Source: Thermodesulfovibrionales bacterium | Lineage (GTDB): Bacteria; Nitrospirota; Thermodesulfovibrionia; Thermodesulfovibrionales; Dissulfurispiraceae | Reading direction: 5' to 3' | DNA: 64,000 nt | Assembly: GCA_046350935.1 (NCBI GenBank) | Contig: JAXLZK010000010.1 | Span: 18,569 to 82,568, forward strand | In this document: piece by piece, positions 1 to 64,000 of the stretch | Layout of the letters: each line of letters opens with the position of its first letter | Position numbering within the stretch: the stretch's first letter is position 1 | Notes under the pieces: generated by a model | The model's input: the letters and a program-made list of their open reading frames with translations, nothing else | Databases searched by the model: none | Told to the model about the DNA's origin: nothing | Program-made: the position numbers and the translations under genes

Positions 1-1102
1 CCGCCACTTTCCGGGCGAACCCCGCAGCGGCCTTCCACGGGTAGGCAACGGCGTCCATGAGCTCCGGCGGCGCCGCTTCCATCTTTTTGCCCCTCCCCCT
101 CACTGCGGCGACCGCTCCCCGTACTGCCAGGGAGGCGGTGCTTTTCGGGTTGAGCAGGATGTCGAGGACCTCGATGAGCACCGCGACGGCCAGCCTGCCC
201 CTCCCGAGCCTGCATTCCATCGCTTCCAGAGCCTTTTTGTGGTACTCCCAGAACTGCCTCTCCCTGAAGGAGAGCACGCTCTTCCCCAGGAACCGGTAAT
301 ACTCGTTCAGCTTCGCCTCCCACCGCTTCCCGAACTCCTCGGCCGGGAGGTAGACGGGTCCGTACTTTTTGAGCAGATACAGGTAGCCCGGCATATAGGT
401 ATTGAGTCTCCGCGCCAGGGAGGTCATCGCCTCGCTGCCCCTCCGCGTATACGAAAGCACCTGGTGCACATACCCGAAGTCGGAATCCTCCAGGACCTCG
501 AAGCAGACTTCCGTATCCGCATGGAAGTTGCTCTCGTTGTAGAATCTTTCCCGCATCCTGATGAGGGAGGAGCGCAGGAGGAGCGTGGTGGGAGACCCGA
601 ACACGTAGAGCTTTTCCGTGAGAGTGCGCACGCAGATCTCTCTTCCCGGCACCACCGTGCTGGGATAGGGCAGCCCGTCGCAGTTCACCCGCGTATCGTC
701 GATCCGGTAGGCCCCCACGATCGCCACCGAGGGGTTCTCCTCGGCCACCTGCACCATCTTCATCAGGCACTCGGGAAACAGCCAGTCGTCGGCATGCACC
801 ACTTTCACGTACGTGCTCCCGCGGGAGATCTGGCGCAGCGCATGGTTCCAGTTCTGCATGATGGGCAGAAAGCTCCCGTTGTGGTGGATGCGGATGCGCC
901 GGTCGCGTTGTGCGTACTCCTCCATGATGCCCGGAGAAAGGTCGGTGCTGCAATTATTGACGATGATGTACTCCCAGTTCCGGTAGGTCTGGGCAAGGAC
1001 GCTCTCGATGCACTCCGCAAGGTGCTTCTCGCAGTTGTACACTGGTGTTACGACGCTGACAAGGGGCTGTCGGCTGCTTTCGATCGTATCGTCCCGGTTC
1101 AT
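1..1102 (-). CDS. Family 2 glycosyltransferase (3' end lies beyond the window start)
   Basis: Absent from the ORF track because it runs off the edge. My reverse-strand translation from ATG 1102 reads MNRDDTIESSRQPLVSVVTPVYNCEKHLAECIESVLAQTYRNWEYIIVNNCSTD..., the classic GT-A/GT2 N-terminus. The frame stays open to position 2. Confidence 0.8.
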   Translation of the reverse strand, partial: MNRDDTIESSRQPLVSVVTPVYNCEKHLAECIESVLAQTYRNWEYIIVNNCSTDLSPGIMEEYAQRDRRIRIHHNGSFLPIMQNWNHALRQISRGSTYVKVVHADDWLFPECLMKMVQVAEENPSVAIVGAYRIDDTRVNCDGLPYPSTVVPGREICVRTLTEKLYVFGSPTTLLLRSSLIRMRERFYNESNFHADTEVCFEVLEDSDFGYVHQVLSYTRRGSEAMTSLARRLNTYMPGYLYLLKKYGPVYLPAEEFGKRWEAKLNEYYRFLGKSVLSFRERQFWEYHKKALEAMECRLGRGRLAVAVLIEVLDILLNPKSTASLAVRGAVAAVRGRGKKMEAAPPELMDAVAYPWKAAAGFARKVA

Positions 1103-1173
1103 AGGGGGAGCACCTCGTGCCGTAGGGGTTCCCGGAGCGCGGGGCAGCCCACCCTGCTCCGCCTGCATACCTC

Positions 1174-3033
1174 TTATCTGCCGTCGAGGTATATCCTGCA
1201 CCAGAGCTCGAAGCTGAGGAGCGCGGTGATTTTGGCGCCCGTGTTGCTCATCCGGCTGCCGCCGTTCCTATGCTCCTCCAGCAGCCCGGCCACTGCTCCG
1301 GGGTTCCAGAAGCCCCTTTCCCGCGCCTTCGGCGAGAGCAGGATCGTCTCGGCCCAGGTGCGCAGGTCCCGCTTGAGCCATGTATCGTAGTCCACGTAGA
1401 AGCACTTCTGCCCCGCAGCGAGGAGCCCCCCTGTCAGCCGCGAGAGGAAGCGGCGCCGGCGCAGCCTCTTTTCGTGGCTCCGCATCTGGAGATGGGTGGC
1501 GTCCAGCGGCAGCCCTCCGGTCGTCGTCGCCGGGATCCTCGCCATGGAGGGGGCGGCCTGGAGAAGCACCCGCCGGTAGAGCGAATTCTCCCCCCAGCGC
1601 AGCGAGGGGGGGAGCGTCCCGGCGAAATCGACGACGTCGTTATCGAAGAAGAGGGGCCTGAACTCGAGGGTGTCGGGGAACAGTGCCGCCAGCCGCGCGT
1701 AGAGCCGCCGCTGCTGCTGCCGCATGCCCCAGTAATCGACGCGGTGGGACACGTGGGCGGAGCGGTACTTGCCGAAGTCGGCATGGAAGCGGGCCCTGGC
1801 CAACCCCTTCACCTGCCGGAAGAGGGACGGGGTCACCAACTGCTGCACCTCGTTGTCCGTGGTCACGCTCTTCATATCGTAATAGCGGTCTGCCGTGAAC
1901 CCCTTTCCCCAGAAGCGGCTCCGGGGGTCCTTGTTGAAGTGGCCGAAGATATCCTCCCCCACCGAACCCGTCGTGAGGGCATCCACCTGGAGCGCAACCT
2001 CGTCGTAGATGCTGATCCCGTGGAACTGGTTACAGTTGATGAGGTCCTCCGTGCGCTCGATTCCCGCTGCGGCAAACGTTTTGAGATAGTCGGGCCGTAT
2101 CTCGTGGAAGCTATGGAACACATTGGCTGCCTGCGCCGCCATGCGTGCATACTGCACGTCGGGGCAGAGCGGGACCCCGAAGGTAAAGGTCTTGAGCGCA
2201 TCCTTCCGGAGCACGCTTAGTACGATCCGGGAGTCCATCCCCCCGCTCAGGAGGAACCCCATCCGCAAAGCGTCCCCCTGTCTTCTCTCGGCCGACTGCC
2301 GGAGCAGGAAAAGCAGCTCCTCCAGGTAGGCGTCGGGGGAAATACCCGTCTCCTCCTCCTCGAAGGCGATATCCCAGTATTTGCGCCACGAAACCCGGTG
2401 TCCCTGGCAGATCACCATGCTTGCGGGTTCCAGCTCATCGATCCCCGCGAACATCGTGTCGTTGGACTGGGGGACGCCCAGGCACAGGAAGTCGGTGAGG
2501 GCGGCATGGTTCACGGTGCGCGGAAAGCCGCTGTCGGCCAGGATGGCTTTCGGGGAGGAGGCCCACAGGTATTTCCCATTCCTCCGCGCGCAGTAGAGGG
2601 GGCGCAGGCCGTACCGGTCGTTGGCGATGATCAGCTTCTCCTTCCGCGCGTCCCATAGCATCAGGGAAAAGCTCCCGTTCAGCGCGCGGACAAAATCGTC
2701 CCCCTTTTCCTCATACAGGTGCGCGGTCAGCTCCGCGGGGCTGTCTTCCGAAAAGCGGTGCCCCTCCCGCTCGAGCGCCCTTCTCACCGCCCCGGCCCCG
2801 AAAAGCTCGCCGTGGAACAGGACGCAGACGGTCTTTTCCTCGTTCCACGCCGGTTGGGGCGGGCGGTTGATCAGCGCCGGGCGGCAGCGCCCCATGCTGA
2901 AGCCGGGCCCGCTGAACCACTCCACCGGCCCCTCGCGGTCGCTCCTCTTCAGGTGGGCGCACATATGCACCACGGCGGGCTCGCTCTCCTCCCGCCTGCA
3001 CTCCGGGTCGTAGAGGGCCGCTAGTCCCGCCAT
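1174..3033 (-). CDS. Asparagine synthase-family amidotransferase (exosortase/EPS-locus type) with a degenerate glutaminase N-terminus
   Basis: Intact 619-aa ORF. It has the PP-loop FLLSGGMDSRIVLS and an AsnB-like glutaminase-domain fold (..VLFHGELFG..LNGSFSLMLWD..NDRYGLRPLY). The N-terminus is MAGLAALY instead of the canonical MCGI. Confidence 0.85.
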   Translation of the reverse strand: MAGLAALYDPECRREESEPAVVHMCAHLKRSDREGPVEWFSGPGFSMGRCRPALINRPPQPAWNEEKTVCVLFHGELFGAGAVRRALEREGHRFSEDSPAELTAHLYEEKGDDFVRALNGSFSLMLWDARKEKLIIANDRYGLRPLYCARRNGKYLWASSPKAILADSGFPRTVNHAALTDFLCLGVPQSNDTMFAGIDELEPASMVICQGHRVSWRKYWDIAFEEEETGISPDAYLEELLFLLRQSAERRQGDALRMGFLLSGGMDSRIVLSVLRKDALKTFTFGVPLCPDVQYARMAAQAANVFHSFHEIRPDYLKTFAAAGIERTEDLINCNQFHGISIYDEVALQVDALTTGSVGEDIFGHFNKDPRSRFWGKGFTADRYYDMKSVTTDNEVQQLVTPSLFRQVKGLARARFHADFGKYRSAHVSHRVDYWGMRQQQRRLYARLAALFPDTLEFRPLFFDNDVVDFAGTLPPSLRWGENSLYRRVLLQAAPSMARIPATTTGGLPLDATHLQMRSHEKRLRRRRFLSRLTGGLLAAGQKCFYVDYDTWLKRDLRTWAETILLSPKARERGFWNPGAVAGLLEEHRNGGSRMSNTGAKITALLSFELWCRIYLDGR

Positions 3034-3124
3034 GCCGTGCTCCCGTTCCGGGGCGCGCCTTTCTTCACCCGTCGCCCCATTATGCAGCCGTCCTTTCCGC
3101 CGTCTCCCGCACCGGCTGCCCGCC

Positions 3125-4387
3125 CTATCCGCTCAGCATGCCGGAGAACCGGGCAAAGGCGTCCTGCCGCCTCCGGTCGATCCCCCGCAGTCCTCGGTAG
3201 TAGAGATCGTTCACCAGCCTGTCCAGGACGAGGCTCCGCCCCTTCCGCCGCAGCCGCCGCAGCGCGCTTTCCGCTTTCGCTCCCGAAGGGGGGGAAGAGC
3301 ACGCCCTGTTCATCCTTTCGAAGTTCCTCCACGCCACGTCCCGCGCAAGCTCCAGGGGAGGGATCTCCAGTTTTTCAGACACTTTCAGCAAACGCGCCAC
3401 CTTTTCCGCAAAGATCCCCTCCACGGTCCGCCGTATCTCGGCGTGGCCGAACCCGAGGGAAGACATGCGGGAGCTGAGGACGGCGCCGCAGTTCGCGACG
3501 AAGTCGGGCAGGCAGAACACTCCCCGGCTGAGGAGTATCTTTTCGGCCTCTGGAGTCAGGGGTGCGTTGGCGGCGGGCACGATCATCCGCGCTGCGACGC
3601 TCCCCGCGTTTTCCGCATCGACTGACCAGGTTCGCGCGCACGGCACGAGGATCTCCACGGGGAGGCCCAGCAGGTCCCTCTGCGCGATTCGTTCGGCGTT
3701 GAGATAGTGGAGCACCAGTCCGCTCCCGTACGCTTTCCGCAGGAAGCACAGCAGCCTCACGTCCAGCCCCGCAGGGTTGTGTAGCGCCCCGTCCGCAGTG
3801 GATACGGCGACGAGCTTCACCCCGGCCTGCTCGAGCATCAGGGCGAGCTCCGCCCCCACTTTACCGAACCCCTCTATCGCCGCCGTCGCTGAGGAGAATC
3901 CCGCGCCCCTGAACAGTACTCCCTGCCGTATCGTCTCGAAGACGGTCAGGGCCGTGTACCCGACGCCCTCCCCGCCGGAGGCATGGAGGGGGTTGCCGAG
4001 GGCTTCCTGCATAGCGTTGATATCGTCCGGTGTCGTTCCCATGTCCTCGCCGAAGAAATAGACATGCTTCTTTACCAGAATGCCCAGGTTCCGGCCGAAC
4101 GCCGCCATGACGTCCTTCCGGCGCTGCTGAACAAGGGAGTCCGCGACAGTGATGCCCGCCTTCGCCCCTCCATGGGGAAAATTGAGAAAGCCGAACTTCA
4201 AGGTCATCACCCGCGCAAGCTGGGCAATCTCCGCCACCGACAGCCCCGGGGCCAGCCGGATGCCCCCGCCGCAGGGGTTCGCCCCCACGGTGCGGTCGAT
4301 CACCAGGTAGCCAAGGGAGCCGAGCTCCCCGTCAATCACCTGACAGACCATCTGGGGGCGAAAATCGTCGATCGTTATCGGTTCCAT
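3125..4387 (-). CDS. Glu/Leu/Phe/Val dehydrogenase-family protein
   Basis: Intact 420-aa ORF. It carries the family signature region GGIRLAPGLSVAEIAQLARVMTLKFGFLNFPHGGAKAGI, including the catalytic Lys context. A Rossmann segment GFGKVGAELA follows. Confidence 0.8.
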   Translation of the reverse strand: MEPITIDDFRPQMVCQVIDGELGSLGYLVIDRTVGANPCGGGIRLAPGLSVAEIAQLARVMTLKFGFLNFPHGGAKAGITVADSLVQQRRKDVMAAFGRNLGILVKKHVYFFGEDMGTTPDDINAMQEALGNPLHASGGEGVGYTALTVFETIRQGVLFRGAGFSSATAAIEGFGKVGAELALMLEQAGVKLVAVSTADGALHNPAGLDVRLLCFLRKAYGSGLVLHYLNAERIAQRDLLGLPVEILVPCARTWSVDAENAGSVAARMIVPAANAPLTPEAEKILLSRGVFCLPDFVANCGAVLSSRMSSLGFGHAEIRRTVEGIFAEKVARLLKVSEKLEIPPLELARDVAWRNFERMNRACSSPPSGAKAESALRRLRRKGRSLVLDRLVNDLYYRGLRGIDRRRQDAFARFSGMLSG

Positions 4388-4414
4388 ACTGTCTCTCCCT
4401 GTTTCTGTCGGTCG

Positions 4415-5590
4415 TTACGGCGCGAGGAAGGGGATGGTATTCCTGAGCTTCCGCGCGGTCTTCCTGAGCTTCAGGCGGAGCTGATTCCGCACCAGGCAGA
4501 CCTGCAGCGCCCGCACCCACGAGGCCGTGAGGGAGCGCCGCTTCGCATAGGTGAGGACCCGCTGGAGCTCCGCTATTTTCAAAGCATCGAGCCCCCTGAG
4601 CCCCGCGATCTGGCTGTCGCTGGCATCGTGCTCGAAGCAGCCGGGGAGGGCCAGGCCGAGCACCCGGAAATTCAGGATCGTCCGGATGCATTTCTCGCAC
4701 ACATTGCAGTTCCTGTCCTCCTCGTCCTCCTTACCGATCATGCAGACGCGGAGATGCTGCAGCGCCTCTTTCCACTCCGCGATCACCCCGACCTTCTCGA
4801 CCCGCGAGAAGGAGGCCCCGTCATGAATGATCCGGAACGAGTCGCCCGACAGCATCCAGTCCGTCACCGGGTTGGAGCCCCAGGGCAGCACCAGGCCGTT
4901 GTACGGCTCGGTGCTCGGGATAATGCCCGCTGCAAAGCCGCGCTGCAGGAGGGACAGGCACGAGGCGGGCGCTGCGCCGTGCATGTCCCACCAGGGCTCT
5001 CCCAGATCTCTCAGGTTGGTGGCCATGGAAATAAACTCAATCCCCAGGCTCTTCACCATGCCCTCCGCACGCTCGGCGGCGCGGTGAAACGCCCCGGCGC
5101 TCTCCAGGGGAATATCGAAGCCGTGGATCATCAGCCCCGCCTCGAGGTCCAGGTTCTGCCTTCCGCAGAGGCCGTTGCGGTAGCGGTAGGCGGTAAACGA
5201 TGAATCGACACCCCCTGAGAAGAGGGTGACGGCGCTGCCCGGCCCCCCGGCGCAGGGATGCTCCCTCTCCGCATCGGCCGTGATCTCCACCTTCACGTAC
5301 CGTTCCGGACGCCAGCACGCCCAGGCGGCCTGGAACTCGTCGAGGTTCCGCAGAAGGGAAGGCGATACTTCTCCGTGCATATGCAGATCGGTGGGGATGC
5401 GCATGGCGGTGAAAAGCATCACCAGCACATAGGGGTCGCCGCTCGCGGTGATAAGGCCGCCGTACCGCTCGGGCACCCGGTACCAGATGCGGACGCGGTC
5501 ATGCTGCGGACCCTCCACGACAACGCCCGCGGTGACCGCACCGCCGCTTCTCACCGGCTCTTCAGGCCACAAATGGGTCTTCCCTGTCAT
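4415..5590 (-). CDS. PP-loop (adenine-nucleotide alpha-hydrolase superfamily) protein, function unknown
   Basis: Intact 391-aa ORF with the SGGxDS motif (VTLFSGGVDSSFTAY) and a C-terminal Cys cluster (NCNVCEKCIRT). It is tightly packed between neighbouring genes, with gaps of 7 and 27 nt. Confidence 0.55.
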   Translation of the reverse strand: MTGKTHLWPEEPVRSGGAVTAGVVVEGPQHDRVRIWYRVPERYGGLITASGDPYVLVMLFTAMRIPTDLHMHGEVSPSLLRNLDEFQAAWACWRPERYVKVEITADAEREHPCAGGPGSAVTLFSGGVDSSFTAYRYRNGLCGRQNLDLEAGLMIHGFDIPLESAGAFHRAAERAEGMVKSLGIEFISMATNLRDLGEPWWDMHGAAPASCLSLLQRGFAAGIIPSTEPYNGLVLPWGSNPVTDWMLSGDSFRIIHDGASFSRVEKVGVIAEWKEALQHLRVCMIGKEDEEDRNCNVCEKCIRTILNFRVLGLALPGCFEHDASDSQIAGLRGLDALKIAELQRVLTYAKRRSLTASWVRALQVCLVRNQLRLKLRKTARKLRNTIPFLAP

Positions 5591-5597
5591 TGCCGCA

Positions 5598-6287
5598 TCA
5601 CCTCGTTCGCTCCGCCATTTCGCTTCTCATTTTTACCACGCGCGCCGGCACGCCGACGGCGACACCCCCTGCGGGAACGCTGCGCGTCACCACTGCGCCA
5701 GCGCCGACAACGGCGCCCTCTCCGATCTCCACGCCGTCGAGCACGACCACGCCGAACCCGATCCAGGCGTCGTCTCCGATGCGGATCCCCCCCTTCGTCG
5801 TCAACTCCTGCCTGCTGATAAGCTCTCCCGGGGCAAAGCCGTGGGCGTAGGAGTAGAAGGCGCAGTTCGGCCCGATCTGCACGCCGCGGCCGATGCGGAT
5901 CGGCCCCTTGTACCCCATGATCTGGCAGCGCGGCTGTATGTAGGTGTCGGCCCCTATGGACACGGAGCCTCCTGCTCCGGTGGCGACGGCGGTATCGCGG
6001 AGGAGATGGACCCGGTCGTCCAGGCTCACCGGGCCGCCGCCCCGCGCCTGGTTGATGACGACCCGGTCGCCGATGAAGACATGGGCGCCCAGATGCAGAT
6101 CGTTGTGGTAGATAATCGAGTTCGGATCGATATACCCCTGCGGGTTCATAAGGGCAAGGGGATACCGCGCGCTGTGCGGCGGCGCACACCATGCGGCAAG
6201 GCGGGTGGAGAAGCGCCCCCAGCGGGACAGCCCCGCCTGCCGCATCCAGAACCGTATCCAGGCCGACCGTAAACGGGTGCGCGGCAT
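5598..6287 (-). CDS. Hexapeptide-repeat (left-handed beta-helix) acyltransferase
   Basis: Contains imperfect hexapeptide repeats: IGDRVVIN..VSIGADTYIQ..IRIGRGVQIGPNCAF..IRIGDDAWIGFGVVVLDGVEIGEGAVVGAGAVV. The start codon is uncertain and an internal Met is possible. Confidence 0.8.
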   Translation of the reverse strand: MPRTRLRSAWIRFWMRQAGLSRWGRFSTRLAAWCAPPHSARYPLALMNPQGYIDPNSIIYHNDLHLGAHVFIGDRVVINQARGGGPVSLDDRVHLLRDTAVATGAGGSVSIGADTYIQPRCQIMGYKGPIRIGRGVQIGPNCAFYSYAHGFAPGELISRQELTTKGGIRIGDDAWIGFGVVVLDGVEIGEGAVVGAGAVVTRSVPAGGVAVGVPARVVKMRSEMAERTR

Positions 6288-6294
6288 AAAAGCC

Positions 6295-7896
6295 CTACAA
6301 GAGCAGATCGGGTAGGCTCTCCAGCAGGAGGTTTCCCATCAGCAGGCAGTTCGTCCGCCCCAGGACGGACTTCAGGAAGCCGTGGAGGCGGGCCTTTACC
6401 AGCACGCGCACCAGCAGCGCTCTGAGCGGACCGTTCCCGCCCCGCGGGTTGATGGGCTCCTGCAGCAGCTCGGGCCAGAAGCGCTCGATGAGCCTTTCCT
6501 GCAGGGCGTACTCGGGGGGCCTCCTGTATTGTTCGTCCACCGAGAGCATGCCGGCCAGGAGCGCACGGCAGTTATAGGGAACGAAGACCTCCTGCACGAT
6601 GTCCCACTCCAGCTGGCTCATCGCCTGCCAGTTCCCCTCCCTGTTCTCCCACTTGAAAAGGTCCAGAAGAGTGGGGGTACGCCATTTCTTCGCCCCCCCG
6701 AGCCATTTTTCGAACGCCCGCCGGGCGAAGGCGCTGTCTCCCATCCCTGTCAGTTCGGCGAGCGTGGCGTCCGTGACCTCTTCACCCCGCCTCTCCGGAG
6801 GCAGCATATACGTGTAGATGCTTTTTGCGATCCCCGCGGCGTTCCCCTTGACGCACACCTTCTCCTGGGGGTAGCTGCGGAAGAGCCCCTGGGCAATGGC
6901 GCCGTAGGCCTCCCGCGCCGTTGTCACGTTCCTCCGGTAGATGCTCCCGAACTCTTCGTCCATCGAGGGGGGACACCGGATCACCGTGTGTTTCAATCCC
7001 AGCCTGCGCAGGAGCGATGACGGGACCCTGATGTCCGGGCTGCTCTTCTTCAGGTCCCAGTACATCAGGGTGAAGCAGTAGACCTTCCTGCTCGCCTCCT
7101 TCAGGGACGCCAGCAGGAGCCGCGTGTCGCGCCCCGCTGTCAGGGACAGGGCGAGCTCGAAACGGTGTGACGCTCCTTTGACAAGCCCGGAAAGGAGCTC
7201 TCCCGTCGCATGGACCGCCTCCTCGAGAGAGAGGCGTGCAGTGTCCCCCGCGGGCCAGAACCTGCCGACGGCTCCGGTCTTCAGATCGAGGAAGTGGTTC
7301 GGGAGCAGGTGGAGGACTTCCCGGTAAAGGGAGCTGTCCCCGGGCCACCAATACTCCTTTTCCCGCTCCGAAAAGGAGCGGATGAACTCGAGCGCCTTCC
7401 TGTCCGGCTCCAGCGAGAGGAGATCGGCGATCAGCCCCGGCTGGGAAGCGCACCACAGCCCGCCCGCGAGGCGCGCATCCGAATAGAAGACCTGCCTGAA
7501 CCCCACGGCATCGTTGAACAGGCGCATCTCTCTGCCGTCGTCCACCAGGAGGACCCACCTGCCCCCGAGTTCATAGGTGTGCGGGAAGAAGGCGTCCGCG
7601 GTATCGAGGCGCTCCAGGAGCCCCTGCACCACCTCCCCGTCGGTATGGAGCGGGTTCCGCGGGTCTATGAGATACCCGAGCAGGGTAACGGACTTCCCGT
7701 GCCGCTCCGCCCGGTATACCGGGAGGTCGGGATGCGCGGCAAGATGGAGCCCCTCGCGCAGGCGCAACCGCCTCCATGAAGGGAAGCCTTCCGGCAGGCG
7801 GGGGCCGAGGAGGAACTGGCGGCGAAAGAGCAGGCGCTCCCTGCCCTCTTCAGTCAGGACCCTTCCTGCGGACATCATTCCGCCGCCCGTCTGCAT
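6295..7896 (-). CDS. Hypothetical protein, distantly asparagine-synthase-like (degenerate motifs)
   Basis: Intact 533-aa ORF. The segment ALSLTAGRDTRLLLASL sits where AsnB-type enzymes carry SGGxDS. No N-terminal Cys nucleophile is present. It lies within the operon. Confidence 0.45.
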   Translation of the reverse strand: MQTGGGMMSAGRVLTEEGRERLLFRRQFLLGPRLPEGFPSWRRLRLREGLHLAAHPDLPVYRAERHGKSVTLLGYLIDPRNPLHTDGEVVQGLLERLDTADAFFPHTYELGGRWVLLVDDGREMRLFNDAVGFRQVFYSDARLAGGLWCASQPGLIADLLSLEPDRKALEFIRSFSEREKEYWWPGDSSLYREVLHLLPNHFLDLKTGAVGRFWPAGDTARLSLEEAVHATGELLSGLVKGASHRFELALSLTAGRDTRLLLASLKEASRKVYCFTLMYWDLKKSSPDIRVPSSLLRRLGLKHTVIRCPPSMDEEFGSIYRRNVTTAREAYGAIAQGLFRSYPQEKVCVKGNAAGIAKSIYTYMLPPERRGEEVTDATLAELTGMGDSAFARRAFEKWLGGAKKWRTPTLLDLFKWENREGNWQAMSQLEWDIVQEVFVPYNCRALLAGMLSVDEQYRRPPEYALQERLIERFWPELLQEPINPRGGNGPLRALLVRVLVKARLHGFLKSVLGRTNCLLMGNLLLESLPDLLL

Positions 7897-7925
7897 GCGT
7901 GCGCTTTCCGCATGTCTGCCATCGT

Positions 7926-10032
7926 TCAGGGGAGAGCGTTATACCACAGGTCCGCCATGGATTGGTATCCTATCCCGTCGGGATGGGTGGTATCGGAGAA
8001 CTCTTCGGGGTGAGCGGAAAAATAGGAGTACATGTCGGGGCCCGGCATGGTGAGCTTGTTCGCCTTTACCAGCTCATCAATGACCTTGTTGTAGTCCCTG
8101 ATCAGGACATTTCGCGCCGCATTCTGCGGGTCCGTATACCACGCGCAGCTCGGGCAGTCGCCGTACACGACGGGGATCTTTGCGATTACCGGGTCTTTCC
8201 CGCAGCAAGGACAGCCGTGATGATGCGCTGCATATAGTCCTTGTACGAGTTCGTGTATCCCTGGCTTCCCGGTTGCAGGCCGAGCCCGCTCGGGATCTTC
8301 GATGCGGAATCGTTCGTCCCGTACATGATCAGGAAGTATTTCGAGTTAGGGTGTTTTGCGAGGACCCCCCGACGGAGCTCGCCCCGTCGTAGGAGCGGGT
8401 GGAGTCGACTCCTTCGTTGACGACCGTCTGCGGATAGCCGTGATACGCCGTCTGAAGATTATTGAGTATGGGCTCGTAGCCCCCTCCGCTGTTGCGGCCG
8501 TCATCGGAGATGTCGTCCTGTGGATAGTCGTCGGAATCTCCATAGGTAATGCTGTCCCCCATCGCCACGTAATAATCACCGATGCCCACCTGTATCTTCC
8601 TGTCATGGGTGAAGGTGCCGGGGACCTCATTGTCCGCCGCATCGAGAAGGGAGGCGTCGAGGGTTTGTTCGCTTCTGGACACCCCGGTAAAGGTTACCTC
8701 ATAGGGGTTTGTGCCGTCGGTAAGCGCCCTCTCGCCCGAAGTACCCTTGTCGAGGACGAATTTCACCTTCCACCCCCTCCAGGTTACTGGCTTCCGCCTT
8801 CGCCGTGAGAGAGGTGCTGCCCTGGAGGTCGTAGTTGTCCGGCTGGATGATGCCGACGAAGGGCTGGTTGGTAAAGACGAATTTCACCGCATCCGCGCTG
8901 AAGCTGTTTGAATAGGCATCCCCGCGGTGAGGGTGACCGTCCCCCCTTCGCCGCATCGAAGCTGTACGTCCCCAGGTAGTTCCACTGCCCCCCGTTCGTC
9001 TGCTGATTCACCCGCACCGTGGCCGACCCGCTGTCGTACTGGATCGTCACCGGCGCATTGTCGGAGCGGGGACGGATACTCCGTCCACCACATATACACC
9101 TCGTAGGCCCCCGCCTGCGGCAGGTCGGCATGCCAGGTGTAGGTGGCCGTTTCGCGGCTGTAGAGGGAGTCCTTTCCATAGGGGTTCGCTCCCGCCGACA
9201 CCGCCCAGAGTCCGGTGAAAGAGGTCCCCGCATCCCCGTTGTCCACAATGACCTCCGCGGGGGCCTGCTCCACCGTCAGGCAGTGTGCTCACCTCGGAGG
9301 ACCAGGCCCCGGTATTGTCCTGGACTTTAAAGTAAATGGTATGCATTCCCTCGGACAGGGCCGAGGTGTTCAGGGAGGCGGTGGTGCCGAGGCTCCCGTC
9401 GATGCTGGAGCGCCAGGAATAGCCGGTCACCGTCCCGTCGCTGTCCGTGCCGTGGCCCTTGAGGGTCACCGTATCCCCGACCTGCGCGGGGCTCGGAGAA
9501 ACAGAGTCGATCACCGCGGTCGGCGGCTGATTCGTCCCGCTCACCAGGACAAACTTCACTGCATCCGCACAGTAGGTCGCCGGAGAGGGCGATTCAGCCG
9601 TCAGCAGCACTGTCCCCCTGGCGGAGGCACTGAAGCTGTACGTCCCCAGGTAGTTCCACTGCCCCCGTTCGTCTGTTGGTTCACCCGCACCGTGGCCGAT
9701 CCCCCACTGTAGGTGATCTTCAACGGGGCGCTCCTGGATCGGGTGGAGGTCACCGTCCACCACGCATATACCTCGTACTTTCCCGCTTGCAGGAGACTCG
9801 CCTTCCACGTATACTTCGCCCCTCCCTGGCCGTACAACGAGTTCTTCCCATAGGGATTCGCTCCCCCCGACACCGCCCATGACCCCGTGTGCGACGTCCC
9901 CGTCCCCCCGTTGTCCACAATGACCTCAGTAGCGGCCTCTGCCAGCGCTTCCATCGTGGAAAGAAGCAACAGAACAGCGCACAGAAAAAGCAGAAAAATA
10001 TGCACTCCGACTTTCATCCTCTCCCGCTTCAT
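7926..10032 (-). pseudogene. Secreted multidomain SGNH/GDSL hydrolase, reading frame interrupted several times. Domain order: signal peptide, carbohydrate-binding-like module, PKD-like domain, second module, Ig-like domains, GDSL esterase.
   Basis: The gene is pieced together from five track ORFs in different frames.
- 9601..10137: MKRERMKVGVHIFLLFLCAVLLLLSTMEALA signal peptide, then the first module EVIVDNGGTGTSHTGSWAVS..VRVNQQTNGG.
- 9047..9880: GQWNYLGTYSF.. followed by the PKD-like stretch TVTLKGHGTDSDGTVTGYSW.
- 8884..9273 and 8784..9248: second copy of the module.
- 8329..8766: GDSL block YYVAMGDSITYG.
- 7926..8168: C-terminal SGNH part.
ATG 10032 is preceded by GGAGGGGAAAG. Confidence 0.7.
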
Positions 10033-10055
10033 CTTTCCCCTCCACGGTGCAGGCG

Positions 10056-11222
10056 TCACGACTGAATGCCTGTTATGATGCGTTCGTATTCTTCCGCAAA
10101 ACTGGCCCTGGTGTGGTGCTTCCGTGCGTAGTCCCATGCCTTCCGGGCTCGCTCCTCTCGCTCAGCGGGCCGGAGAGAGGCGATCCGGTGCAGGGCTTCC
10201 CGCAGTGCATCGGGGGAGCTTTCCCTGAGGAGAATGCCGAAGTCCTCCACATCCACCCCCGATTCGTAGCTGACCAGGGGGATAAGCCCCTCGTGCATGC
10301 AGGTGACCACGCTCCCTGCCTGCCCCTCCGAGCAGGAAGGGTAGAGAATCCCGGCGCACTTCTCCGTTATCTCCCGGAAGGCGGGGCTGTCGATCGAGAC
10401 CCATCCGACGGTATGGATATTGGGCGTAGCGTACAACTCGCGGGCGTACTCCTTCTCGAAGTCCCGCTCCTTCCCGACCGGCCCGCAGACATACAGGGTG
10501 AAATCGGGCATGCCGGCGAAGACATCGAGCACGAGGTCGAGCCCCTTGTGCACCAGCCCCCCGCTCCCCAGCCACAGGAAGCTCCTCCCGCAGGACGCGA
10601 AGTCTTTCCCCTCCGGCCAGGGATAGACCATGCAGGCAGGCACATGGGTGCGGAAGAGCGGTTTGCGGGCATACGCGTACGTCCCGAGGGTAAACTCGTT
10701 GCCCAGCACCGTGGCATAGTCCGCGTGCTCGATCGCCAGGTTGGGCTCCACGATCCGCACGCCCCCCAGCGTTACCCCCCTCCGCTGCTGCAGGGAGAGG
10801 GCGCGGCGGTAGGAGGCCCCGTTATTGAAGAGCCAGTGGGCCGTATCCAGGTTCGCCACCTTGATGCAGTCCCGGTTCAAAAGCCGGGCAATGCGAGCGA
10901 AATTGGTGCGGGCCGAGACGAAAAACGAGTAGTCCCTGTCCGGGGCATAGGTCCTGTTGCGGTAGTCGATGGCGTCCACTGCGTAGCCCAGGCGCAGGAA
11001 AGCCGCCGCGATTTCGAGCGACTCCCCGAAATGGGTATGGGTGACCGGGAGAGGCTCCCCCTCCCTCAGGAGAAAGGGGGCCATGATATACGCCAGGAGA
11101 GCCCTGCCCCTTTCGGCCCCGTGCGGACGCAGGGTCACCCGTTCCGGGCCGCCGGAGTCCGGCAGGCTCCTCCGTATCTCCACCCCGAAGCGCAGCGCAA
11201 GGCCCTTCAGGAGCGTCTTCAC
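10056..11222 (-). CDS. GT1/GT4-family glycosyltransferase
   Basis: Intact 388-aa ORF. The C-terminal GT-B donor-binding region reads FLWLGSGGLVHKGLDLVLDVF..YVCGPVG..AGILYPSCSEGQAGSVVTCMHEGLIPLVS (EX7E-like). Confidence 0.8.
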   Translation of the reverse strand: MKTLLKGLALRFGVEIRRSLPDSGGPERVTLRPHGAERGRALLAYIMAPFLLREGEPLPVTHTHFGESLEIAAAFLRLGYAVDAIDYRNRTYAPDRDYSFFVSARTNFARIARLLNRDCIKVANLDTAHWLFNNGASYRRALSLQQRRGVTLGGVRIVEPNLAIEHADYATVLGNEFTLGTYAYARKPLFRTHVPACMVYPWPEGKDFASCGRSFLWLGSGGLVHKGLDLVLDVFAGMPDFTLYVCGPVGKERDFEKEYARELYATPNIHTVGWVSIDSPAFREITEKCAGILYPSCSEGQAGSVVTCMHEGLIPLVSYESGVDVEDFGILLRESSPDALREALHRIASLRPAEREERARKAWDYARKHHTRASFAEEYERIITGIQS

Positions 11223-12070
11223 GACTCCCTCCGCACCCTCCTCACCAGCCGCGCTATCGCCTCGCGGAGGTGGTCGGCCGTCAGGGGGGCCTTCCGGGGG
11301 CCGCTCCCCGGTTCGCTGTACTGCCGCATCTTGATCATGTTCAGGGGGAAGATATGTCCGTACGAGGCATCGCCCCCGGTGCCGTCCCTGTCCTTCATGA
11401 ACGACTCTTCGTTAAACCACTCCCAGTCGCCGTACCAGGTCCAGCATCCGTTTTTCTTATAGACGTCCTTTGCCGTCCTCCCCGCCGCCTTGTTCGTCTT
11501 CAGCGTCACGTATTCGGAGGTGAACCCGGACACGTACCGCAGCATGAGCGGAAAGGACCTGTTGCTGCAGTAGTTGGAAAACCAGAGTGTATAGCCCACT
11601 TCCCCCTGGAGCTCCTTCACGGCCCTGTATACCTGGACATGCTCGGCGTGCCCGTATTCACCCCAGGGGTTATGGGTGAACACGTTCCGGCACCCTTGCA
11701 GCCGCGGCCGGAGCTGCTCCTTCAATTTCCGGTAGTTGCTGCTGTATATCTCGTGGGCGGAGGCGGCGTGGGTGATCTCGATGCCGTACGGGGTAATCAC
11801 CGGGTTGTTCCAGTCGGGGCCGTGAAAGGTCTCGGACTCGTGCAGACCGAGGCAGACGATGTTTTTTATCGGGTGCTCCTCGATGCTCTTCCTCCGCCCC
11901 GCGCCCCAGTGCGGTTTCGACGCGCACTCCAGAAAGCAGAGCACTACCGCGTCGGCCTTGCCGACAATGGAGCTGAAGAACAGCACTTCGTCGTCGGGAT
12001 GCGCGGAGACGATAACGGATTTATCGAGCATCAGCATCTGACGGGCTACGCGCGTGGAGCGGAATTTCAT
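11219..12070 (-). CDS. PIG-L/LmbE-family deacetylase
   Basis: AHPDDE motif (VIVSAHPDDEVLFFSS) lies near the N-terminus. The track ORF extends to 12154, but ATG 12070 (MKFRSTRV) has a GGAGG Shine-Dalgarno and avoids overlap with the upstream gene. Confidence 0.75.
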   Translation of the reverse strand: MKFRSTRVARQMLMLDKSVIVSAHPDDEVLFFSSIVGKADAVVLCFLECASKPHWGAGRRKSIEEHPIKNIVCLGLHESETFHGPDWNNPVITPYGIEITHAASAHEIYSSNYRKLKEQLRPRLQGCRNVFTHNPWGEYGHAEHVQVYRAVKELQGEVGYTLWFSNYCSNRSFPLMLRYVSGFTSEYVTLKTNKAAGRTAKDVYKKNGCWTWYGDWEWFNEESFMKDRDGTGGDASYGHIFPLNMIKMRQYSEPGSGPRKAPLTADHLREAIARLVRRVRRES

Positions 12071-12138
12071 TGTCGGCCTCCCGGGAAACGGCACCTTTCT
12101 TCCTGTCCCCCTCCCCTTCTTTTTCCTCACTCCGTGCT

Positions 12139-13212
12139 TCAGGCTCCCCCCCATCTCTTTACCACCCTCTTCAGGGGCTCCGGCATGCTTCTTCTCAACC
12201 GCGAAGGAAGGGATTCCCTCCTGATGACCACATTCCTGTTGAAACGCTCCGTGACGCCGAAAGAGAGCTTATACTCCTCCCTGCCCGCCCCGAAATCGAA
12301 GACACGGAACCCGTTCTCAACGGCATACCGGATGCAATACCCGACCATGACCCTCCCCGGCGAGAGCTTTGCAAAAGCTTCATTAAACCCCATGATATAT
12401 CCGGTGAAAGTGCCTGTCCTGCGGTCCAGGAACGCCGCGGCCCCTGCCAGGGGCTCCTTGCCGTTCCACAGGACCGGGAGCAGCAGGCTGTTCCCCTCAA
12501 AGCAGCGCCGCAGGAGAGTCCGGATACGGGGCAGCTCGTCTGCCCTCTCCCTCCCCCACCGCGCCTTCCAGAGGGTCAGGAGGGTCCCGATATGCTCTTC
12601 GAGCGTCCCCTTTTCCGCATGGGTGACACGGAAGTCCCTGAGACCCTCCACTTTCCGCATATGGTATTTCAGGTCCTTCCGCGTAGCCGTGCTGAGAAAA
12701 TCCCGGAGGTACTGCTCCCAGGTATCGGGCAGAAGGATGCGGGGACAGGGGACACGGCCGACCTCATGTACGCGGAAGAGTCCGCCGGGGAAATGGACAA
12801 GGAAGGAGTCGAGCCGCCGGTCCGCCACGTGCCAGAGGGCGAAAGCATTCCACCGCATCTTCTTCTGCACAAAACGGGCAAAAGTTGCGAGGTCGCTTTC
12901 AGCGTACCCCGGTGCGCAGACGAATCCCGTGTTGTCCGCCCAGGGCTCCCCCCCGATCACCAGCTTGCGGAAGACCTTGAGCCGTCCTCTCCGGACAGCG
13001 TGCATGCCCAGGGGCAGAAAGGAGCGGTAGGAGGAAGCTCCCCGCTGCCGCAGGGCCAGCACGCTCCAGGAATACGGAGTAATCTCCATCCATCCCCGCT
13101 GCCATTCCCACGAGGCAAATATCGTCGCCTCCGTGTCCGACGCATATACTTCGCTCCAGTTTTTTCGTATCTTCTCGAAATCCTCGCTGCGGGTGATGAT
13201 ATCGACCTGCAT
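12139..13212 (-). CDS. FemAB/CelD-like GNAT acyltransferase (PEP-CTERM-locus FemAB-related type), copy 1
   Basis: Intact ORF reading MQVDIITRSEDFEKIRKNWSEVYASDTEATIFASWEWQRGWME...GYIMGFNEAFAKLSPGRVMVGYCIRYAVENGFRVFDFGAGREEYKLSFG. This is the typical CelD/BioF2-like acetyltransferase C-terminus. The start is taken at ATG 13212. Confidence 0.7.
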   Translation of the reverse strand: MQVDIITRSEDFEKIRKNWSEVYASDTEATIFASWEWQRGWMEITPYSWSVLALRQRGASSYRSFLPLGMHAVRRGRLKVFRKLVIGGEPWADNTGFVCAPGYAESDLATFARFVQKKMRWNAFALWHVADRRLDSFLVHFPGGLFRVHEVGRVPCPRILLPDTWEQYLRDFLSTATRKDLKYHMRKVEGLRDFRVTHAEKGTLEEHIGTLLTLWKARWGRERADELPRIRTLLRRCFEGNSLLLPVLWNGKEPLAGAAAFLDRRTGTFTGYIMGFNEAFAKLSPGRVMVGYCIRYAVENGFRVFDFGAGREEYKLSFGVTERFNRNVVIRRESLPSRLRRSMPEPLKRVVKRWGGA

Positions 13213-13334
13213 GGTTTCCGGCCCCCTCGTATGGCAGCTTGTTCTTATCCGATATATTCCGCGCACCCTGCGCCCTTCGTACAGGGGCGGAAGAAGAAAG
13301 AGAATACGATGGAAAGGGGATCAGCACTTCTGTT

Positions 13335-14401
13335 TCACCGCATTACCAGCTTCCGGATCACCCGTTTCAGGGGGGACGGGACGCTGTTTTTCATCCTGAC
13401 GAAGATAGGCTCCCTCTTGATGAAGAGGTTCCTGTTCGTGCGCTCCCGGGTGCCAAACGAATATTTGTATTTCTCGCCCCCCGCCCCGAAATCGTAGATG
13501 CGGAAGCCGTTTTCGATGGCATGCCGGATATGGAAACCCGTCATGACATTTCCGGGGGACAAGGAGGCGAAGGCATGATTGAATCCGGTGGTATACCCGC
13601 TGAAGACCCCCTGCTTCCGGTCGGTAAACGCCGCCTCCGCCGCGAAAGGGGCATTCCCCTCCCAGAGGGTGGTCAGGCAGAGCGTCCCGGCTGCCGCGCA
13701 CCTGCTGAAGAGCGTACGGTACACGTTCAGGACAGCTTCCGGCGCAGCCCCCCAGCGCGCCTGCCAGAGCGCCAGAAGAGCATCGATCTGTTGTTCGAGA
13801 TTGTCCTCCCGCGTATGCACCGCCCGGAACCCGCTGAGGCGCTCCGCTTTTTTCATGTAGTATTTCAGGTGCTTCCTCGTGCACGGGCCCAGGAACTCCC
13901 GGAGGTATCTCTCCCACGAATCGGGCAGAAGGACATGGGGACAGACGGTCCCCGCCACCTCTCTCGTGTAGAAACTCTCCGGGGAGAAGCGGGACAGAAA
14001 GAGGTCCAGGCGGCGATCGGACACGTTCCGCATATCGAAGAGGTCCCACCGCAGGTGATGCTGCATGAACACGGCGAAAGCGGGGAGTGCGCGCTGCGCA
14101 CTGTCCGGGGCGCAGACGAAACCTGTATTGTCCGACCAGGGCATCCCGCCGATCACCAGCTGCCGGATCTCTCCCCCCATTCCTGACGGTCTCGCCCCCG
14201 AGGGGCAGGAAGGCGACATAGGGCGACCGTTCCGTTTCGCGGGCCGCCAGTACGAACCTCTCGTACGGCGCACTCTCCAGCCACCCGCGCATCCACTCCC
14301 AGGAGACGAACACCGTCGCCTCCGGGTCGGCGGGCGCCGCGCTCCAGGCCTCCGCGCACCCCCTCGATCTGTTCACTGTTCCTGAGGACGCTGATGCGCA
14401 T
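13335..14401 (-). pseudogene. FemAB/CelD-like GNAT acyltransferase, tandem paralog (copy 2), at least two frameshifts
   Basis: Colinear with copy 1 across three frames.
- MRISVLRNSEQIEG from ATG 14401, with a GGAGGAG SD.
- CAEAWSAAPADPEATVFVSWEWMRGWLESAPY..AFLPLGGETVRNGG in ORF 13321..14376.
- EIRQLVIGGMPWSDNTGFVCAP...YDFGAGGEKYKYSFG in ORF 13335..14273.
The frame changes fall at G/C homopolymer runs near 14367 and 14170. Confidence 0.7.
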
Positions 14402-15749
14402 TATATGCTCTCCTCCTGTCGTTTTCCTTCTCCCACAGGATGCGCCGCGGTGCTCCACTTCAGCAGGGGCCTGATAACCCCCGGCATGGACCCTGTCCAG
14501 TCCCCCCGCGCGGAATCTCCCTCCAAGCTGTCCGCCACCCTGGAAGGAAACCGCATCGGACGCCGTAAACTGGCAGCTCCGCGGGTTCAGGGTGAGCAGG
14601 GCCGCCTCCACGAAGAGCATGCCTTCCGCGAGGAGGTTCCCGGGTATCCGGGCGCTGCTGGTGTAGACCCCTTCGGGCCGTGGCCTGCCCCGCCATGCGG
14701 GGTCGTTGTCTATCGTCGTGAAAAGGAGACCCCCTCCTCGGTGTCGATATTGAAGTGGGGCGCCAGGACATACCCCGGTTTGAGCACCTCGTATTCCATT
14801 TCGAGGCTGACGGGCCTCCGGATGTCGAGGACCTCCCTGACCCGCCCGTCCTCCCCCCTGACCCGCACCGCGTTGAGGCGGACGATGTCGCCCGAGGGGC
14901 CTGCGCCGGATCGGGCCAGACCCGCTCCGCGATGGTGCTGTCCGCAGGGTTCAGGTAGGCGTTGACCACTTTGTCCGCCGGCCCGTCCTGTACAACCACG
15001 CCCGCATCGAGGAGAATAGCCCGCCTGCAGAGGCGGGTGATCGCCCTCATATTGTGCAGGGAGGGCGCGCGCGCGCAGAGACGAGGAGAGAGACGGTTCG
15101 TCCGTGCTGCCCCACGTCGTGCATCTTGTTCAGGCATTTCTTCTGGAAGTTCGTGTCCCCCACCGCCAGGACCTCGTCCACGATGAGGATCTCCGGTTCG
15201 AGGTGCGCGGCCACGGCAAAGGCGAGCCGCAGGTACATGCCGCTTGAATAGTGCTTCACCGGGGTGTCGATGAACTTTTCCACTTCGGCGAAGGAAACTA
15301 TTTCGTCGAATTTCCGTTCTATTTCGGTCCTTCTCATCCCGAGGATGGCGCCGTTCAGGTAGATGTTCTCGCGTCCGGTCAGCTGCGGGTGGAAGCCGGT
15401 GCCGACTTCGAGCAGGGAGCCCACCCTGCCGTGGATCTCCGCGCTTCCCTTCGTCGGCTCCACGATACGGGAGAGCACCTTGAGAAGGGTGCTTTTTCCC
15501 GCCCCGTTGCGCCCGGGATGATCCCCACCACCTCGCCCCTTGATGTCGAAGGAAACATCTGGAGCGCTCAGAACTTTTCGTTCAGCCCGTCCACCGCCGC
15601 GCGGCCCTGCCGGCCAGCAGGTGGGCCGCCTTAAGGAAGGGATTTGAACGAGTCGATCAGCGTCTCCTGCAGGGTCGGTAGGTCGCGCCGTTTCCCTATG
15701 TGGTATTCCTCTCGAGCCCCTCCACCCGGATGGCAATGGAGCTGTCCAT
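14401..15749 (-). pseudogene. wzt: Polysaccharide ABC exporter ATP-binding protein (Wzt/TagH type with C-terminal glycan-binding-like domain), at least four frameshifts
   Basis: - The gene starts at MDSSIAIRVEGL (ATG 15749).
- The ABC core lies in ORF 15047..15976: GRNGAGKSTLLKVLSRI (Walker A), HYSSGMYLRLAFAVA (signature) and ILIVDEVLAVGD (Walker B).
- The C-terminal domain is scattered over three frames: ..AYLNPADSTIAERVWPDP.., ..LFVEAALLTLNPRSCQFTASDAVSFQ.. and ..DSLEGDSARGDWTGSMPGVIRPLLKW.
- The TAA stop overlaps the next ATG (TAATG at 14401). Confidence 0.75.
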
Positions 15750-15750
15750 G

Positions 15751-16571
15751 CTACACCACGTCCGCGAAGGTCTCTCGAACCCGTACGGCACAGGCCGCTG
15801 ACGAGCAGGAGAAGGGCCGCCAGCGAGGACCCGATGAGCATGGGGCCAGGCGAGGTATCGGCGCCCAGCAGCGCCCACCGGAAGCCCTCCCACACCGCCA
15901 TGGGGTTGATCCCGTACACGGTCCTCGAGGCTCGAGAGCCTGGCCGGATAGGTGACCGGGCGTCGCGTAGAACCACAACTGCATCAGGAAACCGGTGGCA
16001 TGCCCCACGTCCTGGAACTGCACGTTCATGGCGATATCAGAGGGAGAGCGCGAGAGCGCTGACAAAGGCCAGCGCCATGAGAAACGGCAGCCATACCATG
16101 TTGGCGGTTGGGACGATGCCGTAGAACAGCATCATGCAGACCAGCGTGGCGAATGCCAGGACGAAGTCCACCACCCCCGACAGGACCGCCGCGATCGGGA
16201 TCGCGAGGCGGGGAAAGTAGACCTTCCTGATAAGGTTGGAGTTCCCCACCAGGTTGTGCGCCGCCCTCCCCCAGCCCTCCGGCGAAAAGGTCCAGGGCAC
16301 CAGGGCCGCATAGCTGAAGATGGGGTACGGGACGCCGTCGGAGGGCATCTTCACCACCGCTCCGAAGATGACGCTGAAGACCACCATCGTGAAGAAGGGC
16401 TGCACCACCGCCCAGGCGGCCCCAGCACCGTCTGTTTCCGCGCACCTTGATATCGCGCCACACAAGAAAATAGAGCAGCTCGCGGTACTCCAGCAGGTCG
16501 CGCAAGTTGAGGGGAACCCATCCCCCGCGAAGGCTGGATGCGGATGACCGACGCTCCGGGGTGGTAGACAT
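15751..16571 (-). pseudogene. wzm: Polysaccharide ABC exporter permease (ABC-2/Wzm/TagG type), at least three frameshifts
   Basis: - The gene starts at MSTTPERR..LLEYRELLYFLVWRDIKVR, in ORF 16026..16856.
- It continues with VQPFFTMVVFSVIFG..GVPYPIFSYAALVPWTFF..IRKVYFPRLAIPIAAVLSGVVDFVLAF, in ORF 16037..16927.
- The C-terminus is ..MQLWFYATP...RVRETFADVV, in ORF 15751..16065.
- ATG 16571 is preceded by GGAGGCGGGG. Confidence 0.7.
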
Positions 16572-16649
16572 CCCCGCCTCCTTCTTTCCTTCTGCGTAAA
16601 GAGCGCTCTCTCCTTTTTTCTCTTTTCGGGCCGCCGCGGGAGTCGCCGC

Positions 16650-17341
16650 TCCTTGGCGTTGTCGGCCGACGTAGCGGCCTCTCGGCACGATGTCGGTGAG
16701 CTCCCGCGGTTCTCCTCCATGCGGGCATTGACGACACTGCGGCGACATCTTCGGGCTGCATAAGCCCGCCTCTGCGGCCGGTAGGGGCGCCCCTGCCGTG
16801 GATGGCGGCCTGCATGAGAGTGCGGCTGGTCCCTGCCCCGGGTAGACGCTGAGCACCCGGACCCCGTCAATTCACACCCGCAGGCTGTCGGCAATGGCCT
16901 TGAGGCGCGTGCTTGGACGCCACGCATACTGGCTTACCGCCCGCGCTCCAAACGCTCAGATTGATGAAGACGATCTGGCCGCGGCCGGCTTTGAGAAGGG
17001 GCAGCGGCACGGGTCAGCAGGTAGGGGCGATGAGCCCGGTCGAACTCTTCAACGGGCGAATCTTCGAGGCCTGGAGCACTTCGGCAGTGGACAAGGACAA
17101 GGCGCGCGTCCGGTACGATGCTCCGCCCGAGCTCCGCGATCCCACTCCCCGCAGGACAGGTCGGTCTGATAGCAGTGTACAGCGGCAGCTCCAGGCCCGG
17201 TAAGCTCAACGCAGTCTCCCCAGCGCTGTCCTCCCGGCAGGTAGGCGCCATGCCCTCTTCAGCGAGGGAGAGGGCAACCGCCCTGCCGATCCCCGGCTCG
17301 CCGGTGACCTGGCGACATCCTTGAGCTGGCACCGGCGCCAT
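16650..17341 (-). pseudogene. Short-chain dehydrogenase/reductase (SDR), heavily frameshifted; boundaries approximate
   Basis: - The Gly-rich NAD motif is VTGEPGIGRAVALSLAEEG, in ORF 16934..17437.
- SDR-like pieces appear in other frames: ..AGRGQIVFIN.., ..ASKHA..IADSLRVE.. and ..VRVLSVYPG.
- The C-terminal pieces are ..LMQPEDVAAV.. and ..EVTDIVPRP.
No clean stop could be placed: all three frames stay open between about 16571 and 16700. Confidence 0.45.
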
Positions 17342-17344
17342 TCG

Positions 17345-18664
17345 TGCCTCCTGGCCGCCAGGGTCGCCCTTGCGGTCGAAGAAATTGATCTCCGCGACTC
17401 CCGGGAGGGAAAAGGCACCGTCCGAGAGATTCAGCACCCATAGAGGGCGAGCTCCTGCGCCCTTTTCTCCCCCTGGCCGCCGGGGTAGAGCCCCCTCCTT
17501 CCCAGCTGCGGCTCGCCCCGGGGAGAGAGGTTTTCGTATTTGCCGTCCCCCTCCAGCACCTGCAGAAGGGAGGCGCAGAGGGCGAAAGACCCGGCAAGGG
17601 CCCCGCCTTCACCAGGTCCAGGTTGTCCGCCGAGGTGTGGTATTCAGGATAGCACCCGTGCGGCGTCCTCATCAGGCAGCCCACCGGCAGGCTGATTCCG
17701 GGAGAACAGTATTGCCGCTCGTCATAGCCCACCGGACTGAAGTCCACCACCGTGTACGGCTCTCCCGAATCCTTCAGCGCCCGCAGCATCGTTCCGTCGA
17801 TCTCGTCGCCCCGCCGGCTCCTCTTATAGGTGAACCCTCCCGCATCGCCCACCCCGGCGAGCACGAGGCCGTGCCGTATCCTGGAGAGGCTCTTCTCGTT
17901 CCGGGAGAGCCAGGCGAGGGGGCTGATGGTGCCGGGAAGGAACAGGAACCGGTAGGAATAGCGGAGAGGCGCCCTACCGGGATGCCCGGCGGAATGCCCG
18001 GCGAGCTGTTCGGCAAGAAGCGCGGCGACGGCGATGCCGGACAGGTTGTCGTTACAGAGGGACGGGTGGCAGACATGGCACGAGAAGACGATCTCCAGGG
18101 GCTCCCGCCCCTGATGAAACACTCTCCGTAGGTGAGGGAGCCCTCGTCCAGCGAGGCGTCGATGCGGACCTCGTATTCACCTCCTCGTCAAGCTCCAGGA
18201 AGCGGGCGTGGCTCATGCAGAAGCCCCAGTTCCGCCGGTAGTAGGAGGTGCGGTAGGGGATCCAGTCCGGGTGCTCCGGCAGGGTGAAGAGGTGCTCCTT
18301 CAGTTCCGCGAGGAGACCTTCGCGTGCACCGGCGCGCTGTAGCCCACGACGTGGAGGTTCGGACTCCCTGAAGTCCACCACCCTCTCGCCCGCCGCGTTC
18401 TTGACATAGGCATCCCGCACGTTCCATTCCGGGGGCACCGTCCAGTCGAACACCTTCGTGCCCGACGGGACCTCGTGCAGCTCGAGAGGGATGCGTTCGG
18501 CGATACGGGCGAGGGTCCCGCGCACCCCGTCGCCGGTGATACTGCGGCAGAAGGTACAGCGAGGCCGCGAAGCGGTACAGCTCTTCGCCGGCGGTCCCTC
18601 GACAGGACGGCATGCTCTTTTCAGATAGGTCGTTTCCATGGGTATGAACCTCCCGGGGGGCCAT
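17345..18664 (-). pseudogene. Aminopeptidase-like DUF4910/DUF2172-type protein common in glycan loci, frameshifted; boundaries approximate
   Basis: - ..GEELYRFAASLY.. is in ORF 18188..18664.
- CRSITGDGVRGTLARIAERIPLELHEVPSGTKVFDWTVPPEWNVRDAYV is in ORF 18052..18888.
- IVFSCHVCHPSLCNDNLSGIAVAALLAEQL..YSYRFLFLPGTISPLAWL..GLVLAGVGDAGGFTYKRSRRG..YPEYHTSADNLDLV is in ORF 17259..18122.
- The C-terminal ..GEPQLGRRGLYP.. and VLNLSDGAFSL pieces are in further frames. Confidence 0.55.
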
Positions 18665-18728
18665 GCCGCCGCTCCCCGAATGCTGCGCGGACGGAGGAAA
18701 AGAGAGCGAGGGGAGAGAGTGCCGGGGG

Positions 18729-19329
18729 TCAGCGTCTTTTCCAGTACTCGGCGTGCTCGGTGCCGGGAAAGGGGAGAGTGGAATAGGCGCTGTATTTCTG
18801 CGGGTCGTAGTCGCGGTAGCTTTTGTCCCTTTCCGAAATCACCTTTACCGCAAGGGGCCAGCGGATGCCGAAGGCGGGATCGTCCCACCTGACCCCTCTC
18901 GCGGAGTCGGGCCGGTAATACTCGGACATCTGGTAAAAGACCTCCGTATCGTCACGCAGCGTGAGGAAGCCGTGGGCGAAGCCCTCGGGGATATAGAGCA
19001 TCGTCCCGTTCTCCCCGCTGAGGGTCGCCGGAAGCCATTCCCGGAAGGTAGGGGAGCCGGGTCTCAGGTCGATGATCACGTCGTAGAGCCTTCCACGGAG
19101 GCACCTGACCAGCTTGGTCTCTCCGTACGGCTCCTCCTGGTAGTGCATGCCCTGCAGAGTGCCCCGCCTCCGCGTATAGGAAATATTGCACTGTGCGAGG
19201 CGCGGGTTGAGCCCGCGGCTCTCGAACTCCTTCCGGCACCAGGTGCGGGAGAAATAGCCGCGTCTGTCCTCTATCCTCTCCGGCTCGATGAGGAACGCAC
19301 CCCTTCAGTCTCGTCTCCCTGAAAATCAC
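18729..19329 (-). pseudogene. rfbC: dTDP/NDP-4-dehydro-6-deoxyhexose 3,5-epimerase (RfbC/cupin), one frameshift near 19296
   Basis: A GTG start at 19329 gives VIFRETRLKG. After a +1 shift the frame reads FLIEPERIEDRRGYFSRTWCRKEFESRGLNPRLAQCNISYTRRRGTLQGMHYQ. This continues into ORF 18729..19148 (..KLVRCLRGRLYDVIIDLRPGSPTF..MLYIPEGFAHGFLTL..). The start overlaps the upstream stop (GTGA). Confidence 0.8.
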
Positions 19330-20560
19330 CGGACCGTCACCTCGGGGACGAACGTGACGAACCTGCCCCCCACTCCCGTATGCACGCCATCTGCTCCATC
19401 ACCTCCTCCTTCAGGTTCCAGGGGAGGATCAGCAGTAGTCGGGCCTCGTCTCCCGCACCCCTCTCCGGGGCGCAGATCGGGATGCGCGAGCCCGGGAGAT
19501 AGCGGTTCTGCTTATACGGGCTCCGGTCCACCGTATAATCGATGAAGTCGGTCCTGATTCCGTGCAGTAGTTCAGGACGGTGTTCCCTTGCCGGGGCTCC
19601 GTACCCGGCAATGGACTTCCTCCCGCTTGCCCGCACCATGAAGTCGAGGATGGACCGCTTCGCTGCCCTCACCTTCTCCCCGAAGGAGCGATAGCGCTCC
19701 ATCCTGTCGAAGCCCGCGCCCGTCCCTTTCCCGCAGCTCCCCCACCCGCTCTCCCACGGCCTTCGCGGGAGTCCTCCGCGTGTGCGCGCGTAGATGCGGA
19801 GCGAGCCCCCGTGCGTCGGGAGCTCCTCCACATCGAAAAGGGTGAGGCCGTACCGCGAATACTCCCTTCTCGACGGTAAGGAAGGAGAAATAGGAAAAAT
19901 GCTCGTGGTAGATGGTGTCGAACTGGTTCTCCTCCATCAGCCTCAGCAGATGGGGAACTCCCATCGTGATGATCCCCTCCGGCTTCAGGAGGACCTTCAT
20001 CCCCTGCACGAAGTCGGTCAGCCCGGGCACATGGGCGAGAACGTTGTTCCTGATGAGCAGGTCCGCCCTCTTCCCCTTTGCGGACAGGGCTTCCGCCTGC
20101 TCCGTACCGAAAAACGCGGCAAGGGTGGGAATCCCCTTTTTGCGCGCCGCCTCCGCAACGTTCCGCGCAGGCTCGATCCCGAGGACCGGAATGCCCCTCT
20201 CCAGGAAGTACTGAGGGAGGTAGCCGTCGCTGCTCGCGTAGATCTCGACGACGTAGTGGCGGGCGGTGAGCCCGAAGCGCTCGGTCATCATCTCCGCGCA
20301 GCCGGGCGTGGGCCAGCCAGCTGTCCGAATAGGAGGAGAAGTAGGCATAGTCGCTGAAAATCTCCTCAGGGGCCCCAAAGACCGAGCTGGACGAGGTAGC
20401 ATGACGGACAGACATATGCGTGCAGCGGATAGAAGGGCTCCATTCCAAGGAGCTGGTCCGGCCTGAGATAGGAATTCGCAAGGGGCGACACCCCGAGGTC
20501 GGCGAAGGTGTCGGACAGCGGGCTATCGCAGAAGCGGCATCGTATTTCGCTTGTGGTCAT
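19326..20560 (-). pseudogene. NDP-hexose C-methyltransferase-like SAM methyltransferase (N-terminal Zn ribbon + class I MTase + C-terminal domain), at least four frameshifts
   Basis: - The Zn ribbon is MTTSEIRCRFCDSPLSDTFADLGVSPLANSYL..YPLHAYVCPSCYLVQL, in ORF 20366..20560.
- ..EEIFSDYAYFSSYSDSW.. is in ORF 19669..20481.
- VEIASSDGYLPQYFLERGIPVLGIEPARNVAEAA..ADLLIRNNVLAHVPGLTDFV..DTIYHEHFSYFS is in ORF 19572..20402.
- GGSLRIYA..KSIAGYGAPA..LLHGIRTDFIDYTVDRSPYKQNRYLPGSRIPI is in ORF 19337..19831. Confidence 0.65.
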
Positions 20561-21660
20561 TTTTCGACTCCTGTAAGGGTATTAGGTACACACGCGTACG
20601 CATTATGCCTCCTCGCAGTGTGCGTCCATTCCAGGTTTTCGTTCAGCAGCCCGTCGCTCCGCAGCGATCGCAGGACCATGAGCCGCCGAAGCGGGAGCTG
20701 CGGAAATTGTCGTCCCTGAAGCGCATGGCATCCAGCCCTCCCGCAGCCCGCCGATGACGGAGATCAGGTCCTCCTGAGGCTGAAAGCTGGGCGCCAGCTC
20801 CCCTGAAAAGCCCGAAATCCACCCGGTACGAGCGCTTGTCCGGCGGAGCGTCCCCGTTGACGGATATTTCCACCCCGGGGACCACCTGCGCCACCGCCTC
20901 GGCAAGCTCACGCACCCGGTAGTTCCACGCATCACCCCTACATTCACCGCCACGAACGCACCCCTGCTGCCGGGGCCTCTCCGGACGGCCCAATCGATGG
21001 CGCGCGCCATGTCCCGCACGGGGATCAGGGGCCTCCAGGGCGTCCCGTCGCTCAGGGATCGTGATCTTCCGGGAGAGGCGATGGCGCCCGCCACAAAGTC
21101 GTTGAGCACCAGATCCAGACGCAGCCTCTCGCTCATTCCGCAGGCGGCAAAGCGCAGTGGCTCGTTACCGTAAAAGGAGCTGTCGGCGACTCCCTCCAGC
21201 TCTTTTCCGCATACACCTTGACTGCGCATAGGCGGTAAGGGGTGGGAGGGGGGAATCCTCTTCGCGGACTATCGTCCGCACATCCGTACATGCTGCAGCT
21301 CGACGCGTAGACGAACGCTTTCACCCCCGCCTCTTTCGCGCTTTTCGCCAGGGCCACGCTGGTTCGATAGTTGATATCGAGCGTGACCTTCAAAAGTGCT
21401 GCCCATGGGATCGTCTGAAATGGCGGCCAGGTGAACGAGGGCGTCCACCCCTTCGAGGAGACCCTCTCCGGCCTTTCGCACATCCCCGAAATGCTTGGAC
21501 GTCCACCCGACACTCGGGGAGAATGCAGGCGCCGGGTGAGACAGCTCGCGAAGAAGCCGGTATCGAGGCCGATCAGGGCGGCGCCTGGATAGGAGGAGCG
21601 GAGGCGCTCCACCACGCACGGCCCGACATACCCCATGTTGCCGGTGATCAGTATTTTCAT
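20557..21660 (-). pseudogene. NAD-dependent sugar epimerase/dehydratase (extended SDR), at least four frameshifts
   Basis: - The N-terminus is MKILITGNMGYVGPCVVERL, from ATG 21660 with an AAAGGAG SD.
- ..DALVHLAAISDDPMG.. lies in another frame.
- ..DINYRTSVALAKSAKEAGVKAFVYASSCSMYG.. follows.
- ..LRFAACGMSERLRLDLVLNDFV.. is in ORF 20603..21229.
- The predicted stop overlaps the next ATG (ATGA at 20557-20560). Confidence 0.65.
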
Positions 21661-21758
21661 GGTCGGCGCTCCTTTCTTCCCGATGTTCCGGCCGCTGTTC
21701 CGGGGACCGGATGAGCTCTCGCCTCCGCTCGTGCCGGAAAGGCACGGCGTCAGCACAG

Positions 21759-22831
21759 CAGGAGGTTCTTACAAAAAGCGGGCTATTGCAGGGGCGGCCG
21801 TCAGTCCCGGCGACTGATGCCCACCATGTTGACGAACCCGGGCAGATCCTCACTGATAAGGAAGTCCCGGAAGCCTTCCCCCTTGCCTGGAGTTTCGGCC
21901 TGATGCCGGACATATCGGGGACGATGTCCTCCCTGCGGAGAGAGGGCAGAAACTTGACTGCGGAGGCATAGAACGCGTCCGCCGTCCTCCCCGACGACCC
22001 GGTAGTCCTCCACCCTTTCGGTGTAGACGGCATCCGGGCCGAGCCGCATGCGCCCGGCCAGGTCGAGGGTGAGATGCACGCCCAGCCCCGCATGGTCCTC
22101 TTCAGGCACCGGGTAGACCAGCCTGCCGACCATGCCCTCGTTCGCGCCGGCGATGCTGAAATAATCGCCTTTGCAGTAACGCAGCAGGTAGTGTTTGCCC
22201 AGCATGCGGGCCACCGCGTCGGACTGCAGGCCCGCAGCATTGACGACTCTCTCGGAGGTAAAGACGAAATGCTCTCCCTCCGCATTGACGGTGGTGATCC
22301 GGTAGCTCCCGGACACCCTCTCAATCCCGATCACGAGGGTCCCACGCGATCTCGGCGCCCCGCCTTTGCCGTGTACAGGAAATAGTCCATGAGGGCATGG
22401 GCGCTCAGGATGCCCGTTTCCGGTGAACAGAGTGCGGCGAAGGCCTTGATATTCGGCTCCAGCGCCCGCACCTCCTTCCTCCAGCAGGGAGACGGACTCC
22501 ACCCCGTTCCGAGCGTTCCTGGCAGCTGCTCGATCTTCGCCCCCTCGCCCTCGGAGGCGGCGATGAGCAGCTTCCTGCCCTCTCCGGGTGGGGAAGGTTG
22601 TTCTTCCTGCAGATTTCATACAGCATCTCCTCCTCAACGTGCAGAGCCGCGCCTTCAGCGAGCCGAGGATAGTAGAGCCCCGCGTGGATCACCTCGCTGT
22701 TCCGTGAGCTGATCCTCGCCGTGGGATTCGTTTTTCTCGAGGATGTAGAGGGCCGACTTTCCGTCGGCCAGCGCAGCGGCCACGGCGAGCCCCACCACTC
22801 CCGCCCCGATGACCGTTATTTCGGCATCCAT
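21759..22831 (-). pseudogene. FAD-dependent oxidoreductase (DAO / L-2-hydroxyglutarate-oxidase-like), at least four frameshifts
   Basis: - The dinucleotide-binding N-terminus is MDAEITVIGAGVVGLAVAAALADGKSALYILEKN, from ATG 22831 with a GGAGG SD.
- SEVIHAGLYYP is in ORF 22405..22692.
- Later segments sit in ORFs 21801..22637 and 21269..22324.
- The predicted C-terminus is ..SPGLTAAPAIARFL, with a stop at 21759. Confidence 0.6.
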
Positions 22832-22878
22832 TGCGCTTCCTCCGCCTCCCGCAGGCGTTCTTTGCTGCGCCTTCCCTG

Positions 22879-23653
22879 CTACCATACCTTCCACGGAGGC
22901 GATCCCGAATTCCAGAGCTCCAGGAGATAGACCTTGTCGCTCAGGTGTCCATGGACTGCCAGAAGCCGTAATGTTTGTAGGCGGACAGCATTCCTCCGTC
23001 CCGCGCCAGCCTCGTCAGGCTCTGCTCCCATATCGTCATATCATCGTCGATGTAGTCGATAACGGCCGGTTCGAGGACGAAAAGCCCCCAAGTTGATCCA
23101 CGCCCTGTCTCCCCTTCGGCTTCTCCCGGAAGCTGGTGATCCTGTTCTCTCCCGCTCTCAGGCTGATGGCGCCGAAACGGCCGGGCGGCCGGACGGCGGT
23201 CAGGGTAGCCAGGGTGTCCTGGAGCCGGTGGAACTCCACCAGCTGCCTGATATCGATGTCGCAGACTCCATCCCCGTAGGTGAAGCAGAACGTCTCGCCT
23301 CCGATATAGTCCTCACCCTTTTGAGGCGTCCGCCGGTCATGGTCTTCTCCCCGGTGTCCACCAGCAGAGTCACTTTCCATGTCTCCGCACCGTTCTGGTG
23401 CACGGTGAATTTATTCCGCTTCATATCGAAGGTGATATCGACATATGGAGGAAGTAGTCGGAAAAGTATTGCTTGATCATGTGCCCCTTGTGGCCGCAGC
23501 AGATAACGAACTCGTGGAGCCCGTGCGCATAGTAAATCCTCATGATATGCCACAGGATAGGCCTTCCTCCTATTTCCACCATGGTTTCGGACGGGACGCC
23601 GTCTCTTCGGAGAGACGGGTCCCAAGGCCCCCTGCGAGAATCACCACCTTCAT
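22879..23653 (-). pseudogene. rfbF: Glucose-1-phosphate cytidylyltransferase, at least three frameshifts
   Basis: - MKVVILAGGLGTRLSEET.SRPKP starts at ATG 23653 with a GAAGGAGG SD.
- ..GRPILWHIMRIYYAHGLHEFVICCGHKGHMIKQYF.. lies in a shifted frame.
- ..FCFTYGDGVCDIDIRQLVEFHRLQDTLATLTAVRPPGRFG.. is in ORF 23036..23380.
- The C-terminal piece is ..YGFWQSMDT..RDKVYL.ELW. Confidence 0.75.
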
Positions 23654-24138
23654 GACAGGACCTCCTTCGGGAAGAAAAAGGAAGGAAAGTGGGAAATGAG
23701 AGAGAAAAGACTCAGAAGCAGAAGATTCCTCTGCCTGCTCCTCATCAGGCACCTGCCTTTGCTCTTCGGACTTACTTCTCAGTTCTAAACTTTTTTTCAA
23801 TGTTCGCCTTTCTCGTCACAGAGGCGTAACTGGAAGGCACTTTCCTCAGAGCGCGCAGCAGAATGCCCGGGCCGGACCGGATATCCCAAAACGGCTCATA
23901 CCAGCCGCCGGCAGGTTGAAAACCGTCTGCGGGGAGCTATGTCTGCTTCTTTTTTTCTGTCTCTTTTCCGCCGACTGCGCAATGACAGGAGAGCGTCCAA
24001 CTGGAGCGCTCTTCCTGAGTCCTCTTTCTGCCTTACTCCCGCAAGCGGAGCGCTGCCGTCACCCGCTCACTCTGTCGATCGCGGCCATACCGTTCCGGAC
24101 ACGGAATGACGTGAACCGGAATGGTTCATTTTTGCCGA

Positions 24139-24589
24139 CTATTCCGTCGTTGAACAGGAACTACACCGTCTCTTCGTTTTGACGAGAACGCCCCCTCGGC
24201 CCCCTTCAGCGGCCCCCTCTACCCTTGACCCGCGCGCCCTCCCGGAGGTGAGGGTAGATGTCGAGCTCCGATCCGCTTTCGACCAGGATCCTGAGGGACC
24301 GACCTCCTCAGGGGGCACCGGGCTTGGGACACCCGGCTTTGCGGAGAGGAGCGCGACGGCGCCCCGCGTTTTCAGCACGGCCACGAAGTCTTCCGACAGG
24401 GGGATATGCACGAAGCAACATCCCGGGAAGAGGGGAGCATCCACCATCTTCCTCCCGTCCTTCCACTGCCTGCACTGCCGGAGGGCCGGGAGATAGGTGT
24501 CGACCCTTCCTCAGCAGCTCGTCCCGGGTGACGAACTCATGCCTCGACCTCACGTGCAGCGCGTACCAGTGCATTTCTTCCGCCGTCAT
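24139..24589 (-). pseudogene. NusG-paralog (RfaH/UpxY-like) transcription antiterminator, at least two or three frameshifts
   Basis: - The NGN-domain start is MTAEEMHWYALHVRSRHEFVTRDELLRKG, in ORF 24308..24589.
- It continues with VDTYLPALRQCRQWKDGRKMVDAPLFPGCCFVHIPLSEDFVAVLKTRGAV, in ORF 24139..24447.
- A KOW-like ..GAEGVLVK.. region is garbled by G-run frame changes.
The 3' end is uncertain. Confidence 0.6.
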
Positions 24590-24609
24590 CGGTGCCCTGT
24601 CCCTTTTCC

Positions 24610-25777
24610 TTAAAAGCCGAAGATGCGGCTGAAAAACCCCCGTCTCCGGTGGCGCGGGCCCTCGTTCCGCGAAGGGGTGCCCACCAGCGCGGGAGAGAGC
24701 TCCACGACCTTGCGCGTGAGGGAGGTAAGGGACTCGTCCGTCTTGCGCATGTACTCCCTCATGAACTTCTCGAAAAGGTCCACCCTCTTGCTCACATCCA
24801 CCGGTGCGAGCGGGTCGCGCCCTTCAGCGCTCTTTTCTACGGCGTCGAGGCGGAGATTCATGCCGCTCAGCAGGCGCTTCATCTCCTCGTAGTACCTCTT
24901 CTCCTCCTCCCCGAATGCCCGCTGCGCCGCCTCCCCTGGACCCCCTTGAGGGCCGTTCTGAACTCCCAATACCTGTTTTCCAGCTCGAGGTCTCCGATGA
25001 TGTCGCGCACCATATCGGCGCTCAGGTCCTTCGTTTCCTCGACGAAGGCGGAAAGCAGGATGAAGTCGCAGATGACGTTGAGGAGCCGCGGGATCCCCCT
25101 GCTGTAGTGATAGATGATGTCGAGGGTCTCCCCGGAGAAGTGCACCGCGTCCCTGTTTCCCGCCACCTCCAGCCGGTGGAGGATGTACTCCTCCGCCTCC
25201 CCGCGGGTGAGCGGGGAGATGTGGCAGTTGATATTGATGCGCTGCCGCAGCTGCTCAAGCTCCGGGAGGGAGATGGTCTTCCGCAGCTCCGGCTGGCCGA
25301 CGAGGATGATGTGCAGCAGCTTCGCGCTGTCCGTTTCGAGGTTGGACAGCATCCGCACCTCTTCGAGGAGCTCCGGCCCCAGGTTCTGCGCCTCGTCGAT
25401 GATCAGCACCGAATGGTACCCCTTCGCGTAGTGCCGGATCAGGAAGTCGTTCAGCTCCTTCAGCATCTGCACCTTGTCCTTGCCCTTTGTCCTGAGGCCG
25501 AAGTCCTCGTTGACCAGGGCTATCAACTGCTCGGAGCTCACCTTCGTGTTGAAGACCTTCGAGACGGCGACCCTCCCTCCAGCTTCTTTACAAGGTCCCT
25601 GATGAGCGTGGTCTTTCCCGAACCCACCTCGCCGGTGAGGAGGATGAACCCCGCCTTTTCCTTGATGCCGTAGTCCAGATAGGTGACGGCCTTCTTGTGC
25701 GCCTTGCTCAGGTAAAGGAAGTCGGGATTGGGCACCAGCTCGAACGGCTTCGCCTTGAAGTTGAAGAAGCTCTCACA
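24610..25777 (-). pseudogene. ExeA/GspA-like AAA ATPase (PEP-CTERM-locus putative secretion ATPase), frameshifted
   Basis: - ESFFNFKAKPFELVPNPDFLYLSKAHKKAVTYLDYGIKEKAGFILLTGEVGSGKTTLIRDLV is in ORF 25538..26116.
- ..VLIIDEAQNLGPELLEEVRMLSNLETDSAKLLHIILVGQPELR.. is in ORF 24879..25541.
- The C-terminal extension is in ORF 24610..24969.
- ATG 25777 is out of frame by 1 nt (ATGtGAGAGC), consistent with an indel. Confidence 0.7.
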
Positions 25778-25781
25778 TGCT

Positions 25782-26630
25782 CTATGCCTCTCTCTCGGGC
25801 TGCGCTTCGATCCCGGCGTAGCTGTGGTAATACTGCGGAACGCTCGGCCCCGCCGTTTCCAGACCGTTGTAGATGATACCGAGGAGCCTGCTCTGCTGCA
25901 GGATCCCCAGGGAGTCGGAAACGCTCTGCAGAGAGGTCTTCCCTCCTTGACCACGAAAAGCACCCCGTCGACCATGCAGCTTATGGCGTGGGTCTCGGCA
26001 AAGGGGAGGAGAGGAGGCGTGTCGATGATGATGTACCGGTCCGGATACCGCGCCTTCATCTCGACGATCAGCTCCTTCATCCGCTGGGAGGAGAGGAGCT
26101 CCACGGGGTTGCTCACCTTTTTGCCGGCGGGCAGGAACGAGAGCTTGCCGATCCCCGTTTTGATGAGGGAGCCCCCCAGGTCGATTTCGTCGGTGAGGCA
26201 GTCGGCGAGTCCGAACTCCGGCTTGATATTGAAGTAGCCATGCAGGGAGGGCCTCCGAGGTCCGCATCCACCAGGAGGACCGTGTAGTCGTATTCCTGAG
26301 CAAGGGTAACGGCAAGGTTCATGGCCGTGAGGGTCTTTCCCTCCCAGCTCAGGGAGCTGGTGACCATCAGGGTATTTGAGAAGTCCCCTGGTGGGTGATC
26401 TGTACGATCATGGACTTCAGCTTCCGGTACTCTTCGGAGGCGGGGGAGCCGGGGTCCTTCAGGGTGATGATGTAGGGGTTGTCGACGGCAAGAATCTCCT
26501 CGGCGTCGAACACGCTCTCCTTGATGCGCTCACGGACGCGCTCCCTGACGGGCGCCGGGTCCCTGAGGCTCTCCTCTCTGCTGTCCCGAAGCTGCACCGC
26601 TTTTTCGAGGGCCTTCTCAATTCTGCTCAT
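25782..26630 (-). pseudogene. Exopolysaccharide tyrosine autokinase-like P-loop ATPase (BY-kinase, PEP-CTERM-locus type), at least three frameshifts
   Basis: - MSRIEKALEKA...YRKLKSMI is in ORF 26367..26630.
- ..LMVTSSLSWEGKTLTAMNLAVTLAQEYDYTVLLVDADL (Walker A-like) is in ORF 26113..26367.
- ..LSFLPAGKKVSNPVELLSSQRMKELIVEMKARYPDRYIIIDTPPLLPFAE..DGVLFVVKEG is in ORF 25538..26116.
- The C-terminal piece is in ORF 25782..26315. Confidence 0.7.
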
Positions 26631-26698
26631 TCTCTCTCTCCTGTTGTGGTAGTGCGGTGAAAAGACATGCCACGGCGTATCCTGCCCCGCCTCCTCCC

Positions 26699-28248
26699 CT
26701 AGAAGATGCTCTTCAGGTGCCCCGGCAGGCTGACGACGGCGCTGATGAAGTCGTCCACGTAGGAGACGCCCAGCAGCTCCAGGGTGAACACCGCGAGGAT
26801 GCCCGCCATATACGCCCCCGCAAACGTGTAGAGCCGTTTGTCCTTCTTCCGCTGCTCCGCGGTTTCTTCGGGGTTCTGGATGCTCGGGATGACGGCAATC
26901 ACCGGGACCCCGAAGGATTTGAGGAGTCGACCGTTTTCACCGACCTGTCCACGGAGTCGAGCAGGACGACGAGGCCGAAGCCCCCCGCCAGCCCGGCAAG
27001 GATGCCGAACAGCATGATCTTCACCCTGTCGGGGCTCACCGGCTTCATCGGCAGCACCGCGGGGTCCACGATCCGGAAGGTGGAGGCCTTGTCCTGCACC
27101 TCCATCTGCTTCGACACCTCCGCCTGGCCGAGGCGGGCCACGAGCTCCTCATAGATGTTCTTCGTGGTAGCCCGCGCCATCTCGAGGTCGGTAAGGCTCT
27201 TCTTTTCGGCAGGCATGCTCCGCAGATAGGTCTTCTTCGATTCCATGAGCCTCCTGAGCTGTTCGTCCTTTGCCGTAAGGGCCGCCAGCTCGAGGTCTGC
27301 CCTCGTCATCTCCTCCCGCAACTGCTGGAACACCGGGTTCAGCAGCGCCACTTCGCCGTCGGCTGCGCCCGCATCGCTTGCCAACGGGGCCTGCCCGCTC
27401 GCCATCTGGCCCTTCAGGGTCTCTATTTCCGTCCTGACCCTGATCACTTCCGGGTAGTTCGGCGTATAGGTCAGCAGCAGGTCGGTCAGCTTCCTCTGGA
27501 GCGTCAGGACCCTCTCGCCGGGGTCGCCCGACCCTTTCCCCATGATGGCGGCGGTGTAGGGCCTCTCCCCTTCATCTGCCTGAGCATCGTCTTTTTCCGC
27601 GCTTCCAGCTCCCGCCTCTTCATCCTGACCCTTTCGAGCCCTTCCTCCGCCGTTTTTATCTCCTCAACCACCCTGCGGTCGTCCAGCGCGACGAAGATGC
27701 CCTTCTCCTTCCGGAACCTGATGATTTCGTCGTCCGCCCTGTCGAGCTTTTCCTTGAAGAATTTAATCTGCTCCGTGAGGAAGCGGCTCGCGCCGTAGGT
27801 CTCCTCCCTCTTCTCCGACACGTTCTCCTCGATGTACCGCCGCACCAGGGCGTTGACGTAGTCCCGGGCGAGCTGGGGTCCGCATTCCGGAGGAGACGAT
27901 GAAGAGGCCGTTCTCGCTCTTCATCGTGATGTCGGTGTTTTTCTGGAAGTCGGAGACGACTTTTTCCACCTCGGACTGCTTCTTCCTGTTCACCGGAAGG
28001 CCGAGGTCGTCCGCCACCTTCAGGAGGAGGTTCCTGCTGCTCATGGTGTAGGACAGCACCTTGAGCTTCTCCTCAAGGGAGGGGGTGACGGCGATGCCCT
28101 TGATGATCGTGTTGATCATGCTCCGCTCGATGAAGACCGTGCATTTCGCCTCATACTCCTTGGGGAGGAAGTAGCTGGTCAGCACCACCAGGGTGATGAG
28201 GAGAGCACGGAAAGGATGAACACGTACTTCCGCTTCGCTATGAGCTGC
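26699..28248 (-). pseudogene. Polysaccharide chain-length determinant (Wzz/PCP family, PEP-CTERM-locus type), at least four frameshifts
   Basis: - The gene starts at ATG 28248 (MQLIAKRKYVFIL..).
- YFLPKEYEAKCTVFIERSMINTIIKG.. is in ORF 27763..28188.
- The coiled-coil middle is in ORFs 27504..27845 and 26899..27543 (..FRIVDPAVLPMKPVSPDRVKIMLFGILAGLAGGFGLVVLLD).
- The terminal TM segment is in ORF 26699..26902. Confidence 0.7.
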
Positions 28249-28289
28249 ATATACCTTTGAGGTCCACTCCCGACGGTTCCATGCCCCTC

Positions 28290-29087
28290 CTAAAAGATCC
28301 CTTCCTTGACCACGATGTAATCACCGGGCTGAAGCTTCAGGTTCTCGCTCAGCTTTCCGTCCTGGAGCAGGTCCTTCACCTTCACCGTCCGGGCGACCTT
28401 CTGTCCGTCCTTCTGCGTGAAGAGGACGACGTCGTTCTGCTTGGCGAATTCGGAGAACCACCCGGCTGCCAGGATCGCGTCCATTATGGTGATCCCGTCC
28501 CTGTATTCGATGAACTTTGGGCTGTTTACCGCGCCGGCGACATAGACGTTCCGGGAGTCCAGCTCGGGGATGAAGAGGACGTCGCTCGATTCGATCACCA
28601 TATCCTCGGAGACGTCGCCCTCGATAAAGAGCCGGTAGAGGTCCTCCTTCACCTTCTTGCCGCTCCGGAGCACGTACGCCCGGCGCAGGTCGGCGAGCCG
28701 CACCTCCCCGATCTGGCAGAGAAGCTGCAGCAGCGTAGTCCTGCGGTTGAGCTCGTAGACGCCGGGCTTTACCCTCCGCCGAAAACGTACACCTTGCTGT
28801 TGGTAATGCCTTCCACGATCACCGTCACCACAGGGTTACGCACCAGGTCCTTCAGCTTGGCGGTGAGCTGCTTCTGCAGCTCCTGGGGCCAGGCCGCTCG
28901 CGGGCACTTCCCCCAGCGCGGGGATCGTGATCTTCCCGTCCGGCCTCACCTTGACCGAAAGCGAGAGGTCCTTCACCCCCCAGACGGAGATAAAGAGCGT
29001 GTCGCCGTCCCCTATCACGTACTCTCCCGCAAAAGCGGCGGCGGGTGCCAGGAGTCCCAGGAGCAAAAGAATCGCGAGTGCTTTCAT
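28290..29087 (-). pseudogene. Polysaccharide export protein (Wza/Poly_export + SLBB), at least two frameshifts
   Basis: - [61 protein letters not shown] starts at ATG 29087.
- The middle part lies in another frame.
- The C-terminal 137 aa are in ORF 28290..28703 (..VLFIPELDSRNVYVAGAVNSP..LQPGDYIVVKEGIF).
- The ATGA overlap at 29084-29087 couples it to the upstream gene. Confidence 0.75.
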
Positions 29088-30463
29088 ACGTCCTCCTCTA
29101 TCTCCCCCCGTTTGAGCAGGACCACCTTTACCGTCTCCAGGATGATCAGGAGGTCGAGGAAGAGAGAGATGTTTTTGATGTAAAAAAGATCGTAGCGGAG
29201 CTTTTCGATCGTATCCTCCACCGATGCCCCGTAGGGATACTTGATCTGCGCCCACCCGGTGATGCCCGGTTTTACCGTATGCCTCTCCGAATAGTAGGGG
29301 ATGACCCTCTTCAACTTTTCCACGAACTCGGGCCTCTCGGGCCGCGGCCCCACAAAGGACATATCCCCCTGAGCACGTTGTAGAGCTGCGGCAGCTCATC
29401 GAAGCGGTATTTCCGCATGAACCTGCCCACCGCCGTCACGCGCGGGTCGTCCTTCTTCGCCCAGACCGCGCCCGTTCCGCTCTCGGCGTCCCGGCGCATC
29501 GTCCTGAACTTGTACAGGACGAAGTTCCTCTCCCCTGCCCCACCCTGAGCTGACGGAACAGCACCGGCGAGGAAGGGGACTCCATCTTGATGATCAGGGC
29601 GGCGAGCGGGATCACCGGAAGCGCCAGGGTGAGTCCGGCAAGCGCCAGGGGGATGTCGAACGCTCTTTATAGAGCCGCTTGAAGGCGGTCAGCCGGAACC
29701 CGTCCGAAAAGATGAACCAACTGGGGGTTATGTTCTCGATCAGCAGCTTCCCGGTTATCTGCTCGTAGAAGGAGGGTGCGTCCACCACGTCGATGCCGCT
29801 CAGCTTGCAGGCAAGCACATCGCGCAGGGGGAAGACGCCCCGCCTCTCGGACAGCGAGATGACGATTTTATGAGCCTTTTCCTTCTTTGCGGTCTCGATG
29901 AGCCCCCCTCCCGTCTCCCACCACCGTATGGGGAGGCACGAACAGCGGCTCGCGGGGGCAGTTGACGTACCCGGCGAGCACGTAATGGTGGTTCGTCGTC
30001 GCCAGGACTCCCCGATCTGTTTCGCCAAGGGGCCGGTGCCGAGGATGATGACCCTCCGCACAAACCCGGTGAGGGAGAGGAACGCCTTGTGCCCCGCGTG
30101 CCAGAGGGGAAGGAGGAGGCCGGACAGCGCAAGGGATGCGGCGAGCATTCCCCTGTCGAACCGGAAAAAAGGCATAAGGTAATAGAATGAGGAGAGAATG
30201 AAGACGGAAAGCACCAGCGAGATGAAGACCCTGATGAAGATCTCCTTCCGGGTGGTGTTCCCCTCCTGGCTGTACAGCCCGACGAAAAAGAGCGAAAAAA
30301 GGACGACCAGCACGAAGAAGGAAACCCGCGCCGCATTGGATGCCAGCAGGCTCCCCGCATTCGCCGGTTTCCCGGCGGACAGGTACAGCACCACGGAGGC
30401 GGATGCCGCCGAAAGAAAGGCGTCCCCCGAAAGGAGCATCGCGATGAGGAGCCGCACGCTCAT
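29084..30463 (-). pseudogene. Undecaprenyl-phosphate sugar phosphotransferase (bacterial sugar transferase, EpsB/WbaP-like priming enzyme), at least three frameshifts
   Basis: - The N-terminal TM region and CoA-binding-like linker are in ORF 29612..30463.
- ..[34 protein letters not shown] is in ORF 29311..29499.
- [60 protein letters not shown] is in ORF 29084..29362. Confidence 0.8.
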
Positions 30464-33381
30464 CTGCCTCCCCTCAGCTCCGCAAGAAGCACTCTCGCGG
30501 CGCCGGCTTCGGGAAAGTCGCCGGTGCGCACGGCCCTGCTGAGGAGCTCGACGGCCCTGCCCTTGTCGCCCCGCTCCTTCAGGGCAAGGGCCGCATGATA
30601 CTGCACCGTAGGATTGCCCGGGAGGAGGGAGGCGGCCTTTTCGAGCATTTTCGACGCTTCCTCCGTCCTGCCCTTCTTGAGAAGGAGGTATCCCAGGGTA
30701 TCCATTACTTCGGCGTTCCCCGGTGCGATCCGGTATGCCTTCGACGCGAGCGCCAGCGCCTCCTCACTGCTGCCGTGCCCTTCCGCGTACAGGAAAGCGA
30801 GGTTGTTCAGCGCCGGGACATGATCCCCGGACTTCCCGAGGAGCTGGCGGTATTTGGCGACCGCCTCCTTCTTGTTCCCCATGAGGTCGTATACGGTCCC
30901 CATCCCGAACAGGACCGCCACATTCCCCGCATCACGCTTCAGCAGGGACTCGTAGGCGCCGAGGGCAAGGGCGTACTCCCCTTTTCTCGTATAGAGCAAC
31001 GCGAGGGAAGTCCTCACCGCCGCGTCGTCCCCGCTCATCGTGAGCGCCTCTTTCAGGACGCCGATCGCCTTATCCAGATCGTTGCCGCTCTCGAGGACGG
31101 AGGCAAGGACCCGGTAGCCGTAAGGAGAACCGGGCTTCTGCCTGATGAGGGCCGACGCCGTTTCCTCGGCTTTCCGCCGGTCCCCCATCAGCAGGTGCAG
31201 ACGCGCTGCTTCCGCGGCGAGGTCGTCCCTTCCCGGCTGTCTCTGCAGCCTGTCTTCGACTTTCTTCAAGGCCGTCTTGTACTCTCCCGCCTCGATGCAG
31301 GCGTTCACGATCAGGGGAAGGGCCCTGTCGGGATCGTAGGCCTCGATTTTTCCGAATGCGGACAGGGCGTCCCGGTATCTCTTCTCTCCCAGGCGGATCT
31401 TTCCCTTGAGCTCCAGCGCCTCGCTGCTGCGCGGGTCGGCCTGTATCGCTTCGTCCAGCGTCTCGAGCGCCCTGCCGGTGTCCTTTTTCCTGAGATAATA
31501 AGAGGCAAGGGCAAGGACCCCCTGCGCCTGCCTCGACTCGTTCGCCTTCTTGTATACGGCGAGGGCCTCCTGCTCCTTCCCCTTTGCCTCAAGCAGCGCC
31601 GCACTCCCCAGGAGGGCGGCGAGGTTCCCGGGAGAGCGGCGCAGCACCGCCCGGTATTCATCGAGCGCGCTTTCGGAATCGCCTTTTGCGGCGTGATACG
31701 CCGCGATGTTGAAATAAGGGGTGAGATAGTCGGGGTCCGCCTCCTTCGCCTTCCGGAGCTGCCGGAGAGCGTCCGCAGACCTGCCCGCCGCCATGAGGGC
31801 GGCGGCCATGTTGTTATACAGCACCGCGTCCGCCTTGCCGCCCCTGAGCCCTTCGCGCAGGGTCTTCTCCGCCTTCCCGTACTCCTTCGTCTTCAGATAA
31901 TACGAGGCCAGGACCAGGCGCGTATTCAGCACGTCGGGAGTGATGCGCACGGCAGTGCTCAGCTCTGTTTCCGCCTCGGTGAGCCTGCCCCTGTTGAGGT
32001 GGTACAGGCCTTTCTTGATGTGGATTTCCACCAGTTTCGGGTCGAGGGCCGCCGCCTTGTCCAGCTCCGCCATGCCCTCGTCGTAGAGCCCCTTTGCCAT
32101 ATAGGCGCTGCCGAGGATATTGCGGGCGAGGGCGTTGTCCCTGCCGTCCCCGAGCGCCTTTTTCGCCTCGGTGATGGCGTCGTCCGTCCGCTTCTGCTGC
32201 AGGAGCACCAGGGCGACGAGTATCCGGGCCTGGGTAAAGGAGGGGGTGAGGTCGAGGGCCCTCTGCAACTGGCTCAGGGCCTGCTCCGGCTCGTTCCGGT
32301 AGTAGTGGCTGAGCCCCAGGAAATAATATCCGCCGCTGCTGGGAGAGAGGGACAAAGACTTCTGGAGGGCGATGACGGCGTCGTTGAACTGCTTGCGGTA
32401 GAAGAGCGCCATCCCTTTCAGGCTGTATCCCTGCGCGTCGTGCGGGAAGTCCCGGATGAGGGCCTCCGACAGGGCGAGAGCAGGCCCGTGCTGCCCTTTC
32501 CCTATCAGGAGCACGCCCTTTTTGAAAGGAGCATCCACAAGGGAGGGATGCGCCGCAATAATCCTGTCGTACGTCGCCAGCGCCTCGTCGGTCGCATGCT
32601 CGGAGGTCTGGATGCTTGCTAGGAGGAACAGGGCGTCTTTCTGGGCGGGCTCCCTGCGGAGTACGTCCGCGATCTGGCGCTTCGCCCCGTCCTTCTCCCC
32701 CCTCATCAGAAAGACCCGGGCAAGGGCCACGGCCGCGGAGCTCCTGCCGCCGTCCTGCCGGAGGCTCCTTCTCAGAAGCTCCACCGCCTCCGGGAGCTCC
32801 CCTTTCAGGGCGCGTGCCCATCCGGAGATCTCGAGGACCTCCGCCGCGGAGGCGGCGTTTCCGCCGAGCGCGCCGAGCTCGCGCAGCGCCTCGTCAGGCT
32901 TGTTCTTCTGTACATGGATGCGGGCGAGCTCGATGTGCGCCTCCGGGAAGGAGGGGCTCTGCAGCACCACCTTTCCCAGCTCCCTCTCCGCGGCGTCGTT
33001 GTTTCCCGCACGGGCGTACGCACGGGCAAGCTGGAAGCGGGCCTCGAAGAAATTCGGGTCCTCCTCCAGGGCGTTCCTGAGGAGCACGACGGCGCCACGG
33101 GGGTTGTTCTCCTGCAGCATCTGCACTCCCTTCCTGAAGAGCTGCTCCTTGCCCCCGCTCCCTTTTTCTGAACAGCCCGTGCCGAGGAGGAGCAGGAAAA
33201 GGACCGCCGAGGTGAGTGCCGAGAGCGTTCCGGCAGTCCGCTGAAAAACGACTGTAGTGTCATTGCGAGGAGCTTTTTTGCGACGAAGCAATCTCCAACC
33301 GACCGATTTCATCAGAGGCGGGATTGCTTCGCTCCGCTCGCAATGACGGAAGAACGACTTTTTCAGCGCCCTGCTAGACAA
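30460..33381 (-). CDS. prsT: PEP-CTERM system TPR-repeat lipoprotein (PrsT-like)
   Basis: Intact 973-aa ORF made almost entirely of TPR repeats. The lipobox is LLLLGTGCS. Its stop overlaps the next start (ATGA at 30460-30463). The start is ambiguous: TTG 33381 overlaps the upstream stop, and ATG 33312 is the alternative. Both lie in or upstream of a palindromic element. Confidence 0.85.
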   Translation of the reverse strand: MSSRALKKSFFRHCERSEAIPPLMKSVGWRLLRRKKAPRNDTTVVFQRTAGTLSALTSAVLFLLLLGTGCSEKGSGGKEQLFRKGVQMLQENNPRGAVVLLRNALEEDPNFFEARFQLARAYARAGNNDAAERELGKVVLQSPSFPEAHIELARIHVQKNKPDEALRELGALGGNAASAAEVLEISGWARALKGELPEAVELLRRSLRQDGGRSSAAVALARVFLMRGEKDGAKRQIADVLRREPAQKDALFLLASIQTSEHATDEALATYDRIIAAHPSLVDAPFKKGVLLIGKGQHGPALALSEALIRDFPHDAQGYSLKGMALFYRKQFNDAVIALQKSLSLSPSSGGYYFLGLSHYYRNEPEQALSQLQRALDLTPSFTQARILVALVLLQQKRTDDAITEAKKALGDGRDNALARNILGSAYMAKGLYDEGMAELDKAAALDPKLVEIHIKKGLYHLNRGRLTEAETELSTAVRITPDVLNTRLVLASYYLKTKEYGKAEKTLREGLRGGKADAVLYNNMAAALMAAGRSADALRQLRKAKEADPDYLTPYFNIAAYHAAKGDSESALDEYRAVLRRSPGNLAALLGSAALLEAKGKEQEALAVYKKANESRQAQGVLALASYYLRKKDTGRALETLDEAIQADPRSSEALELKGKIRLGEKRYRDALSAFGKIEAYDPDRALPLIVNACIEAGEYKTALKKVEDRLQRQPGRDDLAAEAARLHLLMGDRRKAEETASALIRQKPGSPYGYRVLASVLESGNDLDKAIGVLKEALTMSGDDAAVRTSLALLYTRKGEYALALGAYESLLKRDAGNVAVLFGMGTVYDLMGNKKEAVAKYRQLLGKSGDHVPALNNLAFLYAEGHGSSEEALALASKAYRIAPGNAEVMDTLGYLLLKKGRTEEASKMLEKAASLLPGNPTVQYHAALALKERGDKGRAVELLSRAVRTGDFPEAGAARVLLAELRGGR
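33241..33370. repeat. Imperfect ~130-bp palindromic (MITE/REP-like) element inside the 5' end of prsT
   Basis: - The outer arms are CTGAAAAACGAC..GTCATTGCGAG (33241-33269) and CTCGCAATGAC..GTCGTTCTT..TTTTTCAG (33337-33366, with mismatches).
- The inner arms are GAAGCAATC (33286-33294) and GATTGCTTC (33322-33330).
- On the minus strand it translates as ..FFRHCERSEAIPP..RRKKAPRNDTT.. Confidence 0.6.
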
Positions 33382-33754
33382 TGTTGTATCCCCCCTGGAT
33401 GGTGCTCAGTTCTCCGTCCATCACCTGCCGCACCAGAAGCCGGAACTTGCGGTAGTCGAGCGGCTTGATCATGCAGTAGGAATTGCAGAAGCCTTCGAGT
33501 ATGCTGATAAGGTCTCCGTTAATGTGGTCGGAGAGGATTATGGTGGCGATGTTCTGCCGTTTGATTTCCTCGAAAATGAAAATGCCGTAGGGATAGCTGG
33601 TAATGATCAACCCGAAGTCCCTGTCGTTCAGACGCACGCCGATCCCGTTCGCATCGGTCGCCGCCTCTATACCGTAGCCTTCGAACTCGAGAATTGCCGA
33701 ACAGATGCGGGAAAAGCCCTCCTCATCGACGATGAGTATCTTTTTTTCTCCCAT
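33374..33754 (-). CDS. Stand-alone receiver (REC) domain protein lacking the phospho-acceptor Asp
   Basis: MGEKKILIVDEEGFSRICSAILEFEGYGIEAATDANGIGVRLNDRDFGLIITSYPYG...MIKPLD has a CheY-like fold pattern. The conserved Lys is present (KP). The DxxMP acceptor position reads ITSYP. The start is taken at ATG 33754; the track ORF extends to 33892. Confidence 0.7.
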   Translation of the reverse strand: MGEKKILIVDEEGFSRICSAILEFEGYGIEAATDANGIGVRLNDRDFGLIITSYPYGIFIFEEIKRQNIATIILSDHINGDLISILEGFCNSYCMIKPLDYRKFRLLVRQVMDGELSTIQGGYNIV

Positions 33755-34118
33755 AGACACGGGGAAGAGCAAGATCGATGCCTGCGGGGAGCGGGAAAGC
33801 GCCGTCATGCCGCACGGAGCGGGACAATGCAGGGAAAACAGCGCCTTGGGAAGCAAAAGACAGCGGGCGTCCTGGACAGGCAGCGCCCGCACTCCTCTCT
33901 TTCCGCAGCTCCGCTGCGGAATCGGGGGCTTTGGAGAGCCCTTCTCCGCTCTCTCCTGTTTCCATCGGATACAGCGAGAACAAACCTGTTGGAATATATG
34001 AGCGTAATAATGTATCTTTCGGACACAGCATCCTCCGGAAGCGGCATTTTCCTTCTTATAAGCGCCAAAAGTGTTTCTGAGGGAAACAAGAAGGGGAGGC
34101 GGTGGAAGCGGGGTGCTC

Positions 34119-35468
34119 CTACGGGAGCGGGAGGTCCCGCAGCTTCTTGTAAAAGGCTTTCCGCGAGATCCCGAGCATTCGGGCTGCCTTCGACTTGTTG
34201 CCGTTGCATCTGTTCAGGGTCTCGCGGACCGCGTGGACTTCGAGCTGTTTCAGGGTGCGGAGGGGTACGGAGAGCTCCCGGTGCCTCCGGGTGCGGAACT
34301 CCTCCGGGAGCTCACGGGAGGTTATCATCTCTCCTTTCACCAGGACGACGGCCCTCTCGATCACGTTTTTCAGTTGTCGTATGTTGCCCGGCCACGGGTG
34401 TTCCCTGAAGAGCCGCATCACCTCGTCCGCAATTTTGATTGCCTTCTTCTCCCGGATGCAGAATTCGTTGAGAAACTCCGCCGCCAGCAGCGGGATGTCG
34501 TCCCTCCTCTCCCGGAGAGGGGGGACGTCGATATGCACCACGTTGATGCGATAAAAGAGGTCCTCCCGGAAGGTCCCCTCCCCCACCTCTTTCAGCAGGT
34601 CGCGGTTGGTGGAGCAAATGAGCCTGAAATCGGCCTTTATCTTCCGGTTGCTCCCGAGCCGCTCGATCTCTTTTTCCTGGAGGGCGCGGAGCAGCTTTGC
34701 CTGAAGGGAGAGCTCGAGCTCCCCTATCTCGTCGAGAAACACCGAACCGCCCGCGGCCTCCTCGAACCGCCCGATTCTCCGCGCCACCGCCCCGGTAAAC
34801 GCACCCTTCTCATACCCGAAGAGCTCCGATTCGATCAGCTCCTTGGGGATGGCTGCACAGTTCACCGCGATGAACGGGTTGCTTCCGCGGGTGCTGCTGT
34901 AGTGAAGAGCGCGGGCGATCAGCTCCTTGCCCGTTCCCGTTTCCCCGGTGATCAGGACACTGCTGGAAGAGTCTCGCACCGCCTCGATGGTTTCGATGAT
35001 GCCCAGCATGACGGGCGCGTTGCTGATAATGCGGACGGAAGGGCTTTCCGACGAGAGCTTCCGCCGCAGGTTCTCCAGCTCCCTCTTCAGCCGCCGCTGC
35101 TCCACCGCCCGGGAAAGGATGCTCTTCAGCTTTACGTAGTCGGGGGGCTTGATGAAGTAGTAGAAAGCCCCGTGGGTGATGGTCGTCACCGCGGACTCCA
35201 CGGTGCCGTATGCGGTGAGAAATATCACGGGGATGTCGGGGTGTGTATCGGAGACGTACTGAAAAAACTGCATCCCGTCTCTCCCCGGCATTTTCAGGTC
35301 CGTGATGACCGTATCGATATCCTCGGAGGCGACGACGGAGACGGCTTCGTCCACCTCCCTCGCCTCGAAAACACTGTATCCGCCGTCCGAAAGGATCGCC
35401 GAAAGGACCCTGCGCGCATTGGGGTCGTCGTCGATGATCAGGACACGTCCGTTGCAGCTCTCGTTCAT
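34119..35468 (-). CDS. Sigma-54-dependent response regulator (NtrC family; PrsR-like candidate)
   Basis: - Intact 449-aa ORF.
- The REC domain has [19 protein letters not shown].
- The AAA+ module has [21 protein letters not shown] and the [15 protein letters not shown] loop.
- The C-terminal Fis-type HTH is [22 protein letters not shown]. Confidence 0.9.
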
Positions 35469-35660
35469 TGCCTTCTCCTTGCGGCGCGTCAGGTGCGGCC
35501 TGTCTCGTACGAATGCGCTCTCAGGGCGCGGTCCCGTCCTGCAGGGTGCGGGGATGCGAAGCCGGAGAGGGAAAGGAGCAGACGCCCTTCCCTCCGCGTC
35601 CGCCCTGCCGGGGGTTCCGGAGAAGAGTACGATGCGGGGTGCGAATGTATTCCCTTTGCA

Positions 35661-36806
35661 TTATGGCCGGTAGTCCGCGGGGTGCGTCCTGTCTCTGTCC
35701 TGTGCCGGAAAATACAGACGCACCACCGTACCGGCATCCTTCTTGCTCTTGATTTCCATATGCCCCTTGTAGTACTGGATGATTTCACGGGTGATGAAAA
35801 GTCCGAACCCCCTTCCCTTGTCCCCGGAAAGGCCGGCCTCCCTGTTTTCGGAAATGCCCGGACCCGTATCCGTGATCTCCACGAGGACGAAATCGGTATC
35901 GAAGCGCTTTTCATGCGCTGTCCTGATGGCTAGGCGCCCGCCCGGGCTCATGGCCTCTATGGCGTTGTTGATCACGTTCAGGACCGCCTGCTCGAACTGG
36001 AAGGCCTCGATGGTTACCAGGGGGATGTCCCCGTATTCGTACACCGTCTCGATGTTTCCCGCATAGGCCTGCATGGAGGTGAACACTTCGATCCTCTTCA
36101 ACAGCGAATTGATGTCCGACCCGGTCAGCGCGGCGTCGGGGACGGAGGCGCTGAGGAAGCGCGAGATGAAATTGTCGAGGCGCGATATCTCGTCCTCCAT
36201 GATCCGGGTGAACTCGATAAGGGTCTGCTCGCTGGCGTATTTCTCGCGGAGGTGCACCACTGCTCCCTTGATCGCATTCAAGGGGTTTCTGACGCCGTGG
36301 GCGAGCGTCGAAGCCGTCTTGCCGATATCGATGATCCGCTGCAGGTTCTGGAGCTTGATCGCCATGAGACAGGTGGAGTAGGGAAAGAAGGAGACCATCA
36401 GGCTCCTGACCTTGCCGTGCATGTCGCGCACCGGCTCGACAGAGACGTCGGCATCGATCTGCCCGTGCAGGCAGTTGAAGGAGTACCGCTTGAAGGCCAA
36501 CGCCTTATTCCTCTTTACCGCGGTGGAAAGCGCGTCCCTCTCTTCCAGGACGATGCGCGGGAGCACCTCGAAATACTTTTTCCCCATTGCGGTCAGGGGA
36601 GGTCGTCCTGTCAGCTCGGCAATCCGTTCGTCCCAGACGCTGATACGCAGTCTGTTGTCCGTATAAAAAGTGTATGATTGCCCCGCCCTGCCGCTTTTCT
36701 GAATCGAACACTGTGCCGTAGAGGATACCATCAGTCCGTGCTGGAGCACTTCGCAACCCCGTTTTCGCAGTATTTTTACGCCTGTCCCGCACCGGATGCG
36801 GAGCAC
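35661..36806 (-). CDS. Cytoplasmic PAS-domain sensor histidine kinase (NtrB-like)
   Basis: The H-box is TLAHGVRNPLNAIKG. The ATP-binding domain has NVINNAIEAM, ITDTGPGI and GRGFGLFITREII. No TM segments are evident. The start is uncertain: 36806, or ATG 36731 (MVSSTAQ). Confidence 0.8.
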   Translation of the reverse strand: MLRIRCGTGVKILRKRGCEVLQHGLMVSSTAQCSIQKSGRAGQSYTFYTDNRLRISVWDERIAELTGRPPLTAMGKKYFEVLPRIVLEERDALSTAVKRNKALAFKRYSFNCLHGQIDADVSVEPVRDMHGKVRSLMVSFFPYSTCLMAIKLQNLQRIIDIGKTASTLAHGVRNPLNAIKGAVVHLREKYASEQTLIEFTRIMEDEISRLDNFISRFLSASVPDAALTGSDINSLLKRIEVFTSMQAYAGNIETVYEYGDIPLVTIEAFQFEQAVLNVINNAIEAMSPGGRLAIRTAHEKRFDTDFVLVEITDTGPGISENREAGLSGDKGRGFGLFITREIIQYYKGHMEIKSKKDAGTVVRLYFPAQDRDRTHPADYRP

Positions 36807-37067
36807 ACAGGGCCTCGGGAGGGGGCGACCGCCCCTCTACTAGATAGTACAAACCATATATATCAACTTTAGCCGAAAATGGGAAAAAGTCAAGCTGGAG
36901 ACTCGCGAAAGGGCATTCCCCTTCTGCCGGAAAACCGGACACTTCTCTTTTGGTAAAAATTAGGACATTTCTAAATTGGCTTGACAACATTCCATTTTCC
37001 TCTTGCAAATCCCCTCCTCCATTCATAAAATAATGCTCTTACCGTTTGAGAAGATTTGTTGCAGTAC

Positions 37068-37084
37068 AGGCGATCATTTTGCAT
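37068..37084 (+). promoter_or_regulatory. Candidate sigma-54 promoter upstream of the radical-SAM gene
   Basis: The site is aGGCGAtcattTTGCAt. GG (37069-70) and GC (37081-82) are separated by exactly 10 nt and the -12 TTGCA is perfect. The -24 half is weaker (GGCGA against GGCAC). It lies about 80 nt upstream of ATG 37161. Confidence 0.4.
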
Positions 37085-37160
37085 TTTGCAATGACAAGGG
37101 ACGACGCACCGGGTGAACAGACCCCATCCCGGCACTTTGTACCGAAGAGGAGAACAGGGA

Positions 37161-38612
37161 ATGCCGCCGCAAAAACCCGAAATTACCTTTATTTCGCCGT
37201 ACGAGGACATCACCGCATACAGCGTACGGCTGCTCTCTGCCGTCCTGCGGGAGCAGGGGTATCCCACCCGGATCGTCTTCGCCCCTTCCATTCTCGAGGA
37301 AGGGGGCTCTGAGCAGGCGTCCCTGGAGAAACTTGCCGGAGAGATCCGGCAGGTGGCCGCCGGGTCCTCCCTCATCGGGTTCTCCTTCTTCTCGTGCCAT
37401 CTGCCCTTCGTCGCCGCTCTGAGCAGGGAGGTGAAGAAGAGGATAAGCACCCCTCTCCTGTGGGGAGGCAAACATATCACCGCCCAGCCGGACGACGCGG
37501 CGGGATACGCAGACATGGTCTGTATCGGGGAGGGGGAGCTCTCCCTGACAGCGCTCCTGCAGGCCGTCGGAAACGGCGGGGACCCCTCTTCCCTCGCCGG
37601 CATCTGGCCGGTCCGGGACGGGACGGTCACGAAAGGCCTGATCGCCTCCATCGTCCGGGACCTCGACTCCCTTCCCTTCCCCGACTTCTCGATGGAGGGG
37701 CACTATCTATGGGACAACAGCACGCTGGTAGAGCTGTCGGCGCCCCTCATGGAGGAGCAGATCCGGAAGAGCTGCCGTGACAAGACCCTCTACTACCAGA
37801 CCATGGCTTCGCGGGGCTGCTCCTATAGCTGTTCCTATTGCTACCATTTCAAGGAGCTGTACAAGGGGCAGCACTACCTGAGGAAAAGGAGCCATGGCAA
37901 CGTGATCGAAGAGGTCCGTTCGATGCTGGAGAAGTTTCCCTTTTTCGAGGAAGTCTGCCTCTCGGACGACAACTTCTTTTCCCATGACACTGCGCAACTC
38001 CGGGAGTTCGCCGCCCTGTACCGTGAGAAGATCGGAAAGCCGCTCCGCTGCCTGGCCCATCCTCACGAAATCAACAGGGAGAAGCTCGCAATCCTGACAG
38101 ACGCCGGTCTGCAGGAGCTCCAGGTGGGCATCCAGACGGGGAGCAGGAGCACTCTGAAGCTGTACCGGCGGGGACCCTCGCCCGAGAAGGTCCTGGAAGC
38201 GGTTGCTATCGTCAACGAATTCAAGGACCGGCTGACGCCCTACTACGACTTCATCATCGACAACCCGTATGAGGAGAGGAAGGATGTCCTGGAGACCCTG
38301 CGCCTGATCACCCGCTTCCCGCGCCCCTATCGCCTCAACGTCTTCTCCCTCACCTTCTTTCCGGGCACGGAGCTGTACGGCAAGGCGCTCCGGGACGGGC
38401 GGATTGCGGACAGCACCAAGACCTGGCAGTTCAGCGGGAAAAGCTATCTCAATTTTCTCTTCCTGCACATCTTCACCCGCTCCTTTCCCCAGTGGCTCCT
38501 CCGTCTCCTCCTCTCGAAGCCCGCCGTCGCCCTGCTTGACAACAAGCCGGCCGCCTCCCTTCTCTACTCGCTGAAGGGATTCCTCAAGAAAACGCTGCAC
38601 CGGGCTTCCTAG
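37161..38612 (+). CDS. B12-binding-domain radical SAM protein
   Basis: The N-terminal part is cobalamin-binding-like (ITFISPYEDITAYSVRLLSAVLREQGY..). The radical SAM cluster motif is RGCSYSCSYCYH (CxxxCxxC). ATG 37161 has a GAGGAG SD; the track ORF begins at 37113. Confidence 0.8.
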   Translation: MPPQKPEITFISPYEDITAYSVRLLSAVLREQGYPTRIVFAPSILEEGGSEQASLEKLAGEIRQVAAGSSLIGFSFFSCHLPFVAALSREVKKRISTPLLWGGKHITAQPDDAAGYADMVCIGEGELSLTALLQAVGNGGDPSSLAGIWPVRDGTVTKGLIASIVRDLDSLPFPDFSMEGHYLWDNSTLVELSAPLMEEQIRKSCRDKTLYYQTMASRGCSYSCSYCYHFKELYKGQHYLRKRSHGNVIEEVRSMLEKFPFFEEVCLSDDNFFSHDTAQLREFAALYREKIGKPLRCLAHPHEINREKLAILTDAGLQELQVGIQTGSRSTLKLYRRGPSPEKVLEAVAIVNEFKDRLTPYYDFIIDNPYEERKDVLETLRLITRFPRPYRLNVFSLTFFPGTELYGKALRDGRIADSTKTWQFSGKSYLNFLFLHIFTRSFPQWLLRLLLSKPAVALLDNKPAASLLYSLKGFLKKTLHRAS

Positions 38613-38746
38613 CGGGTGTATTTCTGTAAAGTCTTCCGTCGCGTGTAAGAATATCCGCCGCCCTTTTATCGGAATTGTTTACAGATATGCCCCGCTGCGC
38701 GGAGGGCGCCCCCGCAATTCCCTTCCACATCAACCCTCTGCGTAAC

Positions 38747-38762
38747 TGGCATGGGGATTGCT
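38747..38762 (+). promoter_or_regulatory. Sigma-54 (-24/-12) promoter upstream of the PEP-CTERM protein gene
   Basis: The site TGGCATggggaTTGCTt is a near-perfect match to TGGCAC-N5-TTGCW, with GG and GC 10 nt apart. It lies about 170 nt upstream of ATG 38931, in an otherwise non-coding gap. Confidence 0.7.
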
Positions 38763-38930
38763 TTTAAATTGCTGACGGATGCTCTTCGATTGCTGTCAGC
38801 GGTGAAAGAGAACCTGAGCCGGCCCCTGCGTCTTTCCTTCCCCTCCCCTCGCGCATCGAAAATCATCGCCCTTGAACAAAGCGGCCCTTTTCAAGGGCCG
38901 ACCATTCAAGCACAAAAGGAGGTGAGAAAG

Positions 38931-39773
38931 ATGAAAAAAACATCTGTTGTATGCGCAGCCGTCCTTGCGGTCTTTCTGACCGCTGCAGCTGCGCCGCATG
39001 CACAGGCAGCGCCCCTGCTCGGTATCGATCCGACGGGCAGCGGGGCCTACAGTGTGCATACCGATCTTATGACCCATATGACGGACACCGGGCTCCTCAC
39101 ATCCGGAGCACAGAACACGATGGAGTTCATCTACCAGGGACGCGTCGGCACCCTGCAATTCACAGGGACACCGCTCACTCCCGCCGCACTGAACAACTCC
39201 TACGAGCTCACTATTCAGACACGGCTGCCCGAATCCATCACCAACCAGGTCTCCCTCGCCGATTCGCAGGGAGCGGTCCATCAGACTACCCTGCTGGGCA
39301 GTGCGCAGAACAGTGAGGCACTGGTGGAGATGTTTTTCGATTCCTCGCCCGATGCGAACCCGAAAAACGGCTCCGGCTACGGCGACGGGGTAAAGGTGCT
39401 CACCGGGCGTCTGCAGAGCATGGATGCCCTCCTCGATACCGTTGCCGCACCGCAGGGAGCGAGGACCTCCAACGGCTCCTTTACCGCCCATTTCACTATC
39501 GATACGGTCAACGGGGCATACCTCGACATCACCAACGCCGGCATCACCGGCCTCACCATGACAGGGACGATGAATGAGCCTCCCTTCTTTACGCCCGCCT
39601 CCCTCTGGGACGGTACTGCGTCGGCAGGGGGGACCCTGGTGAAGGTGGATGCGTCCACCTCTTTTACCGCCTCCGGGCCTTCCGCCGTCATCCCGGAGCC
39701 CTCCACCCTCCTGCTCCTCGGAGCGGGAATGCTGGGCCTGCTCGGGGCCTCGCGCAGGAGGAAGAGTACGTAG
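38931..39773 (+). CDS. PEP-CTERM sorting-domain secreted protein
   Basis: - The strong SD AAAGGAGGTG lies 7 nt before ATG 38931.
- The signal peptide is MKKTSVVCAAVLAVFLTAAAAPHAQA.
- The C-terminus VIPEPSTLLLLGAGMLGLLGASRRRKST has the PEP motif, a TM helix and a basic tail. Confidence 0.9.
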   Translation: MKKTSVVCAAVLAVFLTAAAAPHAQAAPLLGIDPTGSGAYSVHTDLMTHMTDTGLLTSGAQNTMEFIYQGRVGTLQFTGTPLTPAALNNSYELTIQTRLPESITNQVSLADSQGAVHQTTLLGSAQNSEALVEMFFDSSPDANPKNGSGYGDGVKVLTGRLQSMDALLDTVAAPQGARTSNGSFTAHFTIDTVNGAYLDITNAGITGLTMTGTMNEPPFFTPASLWDGTASAGGTLVKVDASTSFTASGPSAVIPEPSTLLLLGAGMLGLLGASRRRKST

Positions 39774-39788
39774 GAGACGCCCTGTTCA

Positions 39789-39814
39789 GGACGACGCCGG
39801 AAGCGGCGTCGTCC
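39789..39814 (+). terminator. Strong GC hairpin after the PEP-CTERM gene (terminator or mRNA-stabilising stem, no U-tract)
   Basis: GGACGACGCCG-GAAG-CGGCGTCGTCC forms an 11-bp perfect stem with a GNRA-type loop. It starts 16 nt after the stop and is followed by GCTCTCC, not a T-run. Confidence 0.45.
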
Positions 39815-39827
39815 GCTCTCCTCCCGT

Positions 39828-39857
39828 TTGACAGGAGCCACATTCTACTGATTTAAT
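39828..39857 (+). promoter_or_regulatory. Candidate sigma-70 promoter for ilvE (would give a leaderless or near-leaderless mRNA)
   Basis: TTGACA (39828-33), an 18-nt spacer, then TTTAAT (39852-57). Only 7 nt separate the -10 from ATG 39865, and no Shine-Dalgarno is visible. Confidence 0.35.
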
Positions 39858-39864
39858 AAAACGT

Positions 39865-40782
39865 ATGATCAACAAGACGGAAAAAATATGGATGAACGGA
39901 AAACTGATCGATTGGGAGAGCGCCACCGTCCATATTATGACCCATACCCTCCATTACGGACTCGGCGCCTTCGAGGGCATCCGCTGCTACAAGACCCCGA
40001 AAGGCCCCGCTATCTTCAGGCTCGATGAGCATGTGCGGAGGCTCTTTCATTCCGCGCACATCTTCCTTATGGAGATCCCCTATTCGGAGGAGGAAATCAG
40101 AAAGGCGCTCGTAGAAACGGTGCGGGCGAACAGACTTGAGGAGTGCTACCTGCGGCCCCTCGTGTATATCGGGTATGGGGCGATGGGCCTCTACCCAAGA
40201 GGGAACCCTATCCAGGTCGCTGTTGCCGCATGGCCGTGGGGTGCGTATCTGGGCGAGGACGGGCTCGAGAAAGGCATACGGGTAAAAGTATCGTCCTTTG
40301 TCCGGAACCATGTCAACTCACAGATGTCCCGCGGCAAGATCTGCGGCTACTATGTCAATTCCCAGATCGCGAAAAAGGAGGCCGTCTCCTGCGGGTACGA
40401 TGAAGCCCTGCTTCTCGATACTGAAGGCTATGTGGCTGAGGGGAGCGGGGAGAACATCTTCATTGTGCGGAACGGAATCCTGAAAACCACCCCCCTCACC
40501 TCGGTCCTGGAAGGCATCACCCGCAGCAGCATCATGAGCCTCGCAAAGGACGCGGGGATGGAAGTACGGGAGGAGCGGTTCACCCGCGATGAAGTCTACA
40601 TCTGCGACGAGGCGTTCTTTACCGGCACCGCTGCGGAGGTCACGCCTATCAGGGAGCTGGACAGCAGAACGATCGGAGAGGGCAGGGCGGGCACCGTGAC
40701 CCGGAAGCTGCAGAAGCTATTCTTCGATGCGGTAAAGGGCAGGAACAAAAAGTACGGCTCCTGGCTCACGTATGTGAAGTAG
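39865..40782 (+). CDS. ilvE: Branched-chain amino acid aminotransferase
   Basis: Intact 305-aa ORF reading [80 protein letters not shown]. This is the class IV aminotransferase pattern. Confidence 0.9.
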
Positions 40783-40807
40783 TTGGGAGGCGCGGCAGGA
40801 ATAAAAA

Positions 40808-40836
40808 GGGCGGCCGTACGGTCGCCCCTTTTTTGT
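40808..40836. terminator. Bidirectional Rho-independent terminator between ilvE (+) and the cytochrome gene (-)
   Basis: GGGCGGCCG-TA-CGGTCGCCC forms a stem with one G.T pair. It is flanked by AAAAA on the left and TTTTTTG on the right, so both transcripts end in a U-run. Confidence 0.75.
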
Positions 40837-40850
40837 GCTGCTCTGCCACT

Positions 40851-41168
40851 TTATTTCTTGTGGCACTTCGCACAGTTGTCCTTGTCGGTGGTGTTGAAGG
40901 CCTTCGTGCCGTCATGGCATGCACCGCAATTCTTGCCTTCCTTCATCTCCGCCATCGTTAGCTTGGCGGAGCCCTTCTTCATCTGGAAGATCTTGGTGTG
41001 ACAGTCATTGCACTTCAGGCCCTTGTCGGCATGAGTCTTCCCGTCAAAGGTGACCTTCCCCGCCCCGCCGCCGGCGAACTCCACAACCTTGCCCGGAGGA
41101 ACAGCCATGGCGCTTCCGATAAACACCACAGCGATCAAAACAGTTAAAATTGCCGCAAAAATCCTCAT
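40851..41168 (-). CDS. Periplasmic triheme cytochrome c (c7/c3 family, PpcA-like)
   Basis: The signal peptide is MRIFAAILTVLIAVVFIGSAMA. Three CxxCH motifs are present (CNDCH, CGACH, CAKCH) in about 80 mature residues. ATG 41168 has a GGGGGTGA SD; the track ORF extends to 41225. Confidence 0.85.
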   Translation of the reverse strand: MRIFAAILTVLIAVVFIGSAMAVPPGKVVEFAGGGAGKVTFDGKTHADKGLKCNDCHTKIFQMKKGSAKLTMAEMKEGKNCGACHDGTKAFNTTDKDNCAKCHKK

Positions 41169-41202
41169 GTACTCACCCCCTTTCCCTTTTGGAATAGATA
41201 TT

Positions 41203-41218
41203 AGCAACAAACGTGCCA
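41203..41218 (-). promoter_or_regulatory. Sigma-54 (-24/-12) promoter for the cytochrome gene
   Basis: The minus strand reads TGGCACgtttgTTGCT, a perfect consensus. The -12 GC lies about 36 nt upstream of ATG 41168, leaving a leader of about 23 nt with its SD. Confidence 0.75.
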
Positions 41219-41354
41219 CCCGCATTCCCCTTAAGTCTACTACATTTTTCGCGGGAGCAAAAGCTCTTTTTTCCCCTTTTGGGGAGGTGTCTCTCCGAAA
41301 AGGAAAGCATGCCCCGCCTCTGTGCGCGCCCGGAGCGGGGAATTCCCTTCCGGA

Positions 41355-42809
41355 TCAGCGCAGCTTCTTCTTCAGGAGCTCGTTCAGCAGTTGAGGGTTT
41401 GCCTTGCCTTTCATCGCCTTCATCACCTGTCCGACGAAGAAGCCCATCAGTTTCTCCTCCCCGGCGCGGAACCTCTCCGCTTCCGCAGGGTTCTTTGCGA
41501 TGATTTCGTCCACGGCAGCCTCGATGGCCCCCTCATCGCTTATCTGCACCAGCCCCTTTTCCTTCACCACCGCCCCGGCATCTTTACCGGTGCGGTACAT
41601 CTCCTCGAACACCGTCTTCGCGATCTTGCCGCTGATGGTCCCGTCGTCGATGAGCTGCAGCATGCCGGCAAGCTGCGCAGGCCTGACCGGGCAGTCTTCG
41701 ACGGCTTTCCCCTCCTCGTTGAGCAGCCGCATCAGCTCCCCCATCATCCAGTTCGATACCGCCTTGGGCTGCCCCCCCGCCTTTACCGCCTCTTCATACC
41801 ATCCGGCGATGGACCTCTCGGAGGTGAGCAGGTCCGCATCGTACTCGGGAAGTCCGTAGTCGGAGACGAAGCGTCCGCGCCGGGCGTCGGGGAGCTCGGG
41901 CAGGGAGGAGGCGGCCGCCTCGATGGTTTCCGGCGCGGTCACGAGAGGCACCAGGTCGGGATCGGGGAAATAGCGGTAGTCGTGCGCTTCCTCCTTCGAC
42001 CTCATGGAATGCGTCACTCCCGCAGCGGAATCCCAGAGCCTCGTCTCCTGGACGACCTTTCCCCCGTCCTCCAGCACCTGTATCTGGCGTTTTATTTCGT
42101 ATTCCAGCGCCTTCTCCACGAACCGGAAGGAGTTCATGTTTTTCAATTCCGCCTTCACCCCGAACTCCTTCCGCCCAACCGGACGCACCGAAACGTTCGC
42201 GTCGCACCGGAGGGAGCCCTGCTCCATGTTCCCGTCGCAGACACCGAGGTACCTGACAATGCTCCGCAGCTTCCGCATATACTCCGCCGCCTCGCGGGGG
42301 CTCCTGATGTCGGGCTCGGACACGATCTCCATGAGGGGGACTCCGGCCCGGTTCAGGTCCACGAGGCTGTAATTTCCCGCGCCCTCGTGAATGTTCTTCC
42401 CTGCGTCGTCCTCCATATGGATCCGGGTGATGCCGATCCTCTTCACCGCGCCGTCCACAACGATCTCCACGAACCCTCCCTCGCACAGGGGCAGCTCGTA
42501 CTGGCTTATCTGGTATCCCTTGGGGAGGTCGGGATAGAAGTAGTTCTTCCGGGCGAACCTGCTGTACGGCGAGATCCTGCAGTGCGTGGCAAGCCCCGTC
42601 TTGACGGCGAACTCCACCGCTTTCCTGTTCAGAACGGGGAGCACTCCCGGCATGCCGGTGCAGACGGGGCACGTCTGGGTGTTGGGTTCCGCGCCGAATT
42701 TTGTGGAGCACCCGCAAAAAAGCTTCGTCTCCGTGAGCATCTGCGCGTGGACTTCCAGCCCGATGACCGCTTCGTAGGCATCGAAAATTCCCGCTGCTTC
42801 CGTTCTCAT
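41355..42809 (-). CDS. gatB: Asp-tRNA(Asn)/Glu-tRNA(Gln) amidotransferase subunit B
   Basis: [50 protein letters not shown].. with a C-terminal GatB/YqeY domain. ATG 42809 overlaps the gatA stop (ATGA). The track ORF start at 42941 lies inside gatA. Confidence 0.9.
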
Positions 42810-44260
42810 AGAGAGGGTCTCCTCGCACGCCATTCCGTGCTCTGCTCGTAGGCGTAGGCGACTTTCAGAATAGCCTCTTCGTCGAAATGCCTCCCGATGA
42901 TCTGGAGGCCGATGGGGAGGCCCCCGCCCGTGAACCCGCACGGGACCGAAATGGCGGGAACGCCGGCAAGGTTGACGGAGATAGTGAAAATATCCGAAAG
43001 GTACATCCGGAGCGGGTCCGTCGTCCTCTCACCGATCCGGAAGGCGGCGCCCGGAGCAGTGGGGGTGACGAGCACGTCCACCTGCTCGAAGGCTTTTTCG
43101 AAATCCCGCTTTATCAGCGTCCTCGCCTGCTGGCCCTTCTTATAGTAGGCTTCGTAGTAGCCGGCGGAGAGGGCATAGGTGCCGAGCATGATCCTCCTCT
43201 TCACCTCCGCGCCGAACCCCTGCGCGCGGGTGTTCCGGTACATCTCCATCAGGTCCTTCCCCTCCGCCCTGAAACCGTATTTCACCCCGTCATAGCGTGC
43301 CAGGTTTGAAGAGGCTTCCGAGGTGGCAAGGATGTAGTAGGTCGCGACAGCGTACCCGGTGTGAGGGAGGGACACCTCCACCGGCACCGCCCCCAGGGAC
43401 TCCAGCTTCCGGAGGGCGGCGCGCACCGCGTCCTCCACCTCCCTGTCCATTCCCTCGATGAAGTATTCCCTGGGGACGCCGATGCGCATCCCCTTTATCT
43501 CCTGTCCGAGCACGCGCGCGAAATCGGGGACCTCCACCGGGGCGGAGGTGGAGTCGAAGCGATCGTGCCCAGCAATGGCGTTCAGCATGATGGCGGAATC
43601 CTCCACCGTCCGGGTGAGGGGGCCGATCTGGTCGAGGGACGACGCATACGCCACCAGCCCGTACCGCGAGACCCGCCCGTAGGTCGGCTTCAGACCGACC
43701 ACTCCGCAGAGGGAGGCGGGCTGCCGGATGGAGCCTCCCGTATCGGACCCGAGGGCGGCGATGCATTCGCCCGCGGCCACTGCAGCCGCCGAGCCGCCGC
43801 TGCTGCCTCCGGGCACCCGCTCCGTGTCCCAGGGGTTCCGCGTCGTGTGGAACCGCGAGTTCTCGGTGGAGGAGCCCATGGCGAACTCGTCGAGATTGGT
43901 CTTGCCGACCAGCAGGTAGTGCTGCTCTTTCAGCTTTCCCGTCGCCGTGCTTTCGTACGGGGGGACAAAAGTATGGAGTATCTCCGACGCGCAGGTGGTG
44001 AGCACCCCTTTGGTGCACATGTTATCCTTGACGGCAACGGGTATCCCGGTCAGAAGGGATGCCGTGTTGCCGAGGATGGCCTGCTCCGCGGCGTCAGCCA
44101 TCGCGTACGCATTGTCCCGGGTGACGGTAATGTAGGCCTTGATCCGGTCCTCCACTGCGTCGATCCGCCCGTATACGTCATCGAGGACCTCACGGGGCCT
44201 GACCTCCCTGTTGTCGAGGAGCCTGCGCACCTCCGCTATGGTCAACTCATTGAGCTTCAA
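42806..44260 (-). CDS. gatA: Glutamyl-tRNA(Gln) amidotransferase subunit A
   Basis: The amidase signature is [49 protein letters not shown]. The likely start is TTG 44260 ([11 protein letters not shown]), 7 nt after GAAGGAGG. The track start at 44287 is also a TTG. Confidence 0.9.
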
Positions 44261-44387
44261 GGTAATGCCTCCTTCATTGGTGCACAAGACGCGTCCCGGG
44301 GACGCTGCGTGCTGCCGGCTGCAGCAAAGGGCTGTGAAAGGCGACTGTTTGTTAATGTATCACTCTGGTATACTATTTGGCAAGGAT

Positions 44388-45404
44388 ATGAAGAAAGAGG
44401 AAGCAGATACTCCCCCGCCGTCCGCAGGGGAAGCCCCTCCCGCTTCCGGAAGCCTCCTCCCGGTCGAACCGCAGGACGTTTCAAAAAGGCTCGATATCTT
44501 TGCCGCGGAAAAGACGGGGAGCACCCGCTCGCAGGTGCAGCGGCTGATACGGGACGGCTCTATCCTGGTGAACGGGGAGGCCGCCCGCCCGAACCATGCG
44601 GTGAGGAGGCACGATCTCATCGAAATGGCGATGCCGGAACGCACGTCCCTTCCTCATGGAGACATACTCGTTCCTGAAAATATCCCTCTTACGCTCCTTT
44701 ATCGCGACGGCGCCGTCGCCGTGGTGGACAAGCCTGCAGGGCTGGTCGTATACCCTTCCGCGGGCCATGAGCGGGGGACCCTGCTCAACGCCCTCGCGTT
44801 CCACTGCAGGAAGCTCGCCACCATCGGAGGCCCCCTGCGCCCCGGCGTGGTGCATCGGCTGGACAAGGATACATCGGGGGTAATGGTGGTCGCCCTCAAT
44901 GACAGCGCATATTATTGCCTGGTCGAACAGTTCAGGGGCAGGACCATCAACCGGAAGTATCTCGCCCTGCTCTACGGAACACTGAGAGAGGATTCCGGGG
45001 AGGTCGCGCTGCGGATAGGCCGCTCGGAAGCGGACCGCAAGAAAATGTCCACCCGCGCCAGGAGGGGGAAGGAGGCGGTGACCCGGTGGAAGGTGCTCAG
45101 GAGATTCGGCGCCGCCACCCTGATCGAGGCAAAGCTCGGCACGGGGAGAACCCACCAGATCAGGGTTCACCTCTCCGCGATCGGACATCCCGTACTCGGA
45201 GACGCAACCTACGGAAAAAAGACTTTCGTGGAAATCGGAAGAAAGCGCATCTTCTTCCCCCGCCAGATGCTCCACGCGGAAACGCTGGGGTTTGCCCATC
45301 CCGCGACCGGCGCTTGCCTGGAGTTTACCAGCCCGGTTCCGCAAGACATGCAGGAATGCATAAGACAGTTGGACGCCCTCTGCGGGCTGACACCCATGCG
45401 GTAA
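44388..45404 (+). CDS. rluD: RluA/RluD-family 23S rRNA pseudouridine synthase
   Basis: The S4 domain is RLDIFAAEKTGSTRSQVQRLIRDGSILVNGE. The catalytic motif is VHRLDKDTSGVMVVA, followed by GRTHQIRVHL. ATG 44388 is used because the track ORF start at 44139 lies antisense inside gatA. Confidence 0.85.
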   Translation: MKKEEADTPPPSAGEAPPASGSLLPVEPQDVSKRLDIFAAEKTGSTRSQVQRLIRDGSILVNGEAARPNHAVRRHDLIEMAMPERTSLPHGDILVPENIPLTLLYRDGAVAVVDKPAGLVVYPSAGHERGTLLNALAFHCRKLATIGGPLRPGVVHRLDKDTSGVMVVALNDSAYYCLVEQFRGRTINRKYLALLYGTLREDSGEVALRIGRSEADRKKMSTRARRGKEAVTRWKVLRRFGAATLIEAKLGTGRTHQIRVHLSAIGHPVLGDATYGKKTFVEIGRKRIFFPRQMLHAETLGFAHPATGACLEFTSPVPQDMQECIRQLDALCGLTPMR

Positions 45405-45410
45405 GAGCAG

Positions 45411-45431
45411 AGCGCCTCCCGGCGCTGTTTT
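45411..45431 (+). terminator. Rho-independent terminator after rluD
   Basis: AGCGCC-TCCC-GGCGCT followed by GTTTTAAAA, beginning 7 nt after the stop. Confidence 0.5.
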
Positions 45432-45513
45432 AAAAGCCGGCTTCCCGCCTCCGTCCGGGGCAGTATCGGTGAGGTTGCGAAAACCCTTCCCCACCTGATA
45501 AAATTAAGGTTGT

Positions 45514-45587
45514 GCGCCCATAGCTCAGCTGGATAGAGCGTCAGACTACGAATCTGCAGGCCGGGGGTTCGAATCCCTCTGGGCGCG
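45514..45587 (+). tRNA. tRNA-Arg (anticodon ACG)
   Basis: - Hand-folded cloverleaf.
- The acceptor stem pairs GCGCCCA with TGGGCGC.
- The D arm is GCTC-AGCTGGATA-GAGC.
- The anticodon loop is CT-ACG-AA.
- The T arm is GGGGG-TTCGAAT-CCCTC.
- No CCA is encoded. Confidence 0.9.
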
Positions 45588-45608
45588 TTGATAAGACCCT
45601 TAAATAAT

Positions 45609-45644
45609 GGGGATTCCTGCATTCAGGATATCCCCGTTATTTTT
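45609..45644 (+). terminator. Rho-independent terminator after tRNA-Arg
   Basis: GGGGATTCCTG-CATT-CAGGATATCCCC forms an 11-bp stem with one bulge. It is followed by GTTATTTTT. Confidence 0.65.
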
Positions 45645-45738
45645 GCCCTGTTTACTGCGGTTCACTACATTTTCTGTGCGCCGGCCCCTGCACTCACCTC
45701 TTCAGCGCTCCGGGGGAGAGCCGCATCCAGGGGTAGGA

Positions 45739-46119
45739 TCACCTGCGCGTCCATCCCATGAATCTTCGCACCAGCAAATAAATTCCGATCCCCACGCCAT
45801 CCGCTCCGATGTCGAAGAGTGAAAATTCCCGGTACGGCAGAAAATACTGCACCAGTTCGATGAAAAGGCCGTAGGACAACAGAAGCGCCCCTTTCTTCAG
45901 AAACGATCCGGGATACGCGCCATCGATCAGGAATCCCAGAGAAATGAACGCCAGGATATGGCTTGCCTTATCACCCAAGCTCTCGCTCACCGGATTGCTG
46001 TCAATGGAAAAGGCAAGATACGAGATGACCGCGAGAGTTATCCAGAATAGGGCTCTGAGGACCCTCTGATTGCGGTCTGTGAGGGTCCTGAACCATCCGC
46101 CACGGGAAGAGGGAAGCAT
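45739..46119 (-). CDS. VanZ-like membrane protein
   Basis: 126 aa with four predicted TM segments and the VanZ-type pattern ..DKASHILAFISLGFL..ELVQYFLPYREFSLFDIGADGVGI.. Confidence 0.6.
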   Translation of the reverse strand: MLPSSRGGWFRTLTDRNQRVLRALFWITLAVISYLAFSIDSNPVSESLGDKASHILAFISLGFLIDGAYPGSFLKKGALLLSYGLFIELVQYFLPYREFSLFDIGADGVGIGIYLLVRRFMGWTRR

Positions 46120-46151
46120 AGAGGGTCTCTCCGGGTGCGCTCTTTCCGCTT

Positions 46152-46547
46152 CTACAGGACAAGCCCGAACAGCACGCCGATCCCGATCAGACCGAGGCTG
46201 TCGAACAGCTTTCTGAGCAGATTCGGCTTGTTTTCCTGCAGCGCGTGCTCGTAGGACTTCTTCTGGTAGTCGATCAACTCCTGGTACTGCTTCAGCGCAT
46301 CCCTGCCGAGGAGGAGCTGCTCTTTCTGGAGGGCGACCATCTCTTTCAGGTATCCCACCTGCCTCTCGAGCTCGCTGTTCGCCTGCCGGTACAGCTCGAT
46401 TTGCTCCTCGTAATTCCTGCCCCGCTCCAGATCCACCACAAGCCTCTGCGCGTCCTGCTCGGTGAAGCAGATATCACCCGCATACGCTGCAGAGGAGCTA
46501 ATCAACAGGCTTATAGCCAAGACTCTCCAGGCGTGCCCTGATCTCAC
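46152..46547 (-). CDS. Hypothetical secreted/anchored coiled-coil protein
   Basis: The signal peptide is MRSGHAWRVLAISLLISSSAAYA. A heptad-rich middle and a C-terminal TM segment (LGLIGIGVLFGLVL) follow. I recognise no family. Confidence 0.5.
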   Translation of the reverse strand: MRSGHAWRVLAISLLISSSAAYAGDICFTEQDAQRLVVDLERGRNYEEQIELYRQANSELERQVGYLKEMVALQKEQLLLGRDALKQYQELIDYQKKSYEHALQENKPNLLRKLFDSLGLIGIGVLFGLVL

Positions 46548-46872
46548 TCTTCCCCTCCGGTTTCTTTATCGCAGCAGCCTCCTTCTCCCTGATCCGTATC
46601 CTCCCGGCAATGCCCTTGTAGCGCTCCTCGGAAAACCGCAGCCGCTCCCCGAGCTCCGCAAGACGCCGGTCCCTCTCCCGCAACTCCGCCTCGTAGCGGG
46701 CGCGGATCCCTTCTTCCGCCAGCTTTACGGCGCGCTCGACCGCTTCCGTGCCGGACTGTCTGCCCGCTGAGAAGCCCCCCGCCAGCACGGCAAGAAGCGC
46801 AGCAAACGCCGCAGCAATAACAGGCGCCCGCCCTGCTCCGGCACGCTGTCGTGTGCTCTCTTTCTCCTCCAT
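46498..46872 (-). CDS. Hypothetical membrane-anchored coiled-coil protein
   Basis: From ATG 46872: MEEKESTRQRAGAGRAPVIAAAFAALLAVLAGGF (TM segment), then a charged helical region. It overlaps the next gene by 50 nt. The track ORF extends to 46998. Confidence 0.4.
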   Translation of the reverse strand: MEEKESTRQRAGAGRAPVIAAAFAALLAVLAGGFSAGRQSGTEAVERAVKLAEEGIRARYEAELRERDRRLAELGERLRFSEERYKGIAGRIRIREKEAAAIKKPEGKSEIRARLESLGYKPVD

Positions 46873-47077
46873 GACCCCTATTATACTGAAAGAGGCACTG
46901 TTTGCAAGGAGTTTCTGAATAAGCACGGATAAAGTGCCCTCTCCGCACCCTGCCTGGCGGTACATTCCCGCACGGAGACAGGAAGGTTCAGGACACATAA
47001 ATTCCGCTGCCGTTCAGGAAGGAGAGAAACCGAACCGGGGGAGGGAGAGCGGCCGCTTTTCAGAGCGGGACAAAGGG

Positions 47078-47206
47078 TTATTCGTCGATGAAAAAATTTC
47101 CCAGAAACAGGGATACGGTCATCAGCAGGAGCATCAGAAGATACAGGAATCTATTCATGATGTCATTCGCCACGTCGATAAAGTGCAGAAACATTTCACT
47201 ACCCAT
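47078..47206 (-). CDS. Possible 42-aa small membrane protein (below the track's size cut-off)
   Basis: My translation is MGSEMFLHFIDVANDIMNRFLYLLMLLLMTVSLFLGNFFIDE. An AGGAG lies 9 nt upstream of ATG 47206. The evidence is composition and SD only. Confidence 0.3.
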   Translation of the reverse strand: MGSEMFLHFIDVANDIMNRFLYLLMLLLMTVSLFLGNFFIDE

Positions 47207-47505
47207 TTACAGCTTTCTCCTCTTGCTACATCTCTACGGCACGAGGGCCTTCCGGCCCTGCATGCTTTCCTACCGGGGCATGCAGCCTGAATGTCCTTCC
47301 GACAGGCGATCACCCCCCATGAACGATAGCCCATCGGGTCTTTCTTTTTCAAGTCGCGAGGAGCGTTTTCCTCCATTTCAACGGGTTATAGTGAAAATGC
47401 GCGATCGCGGCAGATCTGCCGGCAGAGACCGGAAGCTCCCCCGCGCAGCTCTCCCACACTCCCTCTGCAGGCAGCAGCGTATCATATGCTGCTCTCCGTC
47501 TCCTC

Positions 47506-47844
47506 CTACGGCAGCCTCTTGCGCAGGGAGCCGACAGGAGCCCAGCCGTCCTTTCCCCTGCAATCCCCGTCCAGTATCCGCACCCGCATGAAGTCGCCCA
47601 TGAAGGTAGTACGGCTCCGCGACTCCTCATCGATCTCCACCAGCGTTCCGTCCAGCGCCTCGCACATTGTGGCGGTGTTGATATTGCCACGGGAAACGCC
47701 CGCTTCGATTTCCTCCACGCTCTCGTACACCGGGACCACCCCTCCGCCCGGGGCGCTCAGGTACCCTAAGGAAACGGCCAGGGCGGCCTGAAGCAAGGGC
47801 ATGAGCAGCAGCGCTCCCACCGCCAAAAAACACCCTCCTTTCAT
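47506..47844 (-). CDS. Hypothetical small secreted protein
   Basis: From ATG 47844, preceded by a GGAGGGAG SD: MKGGCFLAVGALLLMPLLQAALA signal peptide, then about 90 aa. I recognise no family. Confidence 0.5.
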   Translation of the reverse strand: MKGGCFLAVGALLLMPLLQAALAVSLGYLSAPGGGVVPVYESVEEIEAGVSRGNINTATMCEALDGTLVEIDEESRSRTTFMGDFMRVRILDGDCRGKDGWAPVGSLRKRLP

Positions 47845-48277
47845 ACTCCCTCCTCGCTCCGGGTCGTCTCCGCACCGCGCGTCTGCTGCGGCGGGCTGCA
47901 GAAGGCTCGTGACGAAACACGCTGCGCGCACGACCGGACATTTTCTATCTTAATCGTATCACGGAACCCTCTCCTGTTCACCTCCGGGACGGCAGCCCTC
48001 CCCCTCTGCATGGTGGCATCACAGTGCATTTTCGCGAGTGCGCTGCGCCCGCAGCAAAGCGGGAAAACGCTCCGCGTGCGCCGCGCATCCCGAAGGCCCC
48101 ACCCTGCCCCGGGCCGTCTCCCTCTCCTGGTATGTATCTTGAAATACCGGTATGAACAGCCCTCCGTAGAGGAGAAAAGAGCTGAAATGGGGCGATTTGC
48201 CCCCAAAACAGGGTGATTTCACCCCATCCGGCGCCTGCTCAGGGGAAGAGGCCCGAACCGGAGCCTTCAGGGGGGGT

Positions 48278-48475
48278 ATGCATCTACGGGTCGTTTACCA
48301 GAATGAAAAATACGACTACATCAAAGGTACGCTCCTCGACAGTCTCCTCAGGTCGAAAAAGATAAAAAAATTTTTTCGGCCTTCGCACGGCTGGGTCCTG
48401 GTGGGCCAGGATCCTCTCCGCGGTGCGGGCGGAACCTACACCGGTCCTGAACGAAGGGGAAGGGAAAGCTTTTAG
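48278..48475 (+). CDS. Small conserved hypothetical protein (resembles the Geobacter GSU3473-type small proteins, from memory)
   Basis: MHLRVVYQNEKYDYIKGTLLDSLLRSKKIKKFFRPSHGWVLVGQDPLRGAGGTYTGPERR is 65 aa. I recall this pattern (..V.Y.N..YD.VK...LD.L....KI..F.R..GW..VG.DP.R....Y.GPERR) from small deltaproteobacterial proteins. No search was run to verify this. Confidence 0.45.
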   Translation: MHLRVVYQNEKYDYIKGTLLDSLLRSKKIKKFFRPSHGWVLVGQDPLRGAGGTYTGPERRGRESF

Positions 48476-48626
48476 GGTGTGCAGGCGGATTGTGTTTGCG
48501 GCGAGGCCGGGCGCCCGGCACACGGACAGGGCGACCGCAGCAGAACAGTCTTTCTGCATATCCTGACGGCACGGTACTTGCTCCTTTTACCGTCCTGTAT
48601 CCGACACCCTGAAAGGGAGGTATGCT

Positions 48627-49256
48627 ATGGAAAGAGGGGATATCATGTTCTTCATCAGGTATGGATCGCGTCTCCTGCGCAGCAGGTCTCTCCGCTCCGT
48701 CCTCTCCAGGCTCCTCGCCGCTGCATCGGGAATACATGCCGCCTTTGCAGGAAACGCACGCATTCTTCCTTCCCCCGGACCGCGTCGCGCCCTCGGGGCG
48801 CTTTTCCTCACCGTCGCACTGCTCATCGGCGCGGCCGCGGGGACAGGGAAGGGGAAAATGCCTTTCCCAGACGGGAAGCAAACACTTGCTGCAGGAGTGA
48901 CGAATGAGGCCGGGCAAAAGTCCCTCAGTGAGCGGCTCGAGGAGTACGTGTTCGACAGGATAGGGGAATTCACCGCGTACAACCCTGTTCCCGCCCAGAC
49001 CGGCCCCCTCCCCTTCCTGATGGCGTCGGGCAAATACGTGTACGAGAAAGCCCTTGCCTGTCCAGAAAAATACACCTTCGGCACGAAGATCCACATCGAC
49101 GGACTCGGTGTTTACATTTGCGAGGATAGAATGGCCCAACGCTTCCGCAATAAGGAGAATTTCGATATCCTCATGTTTTCTGTGGACGAAGCGAAAAAAT
49201 TCGGGAGGCGGCTGCTGAAATTCAGGATCGTCCCGGAAGCCGCCGCTGCCCGCTGA
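48627..49256 (+). CDS. 3D-domain (MltA/RlpA-like double-psi barrel) secreted protein
   Basis: An N-terminal hydrophobic signal is followed by EFTAYNPVPAQTGPLPFLMASGKYVYEKALACPEKYTFGTKIHIDGLGVYICEDRMAQRF..FDILMFSVDEAKKFGRRLLKFRIV. This is the typical 3D-domain layout. Confidence 0.6.
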   Translation: MERGDIMFFIRYGSRLLRSRSLRSVLSRLLAAASGIHAAFAGNARILPSPGPRRALGALFLTVALLIGAAAGTGKGKMPFPDGKQTLAAGVTNEAGQKSLSERLEEYVFDRIGEFTAYNPVPAQTGPLPFLMASGKYVYEKALACPEKYTFGTKIHIDGLGVYICEDRMAQRFRNKENFDILMFSVDEAKKFGRRLLKFRIVPEAAAAR

Positions 49257-49292
49257 AAGAATACCGGAGGCCGGAGTGCGTACCGGGCGGCA

Positions 49293-49532
49293 TCAGGGGT
49301 GGCGCCGTGCGATTTCCTGCTTCCGCCCGGTCCATTCCCTGATCTTCTCCTGTATGCCCTCGCCTTCTTCCTTCAGGCTGTCGGCCTTGTCGGCAACCAC
49401 GTTGATAAGGGCCTGAAGGAACGTCCCTGCATCTCCGCTCAGCGAGCGCAGAAATCCGCCTCCTCCGCTCGCCAGCGCGAAAATAATGAACAGCACCCAT
49501 ACGACAAGAAACTTCCTCGCGATCCTTCCCAT
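49293..49532 (-). CDS. Hypothetical small membrane protein
   Basis: From ATG 49532: MGRIARKFLVVWVLFIIFALASGGGGF.. (one TM segment), then a charged tail. The track ORF extends to 49607. Confidence 0.4.
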   Translation of the reverse strand: MGRIARKFLVVWVLFIIFALASGGGGFLRSLSGDAGTFLQALINVVADKADSLKEEGEGIQEKIREWTGRKQEIARRHP

Positions 49533-49705
49533 ACTCTCTCTCCCCGAAAATCCGCCTTTGCATAATTCTACACGGCGGATGCGGAGGGAGTGGGTGATGC
49601 AGATCACACTTCAGCGCTTTTTCGAGGCACGTATTCATTGCGGCCAGGGGCGAACGCCGAGGAGGGGCGGCAGAAGACGCCGGAAAGAGCACCCGGCAGG
49701 GCCGG

Positions 49706-50503
49706 TCAGGAAAAGAAAGGCGGCTTCAGGAGGATGTTCCTGCTCTCCAGGATTTCGATCTTCCCCTCCCTGATGAGCGTGCTCAGAATGCGGGTCACCG
49801 TCTCCCGTGAGACCGAGGCGTATCCGGCGATATCCTGGTGGGTAAGTTTCACGGTAAGAATGGTGCCCCGCCCGTCTTGCGCGCTATGCTGCAGGCTCAC
49901 CATTTTGAGCACCGCTCTCACCCTCTGCGCCGCTTCGGGCAGACTCAGCACTTTGAGCACCATCCAGGACTCTCTCAGGCGGGCGCAGAGCAGGGAGATC
50001 AACTGTTCGCAGGCCTTTCTGCTCTGCAGGAGGTACCCCTGGAAATCACCCCGCGAGATGAGCACGATCTCGGAATCCTCCATGGCCACCACCGAGGCGG
50101 GAGCGGTCTTCCCGTCGAGAAGCGCCATCTCCCCGAAAAAGTCCCCTCTCTTATGGATCGCAAGGATGTGCTCTTTGCCGTCGGGACTGAAGTGGACCGC
50201 CTTCACCTTGCCGGAGAGGATTATGTACATATACTGATAGGTGTCCTCTTCGGACAGGATCACCTTGCCCTTCGGGAAGCGCCTTTCATGGCAGATATGC
50301 CGCAGCGCTCCGAACTCATCGTCTGAAAGACAGGCGAAAAGAGGAGTTGTCCTTACCAGCCTCTCATTGCGCGCCTCCCTGCTTCTTGACAGAAAGCGTT
50401 CTTTAGGAGAAACGGCAGAGGAAGGAGAAAGAGAGAGAGCACGTTTCATCCTGCGGTCGTCCGCCCTGTGCATGATCCTCCTCCTCTCTCTCCCGGGATA
50501 CAC
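49706..50503 (-). CDS. Crp/Fnr-family transcriptional regulator
   Basis: The cNMP-binding domain is FPKGKVILSEEDTYQYMYIILSGKVKAVHFSPDGKEHILAIHKRGDFFGEMALLDG. The C-terminal HTH is LTHQDIAGYASVSRETVTRILSTLIREGKI. The start is uncertain among 50503, 50473 and 50446. Confidence 0.85.
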   Translation of the reverse strand: MYPGRERRRIMHRADDRRMKRALSLSPSSAVSPKERFLSRSREARNERLVRTTPLFACLSDDEFGALRHICHERRFPKGKVILSEEDTYQYMYIILSGKVKAVHFSPDGKEHILAIHKRGDFFGEMALLDGKTAPASVVAMEDSEIVLISRGDFQGYLLQSRKACEQLISLLCARLRESWMVLKVLSLPEAAQRVRAVLKMVSLQHSAQDGRGTILTVKLTHQDIAGYASVSRETVTRILSTLIREGKIEILESRNILLKPPFFS

Positions 50504-50579
50504 ACCGCTTCACCGCCGCCGCCTCACCGCGTGGAGCAGCGGTCTCGCTCCGAAGACCTCAGGCTACATACCTTAGCGC

Positions 50580-50590
50580 ATTATATCACA
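50580..50590 (-). promoter_or_regulatory. Candidate extended -10 promoter for the Crp/Fnr gene
   Basis: The minus strand reads TGTGATATAAT (TGn + TATAAT), about 75 nt upstream of the first possible start. The -35 is weak (TTCTCC). Confidence 0.35.
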
Positions 50591-50874
50591 TTTCAGTGCA
50601 GCAGGAGAAAACAGTGCCGGCGGCGAAAGGGGGGGGAGCGGTCAGGTTTTACGGGGAGAGAGAAACCTGACCGCCGCCGGAGAGGTATAGTGCCCGTAGA
50701 GTAAATGTTTTTCCCCGGAAGGGGAAAGGGAAAATTCACCTCACGGCGGGCGGCGGCAGAACCACTTCTCGATGCAGGGTAAAGCGGGGCGTTCCGGCCG
50801 GTGTCACCGCTTGCCCCGGCCCGGCCGGAATGACGACCTCCCCGCCGGGCCGACGATGCCCAGCGTGGAGGTGC

Positions 50875-51735
50875 TCATATCTCAATCCTGAATTCCGCTC
50901 CCTCCCCGGAATTCCGCGCGGTGAGCCTCTCTTGCATATTTTTCTCTATAATGGTTTTGGCTATATAGAGCCCGATTCCCGTCCCCTTGCCCGGGTCCTT
51001 CGTGGTGAAGTAGGGATCGAAAATCCTCTCCCGGATTGCCTCAGGAATGCCTCCCGCGTTATCCCGTATGCTGACAACAGCTTTGCCGCTGCTTTCGGAG
51101 ACTTCCACGGATATCTTTCCGGAGTCGCTCTTTGAGAACCGGCCCTTCGCCACCGCCTCCAGGATAGCGTCCTTCCACCCTTCTTCGTTCGTCAAAAACA
51201 GGAACGCACACCGCGACCGCCAGGGGCCTGTTTCCTACGATGAGCTTGAAAACCGTGGAAACATAAGGGCTCCAGGTGAGGCTGGTCCCTTTATACCAGT
51301 CACGATCCGATAAGTCCTTTCCGAGAGCTTCGGGAAATTCAGGATAGTTTGCCCAGAGAACGCCTCTCTCGTCGGTGATAAACGACAGATCCATCTCCCC
51401 GTTTTTTTCTTGAGATCAGCCATATGCGTACGAGCCCGGGCAACATCCTTTTTTTGCACTGCAGCGACGAACGCGGAACGGGAGGCATATGACTCAAGGA
51501 TCCCTATGGTTGCTTTTTCATGCTCCCTGAGGAGCTCAGCGAAGATGTCTGCTGCGGTTCTGTCGGAGAGAAGGGCATTGTCCAGGGCGGTCCTGAACCG
51601 TTCGCACTCTATCAAGGCCGTTCCTCCCGCAATCAGGAGAAACAGCCCGATCAGTATGCTTGCCACCACAGAGCGCGGTGCACTCCCCTCTCCCGCCAAA
51701 GGAGCCTCTTTCATGTGGACAGACCTGTCTTTCAA
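50875..51735 (-). pseudogene. Sensor histidine-kinase remnant. It keeps a TM segment, a periplasmic Cache-like sensor and the HATPase_c C-terminal half. The HisKA/H-box region is missing and there are two frame changes.
   Basis: - The TM segment and sensor start are in ORF 51235..51735.
- MDLSFITDERGVLWANYPEFPEALGKDLSDRDWYKGTS..AVAVCVPVFDE is in ORF 51059..51394.
- ..EGWKDAILEAVAKG..ISVEVSESSGKAVVSIRDNAGGIPEAIRERIFDPYFTTKDPGKGTGIGLYIAKTIIE.. is in ORF 50875..51195.
- No H-box or second TM segment appears in any frame. Confidence 0.5.
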
Positions 51736-51922
51736 AATGCGCCCCTCACCGCTGATGCGTCGTGGCAGCTCCTATGATAAACTATTACGAGAACGGGGTT
51801 GGAGGGCGATGCCGGCCGGTCAGGGCAGAGCGGGAAACAAAGGTAAAGGTAAGGGAATGCACGAACTGCGTATTTATTGCGTAGTCAGGCAGGAAGCTAA
51901 AAGAGAGTAAAAGGTAAGTTGC

Positions 51923-51977
51923 TGAAATAAAGAGTGGAGCTGAACGGGATCGAACCGTCGACCTCTTGAATGCCATT
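51923..51977. repeat. Left direct repeat of the integrated element: displaced 3' part of tRNA-Ala plus about 12 nt of flank
   Basis: TGAAATAAAGAG-TGGAGCTGAACGGGATCGAACCGTCGACCTCTTGAATGCCATT matches 59189-59244 except for one A in a homopolymer. It covers tRNA positions ~33-73, from the anticodon loop to the 3' end. Confidence 0.9.
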
Positions 51978-52135
51978 TACCTACATGTATCCCCTGTATT
52001 TTGTCCCCTGTCTCATCTTATTTGCTCTTATCTGTTTCTTCTAGTCCTTACTGATAAATTGTTCCTTCATATTATCCCTTGTTTTACCTTATCAAGTATA
52101 CAAAAACTATACACAACAAAAGGAGAACTAAAATG

Positions 52136-52161
52136 GAGGGCTTCGGCCCTCTCTCTTTTTT
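52136..52161 (+). terminator. Rho-independent terminator-like hairpin at the left edge of the element
   Basis: GAGGGC-TTCG-GCCCTC followed by TCTCTTTTTTG. It overlaps a 19-codon mini-ORF (MEGFGPLSFLLTLGTKCLE) that has an AAGGAG SD. Confidence 0.5.
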
Positions 52162-52162
52162 G

Positions 52163-52190
52163 TTGACTCTTGGGACAAAATGCTTAGAAT
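52163..52190 (+). promoter_or_regulatory. Candidate sigma-70 promoter of the cargo operon
   Basis: TTGACT (52163-68), a 16-nt spacer, then TAGAAT (52185-90). It lies 25 nt upstream of ATG 52216, which has an AGGAGG SD. Confidence 0.5.
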
Positions 52191-52215
52191 AGGTGAAAAC
52201 ACTCAGGAGGTTGCC

Positions 52216-52668
52216 ATGATGAAAGGACTGATTACACTTCTACTATGCTGTATGCCTGTTGTCGCTTTTGGGTTTGATTTGGAGACACTGGACGACGACT
52301 TTGATCCTAGGGATTTAAGGAATTACAAAGGGGCAACACTGGCAGTCTGCAATATAACTGATACCAAGGGAAAGATGGTCACTACTGCCAAAAAAGGGGA
52401 TACCATTACCTTTGCAAACTACTTTATTAAGACGGATTCCGAGCTTGTTGATTATGACGTTGATATAAGTTATCCCACTTCTAACTCAGGAAAATTCAAC
52501 ATGACAGCTAACTACAAAGGACAGTTGTATATAACAGGCAGTAGTAAGATCCAAATTGTTGCTCTATATTTTGTAATCCCAAATAGTTCCTATTCTTCAG
52601 GAACATTGACTGTGACGGCAACTGTTTCCTCATTCGGAACGTGTTCAAAAAGCATTACTGTAAATTAA
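52216..52668 (+). CDS. Cargo gene 1: small secreted protein of unknown function
   Basis: The signal peptide is MMKGLITLLLCCMPVVAFG. About 130 aa of beta-rich, Ser/Thr/Asn-rich sequence follow. I recognise no family. The track ORF starts at 52180. Confidence 0.6.
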   Translation: MMKGLITLLLCCMPVVAFGFDLETLDDDFDPRDLRNYKGATLAVCNITDTKGKMVTTAKKGDTITFANYFIKTDSELVDYDVDISYPTSNSGKFNMTANYKGQLYITGSSKIQIVALYFVIPNSSYSSGTLTVTATVSSFGTCSKSITVN

Positions 52669-52682
52669 TAGGAGGGGATTCC

Positions 52683-53108
52683 ATGAAAAAAGGGGTATCG
52701 GCAGTTCTAATTCTCTTTTTCTTATCTGCATGTGCAACAAGTCCTGACAGCATCCAGAGCGCGTATGTTTCTCCATTGCAGTACAAAGGATATGACTGTG
52801 ACCAGATCATTGAAGAATCCTCGCGCGTGGCCCGAAGAGTAGGCGAGCTGAATGGAAGCCTTACTAGAAAGGCAAGTAATGATGCCGTAGCCACAGGCGT
52901 AGGACTGGTATTGTTCTGGCCTGCTCTTTTATTTATTAAAGGGAACGGGCCTGAAGCGCAAGAATTTGCCCGAATGAAAGGTGAATATGAGGCATTAGAG
53001 AAAACTGCCATAGAGAGGAAGTGCAATACCGCAATGATGCCCAAAATACAATTGCAGCAGCCTGAGCAAGAAAAAGTAAACATCTCTAGTACAGTACCAG
53101 GTATTTAG
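52683..53108 (+). CDS. Cargo gene 2: lipoprotein of unknown function
   Basis: ATG 52683 is preceded by a GGAGGGG SD. The lipobox is VLILFFLSAC. The pattern YVSPLQYKGYDCDQI..GVGLVLFWPALLFIKGNGPEAQEFARMKGEYEALEKTAIERKC matches a widespread uncharacterised lipoprotein family, as far as I remember. Confidence 0.6.
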   Translation: MKKGVSAVLILFFLSACATSPDSIQSAYVSPLQYKGYDCDQIIEESSRVARRVGELNGSLTRKASNDAVATGVGLVLFWPALLFIKGNGPEAQEFARMKGEYEALEKTAIERKCNTAMMPKIQLQQPEQEKVNISSTVPGI

Positions 53109-53227
53109 ACGAGTTTCTATCCTATAAAAAGAGAGAATTACAGGGGATAGGGTAGCTCCCGAAAAGCCGCACTCCGCGGCCTTCCCCTGATCAATTCCGG
53201 AGAACCACGTCGGAGAGGTGGAACGAA

Positions 53228-54235
53228 ATGGAAAAGATTTTTGCCCGCAAGAAGGATTTAATCATAAGAGACCCCGTATACAGGAGTGCTAATAAATTGC
53301 TCGCTAAGATAGTTGCTGCACGGTGTGAGAACGGAGAGAACATTTTAGCACCGCACGCTACGTACGATCCTATTTTTGATGAAATAGGAAGATATTATGC
53401 TACTTCCTTTTGTCCCGATAAAATCCGGGACCAGCATGAAAAAGAGCATCCTGATTATTGGGAGCTTTTTCGGCTAACCGGAGAGATAGGCAGTAAGTGG
53501 CGTGTGCATGTGGAGATCAACTTTGCAGAAAAGGAGATATCTGTTGCGCCATACACCCATGACGAAGCAATATGGGTGGGATGCCCTCCTTTTGATAAGT
53601 ACGCAACGCATAACGCCTCTGTCCACTATCCTCAATTAAAATGGACTCCATACCCCAATCCTTTCAACAAGCCACCAATTTTGGCAGATATCAACGAATT
53701 TACCACTCCAGGGTACAAATGTCCAGGGAACTGGATACCAATTTTAATTAATGCCTCCCGACTGAATTATCAGGACGCTAAAGAGATAAAAAAGCGAATA
53801 TGGGAGTTTGTTGAGAAGCGTTTGACTAAAGGTAAAGACACGTCCCCGGAGCATGAATACCTGGAATGCGCTTTCCTGTACAGCACAAAGGAGAGTACCT
53901 TTAAAAATTATTTGCGATGGTATGATCTTCATGTCAATGAAAAGATAAGTATTCGCTTGATTGCTCACATTGAAAGCAATCCGGGGAAGGCAATAGAAAC
54001 CCTGCAACGACTTAATCACGGCAAAATAAAATGGGGCCTTACCATCGCCGGAGAGGATAAGATTCAAAAAGGGGTAGCCAAGGTCTTTAAAGCAATTCAC
54101 CGGAAAGACTATACAAAAGAGGATGTGATGGAAGAATATAATTGCCCGTCTCATGGAAGTAATTGTCCTCAAAAATGTTCCTACCTGAAGGAATGGGAGG
54201 GAAAGTTCAACCGACTATTTCCAAGTAATATTTAA
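53228..54235 (+). CDS. Cargo gene 3: 335-aa cytoplasmic protein of unknown function
   Basis: Intact ORF with AT-rich codon usage like the rest of the element. There is a possible HTH-like segment (YLRWYDLHVNEKISIRLIAHIE). A C-terminal Cys/His cluster reads NCPSHGSNCPQKCSY. I recognise no family. Confidence 0.55.
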   Translation: MEKIFARKKDLIIRDPVYRSANKLLAKIVAARCENGENILAPHATYDPIFDEIGRYYATSFCPDKIRDQHEKEHPDYWELFRLTGEIGSKWRVHVEINFAEKEISVAPYTHDEAIWVGCPPFDKYATHNASVHYPQLKWTPYPNPFNKPPILADINEFTTPGYKCPGNWIPILINASRLNYQDAKEIKKRIWEFVEKRLTKGKDTSPEHEYLECAFLYSTKESTFKNYLRWYDLHVNEKISIRLIAHIESNPGKAIETLQRLNHGKIKWGLTIAGEDKIQKGVAKVFKAIHRKDYTKEDVMEEYNCPSHGSNCPQKCSYLKEWEGKFNRLFPSNI

Positions 54236-54344
54236 AAGCCCCTGAATTAAAAAGAGAATAAAAGCACCCCCTCTTTTTTTCGGATTTTTCGTAGGTAGGA
54301 GAGCCTGGCTCTCCTGCGAAACGAAACCCGAGAAGGAGAGTGGA

Positions 54345-54599
54345 ATGAAGGAAAAACAGTTTCATACCGGTGATGTCTATGTCGCCGCCGCCGTAACCCT
54401 CCAGATTGGCAAGCCGCCAGAGTTCAAGACAGAGAAACAGAAGGTCCTTTTTGTTTTCCCTATCAGCGATGAGCTGCATAAGGCACTTAACGCATTCAGC
54501 AGTGGTGTCTCACTCAATGCCTATGAATTCGCTCAGATGATTAAGCGCTTGCGCGCCGAAATGCTGATGAGGAAGGGACAGGCAGGGAGTACGAAATGA
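54345..54599 (+). CDS. Small protein, DUF5659-like (from memory)
   Basis: The 84-aa sequence ..TGDVYVAAAVTLQIGKPPEFKTEKQKVLFVFPISDELHKALNAFSSGVSLNAYEFAQMIKRLRAEM resembles small proteins found next to replication genes of phage and islands. Its stop overlaps the next ATG (ATGA). Confidence 0.4.
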   Translation: MKEKQFHTGDVYVAAAVTLQIGKPPEFKTEKQKVLFVFPISDELHKALNAFSSGVSLNAYEFAQMIKRLRAEMLMRKGQAGSTK

Positions 54600-55123
54600 T
54601 AAAGCCGGACCTATCGCAGGTGATCGAATCCGAGGGAATAATCCTCCGACAGCGTGGTAAGGACTTCTGGGCCTGTTGCCCTCTCCACGGAGAAAAAACC
54701 CCTAGCTTCAAGGTTGACCCAGACCGGCAGACATTCTATTGCTTCGGTTGCCATGAGCACGGGGACGTGATTTCTTTTATCCAGAAACATAGGGGTCTTT
54801 CTTTCAAAGATGCAATCCGCTACCTGGGCATGACCACCGGACCCCTCACACCGTCCCGCCGGGCAGAGATCGAGCTGCAACGCCGGAAGAGGGAAGCGAC
54901 ACAAGAGTTCCGGGCCTGGGTAGACGAATACCATCGAGAGTTGTGCTCGCTGTATCGCTGCTTACAGACAGCCAAAAGAAAAGCCCGAACCCCGGAAGAG
55001 GTGGAGAGGATAGCACCTTCGTATCACAAAGAAACCGAATGGATTCGGCGGCTGGACATTCTGGAATCCGGCAGCGATGAGGAGAAATTCAGGTTATGGA
55101 AAGAGGTGAAGACGGATGAGTGA
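54596..55123 (+). CDS. CHC2 zinc-finger (DnaG-type primase N-terminal) protein, no TOPRIM domain
   Basis: FWACCPLHGEKTPSFKVDPDRQTFYCFGCHEHGDVISFIQKHRGLSFKDAIRYL is a canonical zf-CHC2. The protein is only 175 aa. Confidence 0.8.
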   Translation: MIKPDLSQVIESEGIILRQRGKDFWACCPLHGEKTPSFKVDPDRQTFYCFGCHEHGDVISFIQKHRGLSFKDAIRYLGMTTGPLTPSRRAEIELQRRKREATQEFRAWVDEYHRELCSLYRCLQTAKRKARTPEEVERIAPSYHKETEWIRRLDILESGSDEEKFRLWKEVKTDE

Positions 55124-56048
55124 TTTTGACCTGGGGAACCAGCTTCTGAAAGAGCAGCGCGGCTTAAAGGCAGTAAGCCTTACTGAGATTCTCGCCATGG
55201 AGTTTCCTCCAAGGGAGAACATTCTTTACCCATGGCTTCCTTCTCAGGGGCTTGCAATGCTTTACGGAACAAGAGGCACGGGGAAAACTCATGTTGCCCT
55301 GGGAATCGCCGTAGCTGTAGCGAGTGGGGGGAGCTTTCTGAAGTGGACCGCCCCGAAACCGCGCGGTGTTCTTCTTCTTGACGGTGAGATGCCCGCCGTA
55401 ACGCTTCAGGAGCGGCTGAGCGCCATTATATGCAGTAGCGACAAAGAGCCGGTATCACCTCTTACTATCATCACACCTGACCTTCAGAAGGAGGGCATGC
55501 CAAATCTTGCACATTCAGACGACCAAGAAAATATTGAAGAGCACCTTAAAAATATTTCCCTTGTGATTGTCGACAACCTTTCCACTCTTTGCCGGTACGG
55601 GCGGGAGAATGAGGGAGAATCATGGCTACCAGTGCAGGAGTGGGCCTTACGTCTTCGTACCATGGGAATCAGCGTGCTTTTCATCCACCACGCAGGAAAG
55701 GGGGGACAGCAGCGCGGTACCAGCCGCAAAGAGGACGTGCTGGATACGGTCATTGCGCTGAAGAGACCCGCCGATTACCGGCCCGACGAGGGAGCCCGTT
55801 TTGAGGTCTACTTTGAAAAGGCCAGGGGAATCTATGGGGACGAGGTGAAACCCTTTGAAGCACGGCTTACCACCACACCGGAGGGCGCACAGATATGGAC
55901 CATGAAGGACCTGGAAGATTCTTTGACAGAACGCATTGCCGAAATGCTCAACGAGGGCATACCGCAGAGCGAGATACCGGAGTTCTTGGGCGTGGGGAAG
56001 GCGACGGTTTCAAGGCACAAGCAGAAGGCAAGGAACGAGGATTATTGA
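55116..56048 (+). CDS. RepA-like AAA/RecA-fold ATPase (AAA_25 type) with C-terminal HTH
   Basis: Walker A is LYGTRGTGKTHVALGIAVAVASG and Walker B is LVIVDNLSTL, followed by ISVLFIHHAGKGGQQRGTSRKEDVLDTVIAL. The terminal HTH is IPEFLGVGKATVSRHKQKA. It overlaps the upstream gene by 8 nt. Confidence 0.75.
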   Translation: MSDFDLGNQLLKEQRGLKAVSLTEILAMEFPPRENILYPWLPSQGLAMLYGTRGTGKTHVALGIAVAVASGGSFLKWTAPKPRGVLLLDGEMPAVTLQERLSAIICSSDKEPVSPLTIITPDLQKEGMPNLAHSDDQENIEEHLKNISLVIVDNLSTLCRYGRENEGESWLPVQEWALRLRTMGISVLFIHHAGKGGQQRGTSRKEDVLDTVIALKRPADYRPDEGARFEVYFEKARGIYGDEVKPFEARLTTTPEGAQIWTMKDLEDSLTERIAEMLNEGIPQSEIPEFLGVGKATVSRHKQKARNEDY

Positions 56049-56062
56049 AGGGGTAATGAGTT

Positions 56063-56266
56063 GTTCCGCTGTTCCACTCTCTAGGGAATGGAACGCGGAA
56101 CAAAACACAGGAAAACGAGAAACAAGGAGCGGAACACCATGGAACAGAACGGCATAAAAGCCTTAGCACTCAAGGTAATACAGCGGAACAACCAGCGGAA
56201 CATGAACGGAACAGAGGGCGAAATAGAGCGGAACAAAACGCATAATCACGGAACAGACCGCGGAAC
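56063..56266. repeat. Iteron array (candidate replication origin): at least 10 copies of (G)CGGAAC
   Basis: - Seven direct GCGGAAC copies begin at 56095, 56129, 56183, 56195, 56228 and 56260, plus CGGAAC at 56207.
- A further CGGAAC begins at 56249 and GGAAC at 56141.
- Two inverted copies (GTTCCGC and GTTCC) lie at 56063-56075.
- The array starts 15 nt after the RepA-like gene. Confidence 0.65.
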
Positions 56267-56513
56267 GCTCCAGAAAACTTTTGACTCTCTCTTCCGGGAG
56301 CACATGGCATTTCTCCGGGGACATTCTACGACCCTTGATGAGATTAGACGGCATGACCCGGAAATAGCCGAAGAACTCCTCTCTCTTTCACGGGCGATGG
56401 ATGCGGCATGGCTCAGGGAAGACCTTCCGGCCTTCAGGGAGAGTATGCAGCGGCTGGAGACGCGGTATCTTCAGGCGCACAGGTGGATTACAGCAGTCCG
56501 TCTCTTAACCTAA
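56139..56513 (+). CDS. Hypothetical protein of the element
   Basis: ATG 56139 has an AAGGAG SD 9 nt upstream. The track ORF starts at 56088. The first ~40 codons overlap the iterons, which read as repeated R-N dipeptides. The C-terminal part is helical. I recognise no family. Confidence 0.45.
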   Translation: MEQNGIKALALKVIQRNNQRNMNGTEGEIERNKTHNHGTDRGTLQKTFDSLFREHMAFLRGHSTTLDEIRRHDPEIAEELLSLSRAMDAAWLREDLPAFRESMQRLETRYLQAHRWITAVRLLT

Positions 56514-56544
56514 ATTAACCGCAACCACGGTAAACGGAGGAATA

Positions 56545-57135
56545 ATGCGAAAGATTGACGATAGCAAACTTTTAGAAATGATTGAGGACGGTAAATCTCA
56601 AAAAGACTGTGCTGCATTCTTCAATGTCAGTGAACCGGCAATCACGAAACGCTTAAAGAAGCTAAGAGCTTGTGTGCTCCCGGAATCAGTGAAGCGGCTA
56701 ACGGGCAAAGAACAGCGCTTTGTACTCGCTCTTACTCAGGGGAGAACCCAAACGGCGGCAGCAATGGAAGCCTTCGATGTAACGAGCCGTGACAGTGCAA
56801 AAACTATAGGGAGCCGACTTGCTAAAGAGCCGGAAATTAAGGCCGCTATCACGGACCTGCTAAGCATGAAAGGTGCTTCCCCGGGATGGGTGGCGGAGAG
56901 ATTCAAATTCTGGGGGGATGCTCTGGACCCGCAGGCATCACTAAGGGCGGTGGAGAATGTGGCGAAGCTTCACGACCTCTACCCCGCATCCAAGAGCATG
57001 AATATGAACATCGACATGGCAACTCTTGTGAAAGTCGATCTGAGCGAGTACGAGAACCCGGAGCCCATCTCCATACAAGGTGAGACAGGGATTAACTGTC
57101 CTGAAAATTGTAACGCGTCCGAGGAGGAGAAATGA
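56545..57135 (+). CDS. Terminase small-subunit-like DNA-binding protein (extra N-terminal HTH)
   Basis: LTGKEQRFVLALTQGRTQTAAAMEAFDVTSRDSAKTIGSRLAKEPEIKAAITDLL follows the Terminase_2 pattern LT.KQ.rF..eY....N.tqAa..AGYs...A...g.rLl....i..aI. The N-terminal HTH is GKSQKDCAAFFNVSEPAITKRLKKL. Confidence 0.55.
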   Translation: MRKIDDSKLLEMIEDGKSQKDCAAFFNVSEPAITKRLKKLRACVLPESVKRLTGKEQRFVLALTQGRTQTAAAMEAFDVTSRDSAKTIGSRLAKEPEIKAAITDLLSMKGASPGWVAERFKFWGDALDPQASLRAVENVAKLHDLYPASKSMNMNIDMATLVKVDLSEYENPEPISIQGETGINCPENCNASEEEK

Positions 57136-57205
57136 TATTTATTGTCTCCTGGGAGTCCCTGTTGCCCCCTCCCCCCTGGGGCCTGGAGGTTGGAGGTAAA
57201 TAGCA

Positions 57206-57508
57206 TTGAAAATTGAACTCGAAGGGCAAGACATTGAGGCAGTGGCGTTAAGAGTGGTTGAACTCATAAGACCCGCTCTTGCTTTACTCAGTAAGCAAGA
57301 GGATGATACCATCTATGACCCTGAAAGCCTTGCACAGTATCTCAGGGTAGATGTTTCATGGATATACAAGAAAGTATCGCTTAAAGCTATCCCATACTTC
57401 AAAAGCGGGAAATATACAAGGTTCAGGAAGTCCGCAATAGATAAATGGATCGAGATGCAGACGGTGAAGCCAGTCCACTTTATAAAGCAGGGAAAAGGGC
57501 AGGGGTGA
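57206..57508 (+). CDS. Excisionase/AlpA-like helix-turn-helix protein
   Basis: The gene uses a TTG start. The C-terminal half SLAQYLRVDVSWIYKKVSLKAIPYFKSGKYTRFRKSAIDKWIE matches the HTH_17/excisionase pattern. Confidence 0.6.
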   Translation: MKIELEGQDIEAVALRVVELIRPALALLSKQEDDTIYDPESLAQYLRVDVSWIYKKVSLKAIPYFKSGKYTRFRKSAIDKWIEMQTVKPVHFIKQGKGQG

Positions 57509-57602
57509 GCACTTGATAATATATCATGAAACCTTGGGAAAAAATAATAACAAATCAGTACCATTTAGTCACCTGTATAGTGAATTGTATACTTCATTCA
57601 TC

Positions 57603-57632
57603 TTGACAACATCTAACTTAGTTAGGCATAAT
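57603..57632 (+). promoter_or_regulatory. Promoter with embedded palindromic operator, giving a leaderless XRE transcript
   Basis: TTGACA (57603-08), an 18-nt spacer, then CATAAT (57627-32). The spacer contains the perfect palindrome CTAACT-T-AGTTAG (57613-25). ATG 57639 lies 6 nt after the -10 and there is no SD. Confidence 0.55.
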
Positions 57633-57638
57633 TTGAAC

Positions 57639-57872
57639 ATGAAGGAATGGACGAAAGAGGAAATCAAACAGTTCAGAGAGTGCCTAGAGCTTTCGCAACC
57701 TGCTTTCGGAAAGCTTATAGGGGTAACAGGGAATTACGTCTATCTAATTGAAAAGGGGGTGAAGAAACCTAGCAGGACATTAGTGCTTTTGCTCAACTGT
57801 ATTGAGGAGAAGGCATCAACAAAGAAAAAGGAAAGGGTGGTAACTAGTTATGGACTGGCAAGAGAAAATTGA
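57639..57872 (+). CDS. XRE/Cro-CI-family HTH regulator
   Basis: MKEWTKEEIKQFRECLELSQPAFGKLIGVTGNYVYLIEKGVKKPSRTLVLLL is an HTH_3 pattern. The track ORF begins at 57513, upstream of the promoter. Confidence 0.75.
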   Translation: MKEWTKEEIKQFRECLELSQPAFGKLIGVTGNYVYLIEKGVKKPSRTLVLLLNCIEEKASTKKKERVVTSYGLAREN

Positions 57873-58062
57873 GGAGCATTTGACGTTGCTGTTGGTCTCC
57901 TTTTTGTTGTCTCGTATATCTTTGAAAGTGTTAGGGGATGGCTGCAAGAGAATCTAGTCCTTGTGCTCTCTACGCTAATTGTAGTAGCCGTTATAGACTT
58001 GAAAAATCACATTGATGGCGCTGCAACGCGGTACTTCTTAAATCATGAAAGGGGAATGAACT

Positions 58063-59173
58063 ATGGCGAAAGGGATATATAAGCGTGGGAGTATTTTCTG
58101 GATTCGCTATGCAGGACTAGACGGAAAGATTGTTTTTGAAACTTCCGGCTCTAATAAGTTTAAAGATGCCGAAACCCTACTTATCAAGCGGAAGAACTCT
58201 ATCAAGGAAGGTAAGCAGCCGGAAATTAAGAAAATAGGGAATCATACCTTTAATGAGCTTGTCGACCAGTACAAGAAATGGGCTGAACGGCAGCGGAGCT
58301 TTAAGAGCAAAGAGTACCTTATAGATCAATTAGCAGAAAATTTCGAAACCTCCCTTTACGGCGCTTCAACACCATGCTTCTTGAACAGTTCCAATCCGAA
58401 CGTTTACAGAAGGGTAAAGAGCGAGAAGTGAAGCCGGGATATAAGCCGATAGCAGTTACAGGGAATAAGCCTGCTACGGTTAACAGGTTTATTGCTACAA
58501 TCTCTCATATGTTCACCAAGGCCGTAGAATGGGACATGGTGGAAGAGAAACATTAAGACGTGTTCGCAAGGTAAAGCTTCTCCTGAGAACAATAAGCGGC
58601 TCCGATATCTCTCAAAAGAGGAATGCCAAACACTGATAGAGAAGTGCGATACACATTTAAAGCCTATCGTCATTACGGCTCTTAATACCGGAATGCGGAA
58701 GAGTGAAATACTTTTCCTCAAATGGGATAACGTAGACCTGAAGCACGGCTTTATCCTACTGGACATAACGAAAAATGGCGAACGTAGAGAGATACCCATC
58801 AATAATACCCTGAAAGCCTTACTACAGAGCATTACACGGCGTTTAGACGTACCTTACGTGTTCTTTGAGCCTTCCACTGGGAAGCCTTACGGTAATGTGA
58901 AAGAAGCTTCAATACGGCCCTGGAGGAATGCAAAGATACGGGACTTTCATTTTCATGACCTACGGCATACCTTCGCATCTCATCTAGTAATGGCGGGAAT
59001 AGACCTTACGACAGTAAAGAACTCTTAGGGCACAAGGATATTAAAATGACCTGAGATATGCCCATCTTGCACCGGCGCATAAGGTGAAAGCTGTAGATAT
59101 TCTAGATAACGCACTGTCTGGAAAGCCAACTATACAAAAAGTATACAATCAGGTGGTTGGTGGAGAATTTTAA
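58063..59173 (+). pseudogene. int: Tyrosine recombinase/integrase of the element, at least four frameshifts
   Basis: - MAKGIYKRGSIFWIRYAGLDGKIVFETSGS.. is the Arm/SAM-like N-terminus, in ORF 58063..58431.
- ..MLLEQFQSERL..NKPATVNRFIATISHMFTKAVEW is in ORF 58374..58556.
- ..ALNTGMRKSEILFLKWDNVDL..FHFHDLRHTFASHLVMAGIDLTTVK is in ORF 58693..59028.
- ..LLGHKDIKMT.RYAHLAPAH..VVGGEF lies in other frames.
The catalytic R, HxxR and Y contexts are all present. Confidence 0.8.
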
Positions 59174-59188
59174 TGGTAGGCAAGTGGT

Positions 59189-59274
<86 letters not shown>

Positions 59275-59294
59275 GTGTGCCCGTGTGAAAGTTA

Positions 59295-59324
59295 AGAATA
59301 TCATCTCCTGCTTGTAGTTGTCAA
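59295..59324 (-). promoter_or_regulatory. Candidate sigma-70 promoter of tRNA-Ala
   Basis: The minus strand reads TTGACA (59324-19), an 18-nt spacer, then TATTCT (59300-295). It lies about 20 nt upstream of the tRNA 5' end. Confidence 0.35.
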
Positions 59325-59409
59325 GAACAATGCCCCTCGTGGTTGCCGAGCATCGAGAGGAGCAGCGAACACGTTGCTCAACCAACATTTATTTTGATAT
59401 AGTGTAATT

Positions 59410-60738
59410 ATGAATAAGCGCATATCTCTTTTCTTGCTTCTCTTTCTGCTGGTTCCTCTTTATGCCGATGCAGCATCCCTTGCTTCTTCCATCAGGGAGT
59501 ATACCCTGCAAAACGGGATGAAAGCGCTCCTTCTGGAGGATCATAAGGCCCCCCTCGTCACTCTGCAGGTTTGGTACAAGGTCGGCTCGGTGGACGAGCC
59601 CATCGGCAGGACCGGCATGAGCCATCTCCTTGAGCACATGATGTTCAAGGGGACCCCCAAGTACGGGTCGAAGGAGTTTTCCGCCATCGTGCAGCGGAAC
59701 GGCGGCATGGACAACGCCTATACCACCAAGGAATACACCGTCTACTTTCAATCCATTGCGTCGGACAGGGCGGGTATTCCCATAGAGCTGGAGTCGGACA
59801 GGATGTCCAACCTCCTGCTGGACCCCAAGGAGATCGTATCAGAGAGGAGCGTGGTGATGGAAGAAAGGCGCATGCGCTATGAGGACGACCCGCAGAACCT
59901 CCTGCACGAAGAAGTGACGGCCATGGCTTTCAGTGCGCATCCCTACCGCTGGCCCGTTATCGGCTGGATGTCCGACATCGCCTCCATCGAAAGGGAGCAG
60001 CTTTACCCCTATTATAAAAAATACTACTCGCCCGATAACGCTTTCATCGTAATAGCAGGAGACATAACTCCGGACGCCGCGCTCCCTCTGCTCGAAAAAA
60101 ACTTCGGAGCCGTTCCGCGCGCTGCAGCCACGCCTTCTGAAGCACCCACAAAGGAACCGAAGCAGCAGGGTGAGAAAAGGCTGGTCATGAAGAAAGAGGC
60201 AGCGGAGCTGCCGTACATCCTGATCGCGTATCATGTCCCTTCCTTTCCCCACGAGGACAACTATGCTCTCGACGTATTGTCCTCCGTCCTTTCGGGAGGA
60301 AAGAGCTCCCGCCTCTACAGGGACCTTGTCTATGAAAAGAGGCTGGCCCTCAGCGCCTTTACAGATTACAGCAGCTTCTACCGGGATCCGTTCTTCTTCG
60401 TCCTCGGGGCCACCGCAGCCCCCGGAAAAGAGATCGAAACAGTAGAAAAGGAGCTGTATGCGGAGATCAGGAGAATCGCAGACGAGCCGCCCACCGGCCG
60501 CGAAGTCCAGAAAGCGAAGAACGACATCGAGGCGTCCTTCATCTTTGCGCAGGATTCGAACTATACGAAGGCCCAGTATGCGGGCATCTTCGAGATGATG
60601 GGGGGCTGGAGACTCATGGACACCTACCTCGAAGGGATCAAAAAGGTCACTCCCGCTGAAGTGCAAGCGGTGGCCAAGAGGTATTTCAGCGATGACAATA
60701 AAACGGTGGGGATACTCCTTCCCCTGAATAAACAGTAA
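59410..60738 (+). CDS. M16-family zinc peptidase (active subunit)
   Basis: A signal peptide is followed by the inverted zinc motif HLLEHMMFKGT (HxxEH). The 442-aa ORF is intact. Confidence 0.85.
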   Translation: MNKRISLFLLLFLLVPLYADAASLASSIREYTLQNGMKALLLEDHKAPLVTLQVWYKVGSVDEPIGRTGMSHLLEHMMFKGTPKYGSKEFSAIVQRNGGMDNAYTTKEYTVYFQSIASDRAGIPIELESDRMSNLLLDPKEIVSERSVVMEERRMRYEDDPQNLLHEEVTAMAFSAHPYRWPVIGWMSDIASIEREQLYPYYKKYYSPDNAFIVIAGDITPDAALPLLEKNFGAVPRAAATPSEAPTKEPKQQGEKRLVMKKEAAELPYILIAYHVPSFPHEDNYALDVLSSVLSGGKSSRLYRDLVYEKRLALSAFTDYSSFYRDPFFFVLGATAAPGKEIETVEKELYAEIRRIADEPPTGREVQKAKNDIEASFIFAQDSNYTKAQYAGIFEMMGGWRLMDTYLEGIKKVTPAEVQAVAKRYFSDDNKTVGILLPLNKQ

Positions 60739-60791
60739 GTTACGATCAAAAACAGCAAGAAGAGCCGGCGCAGGGGAGAGAAGAAGAGCGA

Positions 60792-62183
60792 ATGACGAAC
60801 AGAGGAATGAAAAAGAATAGAAGCATTGCAGGCATTATAAATCTCATCGGGCTTCTGGTGCTCCTGGTCTGTGGGATGCTGCCTGCCGAGGCGTCCGCCC
60901 TCGATGTTAAGAGGCATGCGGCCCAAAACGGCAGCATCGTGCTCCAGGTGGAACGGCACAGCCTTCCCGTGGTCATGGTGACTCTTCTCATCAAGGCCTC
61001 CCCGCTGGACGAACCGCCCGGCAAGGCAGGAGTCGCCAACCTCACCTCGAAGCTCCTCACCGAAGGTACTGCCCGGAGGAGCGCGGCGGACATCAGCGAG
61101 GAAATCGAATTTATCGGGGCCTCCCTTGATGCGTCCACCACCTCCGACTTCACCACCCTTTCCCTTTCCGTCCTGAAAAAGGATGTGGAAAAGGGATTCG
61201 ATCTTTTTGCCGATATCCTGCTGAACCCCGTGTTCAAACAGGAGGAGCTTGTCAGGAAGAAAGAGCTGATAAAGGGGGGCCTGCGGCAGAAAGAGGAAGA
61301 CCCCTCCTTTGTGGCAGGCAAGTCCTTTATAAAAGAGGTGTTCGGCTCTCATCCCTATGGAAGGCTCGTCGAAGGGAGCATCGAAAGCGTTGAGGGGATA
61401 ACCAGAGACGATGTGGTGGCCTTCTACCAGCGCCACTATCTGCCGGGGAATGCCATCCTCTCCGTCGTGGGGGACCTTACCCCGCAGGAACTGGACTCCC
61501 TGATGAAGAAGTATCTTTCCGGATGGAAGGGGAAGCCCCCGACAGGGAGCACTGCTGCTTCAGTAGCCGCAGCCCGGTACCCCCACTATAAAGGGATTCA
61601 GACCGTCGTAATCAACAAGGATGTCACCCAGGCGAACATTGTGTTCGGCAACGTAGCCATCTCACGGGAGAACCCCGACTACTATACCGCGTCCGTCATG
61701 AATTACATCCTCGGGGGAGGAGGATTCGCCTCCCGCCTGATGCGCGTGGTGCGCGATGAGAAGGGGCTGACCTACGGGATCAACAGCGCTTTCATCGCCA
61801 ATAAGGAGCCGGGCCAGTTCGAGGTGGGAGTGCAGACGAAAAATGAATCCGCAGGAGTGGTGATCGAAGAGATTCTCAGGCAGATACGGAGGATCCAGAC
61901 GGAGCCGGTGACGGACCGGGAGCTGGCTGACGCCAAGGCGTATCTGACCGGAAGCTTTCCGCGCAGACTCGAGACCAGCAGGAAGATTGCCGACTTCCTC
62001 ACTGCGGTGCAGTTCTATCGTCTCGGAGATGACTACATCGAGAAATATCCCGGTTATATCAACAGCGTGACGAAGGAAGAGGTGCTGCGGGTCGCACAAA
62101 AATATCTGACGCCGGAAAATGCGGTGCTCGTCGTCGTGGGCAACAAGGACCTCTTACGCCTGCCGCAGCTTCAGGCTCCGTAA
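60792..62183 (+). CDS. M16-family peptidase, non-catalytic partner subunit
   Basis: The fold and length match the upstream gene, but the motif position reads NLTSKLLTEGT, with no HxxEH. This is the typical paired M16B arrangement. Confidence 0.8.
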   Translation: MTNRGMKKNRSIAGIINLIGLLVLLVCGMLPAEASALDVKRHAAQNGSIVLQVERHSLPVVMVTLLIKASPLDEPPGKAGVANLTSKLLTEGTARRSAADISEEIEFIGASLDASTTSDFTTLSLSVLKKDVEKGFDLFADILLNPVFKQEELVRKKELIKGGLRQKEEDPSFVAGKSFIKEVFGSHPYGRLVEGSIESVEGITRDDVVAFYQRHYLPGNAILSVVGDLTPQELDSLMKKYLSGWKGKPPTGSTAASVAAARYPHYKGIQTVVINKDVTQANIVFGNVAISRENPDYYTASVMNYILGGGGFASRLMRVVRDEKGLTYGINSAFIANKEPGQFEVGVQTKNESAGVVIEEILRQIRRIQTEPVTDRELADAKAYLTGSFPRRLETSRKIADFLTAVQFYRLGDDYIEKYPGYINSVTKEEVLRVAQKYLTPENAVLVVVGNKDLLRLPQLQAP

Positions 62184-62867
62184 GATGGACATCAGCTCCG
62201 CAACGGAGAGCTGGCCCGGAGCCGAGGGCATGCCGATATACCCGTAGGTGATGAGGGACCCGAAAAGAGGACTGAATATCCGCGAGGGGAGCCCGATATC
62301 CCCCATCGACATGGTGATCAGCCCTTTCTCCCTGTTTCGCAAGGTGTAGAGCATCAGCCTTGTCACGTCCTCCCTGTCGTTCGGCATGGCGGCGATCTTG
62401 ACGATATCGGCCCCCAGCTCCTTTCCCCGGAAGACAATTTCGTCCAGGGAAGGATCGTCGGGAGTAGCGGTGAAGTTGTGGTAGGAGCCGATCAGGAGTT
62501 TCCGGGAGGCGGCGCACCATTCTTTGACCTCTTTCAGCAGATCCGCGTTGCGCACCTCCACGTCGACCGCATCGGAAAGAGGGACGACCGCCCTGTAGAG
62601 GGAAGCCCGGCCGGATATCTCCTTCCGCCCCCCTTCCGCCGTATCGCGGATCGTGGCAATCACCGGCGTATCGACCCTTTCCCTGACCGCCCTAAAGACT
62701 TCTTCTACACGATCACGGGTGAGGGTGTCGAACATATCCACCCGCAGCTCCAGAATATCCGCGGCATGCAGCAGATCCGGAGGAGTGTTCATGACATCGG
62801 TGTCATTCACCGCACCGGCAACGACAGGGGTCTCCCCCAGCTTAAGAGAGCGCAAATAGAGTTCCAT
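62154..62867 (-). CDS. aroD: Type I 3-dehydroquinate dehydratase
   Basis: ..ADILELRVDMFD..PVIATIRDTAEGG..DAVDVEV..LIGSYHNFTATP..GADIVKIAAMP.. is the AroD type I pattern with the Schiff-base Lys in VKIA. It overlaps the convergent M16 gene by 30 nt. Confidence 0.8.
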   Translation of the reverse strand: MELYLRSLKLGETPVVAGAVNDTDVMNTPPDLLHAADILELRVDMFDTLTRDRVEEVFRAVRERVDTPVIATIRDTAEGGRKEISGRASLYRAVVPLSDAVDVEVRNADLLKEVKEWCAASRKLLIGSYHNFTATPDDPSLDEIVFRGKELGADIVKIAAMPNDREDVTRLMLYTLRNREKGLITMSMGDIGLPSRIFSPLFGSLITYGYIGMPSAPGQLSVAELMSILRSLKLRQA

Positions 62868-62912
62868 ACCTCCACCCGAAAAAAATTCGTTATTATACTC
62901 TTTGAGAAAAGG

Positions 62913-62962
62913 AAAAAACGAACACGGCCGGTTTCAGCAAACCTTCCGGAGCAAACCGGCCG
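62913..62962 (-). terminator. Terminator-like hairpin spanning the U32 stop codon
   Basis: On the minus strand, CGGCCGGTTT and AAACCGGCCG form a 10-bp stem with an 18-nt loop that contains an inner TCCGGA palindrome. The sequence TGTTCGTTTTTTCC follows. Confidence 0.45.
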
Positions 62963-64000
62963 GGGCTTCCCTTTGCTCTGCCTCCCCGGAGGCCTTTTCC
63001 CTCCTGATCAGATCGTTGCTCCTGACCCCCTCGGGTACGGGCATGAGAATGACATCTCCGTTCCGAGCAGTAGACAGGGAAGAGCCCTCCCCGTCCCTCA
63101 TGAATTCTACCCTGAAGCGCTCCTCTTCGATCCCGGGAGACAGGTATTCGATTTCGTCTCCTTCGTCGATGCGGTTTCGCAGGGCGATGCGTGCCATGCC
63201 GCCGTCGATCTCCTTCACCACCCCTACCAGCTCGCGGCTCATCACGTAGCTCTCTCCATCGAAGGTATAAGCGCTGTCGGGCTGCTTTCCGAAATACATT
63301 CCCGTGGTATATCCCCGGTTGCTGAAGAGAGAGAGCTCCCTCAGCCACCTCCGCGGCACCGTGTACGGTTCGCCGGAAGAGAGGGCGTCAACCGCCTCAC
63401 GGTAGGTCTTCACCACTCCTGCAACGTAGTTGATCCCCTTCATCCGCCCCTCGATCTTGAAACTGCTCACGCCGGCCTCTGCAAGCAGGGGCAGGTGCTC
63501 GACCATGCAGAGGTCCCGGGAGCTCATGATATACGTCCCCCGGTCATCCTCGAACACGGGCAAATATTCTCCCGGCCTCTTTTCCTCCATCAGCGTATAG
63601 TTCCACCTGCAGGAGTTGGTGCACTCGCCCCGGTTTGCGCCCCGGGAGGCGAGAAAACTGCTGAGATAGCATCGCCCCGAGTAAGAAACGCAGAGGGAGC
63701 CGTGGACAAAAGCCTCCAGTTCGATCGAGGTGTTCCGGCAGATCTCCCGTATCTCAGCGAGAGAGAGCTCGCGCGCAAGCACCAGCCTCTGTGCGCCGAG
63801 CTCCTCCCAGAAGCGTGCGGATTCCACGTTCGTGACATTGGCCTGGGTGCTGATATGGAGGTCGATTCCCGGGGCCTCCCGCCTGAACATCATGAAGAGG
63901 CCCGGATCGGAGAGAATGACCGCATCAGGCCCGGCCTCCCTGAGCAGTTGGATGTGGTCCCGTATCGCCGGGAGATCCCTGTTATGGGGAAAGATGTTCA
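62934..64000 (-). CDS. U32-family peptidase (5' end beyond the window)
   Basis: ..IDLHISTQANVTNVESARFWEELGAQRLVLARELSLAEIREI..LEAFVHGSLCVSYSGRCYLSSFLASRGANRGECTNSCRW is the U32 signature E-x-F-x2-G-[SA]-[LIVM]-C-x4-G-x-C-x-[LIVM]-S. The frame continues upstream of the track's Met at 63893 (..DAVILSDPGLFMMFRRE) to the window end. Confidence 0.85.
   Translation of the reverse strand, partial: NIFPHNRDLPAIRDHIQLLREAGPDAVILSDPGLFMMFRREAPGIDLHISTQANVTNVESARFWEELGAQRLVLARELSLAEIREICRNTSIELEAFVHGSLCVSYSGRCYLSSFLASRGANRGECTNSCRWNYTLMEEKRPGEYLPVFEDDRGTYIMSSRDLCMVEHLPLLAEAGVSSFKIEGRMKGINYVAGVVKTYREAVDALSSGEPYTVPRRWLRELSLFSNRGYTTGMYFGKQPDSAYTFDGESYVMSRELVGVVKEIDGGMARIALRNRIDEGDEIEYLSPGIEEERFRVEFMRDGEGSSLSTARNGDVILMPVPEGVRSNDLIRREKASGEAEQREAPAGLLRKVC

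Follow-up and report, generated by a model that had tools for sequence, protein, structure and literature searches.

A probable XrtA/PEP-CTERM exopolysaccharide gene cluster of ordinary type in a Nitrospirales-type bacterium

Identity and layout of the locus

The stretch of DNA analysed here, 64 kb of contig C10 and called the window in what follows, comes from a Nitrospirales-type bacterium. Judged from its genes, the window very probably shows the proximal 37 kb of an ordinary, canonical XrtA/PEP-CTERM exopolysaccharide (EPS) gene cluster, which would extend over about 67 kb on one strand. The seeming lack of an exosortase is explained by the window edge together with a contig break. For the reading frames that are split between 14.3 and 30.0 kb, the most likely cause is indel error in the assembly, not gene decay.

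From position 36806 down to base 1 the minus-strand genes are all co-directional, and the array runs on past base 1. At its head the order is PAS kinase, NtrC-like regulator, PrsT, EpsB_2 priming transferase, Wza-like exporter, chain-length determinant, Tyr kinase, ATPase and UpxY antiterminator. There follow a CDP-sugar/ABC (Wzm/Wzt) glycan module and then numerous glycosyltransferases and tailoring enzymes. The distal end, outside the window, carries WecB, an O-ligase-like gene, a GT4 glycosyltransferase, XrtA, EpsI, PrsK and PrsR. The genome has a G+C content of 59%, and that of the window's own locus is raised. A PrsT scan of genome contigs gave the MAG Nitrospirales bacterium SJ299 as the only close named relative.

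Subfamilies were called by comparing NCBIfam/TIGRFAM profile bit scores with the cut-off of each model; Pfam was also used. The reference models of the XrtA system were TIGR03109, TIGR02914-02917, TIGR03013, TIGR03027, TIGR03007, TIGR03018 and TIGR03015. For comparison we used two genomes of the same genus (G001 and G002) and more distant relatives (G026 and G038).

PrsT and the core export genes

30460..33381, minus strand: PrsT, the XrtA/PEP-CTERM system TPR-repeat protein, intact (TIGR02917 625.9 bits, cut-off 312.2)
29105..30463, minus strand: EpsB_2-type priming sugar transferase, frameshift-split (one piece 164.7 bits on TIGR03013; G002 orthologue 544.9, cut-off 393)
28293..29027, minus strand: XrtA-system polysaccharide export protein, Wza-like, frameshift-split (pieces 61.1 and 112.1 bits on TIGR03027; G002 orthologue 225.7, cut-off 180)
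26702..28259, minus strand: XrtA-system chain-length determinant, broken up across three or more frames (TIGR03007 pieces 91.6, 104.7 and 194.6 bits, cut-off 278.85; G002 orthologue 480.3)
25785..26669, minus strand: XrtA-associated tyrosine autokinase, frameshift-split (four frames by tblastn; one piece 76.5 bits on TIGR03018; G002 orthologue 258.9, cut-off 230.65)
24613..25774, minus strand: XrtA/PEP-CTERM system-associated ATPase, ExeA-like, frameshift-split (TIGR03015 pieces 109 and 279.9 bits, cut-off 324.5; G002 orthologue 406.1)

The first-pass annotation had recognised a PEP-CTERM/exosortase-type EPS locus by a set of marker genes, and for these six core genes the identity is supported. 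The PrsT-like TPR lipoprotein is a bona fide PrsT. In the five split genes behind it, every tested piece with any NCBIfam match has the XrtA-specific model as its best, and the intact G002 orthologues of all five (EpsB_2, pepcterm_export, ChnLen, TyrKin and ATPase) score above the cut-offs. Summed over the pieces, the window's own scores reach 391 for the chain-length determinant and 389 for the ATPase, both above cut-off, and 173, against a cut-off of 180, for the exporter. Scores below the subfamily cut-off, or matches to generic families only, are confined to the AsnB-family amidotransferase, the PAS kinase, the FemAB-like genes and the NtrC-like regulator.

Tailoring genes

12139..14273, minus strand: two tandem FemAB/CelD-like GNAT genes (Acetyltransf_6, PF13480 85.7 and 91.2 bits)
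8329-10137, minus strand: secreted repeat protein, broken, among the tailoring genes
2..12154, all minus strand: tailoring genes (GT2, Glu/Leu-dehydrogenase-like, PP-loop-like, hexapeptide acetyltransferase, a 533-aa unknown, a 388-aa unknown, PIG-L-like deacetylase)
1174..3033, minus strand: AsnB-family amidotransferase (TIGR03108 175.6 bits, cut-off 816.9)

Two of the proposed markers are found here. The two FemAB-like genes match Pfam PF13480 only and give no match to TIGR03019 (pepcterm_femAB); the only TIGR03019 FemAB gene of the genome is located on contig C30 (368.6 bits), which also holds part of a second EPS cluster. The amidotransferase is likewise generic, and no protein anywhere in the genome exceeds the eps_aminotran_1 (TIGR03108) cut-off, the best one, on contig C13, reaching 516.6 bits. 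The 533-aa open reading frame at 6295-7896 was considered as a fused XrtA-EpsI and ruled out; it has neither a Pfam or NCBIfam match nor transmembrane segments.

The exosortase

No exosortase is encoded in the 64-kb window, as had been noted before, and the unknown open reading frames of its first 14 kb show no multi-transmembrane profile. The sole PF09721 match in the genome falls on C49, a contig of 15 kb with a slightly higher G+C content (0.621). This protein, at C49:7060-7944, reaches 212.3 bits on TIGR03109 (cut-off 208), 209.8 on TIGR02602 (cut-off 105.55) and 244 on PF09721. It clears the XrtA cut-off by just 4 bits and has equal scores on the XrtW and XrtD models, whose cut-offs it fails. 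Directly downstream is EpsI (TIGR02914 136.1 bits, cut-off 42.8), and the same contig encodes PrsK (572.2 bits, cut-off 300) and PrsR (671.3 bits, cut-off 502.6).

The end of C49 overlaps the first 77 bases of C10 on the same strand with 76 of 77 bases identical. Beyond this overlap the two ends diverge inside a repeat, the contig break falling within a dispersed 400-bp element; the junction is deduced and not sequenced. In G002 a single segment (C36:1-44867) is colinear with window positions 9927 to 10, then with C10:18502 to 204 and then with C49:14620 to 143. Contig C282 of G001 likewise spans the C49/C10 junction. In G026 and in G038 a single contig carries the chain-length and Tyr-kinase genes and, 21-24 kb beyond them on the same strand, the exosortase. 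Because of the overlap and the two same-genus genomes that are continuous across the junction, we place the predicted XrtA on the same strand, some 25.3 kb beyond the left edge of the window, where it closes the co-directional array of about 67 kb.

Could C49 instead stem from elsewhere in the genome, or from another organism in the bin, so that the window locus is genuinely without exosortase and served in trans? The junction does sit in a multi-copy repeat, C49 is short and slightly richer in G+C, and the genes of this system were often dispersed in the genomes of Haft's survey (PMC1569441). Against this stand the near-perfect overlap on the same strand, the colinearity of two independent assemblies from the genus, the raised G+C content that the window locus shares, and the more distant relatives with a downstream exosortase on the same contig. 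We consider such an origin of C49 highly improbable. The exosortase seemed absent because the window stops some 25 kb before it and a dispersed repeat breaks the assembly. The description of the locus as lacking an exosortase does not hold: XrtA, EpsI, PrsK and PrsR appear to form the distal end of this array, which lies about 25 kb off the window. For a gene that is missing from a 64-kb window, the rest of the contig and the neighbouring contigs need checking.

The antiterminator and the ABC module

24193..24590, minus strand: UpxY/RfaH-family transcription antiterminator, frameshift-broken (G002 orthologue 121 bits on NF033644, cut-off 100)
17389..23840, minus strand: nucleotide-sugar module, mostly frameshift-broken (orthologues on contig C5 of G002)
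18729-19304, minus strand: RmlC-like epimerase, intact (RmlC 173 bits, cut-off 155.75)
14460..16933, minus strand: Wzm permease and Wzt ATPase of an ABC-type glycan exporter, frameshift-broken (G002 Wzm/Wzt orthologues)

The nucleotide-sugar module comprises a glucose-1-phosphate cytidylyltransferase (TIGR02623 440 bits in G002), an FAD oxidoreductase, an NAD epimerase/dehydratase, unknowns, the RmlC-like epimerase and a 737-aa protein ending in an SDR domain. In the exporter, 16037-16933 has four transmembrane segments, and the Wzt piece spans profile positions 57-198 only. The Wzm/Wzt genes of the ABC route, noted earlier alongside the Wza/Wzc-type route, are indeed present.

Split frames from 14.3 to 30.0 kb

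Most genes of this part are split over several reading frames, with intact genes on either side. We count more than 110 frame-breaking indels found in this assembly only. Between 14.1 and 23.7 kb the frame-breaking indels peculiar to the window number 87, those of G001 and G002 together 9; between 25.9 and 30.0 kb the window has about 20 more, mostly 1-base losses beside short G or C runs. In nucleotide identity the patch does not fall below its flanks. Third codon positions account for 60% of the substitutions in the window lineage and for 67% and 70% in the relatives; at positions 1 and 2 the window lineage has 88 substitutions and G001 has 56, and this higher number could reflect some relaxation of selection. 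There is no N-run near the patch on C10. The G/C homopolymer densities of patch and flanks are uninformative, and two genome-wide ORF-coverage metrics for other error-rich patches were not discriminating, being swamped by low-G+C islands and shadow ORFs.

On another reading, the genes of the core export arm and ABC module might be real pseudogenes, the lineage having lost the polysaccharide while PrsT, XrtA and the regulators were kept; the indel-ridden 16 kb would then record a recent collapse of the export arm. The confinement of the indels to one stretch between intact genes fits such a loss, as does the slight excess of substitutions at positions 1 and 2, and the partial EPS cluster on C30 could compensate for it. 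The indel load is, however, about ten times that of the two congeners, yet the substitution divergence is equal or lower, and 60% of the lineage-specific substitutions still fall on third positions. Loss of a single base beside a short homopolymer run accounts for many of the clearest cases, and no large deletion was noticed in the G002 alignments. We therefore regard decay as unlikely, and indel errors of this assembly as the most likely cause of the split frames. Such a patch would mislead pseudogene calls.

Regulators and PEP-CTERM proteins

35661..36806, minus strand: soluble PAS histidine kinase, first gene of the array (best match AtoS 139 bits; PEP_his_kin 46 bits, cut-off 300)
34119..35468, minus strand: NtrC-family sigma-54 enhancer-binding response regulator (PEP_resp_reg 408.1 bits, cut-off 502.6)
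33374..33892, minus strand: small protein between regulator and PrsT (faint ArcA receiver-domain match, 21.8 bits; 82.5% identity with the ORF at this place in G002)
38747..38762, plus strand: putative sigma-54 -24/-12 promoter TGGCATGGGGATTGCT, 184 nt before the start codon of the PEP-CTERM gene
38931..39773, plus strand: PepA-like PEP-CTERM protein (PEP_CTERM 27.9 bits, cut-off 16; floc_PepA 73.8 bits, cut-off 80)

By its profile scores the kinase is generic and AtoS-like, not PrsK. The missing membrane PrsK is no peculiarity of the locus, since the true one is encoded off the window on C49. In Haft's survey (PMC1569441) PrsK/R stand next to EpsH in just 3 of 13 genomes and next to PrsT in 4 of 13. 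The regulator, which had been listed among the specific markers, is by its score a generic family member and not PrsR. Orthologues of 61-69% identity adjoin PrsT in G026, G038 and G077, and the position directly upstream of PrsT is kept across the order. It is conceivable, if doubtful, that the XrtA locus of this Nitrospirales-type order is bracketed by two sigma-54 two-component pairs, PAS kinase/NtrC-like at the head and PrsK/PrsR at the tail, in which case the PEP-CTERM/EPS regulon could combine cytoplasmic and envelope signals.

The PEP-CTERM gene at 38931 is confirmed. It starts exactly there behind a strong ribosome-binding site, and the protein has a signal peptide and a tail consisting of IPEP, a transmembrane segment and RRRK. 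Two further PEP-CTERM proteins are encoded at C7:99922-100884 and C17:14309-14566. Three is a low count for XrtA genomes. A genome with neither exosortase nor other PEP-CTERM proteins would have contradicted the assignment, and this refutation failed. A TGGCAT-N5-TTGCT core lies upstream of all three genes (at -184, -115 and -133), and rpoN is present in the genome (446.7 bits). The same sigma-54 motif was described by Haft 2006 (PMC1569441). No upstream activator motif (Haft's motif 1) is common to the three promoters; they share pairwise 8-mers only, TTTACAGA and ATCGGAAT, each in two of the three.

We suggest the following course, drawn from known families. The polysaccharide would be assembled on a lipid carrier and exported via the Wza/Wzc-type route, possibly via the ABC route too. 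Sigma-54 and PrsR, perhaps together with the local NtrC-like regulator, would turn on the three PEP-CTERM genes. XrtA could then cut off the C-terminal PEP-CTERM anchor and pass the proteins to the matrix.

Comparison with known systems

A complete XrtA/PEP-CTERM system with PrsK, PrsR, PrsT and a sigma-54 regulon is documented here for a Nitrospirales-type genome; the proteins were first described in Proteobacteria, PrsK/R/T by Haft 2006 (PMC1569441). New biology is little.

With the Wza/Wzc-type (Wzx/Wzy-dependent) capsule and EPS loci that have an RfaH/UpxY antiterminator, the locus shares the outer-membrane exporter, the split chain-length determinant and Tyr kinase, the priming phosphotransferase, the antiterminator and the long one-strand operon. 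It differs in its XrtA-specific subfamilies, and no Wzx or Wzy was identified.

The PepA/RpoN floc-formation system of Aquincola tertiaricarbonis and Zoogloea resiniphila (PMC9850573, PMC9012009) resembles it in the match of the window PEP-CTERM protein to floc_PepA (NF033554), in the sigma-54 promoter and in the presence of PrsK/PrsR and rpoN. However, the floc_PepA score misses the 80-bit cut-off, and the host belongs to another phylum.

From the XrtA (EpsH)/PEP-CTERM system with PrsK-PrsR-PrsT (PMC1569441) the locus departs in its host, which is Nitrospirales-type and not proteobacterial, and in that just three PEP-CTERM substrates were found. It also has a second kinase/NtrC-like pair at its head, an ABC-type (Wzm/Wzt) glycan module and a UpxY antiterminator as insertions, no TIGR03108 amidotransferase above cut-off and its sole TIGR03019 FemAB on C30. 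In common with that system, all core proteins pass or best-match the specific models, a sigma-54 promoter precedes the PEP-CTERM genes, and the exosortase would lie inside a large EPS locus.

Results

The first-pass annotation described a PEP-CTERM/exosortase-type EPS locus with no exosortase gene in sight. The absence applies to the window, and the puzzle disappears once the neighbouring contig C49 of the same genome (a draft of 3.37 Mb in 55 contigs) is read. The sole exosortase of the genome is encoded there (C49:7060-7944; PF09721 244 bits; XrtA model 212.3 bits, cut-off 208). Downstream of it, in the same orientation, come EpsI (136 bits), PrsK (572 bits, cut-off 300) and PrsR (671 bits, cut-off 502.6); upstream are a GT4 gene, an O-ligase-like gene and WecB.

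The window occupies C10:18569-82568. The start of this contig, C10:1-77, aligns with C49:14639-14715 in the same orientation, with 76 of 77 bases identical. Past this overlap both contigs enter a dispersed repeat, about 400 bp long, to the left of the window (C10:201-620; C49:14723-14817). It occurs at least 20 times in this genome and dozens of times in the same-genus genome G002, and it is the cause of the contig break. One contig of G002, C36, matches in colinear succession window 9927-10, C10:18502-204 and C49:14620-143, and contig C282 of G001, also of the genus, spans the junction as well. The overlap and the two spanning contigs thus place XrtA about 25.3 kb beyond the left end of the window (base 1).

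At the other end of C49, a second pepcterm_ATPase-like gene with a GspB-like partner (C49:111-2350, plus strand; 275.6 bits, cut-off 324.5) lies convergent to PrsR, the link between them being a scaffold gap of 100 N.

Maps of third-position G+C and of open reading frames show a single minus-strand array from 36806 to base 1 that carries on along C10 beyond the window's left edge. Measured from the PAS kinase gene through to PrsR, it extends over about 67 kb without a change of strand, and an antiterminator within it suits a cluster of this kind, which needs to be transcribed processively. The genes run in this order:

35661-36806, minus: PAS kinase
30460-33381, minus: PrsT, followed by the five genes of the table, the ATPase gene among them
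24193-24590, minus: UpxY/RfaH-family antiterminator after the ATPase gene
then, minus: a glucose-1-phosphate cytidylyltransferase
then, minus: oxidoreductases and epimerases, including an RmlC-like epimerase
then, minus: Wzm and Wzt
then, minus: a GNAT pair, a PIG-L-like deacetylase, a secreted repeat protein, acetyltransferases
toward base 1, minus: dehydrogenase, AsnB, GT2
C10:1-18568, minus: about ten further genes (GT2/GT4 transferases, a second Wzt, an adenylate-forming enzyme, a 2-hydroxyacid dehydrogenase)

The Wzm/Wzt genes are present as annotated, and the first-pass annotation was right that the locus combines two export routes. The secreted protein (8329-10137, minus) combines a signal peptide with repeated modules of Golvesin-C-like and PKD type, and its coding sequence is broken into several frames; G002:C36 begins with tandem copies of the module.

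PrsT is a specific marker (TIGR02917 625.9 bits, cut-off 312.2). Its closest named relative is from a MAG labelled "Nitrospirales bacterium" (82% identity), and among 81 genomes sampled from the order, 13 have a PrsT above the cut-off. The five genes after it are each split over several frames. In every piece tested that had any NCBIfam match the XrtA-specific model was best, and intact orthologues on G002 contig C21 all pass.

Scores (bits) of the five split marker genes: window pieces; G002 orthologue; cut-off
EpsB_2: 164.7 (one piece); 544.9; 393
pepcterm_export: 61.1, 112.1; 225.7; 180
pepcterm_ChnLen: 91.6, 104.7, 194.6; 480.3; 279
pepcterm_TyrKin: 76.5 (one piece); 258.9; 231
pepcterm_ATPase: 109, 279.9; 406.1; 324.5

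Other genes listed as markers are, by specific-model scores, generic family members: AsnB (TIGR03108 175.6 bits, cut-off 816.9, a value reached by no copy anywhere in the genome), the NtrC-type regulator (PEP_resp_reg 408 bits, cut-off 502.6) and the two FemAB-like genes, whose sole match is Pfam Acetyltransf_6. The one true pepcterm_femAB of the genome is on contig C30 (368.6 bits). The histidine kinase is indeed not PrsK; it is AtoS-like, with 46 bits on the PrsK model.

Part of a second EPS cluster lies at C30:9000-35000. It includes this pepcterm_femAB gene, an AsnB paralogue that falls short of the TIGR03108 cut-off (424.6 bits) and stretches that match the sugar-transferase and antiterminator genes of the window at the DNA level.

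Compared with G002, the genes at 14.3-30.0 kb are split over many frames. Three-way alignments of 14.1-23.7 kb gave 87 frame-breaking indels private to the window and 9 in G001 and G002 together. Some 20 more follow at 25.9-30.0 kb; most are losses of one base beside a short run of G or C, and G001 and G002 agree with each other at these sites. In the flanks indels are sparse: PrsT contains some that compensate one another in frame, and the others are in-frame or intergenic. The patch shows no drop in nucleotide identity to G001 relative to the flanks. Of the substitutions specific to the window lineage, 60% are at third codon positions, compared with 67% and 70% for the relatives. An indel load about ten times that of the relatives without extra substitutions points to an assembly error; we consider real decay of these genes improbable.

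The PEP-CTERM substrate gene is bona fide. It starts exactly at 38931 behind AAAGGAGGTG, and its protein bears a signal peptide and ends in the tail IPEP-TM-RRRK (floc_PepA 73.8 bits, cut-off 80). All three PEP-CTERM genes of the genome carry TGGCAT-N5-TTGCT 115-184 nt upstream of the start codon, and rpoN is encoded in the genome. Between the kinase and PEP-CTERM genes lies a 499-aa open reading frame of high third-position G+C (37113-38612, plus), divergent from the array. Outside the array a near-consensus sigma-54 site with one mismatch, TGGCACGTTTGTTGCT, is found at 41203-41218 (minus). Further on, positions 52000-60000 have a G+C of 0.42-0.52 (genome mean 0.59) and may be an acquired island.

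Discussion

The upstream element of the PEP-CTERM genes matches the sigma-54 motif of Haft (PMC1569441), and these promoters resemble that of the RpoN-dependent pepA of Aquincola (PMC9850573). Orthologues of the NtrC-like gene (61-69% identity; paralogues only about 40-45%) stand immediately upstream of PrsT in G026, G038 and G077, other genomes of the order, so this extra regulator is a conserved part of the lineage's version of the locus. We suggest that it may act on the same promoters.

G026 and G038 represent two other families of the order; in both, the exosortase is found 21-24 kb past the chain-length and Tyr-kinase genes, with no change of contig or strand. Of the 13 genomes in Haft et al. 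(2006, PMC1569441), PrsK/R were reported next to EpsH in only 3 and next to PrsT in 4. The known range thus includes an arrangement that has PrsT and XrtA-PrsK-PrsR at opposite ends. The locus is an ordinary XrtA/PEP-CTERM EPS locus of known kind.

Follow-up and report, generated by a model that had tools for sequence, protein, structure and literature searches.

The frameshifts clustered in the exopolysaccharide locus described here are, on the sequence comparisons given below, very probably errors in the deposited consensus rather than lesions in the organism's genes, which are probably intact. The window analysed is a stretch of 64,000 nucleotides from contig JAXLZK010000010.1 of a Thermodesulfovibrionales bacterium. 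Its genome is a scaffolded metagenome-assembled genome (MAG) that is mostly accurate, with about 2% of it (~60 kb) lying in sharply bounded patches having an indel error of ~0.3-1.5% per base, and the largest patch set of the assembly lies over the XrtA/PEP-CTERM exopolysaccharide locus. A preliminary description of this DNA had left two explanations open, real decay of the locus and a failure of consensus calling or polishing. The latter is supported; the former is strongly opposed by the constraint retained in the broken genes, by the open frames of conspecific sequence and by the presence of patches elsewhere.

Measured against intact orthologues in two genomes of the same genus (G001 and G002), the region from 7.9 to 30.5 kb carries approximately 125 frame-breaking indels over 17 minus-strand genes, ranging from one in rfbC to 24 in the DUF4910/SDR gene. 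A codon-model Viterbi frame track gave around 90 same-strand frame switches between positions 7930 and 30473 of the window, with long unbroken segments on both flanks and a genome background of 0.65 switches/kb; it replaced a genome-wide scan by ORF coverage, a metric dropped because spurious long ORFs in GC-rich DNA, as well as low-GC islands, distorted it. When intact G002 ORFs were used as tblastn queries, most genes in the region were split over two to four frames. The density of non-3n indels, counted in nucleotide alignments of the window to G002 and G001, is 3/kb at 7.9-10.5 kb, 0.8/kb at 9.8-13.6 kb (where the events relative to G002 lie at gene edges), 6-12/kb at 13.6-23.8 kb, 3-4/kb at 24.6-30.5 kb and zero in prsT.

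Most of the preliminary reading of these breaks stands. Each of the 17 genes that it named as needing frame changes has at least one frame-breaking indel, their identities being confirmed via intact orthologues, and comparison with orthologous loci of related genomes, which it suggested as a check, found the G001 and G002 genes intact and the window copies broken. It correctly described prsT as uninterrupted, the other flanking genes likewise having no frame-breaking indels, and correctly reasoned that uniformly random error would not have spared it. Its range of 7.9-30.5 kb fits the 17 broken genes but not three genes inside it, at 10056-13266, which are intact and fall in a 3.5-kb island (9.7-13.3 kb) with no frame-breaking indels. 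The internal control to which it drew attention is exact: CCACTG-C6-GTTC is found at 8982-8997 and CCACTG-C5-GTTC at 9656-9670, the second site being one base longer in both relatives. The rfbC break, on the other hand, had been placed outside any homopolymer, but at 19303 a short run of G is one base longer here (G4) than in a conspecific contig (G3).

Gene identities rest on Pfam and NCBIfam matches of intact orthologues, and all of the genes lie on the minus strand. A secreted GDSL/SGNH esterase with Golvesin_C and PKD modules (7929-10032) carries light patch 1, with about eight frame-breaking indels from 8193 to 9666 according to the tblastn frames and the indel list. The clean island comprises a 388-aa hypothetical protein, a PIG-L-family deacetylase and the first copy of an Acetyltransf_6 (CelD/FemAB-like) gene (10056-13266), all giving single-frame tblastn hits. 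The heavy patch begins on its left at the second Acetyltransf_6 copy (13335-14372), which has one or two frame breaks (14172, 14354) close to its 5' end. Within this patch are an ABC transporter ATP-binding protein resembling Wzt (14403-15750; about 11 frame-breaking indels relative to G001; ABC_tran in the orthologues), a Wzm-like ABC-2 permease (15754-16619; 10) and a gene combining DUF4910/DUF2172, HTH_47 and a short-chain dehydrogenase (16689-18840; 24), which is a single 743-aa ORF in G002. They are followed by the dTDP-4-dehydrorhamnose 3,5-epimerase family gene rfbC (18732-19328), broken near its 5' end by the single extra G, a sugar C-methyltransferase with Methyltransf_13/14 (19337-20592; 11), an NAD-dependent epimerase/dehydratase (20624-21660; 14), a DAO-type FAD-dependent oxidoreductase (21775-22831; 11) and an rfbF-like sugar-phosphate nucleotidyltransferase (22882-23810; 11), at which the heavy patch ends.

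Light patch 2 starts at a UpxY-family NusG paralogue (24193-24590; three indels) and continues through the XrtA/PEP-CTERM system-associated ATPase (TIGR03015; 24613-25781; three single- or double-base deletions), the XrtA-associated tyrosine autokinase (TIGR03018; 25785-26671; three deletions) and the XrtA system polysaccharide chain-length determinant (TIGR03007; 26703-28285; six deletions). In the exopolysaccharide export protein (TIGR03027; 28293-29189) there are two deletions, C6 to C4 at 28889 and G4 to G3 at 28775, and in the priming glycosyltransferase (TIGR03013; 29101-30498) five homopolymer indels, the last at 30014. The clean right flank begins with the PrsT TPR lipoprotein (TIGR02917; 30463-33381), intact and without a single indel relative to G002 over 2744 bp; an exact-protein look-up of PrsT with an ATG start gave no match. 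The syntenic G002 orthologues of PrsT and of the five XrtA-system genes all score above the curated NCBIfam cut-offs, and the window copies share 67-97% amino-acid identity with them per tblastn segment. On the strength of these six co-occurring TIGR families the locus is predicted to be an ordinary XrtA/PEP-CTERM exopolysaccharide cluster of a Nitrospirota bacterium of the Nitrobium/Dissulfurispira group.

The indels fall into two regimes with sharp edges. In the heavy patch, at 14.2-23.8 kb, they are random and occur at ~10/kb: there are 78, comprising 48 deletions and 30 insertions, of which only 6% are in runs of four or more. In light patch 2, at 24.2-30.0 kb, the density is ~3.5/kb and almost all are one-nucleotide deletions in G/C runs, with 22 deletions and one insertion among 23 indels and 57% in runs of four or more, compared to ~8% of all bases lying in such runs. 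The affected homopolymers are 3-7 nt long, at two to six sites per gene. Flanking genes have an equal density of runs (4.4-5.4 runs of five or more per kb) and yet carry no indels. The indels of the window are private to it relative to G001, G002, L020 and the conspecific contigs.

Conspecific comparisons were made with three short-read contigs (L019, L021 and L022) from an independent run, SRR26348421, which together span only ~6 kb of the 22.5-kb region and ~4 kb of its broken part. Across the clean island, at window positions 9881-12099, L019 is 99.865% identical, with three mismatches and no gaps over 2219 bp. In the broken stretches indels rather than substitutions dominate the differences: L021 aligns to 17937-19926 with 97.8% identity, 23 gap openings and 13 mismatches, and L022 to 28284-30246 with 98.9% identity, nine gap openings (eight in homopolymer runs) and 11 mismatches. 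L021 contains three open ORFs, being open across 17937-18640 in the DUF4910/SDR gene, and the ORFs of L022 are open too, so that over these ~4 kb no lesions shared by other members of the species were found. Substitutions separating the three contigs from the window amount to 0.14-0.65%; the contigs come from a different strain or sample and give no proof for the exact strain. A search with the G001 chain-length determinant recovered only intact copies from other species, at ~86% nucleotide identity to the window, and none from the same species.

Once indels are removed, the broken genes show the same constraint as their intact neighbours. Mismatches at the three codon positions are ~0.10/0.08/0.28 in the former and ~0.12/0.09/0.33 in the latter, while the ratios of nonsynonymous to synonymous codons are 0.3-1.0 (one gene 1.45) and 0.6-0.9, respectively. 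Nonsense substitutions are essentially absent: in 13 genes there are ~105 frame-breaking indels against seven apparent stops. Five of these are no more than ten columns from an indel, another is the true stop, and the remaining one is upstream of a start. The signature of decay, a mixture of nonsense and frameshift changes with similar divergence at all codon positions, was sought in the broken genes and not found.

The preliminary description had tied the frameshifts to glycan genes. This association proves incidental, as the assembly has at least six further patches of the identical kind over unrelated genes, six of them verified against G002 or G001. One, at ~0.5-11.1 kb of contig C35, has 10-18 indels/kb over genes for Lon, a HisKA kinase, a sigma-54 regulator, HhH-GPD, Na/H-TrkA, Usp and TauE proteins. 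Others are at ~3-7.5 kb and ~108 kb of C1, at 22.8-24.8 kb of C37 and, in C31, at 27468-29153, where 2 kb of clean sequence precede the onset at 27468, and at 36.2-37.5 kb. Where the patches fall is independent of gene function: besides Lon protease, the genes hit include those for a histidine kinase, sigma-54 regulators, TauE exporters and Usp proteins, among others. The uneven spread of errors comes from the uneven quality of the sequence and not from what the genes do. For positions 35279-37200 of C31 the assembly contains a second contig, C55, with 96.7% identity and 44 gap positions. Relative to G002, non-3n indels are absent from C55 but number 8-10 per 0.6 kb in the C31 copy. Within-genome repeats, a possible cause of failed polishing, were ruled out, none of the patches being repeated except for the C31/C55 duplicate.

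These results bear directly on whether the locus has recently been pseudogenised, with indels accumulating under relaxed selection on capsule or exopolysaccharide. In favour of this, the deposited sequence does contain the frame breaks, they cluster on a single functional locus within the window, and other bacteria are known to adapt by losing surface-glycan loci. Even so, such decay is highly improbable: it would have to yield ~105-125 indels with essentially no nonsense substitutions and unchanged signatures of purifying selection, in a locus whose conspecific contigs are intact, while Lon protease, kinases, regulators and transporters were equally damaged in other patches. Neither the sharp patch edges nor the clean duplicate of one patch in the same assembly fits it, and 10-18 indels/kb without matching substitutions has no known biological precedent.

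Population phase variation, in which the G/C homopolymers at 24.2-30.0 and 8.2-9.7 kb would be hypermutable contingency tracts caught by the consensus at off-length alleles, gains some appeal from the concentration of light patch 2 indels in mostly G/C runs, from run-length differences making up eight of nine gap openings relative to L022 and from glycan genes being classic phase-variable targets. We nevertheless consider it very unlikely, since the tracts are short, scattered through the genes and several per gene, where a single long 5' tract would be expected. The 22 deletions among 23 changes indicate a calling bias and not a two-way switch; the neighbouring heavy patch has random non-homopolymer indels, and flanking genes of equal run density have none. 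The contingency-gene hallmark of one long tract per gene, typically 8 nt or more, varying both ways, was not found in the broken genes. A partial version, in which short G/C runs at 24.2-30.0 kb, in the export and priming genes of the XrtA system, are heterogeneous in length in the natural population and the consensus was frozen off, is scarcely more than conceivable; if true, it would mean diffuse multi-site on/off variation of exopolysaccharide in an uncultured Nitrospirota bacterium. An artefact of a different kind, in which a short-read-only assembler collapsed strains or species that occur together into a single chimeric sequence with indels where variants differ, is unlikely. The small contigs holding the locus in G001, G002 and a Logan assembly suggest a tangled assembly graph, and C55 and C31 are two variants of one locus, both binned. 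De Bruijn graph assemblers, however, output real k-mer paths; they would not normally introduce novel indels of 1-2 nt by the dozen per kb, or favour deletion in homopolymers by 22:1. That the indels are private to the window also argues against collapse.

For the favoured reading, consensus error, the comparisons show the indel pattern, its patchiness, the intact conspecific sequence and the lack of a signature of decay; which technology and which step of the assembly were at fault, we infer. Stretches that could not be assembled from short reads may have been bridged or filled with error-prone sequence of long-read-like profile and left unpolished; well-covered unpolished consensus would then give the homopolymer-deletion patches and low-coverage consensus the random-indel patches. 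In relatives the same locus is fragmented into contigs of 2-15 kb. The scaffolds contain N runs of 10 and 100, a better fit to a short-read scaffolder than to a pure long-read assembler, and a hybrid or gap-fill step is therefore a guess.

The frameshifts themselves hold no new biology, and the main value of the result is as a quality warning on an assembly that stands for its species in the GTDB-based collection of genomes used for the searches. Several regulators, the Lon protease and the whole XrtA/PEP-CTERM locus fall in the ~60 kb riddled with indels. In automated annotation such genes will be split or labelled pseudogenes, and comparative studies could wrongly infer loss of exopolysaccharide production. 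Readings of genes in the window at 7.9-9.7 kb and 14.2-30.0 kb, such as the esterase modules, the deoxysugar pathway and the NusG-paralogue leader, should use intact orthologues and not the deposited sequence.

In gene content the locus has nothing unusual when compared with the XrtA/PEP-CTERM exopolysaccharide locus, reportedly described by Haft et al. in 2006: the same six families are present, and attached to them here is a CDP/dTDP-sugar, C-methyltransferase and Wzm/Wzt module under a UpxY-type antiterminator. Truly pseudogenised surface-glycan loci exist, the O-antigen cluster of Yersinia pestis being an example, and they share with the window frameshifted adjacent polysaccharide genes beside intact neighbours. 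In such loci, however, lesions are limited to one or a few in each gene, include nonsense changes and IS insertions and are shared by conspecific strains, and constraint is relaxed; none of this is seen here. The closer likeness is to long-read assemblies, whose typical error is a residual miscount of homopolymer length that fragments genes and remains wherever polishing with short reads is unsuccessful (PMC8812927, PMC9262707, PMC12007338). As in the assemblies treated in the Polypolish, ONT R9/R10 metagenome and Kastor papers, respectively, errors are dominated by indels and biased to homopolymer deletions, ORFs are broken yet protein similarity is kept, and errors survive where polishing did not reach. 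The difference from those cases is that here the errors are limited to ~2% of an otherwise clean scaffolded MAG and come in two densities.

The reading frame was tracked with a codon-usage model trained on the long ORFs of G000, the assembly in which the window occupies C10:18569-82568, and run as a seven-state Viterbi tracker. This places approximately 90 same-strand frame switches in window 7930-30473, the genome-wide background being 0.65 per kb, while long single-frame segments occupy the flanks (1-7929 and 30474-40777) and an internal island (10061-13213). The syntenic locus has intact ORFs in two genomes of the same genus (G001 and G002), one of the same family (G003) and a further public contig (L020), at 72-90% nucleotide identity to the window, and in tblastn searches with the G002 ORFs most genes fall over two to four frames. 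Pairwise nucleotide alignments of the window with relatives give densities of indels that are not multiples of three (non-3n) of about 3 per kb at 7.9-10.5 kb, 0.8 at 9.8-13.6 kb, 6-12 at 13.6-23.8 kb, 3-4 at 24.6-30.5 kb and zero in prsT (2744 bp). Frame-breaking indels total about 125, ranging from one (rfbC) to 24 (DUF4910/SDR) per gene. The clustering of frameshifts in the glycan genes at 7926-30463 put forward in the preliminary description is thus confirmed by frame track, tblastn and alignments alike, except that three genes inside this range are intact. The C6/C5 motif pair in the esterase gene is exactly as claimed there, both relatives having the longer run at the second site, but the rfbC break, supposed to lie outside a homopolymer, proves to be a short G run lengthened by one base at 19303.

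Profile matches on the intact orthologs show the gene names proposed earlier to be right. Scoring above the NCBIfam curated cut-offs are PrsT (TIGR02917), the priming glycosyltransferase (TIGR03013), the exporter (TIGR03027), the chain-length determinant (TIGR03007), the tyrosine autokinase (TIGR03018), the ATPase (TIGR03015) and a UpxY-family NusG paralog. Pfam matches in the downstream module are to a nucleotidyltransferase, an FAD oxidoreductase, an epimerase/dehydratase, a sugar C-methyltransferase, an RfbC-family epimerase, DUF4910 with HTH_47 and SDR, an ABC-2 permease, an ABC ATPase, two Acetyltransf_6 paralogs, a PIG-L deacetylase and a GDSL esterase with Golvesin_C and PKD modules. 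Judged by these matches, the locus appears to be an ordinary XrtA/PEP-CTERM exopolysaccharide locus. The window copy of the esterase (7929-10032) has two modules and the G002 ortholog (G002:C36, 1-3360), truncated at its contig start, four Golvesin_C matches; module number either varies between species or has been collapsed in one assembly. Outside the locus, a low-GC island at 51668-59485 (42-51%, genome 59%) has little native-like coding signal, contains an int-alpA RNA motif (53140-53203) and adjoins at its end a tRNA gene (59202-59274, minus strand); an integrated mobile element is the probable explanation.

Within the locus the indels fall into two sharply delimited regimes. The heavy patch (14.2-23.8 kb) holds 78, comprising 48 deletions and 30 insertions. 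These do not favour homopolymers: runs of four or more, which make up about 8% of bases, contain 6% of them. By comparison, 22 of the 23 indels in the lighter patch at 24.2-30.0 kb are deletions and 57% are in such runs, while flanking genes of equal run density have none. The switch, at 23841-24192, falls in the non-coding leader that precedes the sugar-nucleotide genes, and a G002 contig break (C5 start/C21 end) coincides with it.

The choice between decay of the locus and consensus or polishing failure had been left open. When the G002 ORFs set the frame of the alignments, codon-position mismatch rates and nonsynonymous/synonymous codon ratios are alike in broken and intact genes: at positions 1/2/3 the broken chain-length determinant shows 0.096/0.065/0.268 and the intact PrsT 0.115/0.119/0.334. 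Seven in-frame stops appear, of which one is the true stop, one precedes a start and the other five fall no more than 10 alignment columns from an indel. By codon positions and in-frame stops in these alignments, therefore, the broken genes bear no evolutionary signature of decay; bacterial pseudogenes are not known to gather more than 100 frameshifts without nonsense or neutral substitutions alongside. Exact-protein look-up also reached three same-species short-read Logan contigs (run SRR26348421), belonging to a strain or sample that differs slightly from the window (0.14-0.65% substitutions). Over the clean island (9881-12099), L019 is 99.865% identical without gaps. L021, filled entirely by three open ORFs, aligns to 17937-19926 at 97.8% with 23 gap openings and 13 mismatches. 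L022, whose open ORFs include a complete 266-aa exporter, aligns to 28284-30246 at 98.9% with nine gap openings, eight of them run-length changes (e.g. G5/G4, G6/G5, C6/C4, A4/A3). Over the stretches these contigs cover, about 6 kb of the region, the conspecific DNA is intact.

A genome-wide frame-switch scan, followed by alignment to G002/G001, revealed six further G000 patches with 6-22 non-3n indels per kb between stretches of clean sequence: C35 (about 0.5-11.1 kb), C1 (about 3-7.5 kb and about 108 kb), C37 (22.8-24.8 kb) and C31 (27468-29153 and 36.2-37.5 kb). Orthologs were scanned for C35 and the first C1 patch, where the genes hit encode a Lon protease, a HAMP/HisKA kinase, two sigma-54 response regulators, an HhH-GPD glycosylase, a Na/H-TrkA transporter, Usp proteins and TauE exporters; such patches are thus no peculiarity of glycan genes. 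One locus is present twice in G000: contig C55 (2.8 kb) corresponds to C31:35279-37200, at 96.7% identity with 44 gap positions, and to C31:30318-31065, and lacks a 4.2-kb segment of C31. Compared with G002, C55 has no non-3n indels and the C31 copy 8-10 per 0.6 kb. Whether strain variant or redundant contig retained in the bin, C55 is an internal control for an artefact within G000. Paralogous cassettes of Usp, TauE-family exporter and sigma-54 response regulator occupy C35 (~5-10 kb) and C1 (~3-7.5 kb), at <75% nucleotide identity to each other. C35 also carries, at 11896-12405, a ~100-250 nt repeat with dozens of copies across G002 contigs (78-96% identity), some at contig ends, that resembles a MITE/REP-type element family.

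Sequence quality in G000 is therefore patchy, the poor patches being indel-dominated and partly homopolymer-biased. Because five independent lines agree (no decay signature, intact conspecifics, two regimes, other patches and the C55 control), we consider the frame breaks very probably artefactual: real in the deposited sequence but not a biological feature. With 3.37 Mb in 55 scaffolds at 59% GC, N runs of 100 (43) and of 10 (26), and 98% marker-gene completeness, G000 is a scaffolded metagenome-assembled genome, placed by the names of close protein relatives in the Candidatus Nitrobium/Dissulfurispira group of Nitrospirota (PMC8906906).

As to how the indels arose, the locus is fragmented in relatives (2.5-15 kb contigs in G001 and G002, 2-kb contigs in the Logan assembly), and one C31 patch is located where two G002 contigs end. 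We lean towards a route in which error-prone reads bridged regions that short reads could not assemble and the bridged stretches were then left unpolished; the main alternative route is strain collapse by a short-read assembler. The patches are a warning for annotation or comparison of this genome. The error profile fits the residual errors published for long reads (PMC8812927, PMC9262707, PMC12007338).

Follow-up and report, generated by a model that had tools for sequence, protein, structure and literature searches.

The head of an EPS locus in the 64-kb stretch of DNA analysed here (the window) encodes an NtrC-type activator with its kinase, and three -24/-12 promoters had been proposed in nearby gaps: at 38747-38762 (+), upstream of a PEP-CTERM protein gene; at 41218-41203 (-), upstream of a cytochrome gene; and at 37069-37083 (+), upstream of a radical-SAM gene. 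The original prediction grouped these into a single local sigma-54 regulon next to the pair, and related it to the PrsK/PrsR idea of sigma-54 control of PEP-CTERM substrates. The locus raises two questions: whether the promoters are genuine, and whether they answer to one activator. All three promoter strings are found at these positions, and the gene identities were confirmed (NtrC-family regulator, histidine kinase, B12/radical-SAM enzyme, PEP-CTERM protein, three-heme c7 cytochrome). Judged by sequence, two of the three proposed promoters appear to be real and conserved, and ordinary in kind; each seems to be part of its own, largely known control circuit rather than of one regulon under the neighbouring activator.

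A sigma-54 promoter has a GG and a GC element separated by 10 nt within the pattern TGGCAC-N5-TTGCW; transcription from it depends on rpoN and starts 11-13 nt past the GC element. We scored both strands of the window with our own approximate weight matrix based on the Barrios 1999 consensus, which differs from the published matrix. The two highest-ranking sites were those at 41218-41203 on the minus strand (17.6 bits) and 38747-38762 on the plus strand (17.5 bits), and the best remaining match scored 14.3 bits. First-order Markov simulations gave an expectation of 0.033 sites of at least 17 bits per window, and none of 300 simulations contained two. Sigma-54-like sequences were not enriched overall in the window, with 18 matches to a loose consensus (up to two mismatches) versus 22 expected; what stands out is how good two of the sites are and where they lie, rather than how many sites there are. 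Both strong sites lie in gaps, are correctly oriented, and are at a fixed distance from the ATG or from an upstream motif (motif 1, below) across diverged relatives. Both occupy the same positions in Nitrospirota relatives whose PepA identity is 46-82%, these relatives not being independent samples.

The same scoring did not support the third site (GGCGAtcattTTGCA at 37069-37083, or aGGCGAtcattTTGCA if taken as 37068..37083, plus strand). Its score of 7.6 bits is at chance level, with 37 sites in the window scoring at least as well versus 46 expected, and the orthologous sequences lack the GG in L002, L003 and L004 and the TTGC in L002 and L003. We rejected it as a promoter on both counts. A sigma-70-like element, TTGCAA-17-TAAAAT (37003..37031, plus strand), has both hexamers conserved in L002, L003 and L004, and the B12/radical-SAM enzyme gene lies downstream of it (37161-38612, plus strand).

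The promoter of the PEP-CTERM gene (TGGCATggggaTTGCT, 38747..38762, plus strand) has a predicted transcription start near 38773, every start given here being predicted from sequence, and a leader of ~158 nt. A site scoring 14.8-17.7 bits is present at the orthologous position in L002, L004, L005 and L010, and the GG and TTGC are invariant in a five-sequence alignment (L010 not included). The gene (38931..39773, plus strand) encodes a protein with a signal peptide and a C-terminal sorting signal (VIPEPSTLLLLGAGMLGLLGASRRRKST), the single PEP-CTERM tail in the window, and is followed by an 11-bp hairpin read from the sequence at 39789-39814. The protein passes the thresholds of PF07589 and TIGR02595 (28.4 versus a cut-off of 16), and aligns over its full length with the PepA model NF033554 at 74.8 bits (cut-off 80); we refer to it as PepA-like. 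Upstream of the promoter are three copies of motif 1, CGGAWnnnYTTACA, which occurs nowhere else in the window (0-0.19 copies expected): a proximal forward copy (CGGAATTGTTTACA, 38670..38683, plus strand) 63 nt upstream of the TGGCAT, a reverse copy conserved in L002 and L004 (CGGATATTCTTACA, 38644..38657, minus strand), and a distal reverse copy (CGGAAGACTTTACA, 38625..38638, minus strand) that pairs with the proximal one. The distal and proximal copies form an inverted repeat with 24-nt arms (38615-38638 and 38670-38693). An inverted repeat proposed previously as an activator-binding site, GGAATTG (38671-77) and CAATTCC (38715-21), does exist, but it is the weaker of the two repeats in this gap and a mis-parse as an activator site: its left arm is a piece of the proximal motif 1, and L005 does not preserve its right arm.

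The definition of motif 1 was checked against the PEP-CTERM boxes of an Oxalobacteraceae genome (L006) and a metagenome contig (L008), in which the same architecture precedes PEP-CTERM genes, and the spacing of the proximal copy is the same in L002, L004, L005, L006 and L008. For 34 boxes across the compared loci, the motif-to-promoter spacer was 47-64 nt, mostly 59-64 nt. Haft 2006 (BMC Biol 4:29, PMC1569441) described a motif of ~17 nt, ending in TTTACA and sometimes repeated, separated from a sigma-54 motif by 62.8 +/- 10.6 nt. Given the match of the 63-nt spacer and the repeated motif 1 to this description, the region upstream of the PEP-CTERM gene is, by its sequence, a canonical PEP-CTERM box, supporting the earlier idea of sigma-54 control, of the PrsK/PrsR/PrsT type, for this gene.

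The adjacent regulatory pair matches its predicted description as a sigma-54 activator with its kinase at the head of the EPS locus. The regulator (34119..35468, minus strand) has a receiver domain with Asp57, an AAA+ domain with GAFTGA at 222, and a Fis-type HTH (PF00072, PF00158 and PF02954 all pass), placing it in the NtrC family. It aligns end to end with the PrsR model TIGR02915 but scores 408.1 bits against a cut-off of 502.6; six orthologues score 385-409, whereas genuine PrsR proteins score 655 (L020) and 622 (L090). Its score on the AtoC model is higher (483.6, cut-off 714) and on the NtrC model is 424 (cut-off 559), such that it reaches no curated equivalog. The kinase (35661..36806, minus strand; likely start ATG 36731, adopted from the L001 gene call) is a soluble protein with PAS, HisKA and HATPase domains, with no membrane helix (maximum 19-residue hydropathy 1.2). 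On the PrsK model TIGR02916 it scores 46.1 bits against a cut-off of 300, matching in the ATPase core alone, and the multi-pass membrane sensor domain at the N-terminus of PrsK is absent. In L020, the kinase/regulator cassette adjoins genuine PrsK (551, cut-off 300) and PrsR (655); the regulator is only 38% identical to that PrsR, and the HTH recognition helices of the regulator and of PrsR (ISRPTLYDLM) differ, each being conserved. We therefore rejected assignment of the regulator as PrsR and of the kinase as PrsK. Neither PrsR nor PrsK was found in the 64-kb window; this absence says little, since in Geobacter sulfurreducens ~40 locus-tag numbers separate PrsK/PrsR from the gene for the exosortase (PMC7726332). 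We assume from the presence of PrsT and the PEP-CTERM box that PrsR is encoded elsewhere in the host genome; in the phylogenetic profile of Haft 2006 (PMC1569441), PrsT was always accompanied by PrsK and PrsR. Of 62 related loci without the local kinase/regulator pair, 21 have PEP-CTERM boxes. The cassette often adjoins box-carrying genes (in the window, L002, L010, L012, L013 and L016-L019), an arrangement that would also fit a regulator acting on motif 1.

A fourth sigma-54 promoter, absent from the original prediction, is the site AGGCATcgatcTTGCT (33768..33783, minus strand), 13 nt upstream of the ATG (33754) of an operon encoding a receiver-like protein, PrsT and EPS functions. At 12.6 bits, and with the T of TGG missing, this site is weak alone, yet it is conserved: five relatives all have the GGCA and the TTGCT in a gap that otherwise diverges, and of 26 cassette loci that could be tested, 20 have a site of at least 11.8 bits no more than 80 nt from the start. 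The predicted transcription start, near 33757, implies an unusual leader of ~3 nt. Upstream of the site are three 17-bp palindromes, TGTnTCC-N3-GGAnACA (33957-73, 34011-27 and 34072-88), which are candidate enhancers with no other copies in the window (0.02-0.1 expected). At least one palindrome is found in 21 of the 26 loci, always in the same gap, versus two in 58 PrsT loci lacking the cassette (853 kb in total), although the palindromes lie within cassette DNA, such that co-occurrence with the regulator partly reflects co-inheritance and is not proof of binding. Because the palindromes co-occur with the kinase/regulator pair, the most likely target of the pair is this operon. Its first gene (33374..33754, minus strand) encodes a 126-aa protein with weak receiver matches only. 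More than 20 loci conserve this protein at a position flanked by the regulator and PrsT; with Ser in place of the phospho-acceptor Asp (LIITSYP), it is probably a pseudo-receiver. PrsT, the TPR lipoprotein of the XrtA/PEP-CTERM system (30460..33381, minus strand), scores 625.9 on TIGR02917 (cut-off 312.2), with the alignment covering positions 5-897 of the 899-position model, and is adjoined by XrtA-type EPS genes (TIGR03013, TIGR03027, TIGR03007, TIGR03018 and TIGR03015). Exosortase (XrtA/EpsH) models had no matches among the ORFs tested, the scan being less than exhaustive between 13 and 30 kb, where frame breaks abound.

The cytochrome promoter (TGGCACgtttgTTGCT, 41203..41218, minus strand) has a predicted start near 41192 and a leader of ~24 nt that includes a Shine-Dalgarno sequence; the site is 32-34 nt upstream of the ATG in L001, L002, L004, L005 and L012. 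The gene (40851..41168, minus strand) encodes a periplasmic c7 cytochrome with three CxxCH motifs (PF14522 70.9; TIGR04257 84.1), and is a single-gene transcription unit bounded by a bidirectional terminator (40808-40827, both strands). Motif 1 and the TGTnTCC-N3-GGAnACA palindrome are both absent upstream of this promoter. A different conserved element, CCTCCCCAAAAGGGGAAAA (41269..41287, minus strand), lies ~50 nt upstream; within it, CCTCMAAAAGGKAAGA is shared by the window and L002, L004, L005 and L012 amid diverging flanks, and the element is inferred to be a candidate enhancer. Even in L005, which has no cassette within 10 kb of pepA, the gatB-proximal cytochrome copy retains the promoter. 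A tandem second cytochrome copy in L005 and L012 has TTGACA-17-TATAGT in place of the sigma-54 promoter.

The best explanation, which we favour with slightly better than even confidence, is that the interval has three sigma-54 promoters in three separate enhancer circuits, with the wiring reassigned relative to the original prediction. In the proposed mechanism, every protein-DNA assignment is putative. A PrsR-type activator encoded outside the window would bind the three copies of motif 1 before the PEP-CTERM promoter and contact sigma-54 polymerase by DNA looping, giving a single-gene transcript for the PepA-like secreted protein. The local soluble PAS kinase would phosphorylate the adjacent NtrC-family regulator, which would then bind the three palindromes just downstream of its own gene and activate the 33783-33768 promoter, driving expression of the operon for the pseudo-receiver, PrsT and EPS export. 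The c7 cytochrome gene would be expressed from its own sigma-54 promoter, for which the distinct conserved upstream element makes a third, separate activator probable. More tentatively, and with somewhat less than even confidence, we propose that an undescribed second sigma-54 module, distinct from PrsK/PrsR, may be present in XrtA/PEP-CTERM EPS loci of Nitrospirota, of some Desulfuromonadales and of a Deferribacteres MAG. The module would combine a soluble PAS kinase and its NtrC-family activator with a pseudo-receiver, and would switch on prsT-EPS by way of three TGTTTCC-N3-GGAAACA enhancers and a promoter whose mRNA is almost leaderless. If true, export of the matrix polysaccharide and supply of the PEP-CTERM protein would be gated by two separate signals.

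The alternative of one local regulon, with the pair as the organism's PrsK/PrsR equivalent activating the PEP-CTERM, cytochrome and radical-SAM promoters, draws on the pair being only 3 kb away and adjoining PrsT, on a conserved kinase-regulator-receiver-PrsT order that is often divergent from box-carrying genes, and on the end-to-end alignment of the regulator with TIGR02915 at 408 bits. We consider it improbable: the regulator falls below the PrsR cut-off, the kinase lacks the PrsK sensor domain, and genuine PrsK and PrsR stand beside the pair in L020; moreover, the three promoters carry three different, unrelated upstream elements, boxes are common in loci without the pair, and the radical-SAM site is neither conserved nor above chance level. 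Less improbable, although still unlikely, is that in this lineage the regulator replaced PrsR at motif 1, possibly in addition to acting at the palindromes, such that the PEP-CTERM and PrsT-EPS genes form one regulon that leaves out the cytochrome gene. The search for PrsR found none, either in the window or in the 10 kb on each side in the close relatives L002, L010, L012 and L013; motif 1 and the palindrome have the short sub-strings TGT, TTCC/GGAA and ACAG in common; and in L010 the PEP-CTERM and kinase genes are immediate neighbours in divergent orientation. However, the half-site spacing of the two elements differs by 6 nt, the recognition helix is unlike that of PrsR at conserved positions, PrsT is present and in Haft's profile always comes with PrsK and PrsR, and the distant PrsK/PrsR of G. 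sulfurreducens (PMC7726332) makes absence from 64 kb of little weight.

We also considered whether the sigma-54 matches are fortuitous or non-functional, with the genes using other promoters, and regard this as very improbable. The loose-consensus count was not enriched, and neither rpoN nor an RpoN-box protein is encoded in the 64-kb window; against this, two sites of at least 17 bits were found versus 0.03 expected, both in gaps, in the right orientation, conserved, and at a fixed distance from the ATG or motif 1, and a bona fide GAFTGA activator is encoded here, implying that the genome has rpoN.

Like NtrC/AtoC/ZraR-type systems, the local pair combines a partner kinase with a regulator that has a receiver, an AAA+ domain (GAFTGA) and a Fis-type HTH, and a -24/-12 promoter is preceded, at a distance of 170-300 nt, by several dyad sites; it differs in having a soluble, PAS-containing kinase and in that the candidate target operon starts with a pseudo-receiver. 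The palindrome (TGT-N11-ACA) resembles the NifA enhancer TGT-N10-ACA, from which it differs in spacing. The cytochrome belongs to the Cytochrome_C7 fold family and, like the PpcA-family c7 cytochromes of Geobacter, has a signal peptide and three CxxCH motifs, but scores only 22 on the Geobacter c7 equivalog NF043011 (cut-off 120), and its gene is predicted to be driven by a sigma-54 promoter. The PEP-CTERM gene resembles the genes described by Haft 2006 (PMC1569441) in being a single-gene operon behind a 318-nt gap, with repeated motif 1 ending in TTTACA ~63 nt before the -24/-12 element, and with PrsT and XrtA-type EPS genes nearby. Haft 2006 found the DNA motif only in Proteobacteria (PMC1569441), whereas the host and its nearest relatives are labelled Nitrospirota (Nitrospirales, Thermodesulfovibrionales); no PrsK/PrsR was found in the window, and the pair next to PrsT falls in another orthologous group. 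Thus, the restriction to Proteobacteria carrying PrsK/PrsR/PrsT fails as a taxonomic limit, but the architecture holds. As with pepA of Aquincola tertiaricarbonis (and related Zoogloea work), a PepA-like protein is encoded behind a -24/-12 promoter and an upstream enhancer, with prsT nearby; the Aquincola gene was shown by experiment to be RpoN1-dependent, with its start mapped (PMC9850573), whereas the promoter in the window is predicted. In Aquincola, prsT transcription is not rpoN1-dependent (PMC9850573); by contrast, prsT in the window lies behind its own conserved sigma-54 site.

We scored both strands of the window with a sigma-54 weight matrix that is our own approximation of the published consensus rather than a published matrix. 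Two sites, at 41218–41203 (−; 17.6 bits) and 38747–38762 (+; 17.5 bits), outscore all others in the 64 kb, the next best reaching 14.3 bits; only 0.033 sites of at least 17 bits are expected per window, and two together were seen in 0 of 300 simulations. A loose consensus search (up to two mismatches) gave 18 matches against 22 expected; with no enrichment, this search was uninformative. Genes were mapped with guidance from third-position GC (GC3) and family scans; a longest-ORF map was dropped for miscalling GC-rich antisense ORFs, such as 34071–35933 (+). Family scans bore out the gene content of the original prediction, whose four quoted strings are all where it placed them: an NtrC-family regulator (34119–35468, −), a PAS histidine kinase (35661–36806, −), a B12/radical-SAM gene (37161–38612, +), the gene for a PepA-like PEP-CTERM protein (38931–39773, +), here called PepA, and a three-heme c7 cytochrome gene (40851–41168, −), with ilvE at 39865–40782 (+) and gatB from 41355 (−). 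Searches of the 64 kb for rpoN, a second activator, PrsK and PrsR found none of them, no ORF tested matched an exosortase model, and an Rfam search of 33–42 kb gave no match. The third-best sigma-54 match, CGGCACggtacTTGCT at 48567–48582 (+), is placed in a gap, with 44 nt between it and the Shine-Dalgarno sequence of a 209-aa ORF (ATG at 48627) that has no Pfam match; it may be a further sigma-54 promoter.

The nearest homologues of PepA, the regulator and PrsT (TIGR02917) belong to MAGs labelled Nitrospirales, Nitrospirota, Dissulfurispiraceae or Thermodesulfovibrionales, which speaks against the Geobacter origin that the c7 cytochrome might suggest. We chose related loci for comparison by PepA identity (L002 and L003, 82%; L004, 75%; L005, 47%; L010, 46%), added L012 and L013 by way of regulator homologues, and included 80 loci centred on PrsT. 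A strong sigma-54 site precedes the orthologous PEP-CTERM gene in L002, L004, L005 and L010. In an alignment of the window with L001 (a contig from another sample), L002, L004 and L005, the GG and TTGC of this promoter are invariant against a mean column identity of 68%, and a second element, CGGAAnnnTTTACAG (motif 1), is also conserved. A motif search located one forward copy of motif 1 at 38670–38683 and two reverse copies at 38644–38657 and 38625–38638, with none elsewhere in the 64 kb (0–0.19 copies expected), and a repeat finder independently recovered the outer pair as an inverted repeat whose arms are 24 nt long. Before proteobacterial PEP-CTERM genes, Haft 2006 (PMC1569441) described a motif of 17 nt with TTTACA at its end, repeated in some cases, followed by a spacer of 62.8 ± 10.6 nt and a −24/−12 motif, in boxes that front single-gene operons with long upstream gaps. 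The window has the same arrangement, with a 63-nt spacer and a 318-nt upstream gap. We found the same motif and spacing before PEP-CTERM genes of L006 (an Oxalobacteraceae genome) and L008 (a metagenome contig), and counted 34 such boxes across all loci compared, with spacers of 47–64 nt, mostly 59–64 nt. Because the arrangement matches, and because Aquincola pepA, with a mapped start and RpoN1 dependence (PMC9850573), provides a precedent, the PEP-CTERM promoter belongs to an already known kind of system.

The inverted repeat GGAATTG/CAATTCC, originally suggested as a possible activator site, does not survive this comparison: GGAATTG falls in the centre of the proximal motif 1 copy, CAATTCC is not kept in L005, and we rejected the pair as an enhancer because it is not conserved. 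Downstream of the promoter, the −12 hexamer ATTGCT recurs twice (38769 and 38791, within 38757–38800), and three times in L002 and L004. A hairpin, CGGCCC-TTTTCAA-GGGCCG, lies at 38882–38900, some 30 nt ahead of the ribosome-binding site of pepA; its loop and 3–6 bp of its stem are kept in L002 and L004, and it may be a leader-RNA structure.

The second strong promoter lies upstream of the c7 cytochrome gene, which is bounded by a bidirectional terminator. A strong sigma-54 site is found 32–34 nt before the cytochrome ATG in L001, L002, L004, L005 and L012. Neither motif 1 nor the palindromes of the regulator gap described below were present upstream of this promoter, which has a conserved upstream block of its own, CCTCMAAAAGGKAAGA; the simplest reading is that a putative third activator drives it. 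Tandem c7 copies occur in L005 (17587–18456) and L012 (3999–4869), the gatB-adjacent copy carrying the sigma-54 promoter and the other TTGACA-17-TATAGT. The window retains only the sigma-54 copy.

The neighbouring kinase and regulator, which the original prediction set beside the PrsK/PrsR idea (TIGR02916/TIGR02915), are not PrsK/PrsR, and four lines of evidence lead to this conclusion. The regulator scores 408 on TIGR02915 against a cut-off of 502.6, with a higher score on the AtoC model; the kinase scores 46 on TIGR02916 against a cut-off of 300, and has no membrane segment. Orthologues of the regulator, 54–90% identical, stand in a fixed order of kinase, regulator, 126-aa receiver-like protein and PrsT at over 20 loci; these come from Nitrospirota, some Desulfuromonadales and Geobacteraceae, and a single Deferribacteres MAG. 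The six orthologues that we scanned score 385–409 on TIGR02915. Finally, L020, a Thermodesulfovibrionales MAG, carries this cassette upstream of PrsT and, directly downstream, a genuine PrsK (694 aa, 551 bits) and PrsR (655 bits; 13243–14616), the latter 38% identical to the window regulator. The HTH recognition helices of the two regulator groups differ and are each conserved within their own group; a scan of the 60-residue HTH alone against NCBIfam gave PrsR and AtoC scores that differed by no more than 2 bits. PEP-CTERM boxes occur in 21 of 62 cassette-free loci, including Geomonas, Citrifermentans and Pelotalea, indicating that motif 1 is independent of the local regulator. The PrsK and PrsR genes of Geobacter sulfurreducens are separated from that of the exosortase by some 40 locus-tag numbers (PMC7726332), so it is unremarkable that a 64-kb window lacks them. 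The kinase and regulator genes are separated by 192 nt (35469–35660), as in L002; they overlap in L010, L012 and L013.

A different target for the cassette is suggested by the gap between the regulator and receiver-like genes. There, a sigma-54 site, AGGCATcgatcTTGCT at 33783–33768 (−; 12.6 bits), lies 13 nt ahead of the start codon (ATG, 33754); its GGCA and TTGCT are invariant in five aligned relatives, in a gap otherwise only 43% identical. Sites of at least 11.8 bits occur within the last 80 nt of this gap in 20 of the 26 testable cassette loci. Upstream of the site are three 17-bp palindromes, TGTnTCC-N3-GGAnACA (33957–33973, 34011–34027 and 34072–34088), with no other copy in the window (0.02–0.1 expected). 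Of the 26 testable loci with the cassette, 21 carry at least one palindrome, invariably in this gap, and only two were found in 853 kb of cassette-free PrsT loci; this co-occurrence is partly co-inheritance. From these sequence patterns, we infer that the local regulator would bind the three palindromes and so drive an operon of the probable pseudo-receiver, PrsT and exopolysaccharide (EPS) genes. The receiver-like protein (33374–33754, −) has Ser at the position of the phospho-acceptor Asp. No NCBIfam equivalog was reached, and the cassette therefore appears to be uncurated. The predicted mRNA leader of the receiver-like gene is about 3 nt, with no Shine-Dalgarno sequence. Downstream of PrsT, EPS genes at 24100–30460 (TIGR03013 transferase, export protein, chain-length determinant, tyrosine kinase, ATPase and NusG-like) are split across different reading frames, the L012 proteins being intact; these breaks reflect either pseudogenes or indels introduced locally by the assembly. 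No gene between 30.4 and 43 kb is broken.

The third promoter of the original prediction, at 37069–37083 (+) before the radical-SAM gene, fared less well than the two strong sites: it scores 7.6 bits, a level reached by 37 sites in the window against 46 expected, and its GG is absent in L002, L003 and L004. At the same position L001 reads AGGCAAT (11.9 bits), so there is a small chance that the site is a young promoter. The sequence TTGCAA-17-TAAAAT, 37 nt upstream of the site, is conserved. The gap itself is a fusion of two gaps seen in relatives, its left part matching the kinase-proximal end of the L002 kinase/molybdopterin-oxidoreductase gap and its right part the methyltransferase/radical-SAM gap. 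Between these, relatives carry a block (L002, 4560–8220; L004, 640–6745) of glmS, a CPBP protease, a molybdopterin oxidoreductase and a Methyltransf_33 enzyme, with a sigma-54 promoter adjoining the kinase (TGGAAT/C-N5-TTGCT); the window, at 36880–36960, lacks both block and promoter. Motif 1 was also considered at this kinase-divergent promoter of the glmS or molybdopterin-oxidoreductase operon and rejected as inconsistent across loci, TTTACAG being present 37 nt upstream in L012 and missing in L004 and L013.

Elsewhere in the window, Rfam matches comprise an int-alpA RNA (53140–53203, +) and two tRNA genes (59202–59274, −; 45514–45587, +), and ORFs at about 53.7–59 kb have a third-position GC of 0.47–0.63, compared with about 0.8 elsewhere. 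Together, these features suggest that a mobile element has integrated beside a tRNA gene.

Overall, the proposal of a single local regulon under a PrsR-like neighbour holds only in part: two of its promoters are well supported, the neighbour is not PrsR, and the previously unreported promoter at 33783–33768 takes the place of the third. The activator adjoining PrsT in these lineages is thus not the one that annotators would assume from the literature. Among the top-ranked papers, we found nothing relevant on PEP-CTERM and Nitrospirota. For uncultured Nitrospirota, the resulting predictions concern control of a matrix polysaccharide and a periplasmic electron carrier, and comprise three starts of transcription (about 38773, +; 41192, −; 33757, −), along with a pair of enhancer motifs and a pair of DNA-binding domains. 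Tests of the PEP-CTERM-box architecture, proposed in 2006, have to our knowledge been confined to Aquincola and Zoogloea; the architecture itself reaches beyond Proteobacteria with its spacing unchanged. The general understanding of sigma-54 systems is unaltered: the kind of system is known, and its most novel part is the second sigma-54 cassette beside PrsT.

Follow-up and report, generated by a model that had tools for sequence, protein, structure and literature searches.

The 2.07-kb stretch that encodes g1, g2 and g3 (positions 52163–54235 of the window, the whole 64,000-nt stretch of DNA that was analysed) forms the accessory arm, low in GC and variable, of a satellite-like island, and this left arm is probably made up of three independently exchangeable units and not of one functional cassette. 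Unit 1 would comprise a terminator, a promoter and g1, unit 2 would be g2, and unit 3 would comprise an int-alpA leader RNA and g3. Across 48 foreign loci with a relative of g1, g2 or g3, none has relatives of more than one of these genes. A g1 relative is present in the sister island L011, without g2 or g3, while relatives of g2 occur singly on chromosomes, in unrelated gene neighbourhoods, and those of g3 adjoin other cargo or lie right at an island edge. What had been speculatively described as a defence cassette gives way to a map of two optional envelope genes and one gene that fills a slot downstream of a structured leader. Coordinates below are window positions, with + denoting the forward strand.

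Organisation of the island

The island is 7.3 kb in length, is inserted in tRNA-Ala, and has a 53-bp direct repeat at both flanks. The left copy, attL, occupies 51925–51977 (no strand assigned) and is 100% identical to the right copy at 59192–59244, which falls within tRNA-Ala(GGC) and places the tRNA at one end of the island. Domains encoded on the island are a DnaG-type zinc ribbon, AAA_25, Terminase_2, HTH_17 and XRE, with the AAA_25 helicase possessing its own C-terminal HTH. GC3 is 0.38–0.43 in the g1–g3 stretch, compared with 0.55–0.63 for the replication genes and 0.72 for genes of the host.

Like PICI- and PICMI-type satellites, the island is small and tRNA-inserted and carries an integrase and an XRE regulator, together with an excisionase-like HTH_17 gene, a primase and helicase, and a small terminase subunit. 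It differs from them in that its integrase is broken, it has no known helper phage, and every gene runs in the same direction, towards int. The g3 family is not known to belong to the core genes of described satellites.

A structured leader precedes g3

The preliminary description placed a gap of ~120 nt ahead of g3, and there is indeed a spacer of 119 nt; however, it is not empty and contains an int-alpA RNA (Rfam RF02996), a three-way junction at 53140–53203 (+) that scores 41.4 bits against a gathering score of 35.8. The match spans the full model (positions 1–71), with the three stems and the linkers UAG, CGAAAAGC and CCU all present, and an outer stem that encloses two hairpins. An independent fold of the leader region gave the same three stems, and its fold energy was unremarkable (z = -0.97). 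The RNA is present as a single copy in this genome.

The loop of hairpin 2, ACUCC (53171–53175), is complementary both to GGAG at 53199–53202 and to the ribosome-binding site of g3, GGAGAGG (53212–53218), which is positioned 9 nt upstream of the ATG. This ribosome-binding site is presented in the loop of a separate CCAC/GUGG hairpin (53205–53221, +), which was read from the sequence and is also found in the computed fold. L046 has a related leader, in which the ACUCC loop is the same and the stem is different, and a ribosome-binding-site hairpin in the same layout, formed there by another stem, GCCGC/GCGGU. From this arrangement we infer that the leader would gate translation of whichever gene occupies the slot.

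In the sister island the leader copy has 83% DNA identity and scores 35.1 bits, just under the 35.8 cut-off, and it precedes an unrelated gene of 391 aa. The possibility that this gene is a distant g3 relative was examined and rejected (hhalign probability 0.2%). We therefore regard the slot as exchangeable, because the same leader heads an unrelated gene in L011. Ahead of g3 relatives, int-alpA was not detected in L001, L004, L048, L051 or L033, three further genomes that encode g3 relatives were likewise negative, and L031, L046 and L049 contain only partial look-alikes. Since the leader loop, the nearby look-alike and the genuine ribosome-binding site can all be read in one short stretch, and since the sister island keeps the leader but has a different gene after it, the hypothesis of a translation gate is directly testable.

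The int-alpA motif comes from a survey of 224 candidate structured RNAs, where it is catalogued with no known function given (PMC5737381). As with RF02996 generally, the match here is located in an integrated mobile element and directly ahead of a gene. Unlike the typical motif it is distant from the integrase, at ~5 kb, and has no alpA downstream, the next gene being g3; furthermore, its hairpin 2 is shorter, with the loop ACUCC against a consensus of CCuU, and its 3' tail is not U-rich. The motif is reported from proteobacteria, whereas the host here is a GC-rich Nitrospirota genome. In L049, an integrase gene is followed directly by the g3 relative.

g3 belongs to an uncharacterised mobile-element family

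g3 (53228–54235, +) encodes a cytoplasmic protein of an uncharacterised mobile-element family, with an RKxELIxRD motif at the N-terminus, a variable N-terminal half, and a conserved, basic C-terminal half with a pI of 9.2. Its length of 335 aa and its C-terminal Cys/His cluster had both been recognised at the outset, and we can now write the latter as C306-x2-H309-x3-C313-x3-C317. In this zinc-type C-x2-H-x3-C-x3-C motif, C306, H309 and C317 are found in 48 of 49 sequences and C313 in 41 of 48, and with four putative ligands in so short a stretch the protein is predicted to bind zinc. A possible HTH, also proposed initially, was not borne out, as no Pfam HTH profile matched g3 or any of 49 relatives and no known DNA-binding fold was recovered.

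The AF2 model of g3 has a pLDDT of 83.9 and a pTM of 0.77, and when compared with PDB and BFVD using Foldseek it returned nothing at E < 1; likewise, the g3 profile matched no PDB sequences. Scans of g3 against Pfam, NCBIfam, PADLOC and PHROGs, and of the 49 relatives against Pfam and PHROGs, gave no match. The family profile matches 204 representative proteins (about 200 clusters), with a patchy distribution that amounts to 4 strong matches in 401 genomes. Locus searches with the g3 alignment yielded 0 confirmed relatives in the genome collection, 1 in the viral and 9 in the metagenome collection, and tblastn against phage records produced 0 matches. The one relative on a viral contig is situated among DNA-metabolism genes. 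With about 200 clusters, a confident model that lacks a known fold, and a near-invariant Cys/His motif, the family represents a defined, as yet unstudied part of the gene content of small mobile islands.

A better reading of g3 is that it fills a fixed slot at the front of the replication genes, downstream of a structured leader. Its charge, its modelled helices and the Cys/His motif suggest that, within the early/replication programme of the island, it would act as a factor that binds zinc and nucleic acid; the conserved basic C-terminal half would bind a common target, and specificity, for example towards a helper phage or a host partner, would come from the variable N-terminal half. A bolder proposal, which we put forward only tentatively and hold to be unlikely as a whole, is that the family forms a new class of satellite or phage early protein, with an unseen zinc-binding fold and int-alpA-gated expression, whose hypervariable N-terminal half recognises a particular component of the helper phage or host. 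If true, g3 would be the island's sensor or interference factor, and this would be the first function for an int-alpA RNA outside proteobacteria.

It is also conceivable, although rather unlikely, that g3 is not an island regulator but exchangeable cargo, acting as an anti-phage or helper-interference effector. An exchangeable slot, with the same leader heading an unrelated gene in L011, would suit such a role, as would the combination of a highly variable N-terminal half with a conserved C-terminal half, the patchiness of the family, the copy that persists beside toxin-antitoxin genes in the decayed island L008, and the copy in L004 that directly follows a trypsin-like protease gene. However, g3 has no PADLOC match and the 49 members have no PHROG match, no effector domain (nuclease, protease or pore) is recognisable, and at most loci g3 keeps a tight position in front of the replication genes, which speaks against such a role.

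g1 and g2 encode predicted envelope proteins

Upstream of the cargo genes is an intrinsic terminator (52135–52161, +) with a 7-bp GC-rich stem, a UUCG loop and a T-run, which would insulate the cargo promoter against read-through. The equivalent site in L011 contains GGTTTCGGGCC and then a T-run, a likeness at the level of the sequence. The sigma-70-like promoter TTGACT-16-TAGAAT is present at 52163–52190 (+) as originally reported, with 10 of 12 consensus matches. It had been placed directly inside the left repeat; while it is inside the island, it is ~185 bp from the 53-bp repeat and behind the terminator. Promoter-like sites show no excess in the region (3 found against 4.8 expected from shuffled sequence), and site frequency thus provides no support; rather, the promoter is supported because both hexamers are identical in L011, where the spacer differs at several positions. 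Located behind an insulating terminator, this conserved sigma-70-type promoter would drive g1. A separate promoter for g3 was not found, and g3 may therefore rely on transcription that reads through from the promoter of g1.

g1 (52216–52668, +), preceded by an AGGAGG ribosome-binding site, encodes a 150-aa beta-rich orphan that is predicted to be secreted, with two Cys in the mature part. Its N-terminus, MMKGLITLLLCCMPVVAFG followed by FD, resembles a Sec signal by eye (positive residue, hydrophobic core and small-residue site), and these features are kept in its homologue. Only one homologue was found among 5.8 billion proteins, at the left end of L011 and 91% identical, and with a dN/dS of 0.027 between the two, g1 is under strong purifying selection. 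It had 0 relatives among 400 further genomes from the phylum, no match in Pfam, NCBIfam, PADLOC or PHROGs, and no meaningful match in a sequence search of the PDB (E >= 0.1).

g2 (52683–53108, +) begins 14 nt past g1, and the two genes, of 150 and 141 aa, form the tight pair that had been described. Its assignment as a lipoprotein also agrees with the sequence: the N-terminus, MKKGVSAVLILFFLSAC, contains the lipobox L-S-A-C, which conforms to the pattern [LVI][ASTVI][GAS]C, and lipidation is predicted. The lipobox cysteine, Cys17, is invariant in 86 family members, and across a family that matches 133 clusters, Cys17, the FWP of a hydrophobic segment and further residues are invariant, with Cys39 and Cys114 also conserved. 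An AF2 model (pLDDT 82.7) has helices at 39–82 and 90–111; the positions of Cys39 and Cys114 do not obviously meet in it, which leaves the topology unsettled. Comparison of this model with the PDB using Foldseek gave generic helical hairpins only (E > 3), and the g2 profile matched no PDB sequences. g2 had no match in Pfam, NCBIfam or PADLOC, and one weak full-length match in PHROGs, to phrog_13472 (function unknown; E 9e-4). Using tblastn we obtained 0 matches in 50,697 phage records and 6 weak records among plasmids. Relatives are rare in the phylum, and the family is widespread in proteobacteria, yet unnamed.

In L011, g2 is absent from between two conserved DNA blocks, and compared with that island it is thus an insertion of a single gene. 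Its product would be a helical envelope lipoprotein from a family that is otherwise met as solitary genes on chromosomes. We considered whether it could be a unimolecular spanin or an exclusion lipoprotein such as Cor, Llp or TraT and rejected both, as there is no Pfam or NCBIfam match, the sole PHROG match is weak, g2 is absent from the 50,697 phage records, and the island has no lysis genes.

Together, g1 and g2 may be add-on, moron-type envelope proteins that are made while the island resides in the chromosome and would alter the host periplasm or outer surface. They resemble moron-type genes at the ends of satellites and prophages in being att-proximal, with their own promoter behind a terminator, and in having a low GC content and differing between sister islands. 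They depart from such genes in that neither is similar to known defence, exclusion or virulence proteins, and in that the g2 family is chiefly chromosomal and not phage-borne. That one or both would block superinfection, for example by masking a receptor or preventing DNA entry as do Cor and Llp, which are phage lipoproteins, or TraT, a plasmid protein, seems unlikely to us. Two predicted envelope proteins encoded at a mobile element's end under their own promoter would be well placed for this, and the full-length match of g2 to a phage family, although weak, points in the same direction. Nevertheless, neither protein showed homology to a known exclusion protein, g2 relatives are missing from the phage records, g1 and g2 are unlinked elsewhere, and most relatives of g2 are solitary genes surrounded by chromosomal housekeeping genes, pointing to a general role in the envelope.

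Genomic context of g3 and of the three genes

Downstream of g3 is a small ORF of 84 aa (54345–54599, +) with a weak match to DUF5659 (E 0.0014, below the cut-off). Other islands likewise have a small ORF, of 68–99 aa, behind their g3 relative, and detectable similarity links most of these ORFs; related ORFs are present in L001, L004, L011, L031, L046 and L051. The order g3, small ORF and primase/helicase, the last varying in type, is seen in the window and in L001, L004, L031, L033, L048 and L051, and in L046 and L008 g3 and the small ORF are kept with no recognised replicase. As these loci were retrieved by g3 homology, they describe the position of g3, and the frequency of other slot occupants cannot be read from them.

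This arrangement could be explained if g3 were a replication accessory that cooperates with the small ORF and the primase/helicase, for instance by binding the origin or loading the helicase. Where a locus reaches further downstream, g3 is in most cases directly followed by the small ORF and then by a primase/helicase of any type, and one relative is found in a phage DNA-metabolism cluster. We nonetheless consider this quite improbable, given that the sister island presumably replicates without g3 and that the AAA_25 helicase already has a C-terminal HTH of its own.

It is highly improbable that g1, g2 and g3 form one module for surface exclusion or abortive infection, in which an envelope pair acts with a cytoplasmic partner as the preliminary description suggested: the genes are adjacent and co-directional with low GC in common, defence genes are often located at satellite ends, and defence systems, along with resistance genes and virulence factors, can be encoded by satellites (PMC10085698), but 0 of the 48 foreign loci carry two of the three genes, L011 has g1 with neither g2 nor g3, g2 is an insertion, and PADLOC models match none of the three. 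The three-gene unit fails because its members never co-occur elsewhere, which is the outcome that the same description had named as evidence against its own proposal. Defence screening and structural comparison, both of which it had recommended, gave no support either. PADLOC-DB 2.0 (E up to 0.1) contained no family for g1, g2 or g3, and PADLOC gave no match for seven cargo-position genes from four relatives (L031, L001, L008 and L011); the Foldseek searches with the g3 and g2 models gave no informative match. An anti-phage or exclusion role of g1–g3 is pure speculation. The statement that none of the three proteins can be assigned to a characterised family did hold in the Pfam, NCBIfam, PADLOC and PHROGs scans.

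Between g3 and the small ORF there is a further hairpin, GGAGAG..CUCUCC (54298–54314, +), read from the sequence, which precedes this next gene and whose 3' arm is also complementary to the ribosome-binding site of that gene, GGAGAG (54335–54340).

The genes g1–g3 do not travel as a unit

The stretch carrying g1 (a 150-aa secreted β-rich protein), g2 (a 141-aa lipoprotein) and g3 (a 335-aa cytoplasmic protein) is the leftmost part of an island of 7.3 kb. Two identical copies of a 53-bp direct repeat (51925-51977 and 59192-59244) frame the island, the right one being the 3' part of tRNA-Ala(GGC), and GC content, ~0.58 in the flanks, is down to 0.39-0.45 at the two island ends. A preliminary description had placed a promoter and these genes here, and all were found in the sequence where it had put them, but it had also treated the three as one cargo unit with a speculative anti-phage function. 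When g1, g2 and g3 were compared by tblastn with 48 foreign loci, none contained more than one of the three, which by that description's own standard refutes a single unit, and a defence role is unsupported for each of them alike. Instead, we propose that g1 and g2 would be mutually independent add-on envelope genes with an insulated and conserved promoter, and that g3 would occupy a slot controlled by a leader and placed in front of the replication genes.

Downstream of g3 the island encodes, in order, an 84-aa ORF weakly matching DUF5659, a DnaG-type zinc-ribbon protein, an AAA_25 helicase whose C-terminus carries an HTH, an ORF of 141 aa, the small terminase subunit (TerS), an excisionase-like HTH_17 protein, an XRE regulator and, as its last gene, an integrase (58063-59170). 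The latter is broken into at least four frames, with the catalytic-motif regions still readable, and the island is probably no longer mobile. In gene content it would fit a minimal phage satellite. Just inside both island ends we also observed direct-repeat copies of 21 nt (CAAsTATACAAAAAsTATACA; 52093-52113 and 59127-59147) with 90% identity, which are candidate arm-type binding sites for a recombinase or excisionase.

Conservation of the promoter and g1 in a sister island

A terminator (52135-52152) and its T-run precede the promoter-like site TTGACT-16-TAGAAT (52163-52190), with g1 following at 52216-52668 behind an AGGAGG ribosome-binding site; an alternative g1 ATG at 52180 falls within the -10 box. 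The region shows no excess of promoter-like sites (3 observed versus 4.8 expected), and the case for a real promoter is better made by L011, a sister island inserted in tRNA-Ser of Dissulfurispiraceae assembly GCA_002634385.1 (9640-18174), which keeps both hexamers identical while the spacer between them differs. The first gene of L011 is also the one homologue of g1 (91% identical) returned by a search of 5.8 billion proteins. Differences between the two are mostly silent (dN 0.042, dS 1.5, dN/dS 0.027), and g1 is therefore a genuine, strongly constrained gene. A search of 400 other genomes of the phylum did not find it, and its matches to PDB sequences were noise.

Besides g1, the window and L011 have TerS (89%) and the leader described below in common, and little else; in L011 the integrase is intact (397 aa) and the primase-helicase is fused (663 aa). 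Both islands are mosaics, and the differences in L011 show module shuffling.

g2 is a single-gene insertion or deletion

The second gene (52683-53108) starts 14 nt after g1 and has the lipobox LSAC. Between two conserved blocks the window holds 455 bp (52667-53121) that are missing from L011, and because this segment contains exactly g2, the gene is either a single-gene insertion in the window or a deletion in L011. Its family comprises 133 clusters at E ≤ 0.001 with 44-60% identity (those listed at 1e-24 to 1e-37), from proteobacterial genomes and metagenomes, and keeps the lipobox Cys, Cys39, D67, Cys114, an AYVSP motif and an invariant F-W-P within a hydrophobic stretch. The family is rare in the phylum, with clear matches in 4 of 401 genomes including this one, and weak matches were found on six plasmids or chromids and in none of 50,697 phage records. 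The relatives of g2 are lone genes in mutually unrelated neighbourhoods, namely ispH/lspA, a protein kinase, mutY/ftsY, an SNF2/Eco57I pair and a MazE/PIN pair. A confident AF2 model of g2 (pLDDT 82.7) has a long helix (39-82) that passes through the hydrophobic segment, and another helix at 90-111; Foldseek with this model returned nothing beyond generic helical hairpins. At locus L056 (6001-7425) a g2 relative and a MazE/PIN pair are flanked by rne and accC and adjoined by a 49-aa fragment similar to the accC end, which points to a small insertion with partial duplication of its target.

An int-alpA leader precedes an exchangeable slot

The 119-nt spacer between g2 and g3 is no mere gap, as it contains an int-alpA RNA (Rfam RF02996; 53140-53203), the sole copy in this genome, scoring 41.4 bits over the full model against a gathering score of 35.8. 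The match includes the outer stem, the two hairpins and the linkers UAG, CGAAAAGC and CCU; stems in an independent fold agree with it, although the energy of that fold is unremarkable (z = -0.97). Hairpin 2 has the loop ACUCC (53171-53175), which is complementary both to GGAG (53199-53202) and to the g3 ribosome-binding site GGAGAGG (53212-53218); the latter is found 9 nt ahead of the ATG, inside the loop of a small CCAC/GUGG hairpin. The corresponding loop (CCuU) and tail (AgGG) of the Rfam consensus are likewise complementary. We propose that the leader may act as a translation gate. The stretch before the g3 relative at locus L046 matches this layout, with an ACUCC loop whose stem differs (GUUGU/ACAAC), a look-alike site GGAGAG and the real site within the loop of a GCCGC/GCGGU hairpin. 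In L011 the leader is retained (83% DNA identity over 142 nt; 35.1 bits in Rfam), and the gene behind it encodes a 391-aa protein unrelated to g3 (hhalign probability 0.2%); the slot is exchangeable.

A hairpin GGAGAG..CUCUCC (54298-54314) also precedes the 84-aa ORF, its 3' arm being complementary to the ORF's ribosome-binding site GGAGAG (54335-54340), and it repeats the look-alike, anti-site and real-site logic of the g3 leader. No Rfam family matched this stretch (54298-54340).

g3 heads a recurrent arrangement of replication genes

For g3 (53228-54235), a word-based search returned eight clusters of relatives, and searching 1.8 billion representatives with a profile returned 204. Conservation covers the C-terminal ~170 residues and a short N-terminal motif, RKxELIxRD, with a variable region between. 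The C-terminal Cys/His cluster noted earlier is a conserved motif, C306, H309 and C317 each being kept in 48/49 sequences and C313 in 41/48, and the C-terminal half has a pI of 9.2. Conversely, the suggested HTH is unconfirmed, since Pfam and PHROG models did not match any of 49 family members, the g3 profile had no match among PDB sequences, and the confident AF2 model (pLDDT 83.9, pTM 0.77) gave nothing at E < 1 against PDB and BFVD with Foldseek. Most likely, g3 is a factor that binds zinc and nucleic acid and has a variable domain for specificity. Among its candidate roles, we rank island regulation first, then helper-phage interference and lastly replication assistance.

In the window and in L001, L004, L031, L033, L048 and L051, g3 is followed by a small ORF (68-99 aa) and next by a primase or helicase, the type of which varies. 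In L046 and L008 the first two of these genes are present but no replicase is recognised. Most of the small ORFs are detectably related to one another. Farther downstream, where the contig reaches, lie Xis, XRE, an integrase and usually a tRNA. As g3 itself was the query that retrieved these loci, they indicate its locations and not the frequency of other slot occupants. Upstream content is variable: two unknown genes in L001, a trypsin-like protease in L004, an S1/P1-nuclease-like gene with a TPR/Adhesin_E protein and a DUF4236 protein in L031, and apparent host genes only in L048 (CinA) and L051 (signal peptidase), while in L049 an integrase gene lies directly 5' of the g3 relative. L008 (5627-10433), beside tRNA-Gly, has the g3 relative and small ORF between CcdA/PIN and Phd/ParE toxin-antitoxin pairs with neither integrase nor replicase, and is an apparent decayed island remnant. 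In the viral contig L018 the g3 relative adjoins ligase, clamp-like and ParB-like genes. The L031 island (2544-18538, genome G069) is larger, at ~16 kb between tRNA-Cys and tRNA-Gly, and its g3 relative is accompanied by two DUF5659-like small ORFs and cargo including the S1/P1-nuclease-like and TPR/Adhesin_E-like genes. At the end of the L046 contig, we additionally observed a near-threshold match to the group II intron catalytic domain (5650-5724, minus strand; 38.9 bits against a cut-off of 40).
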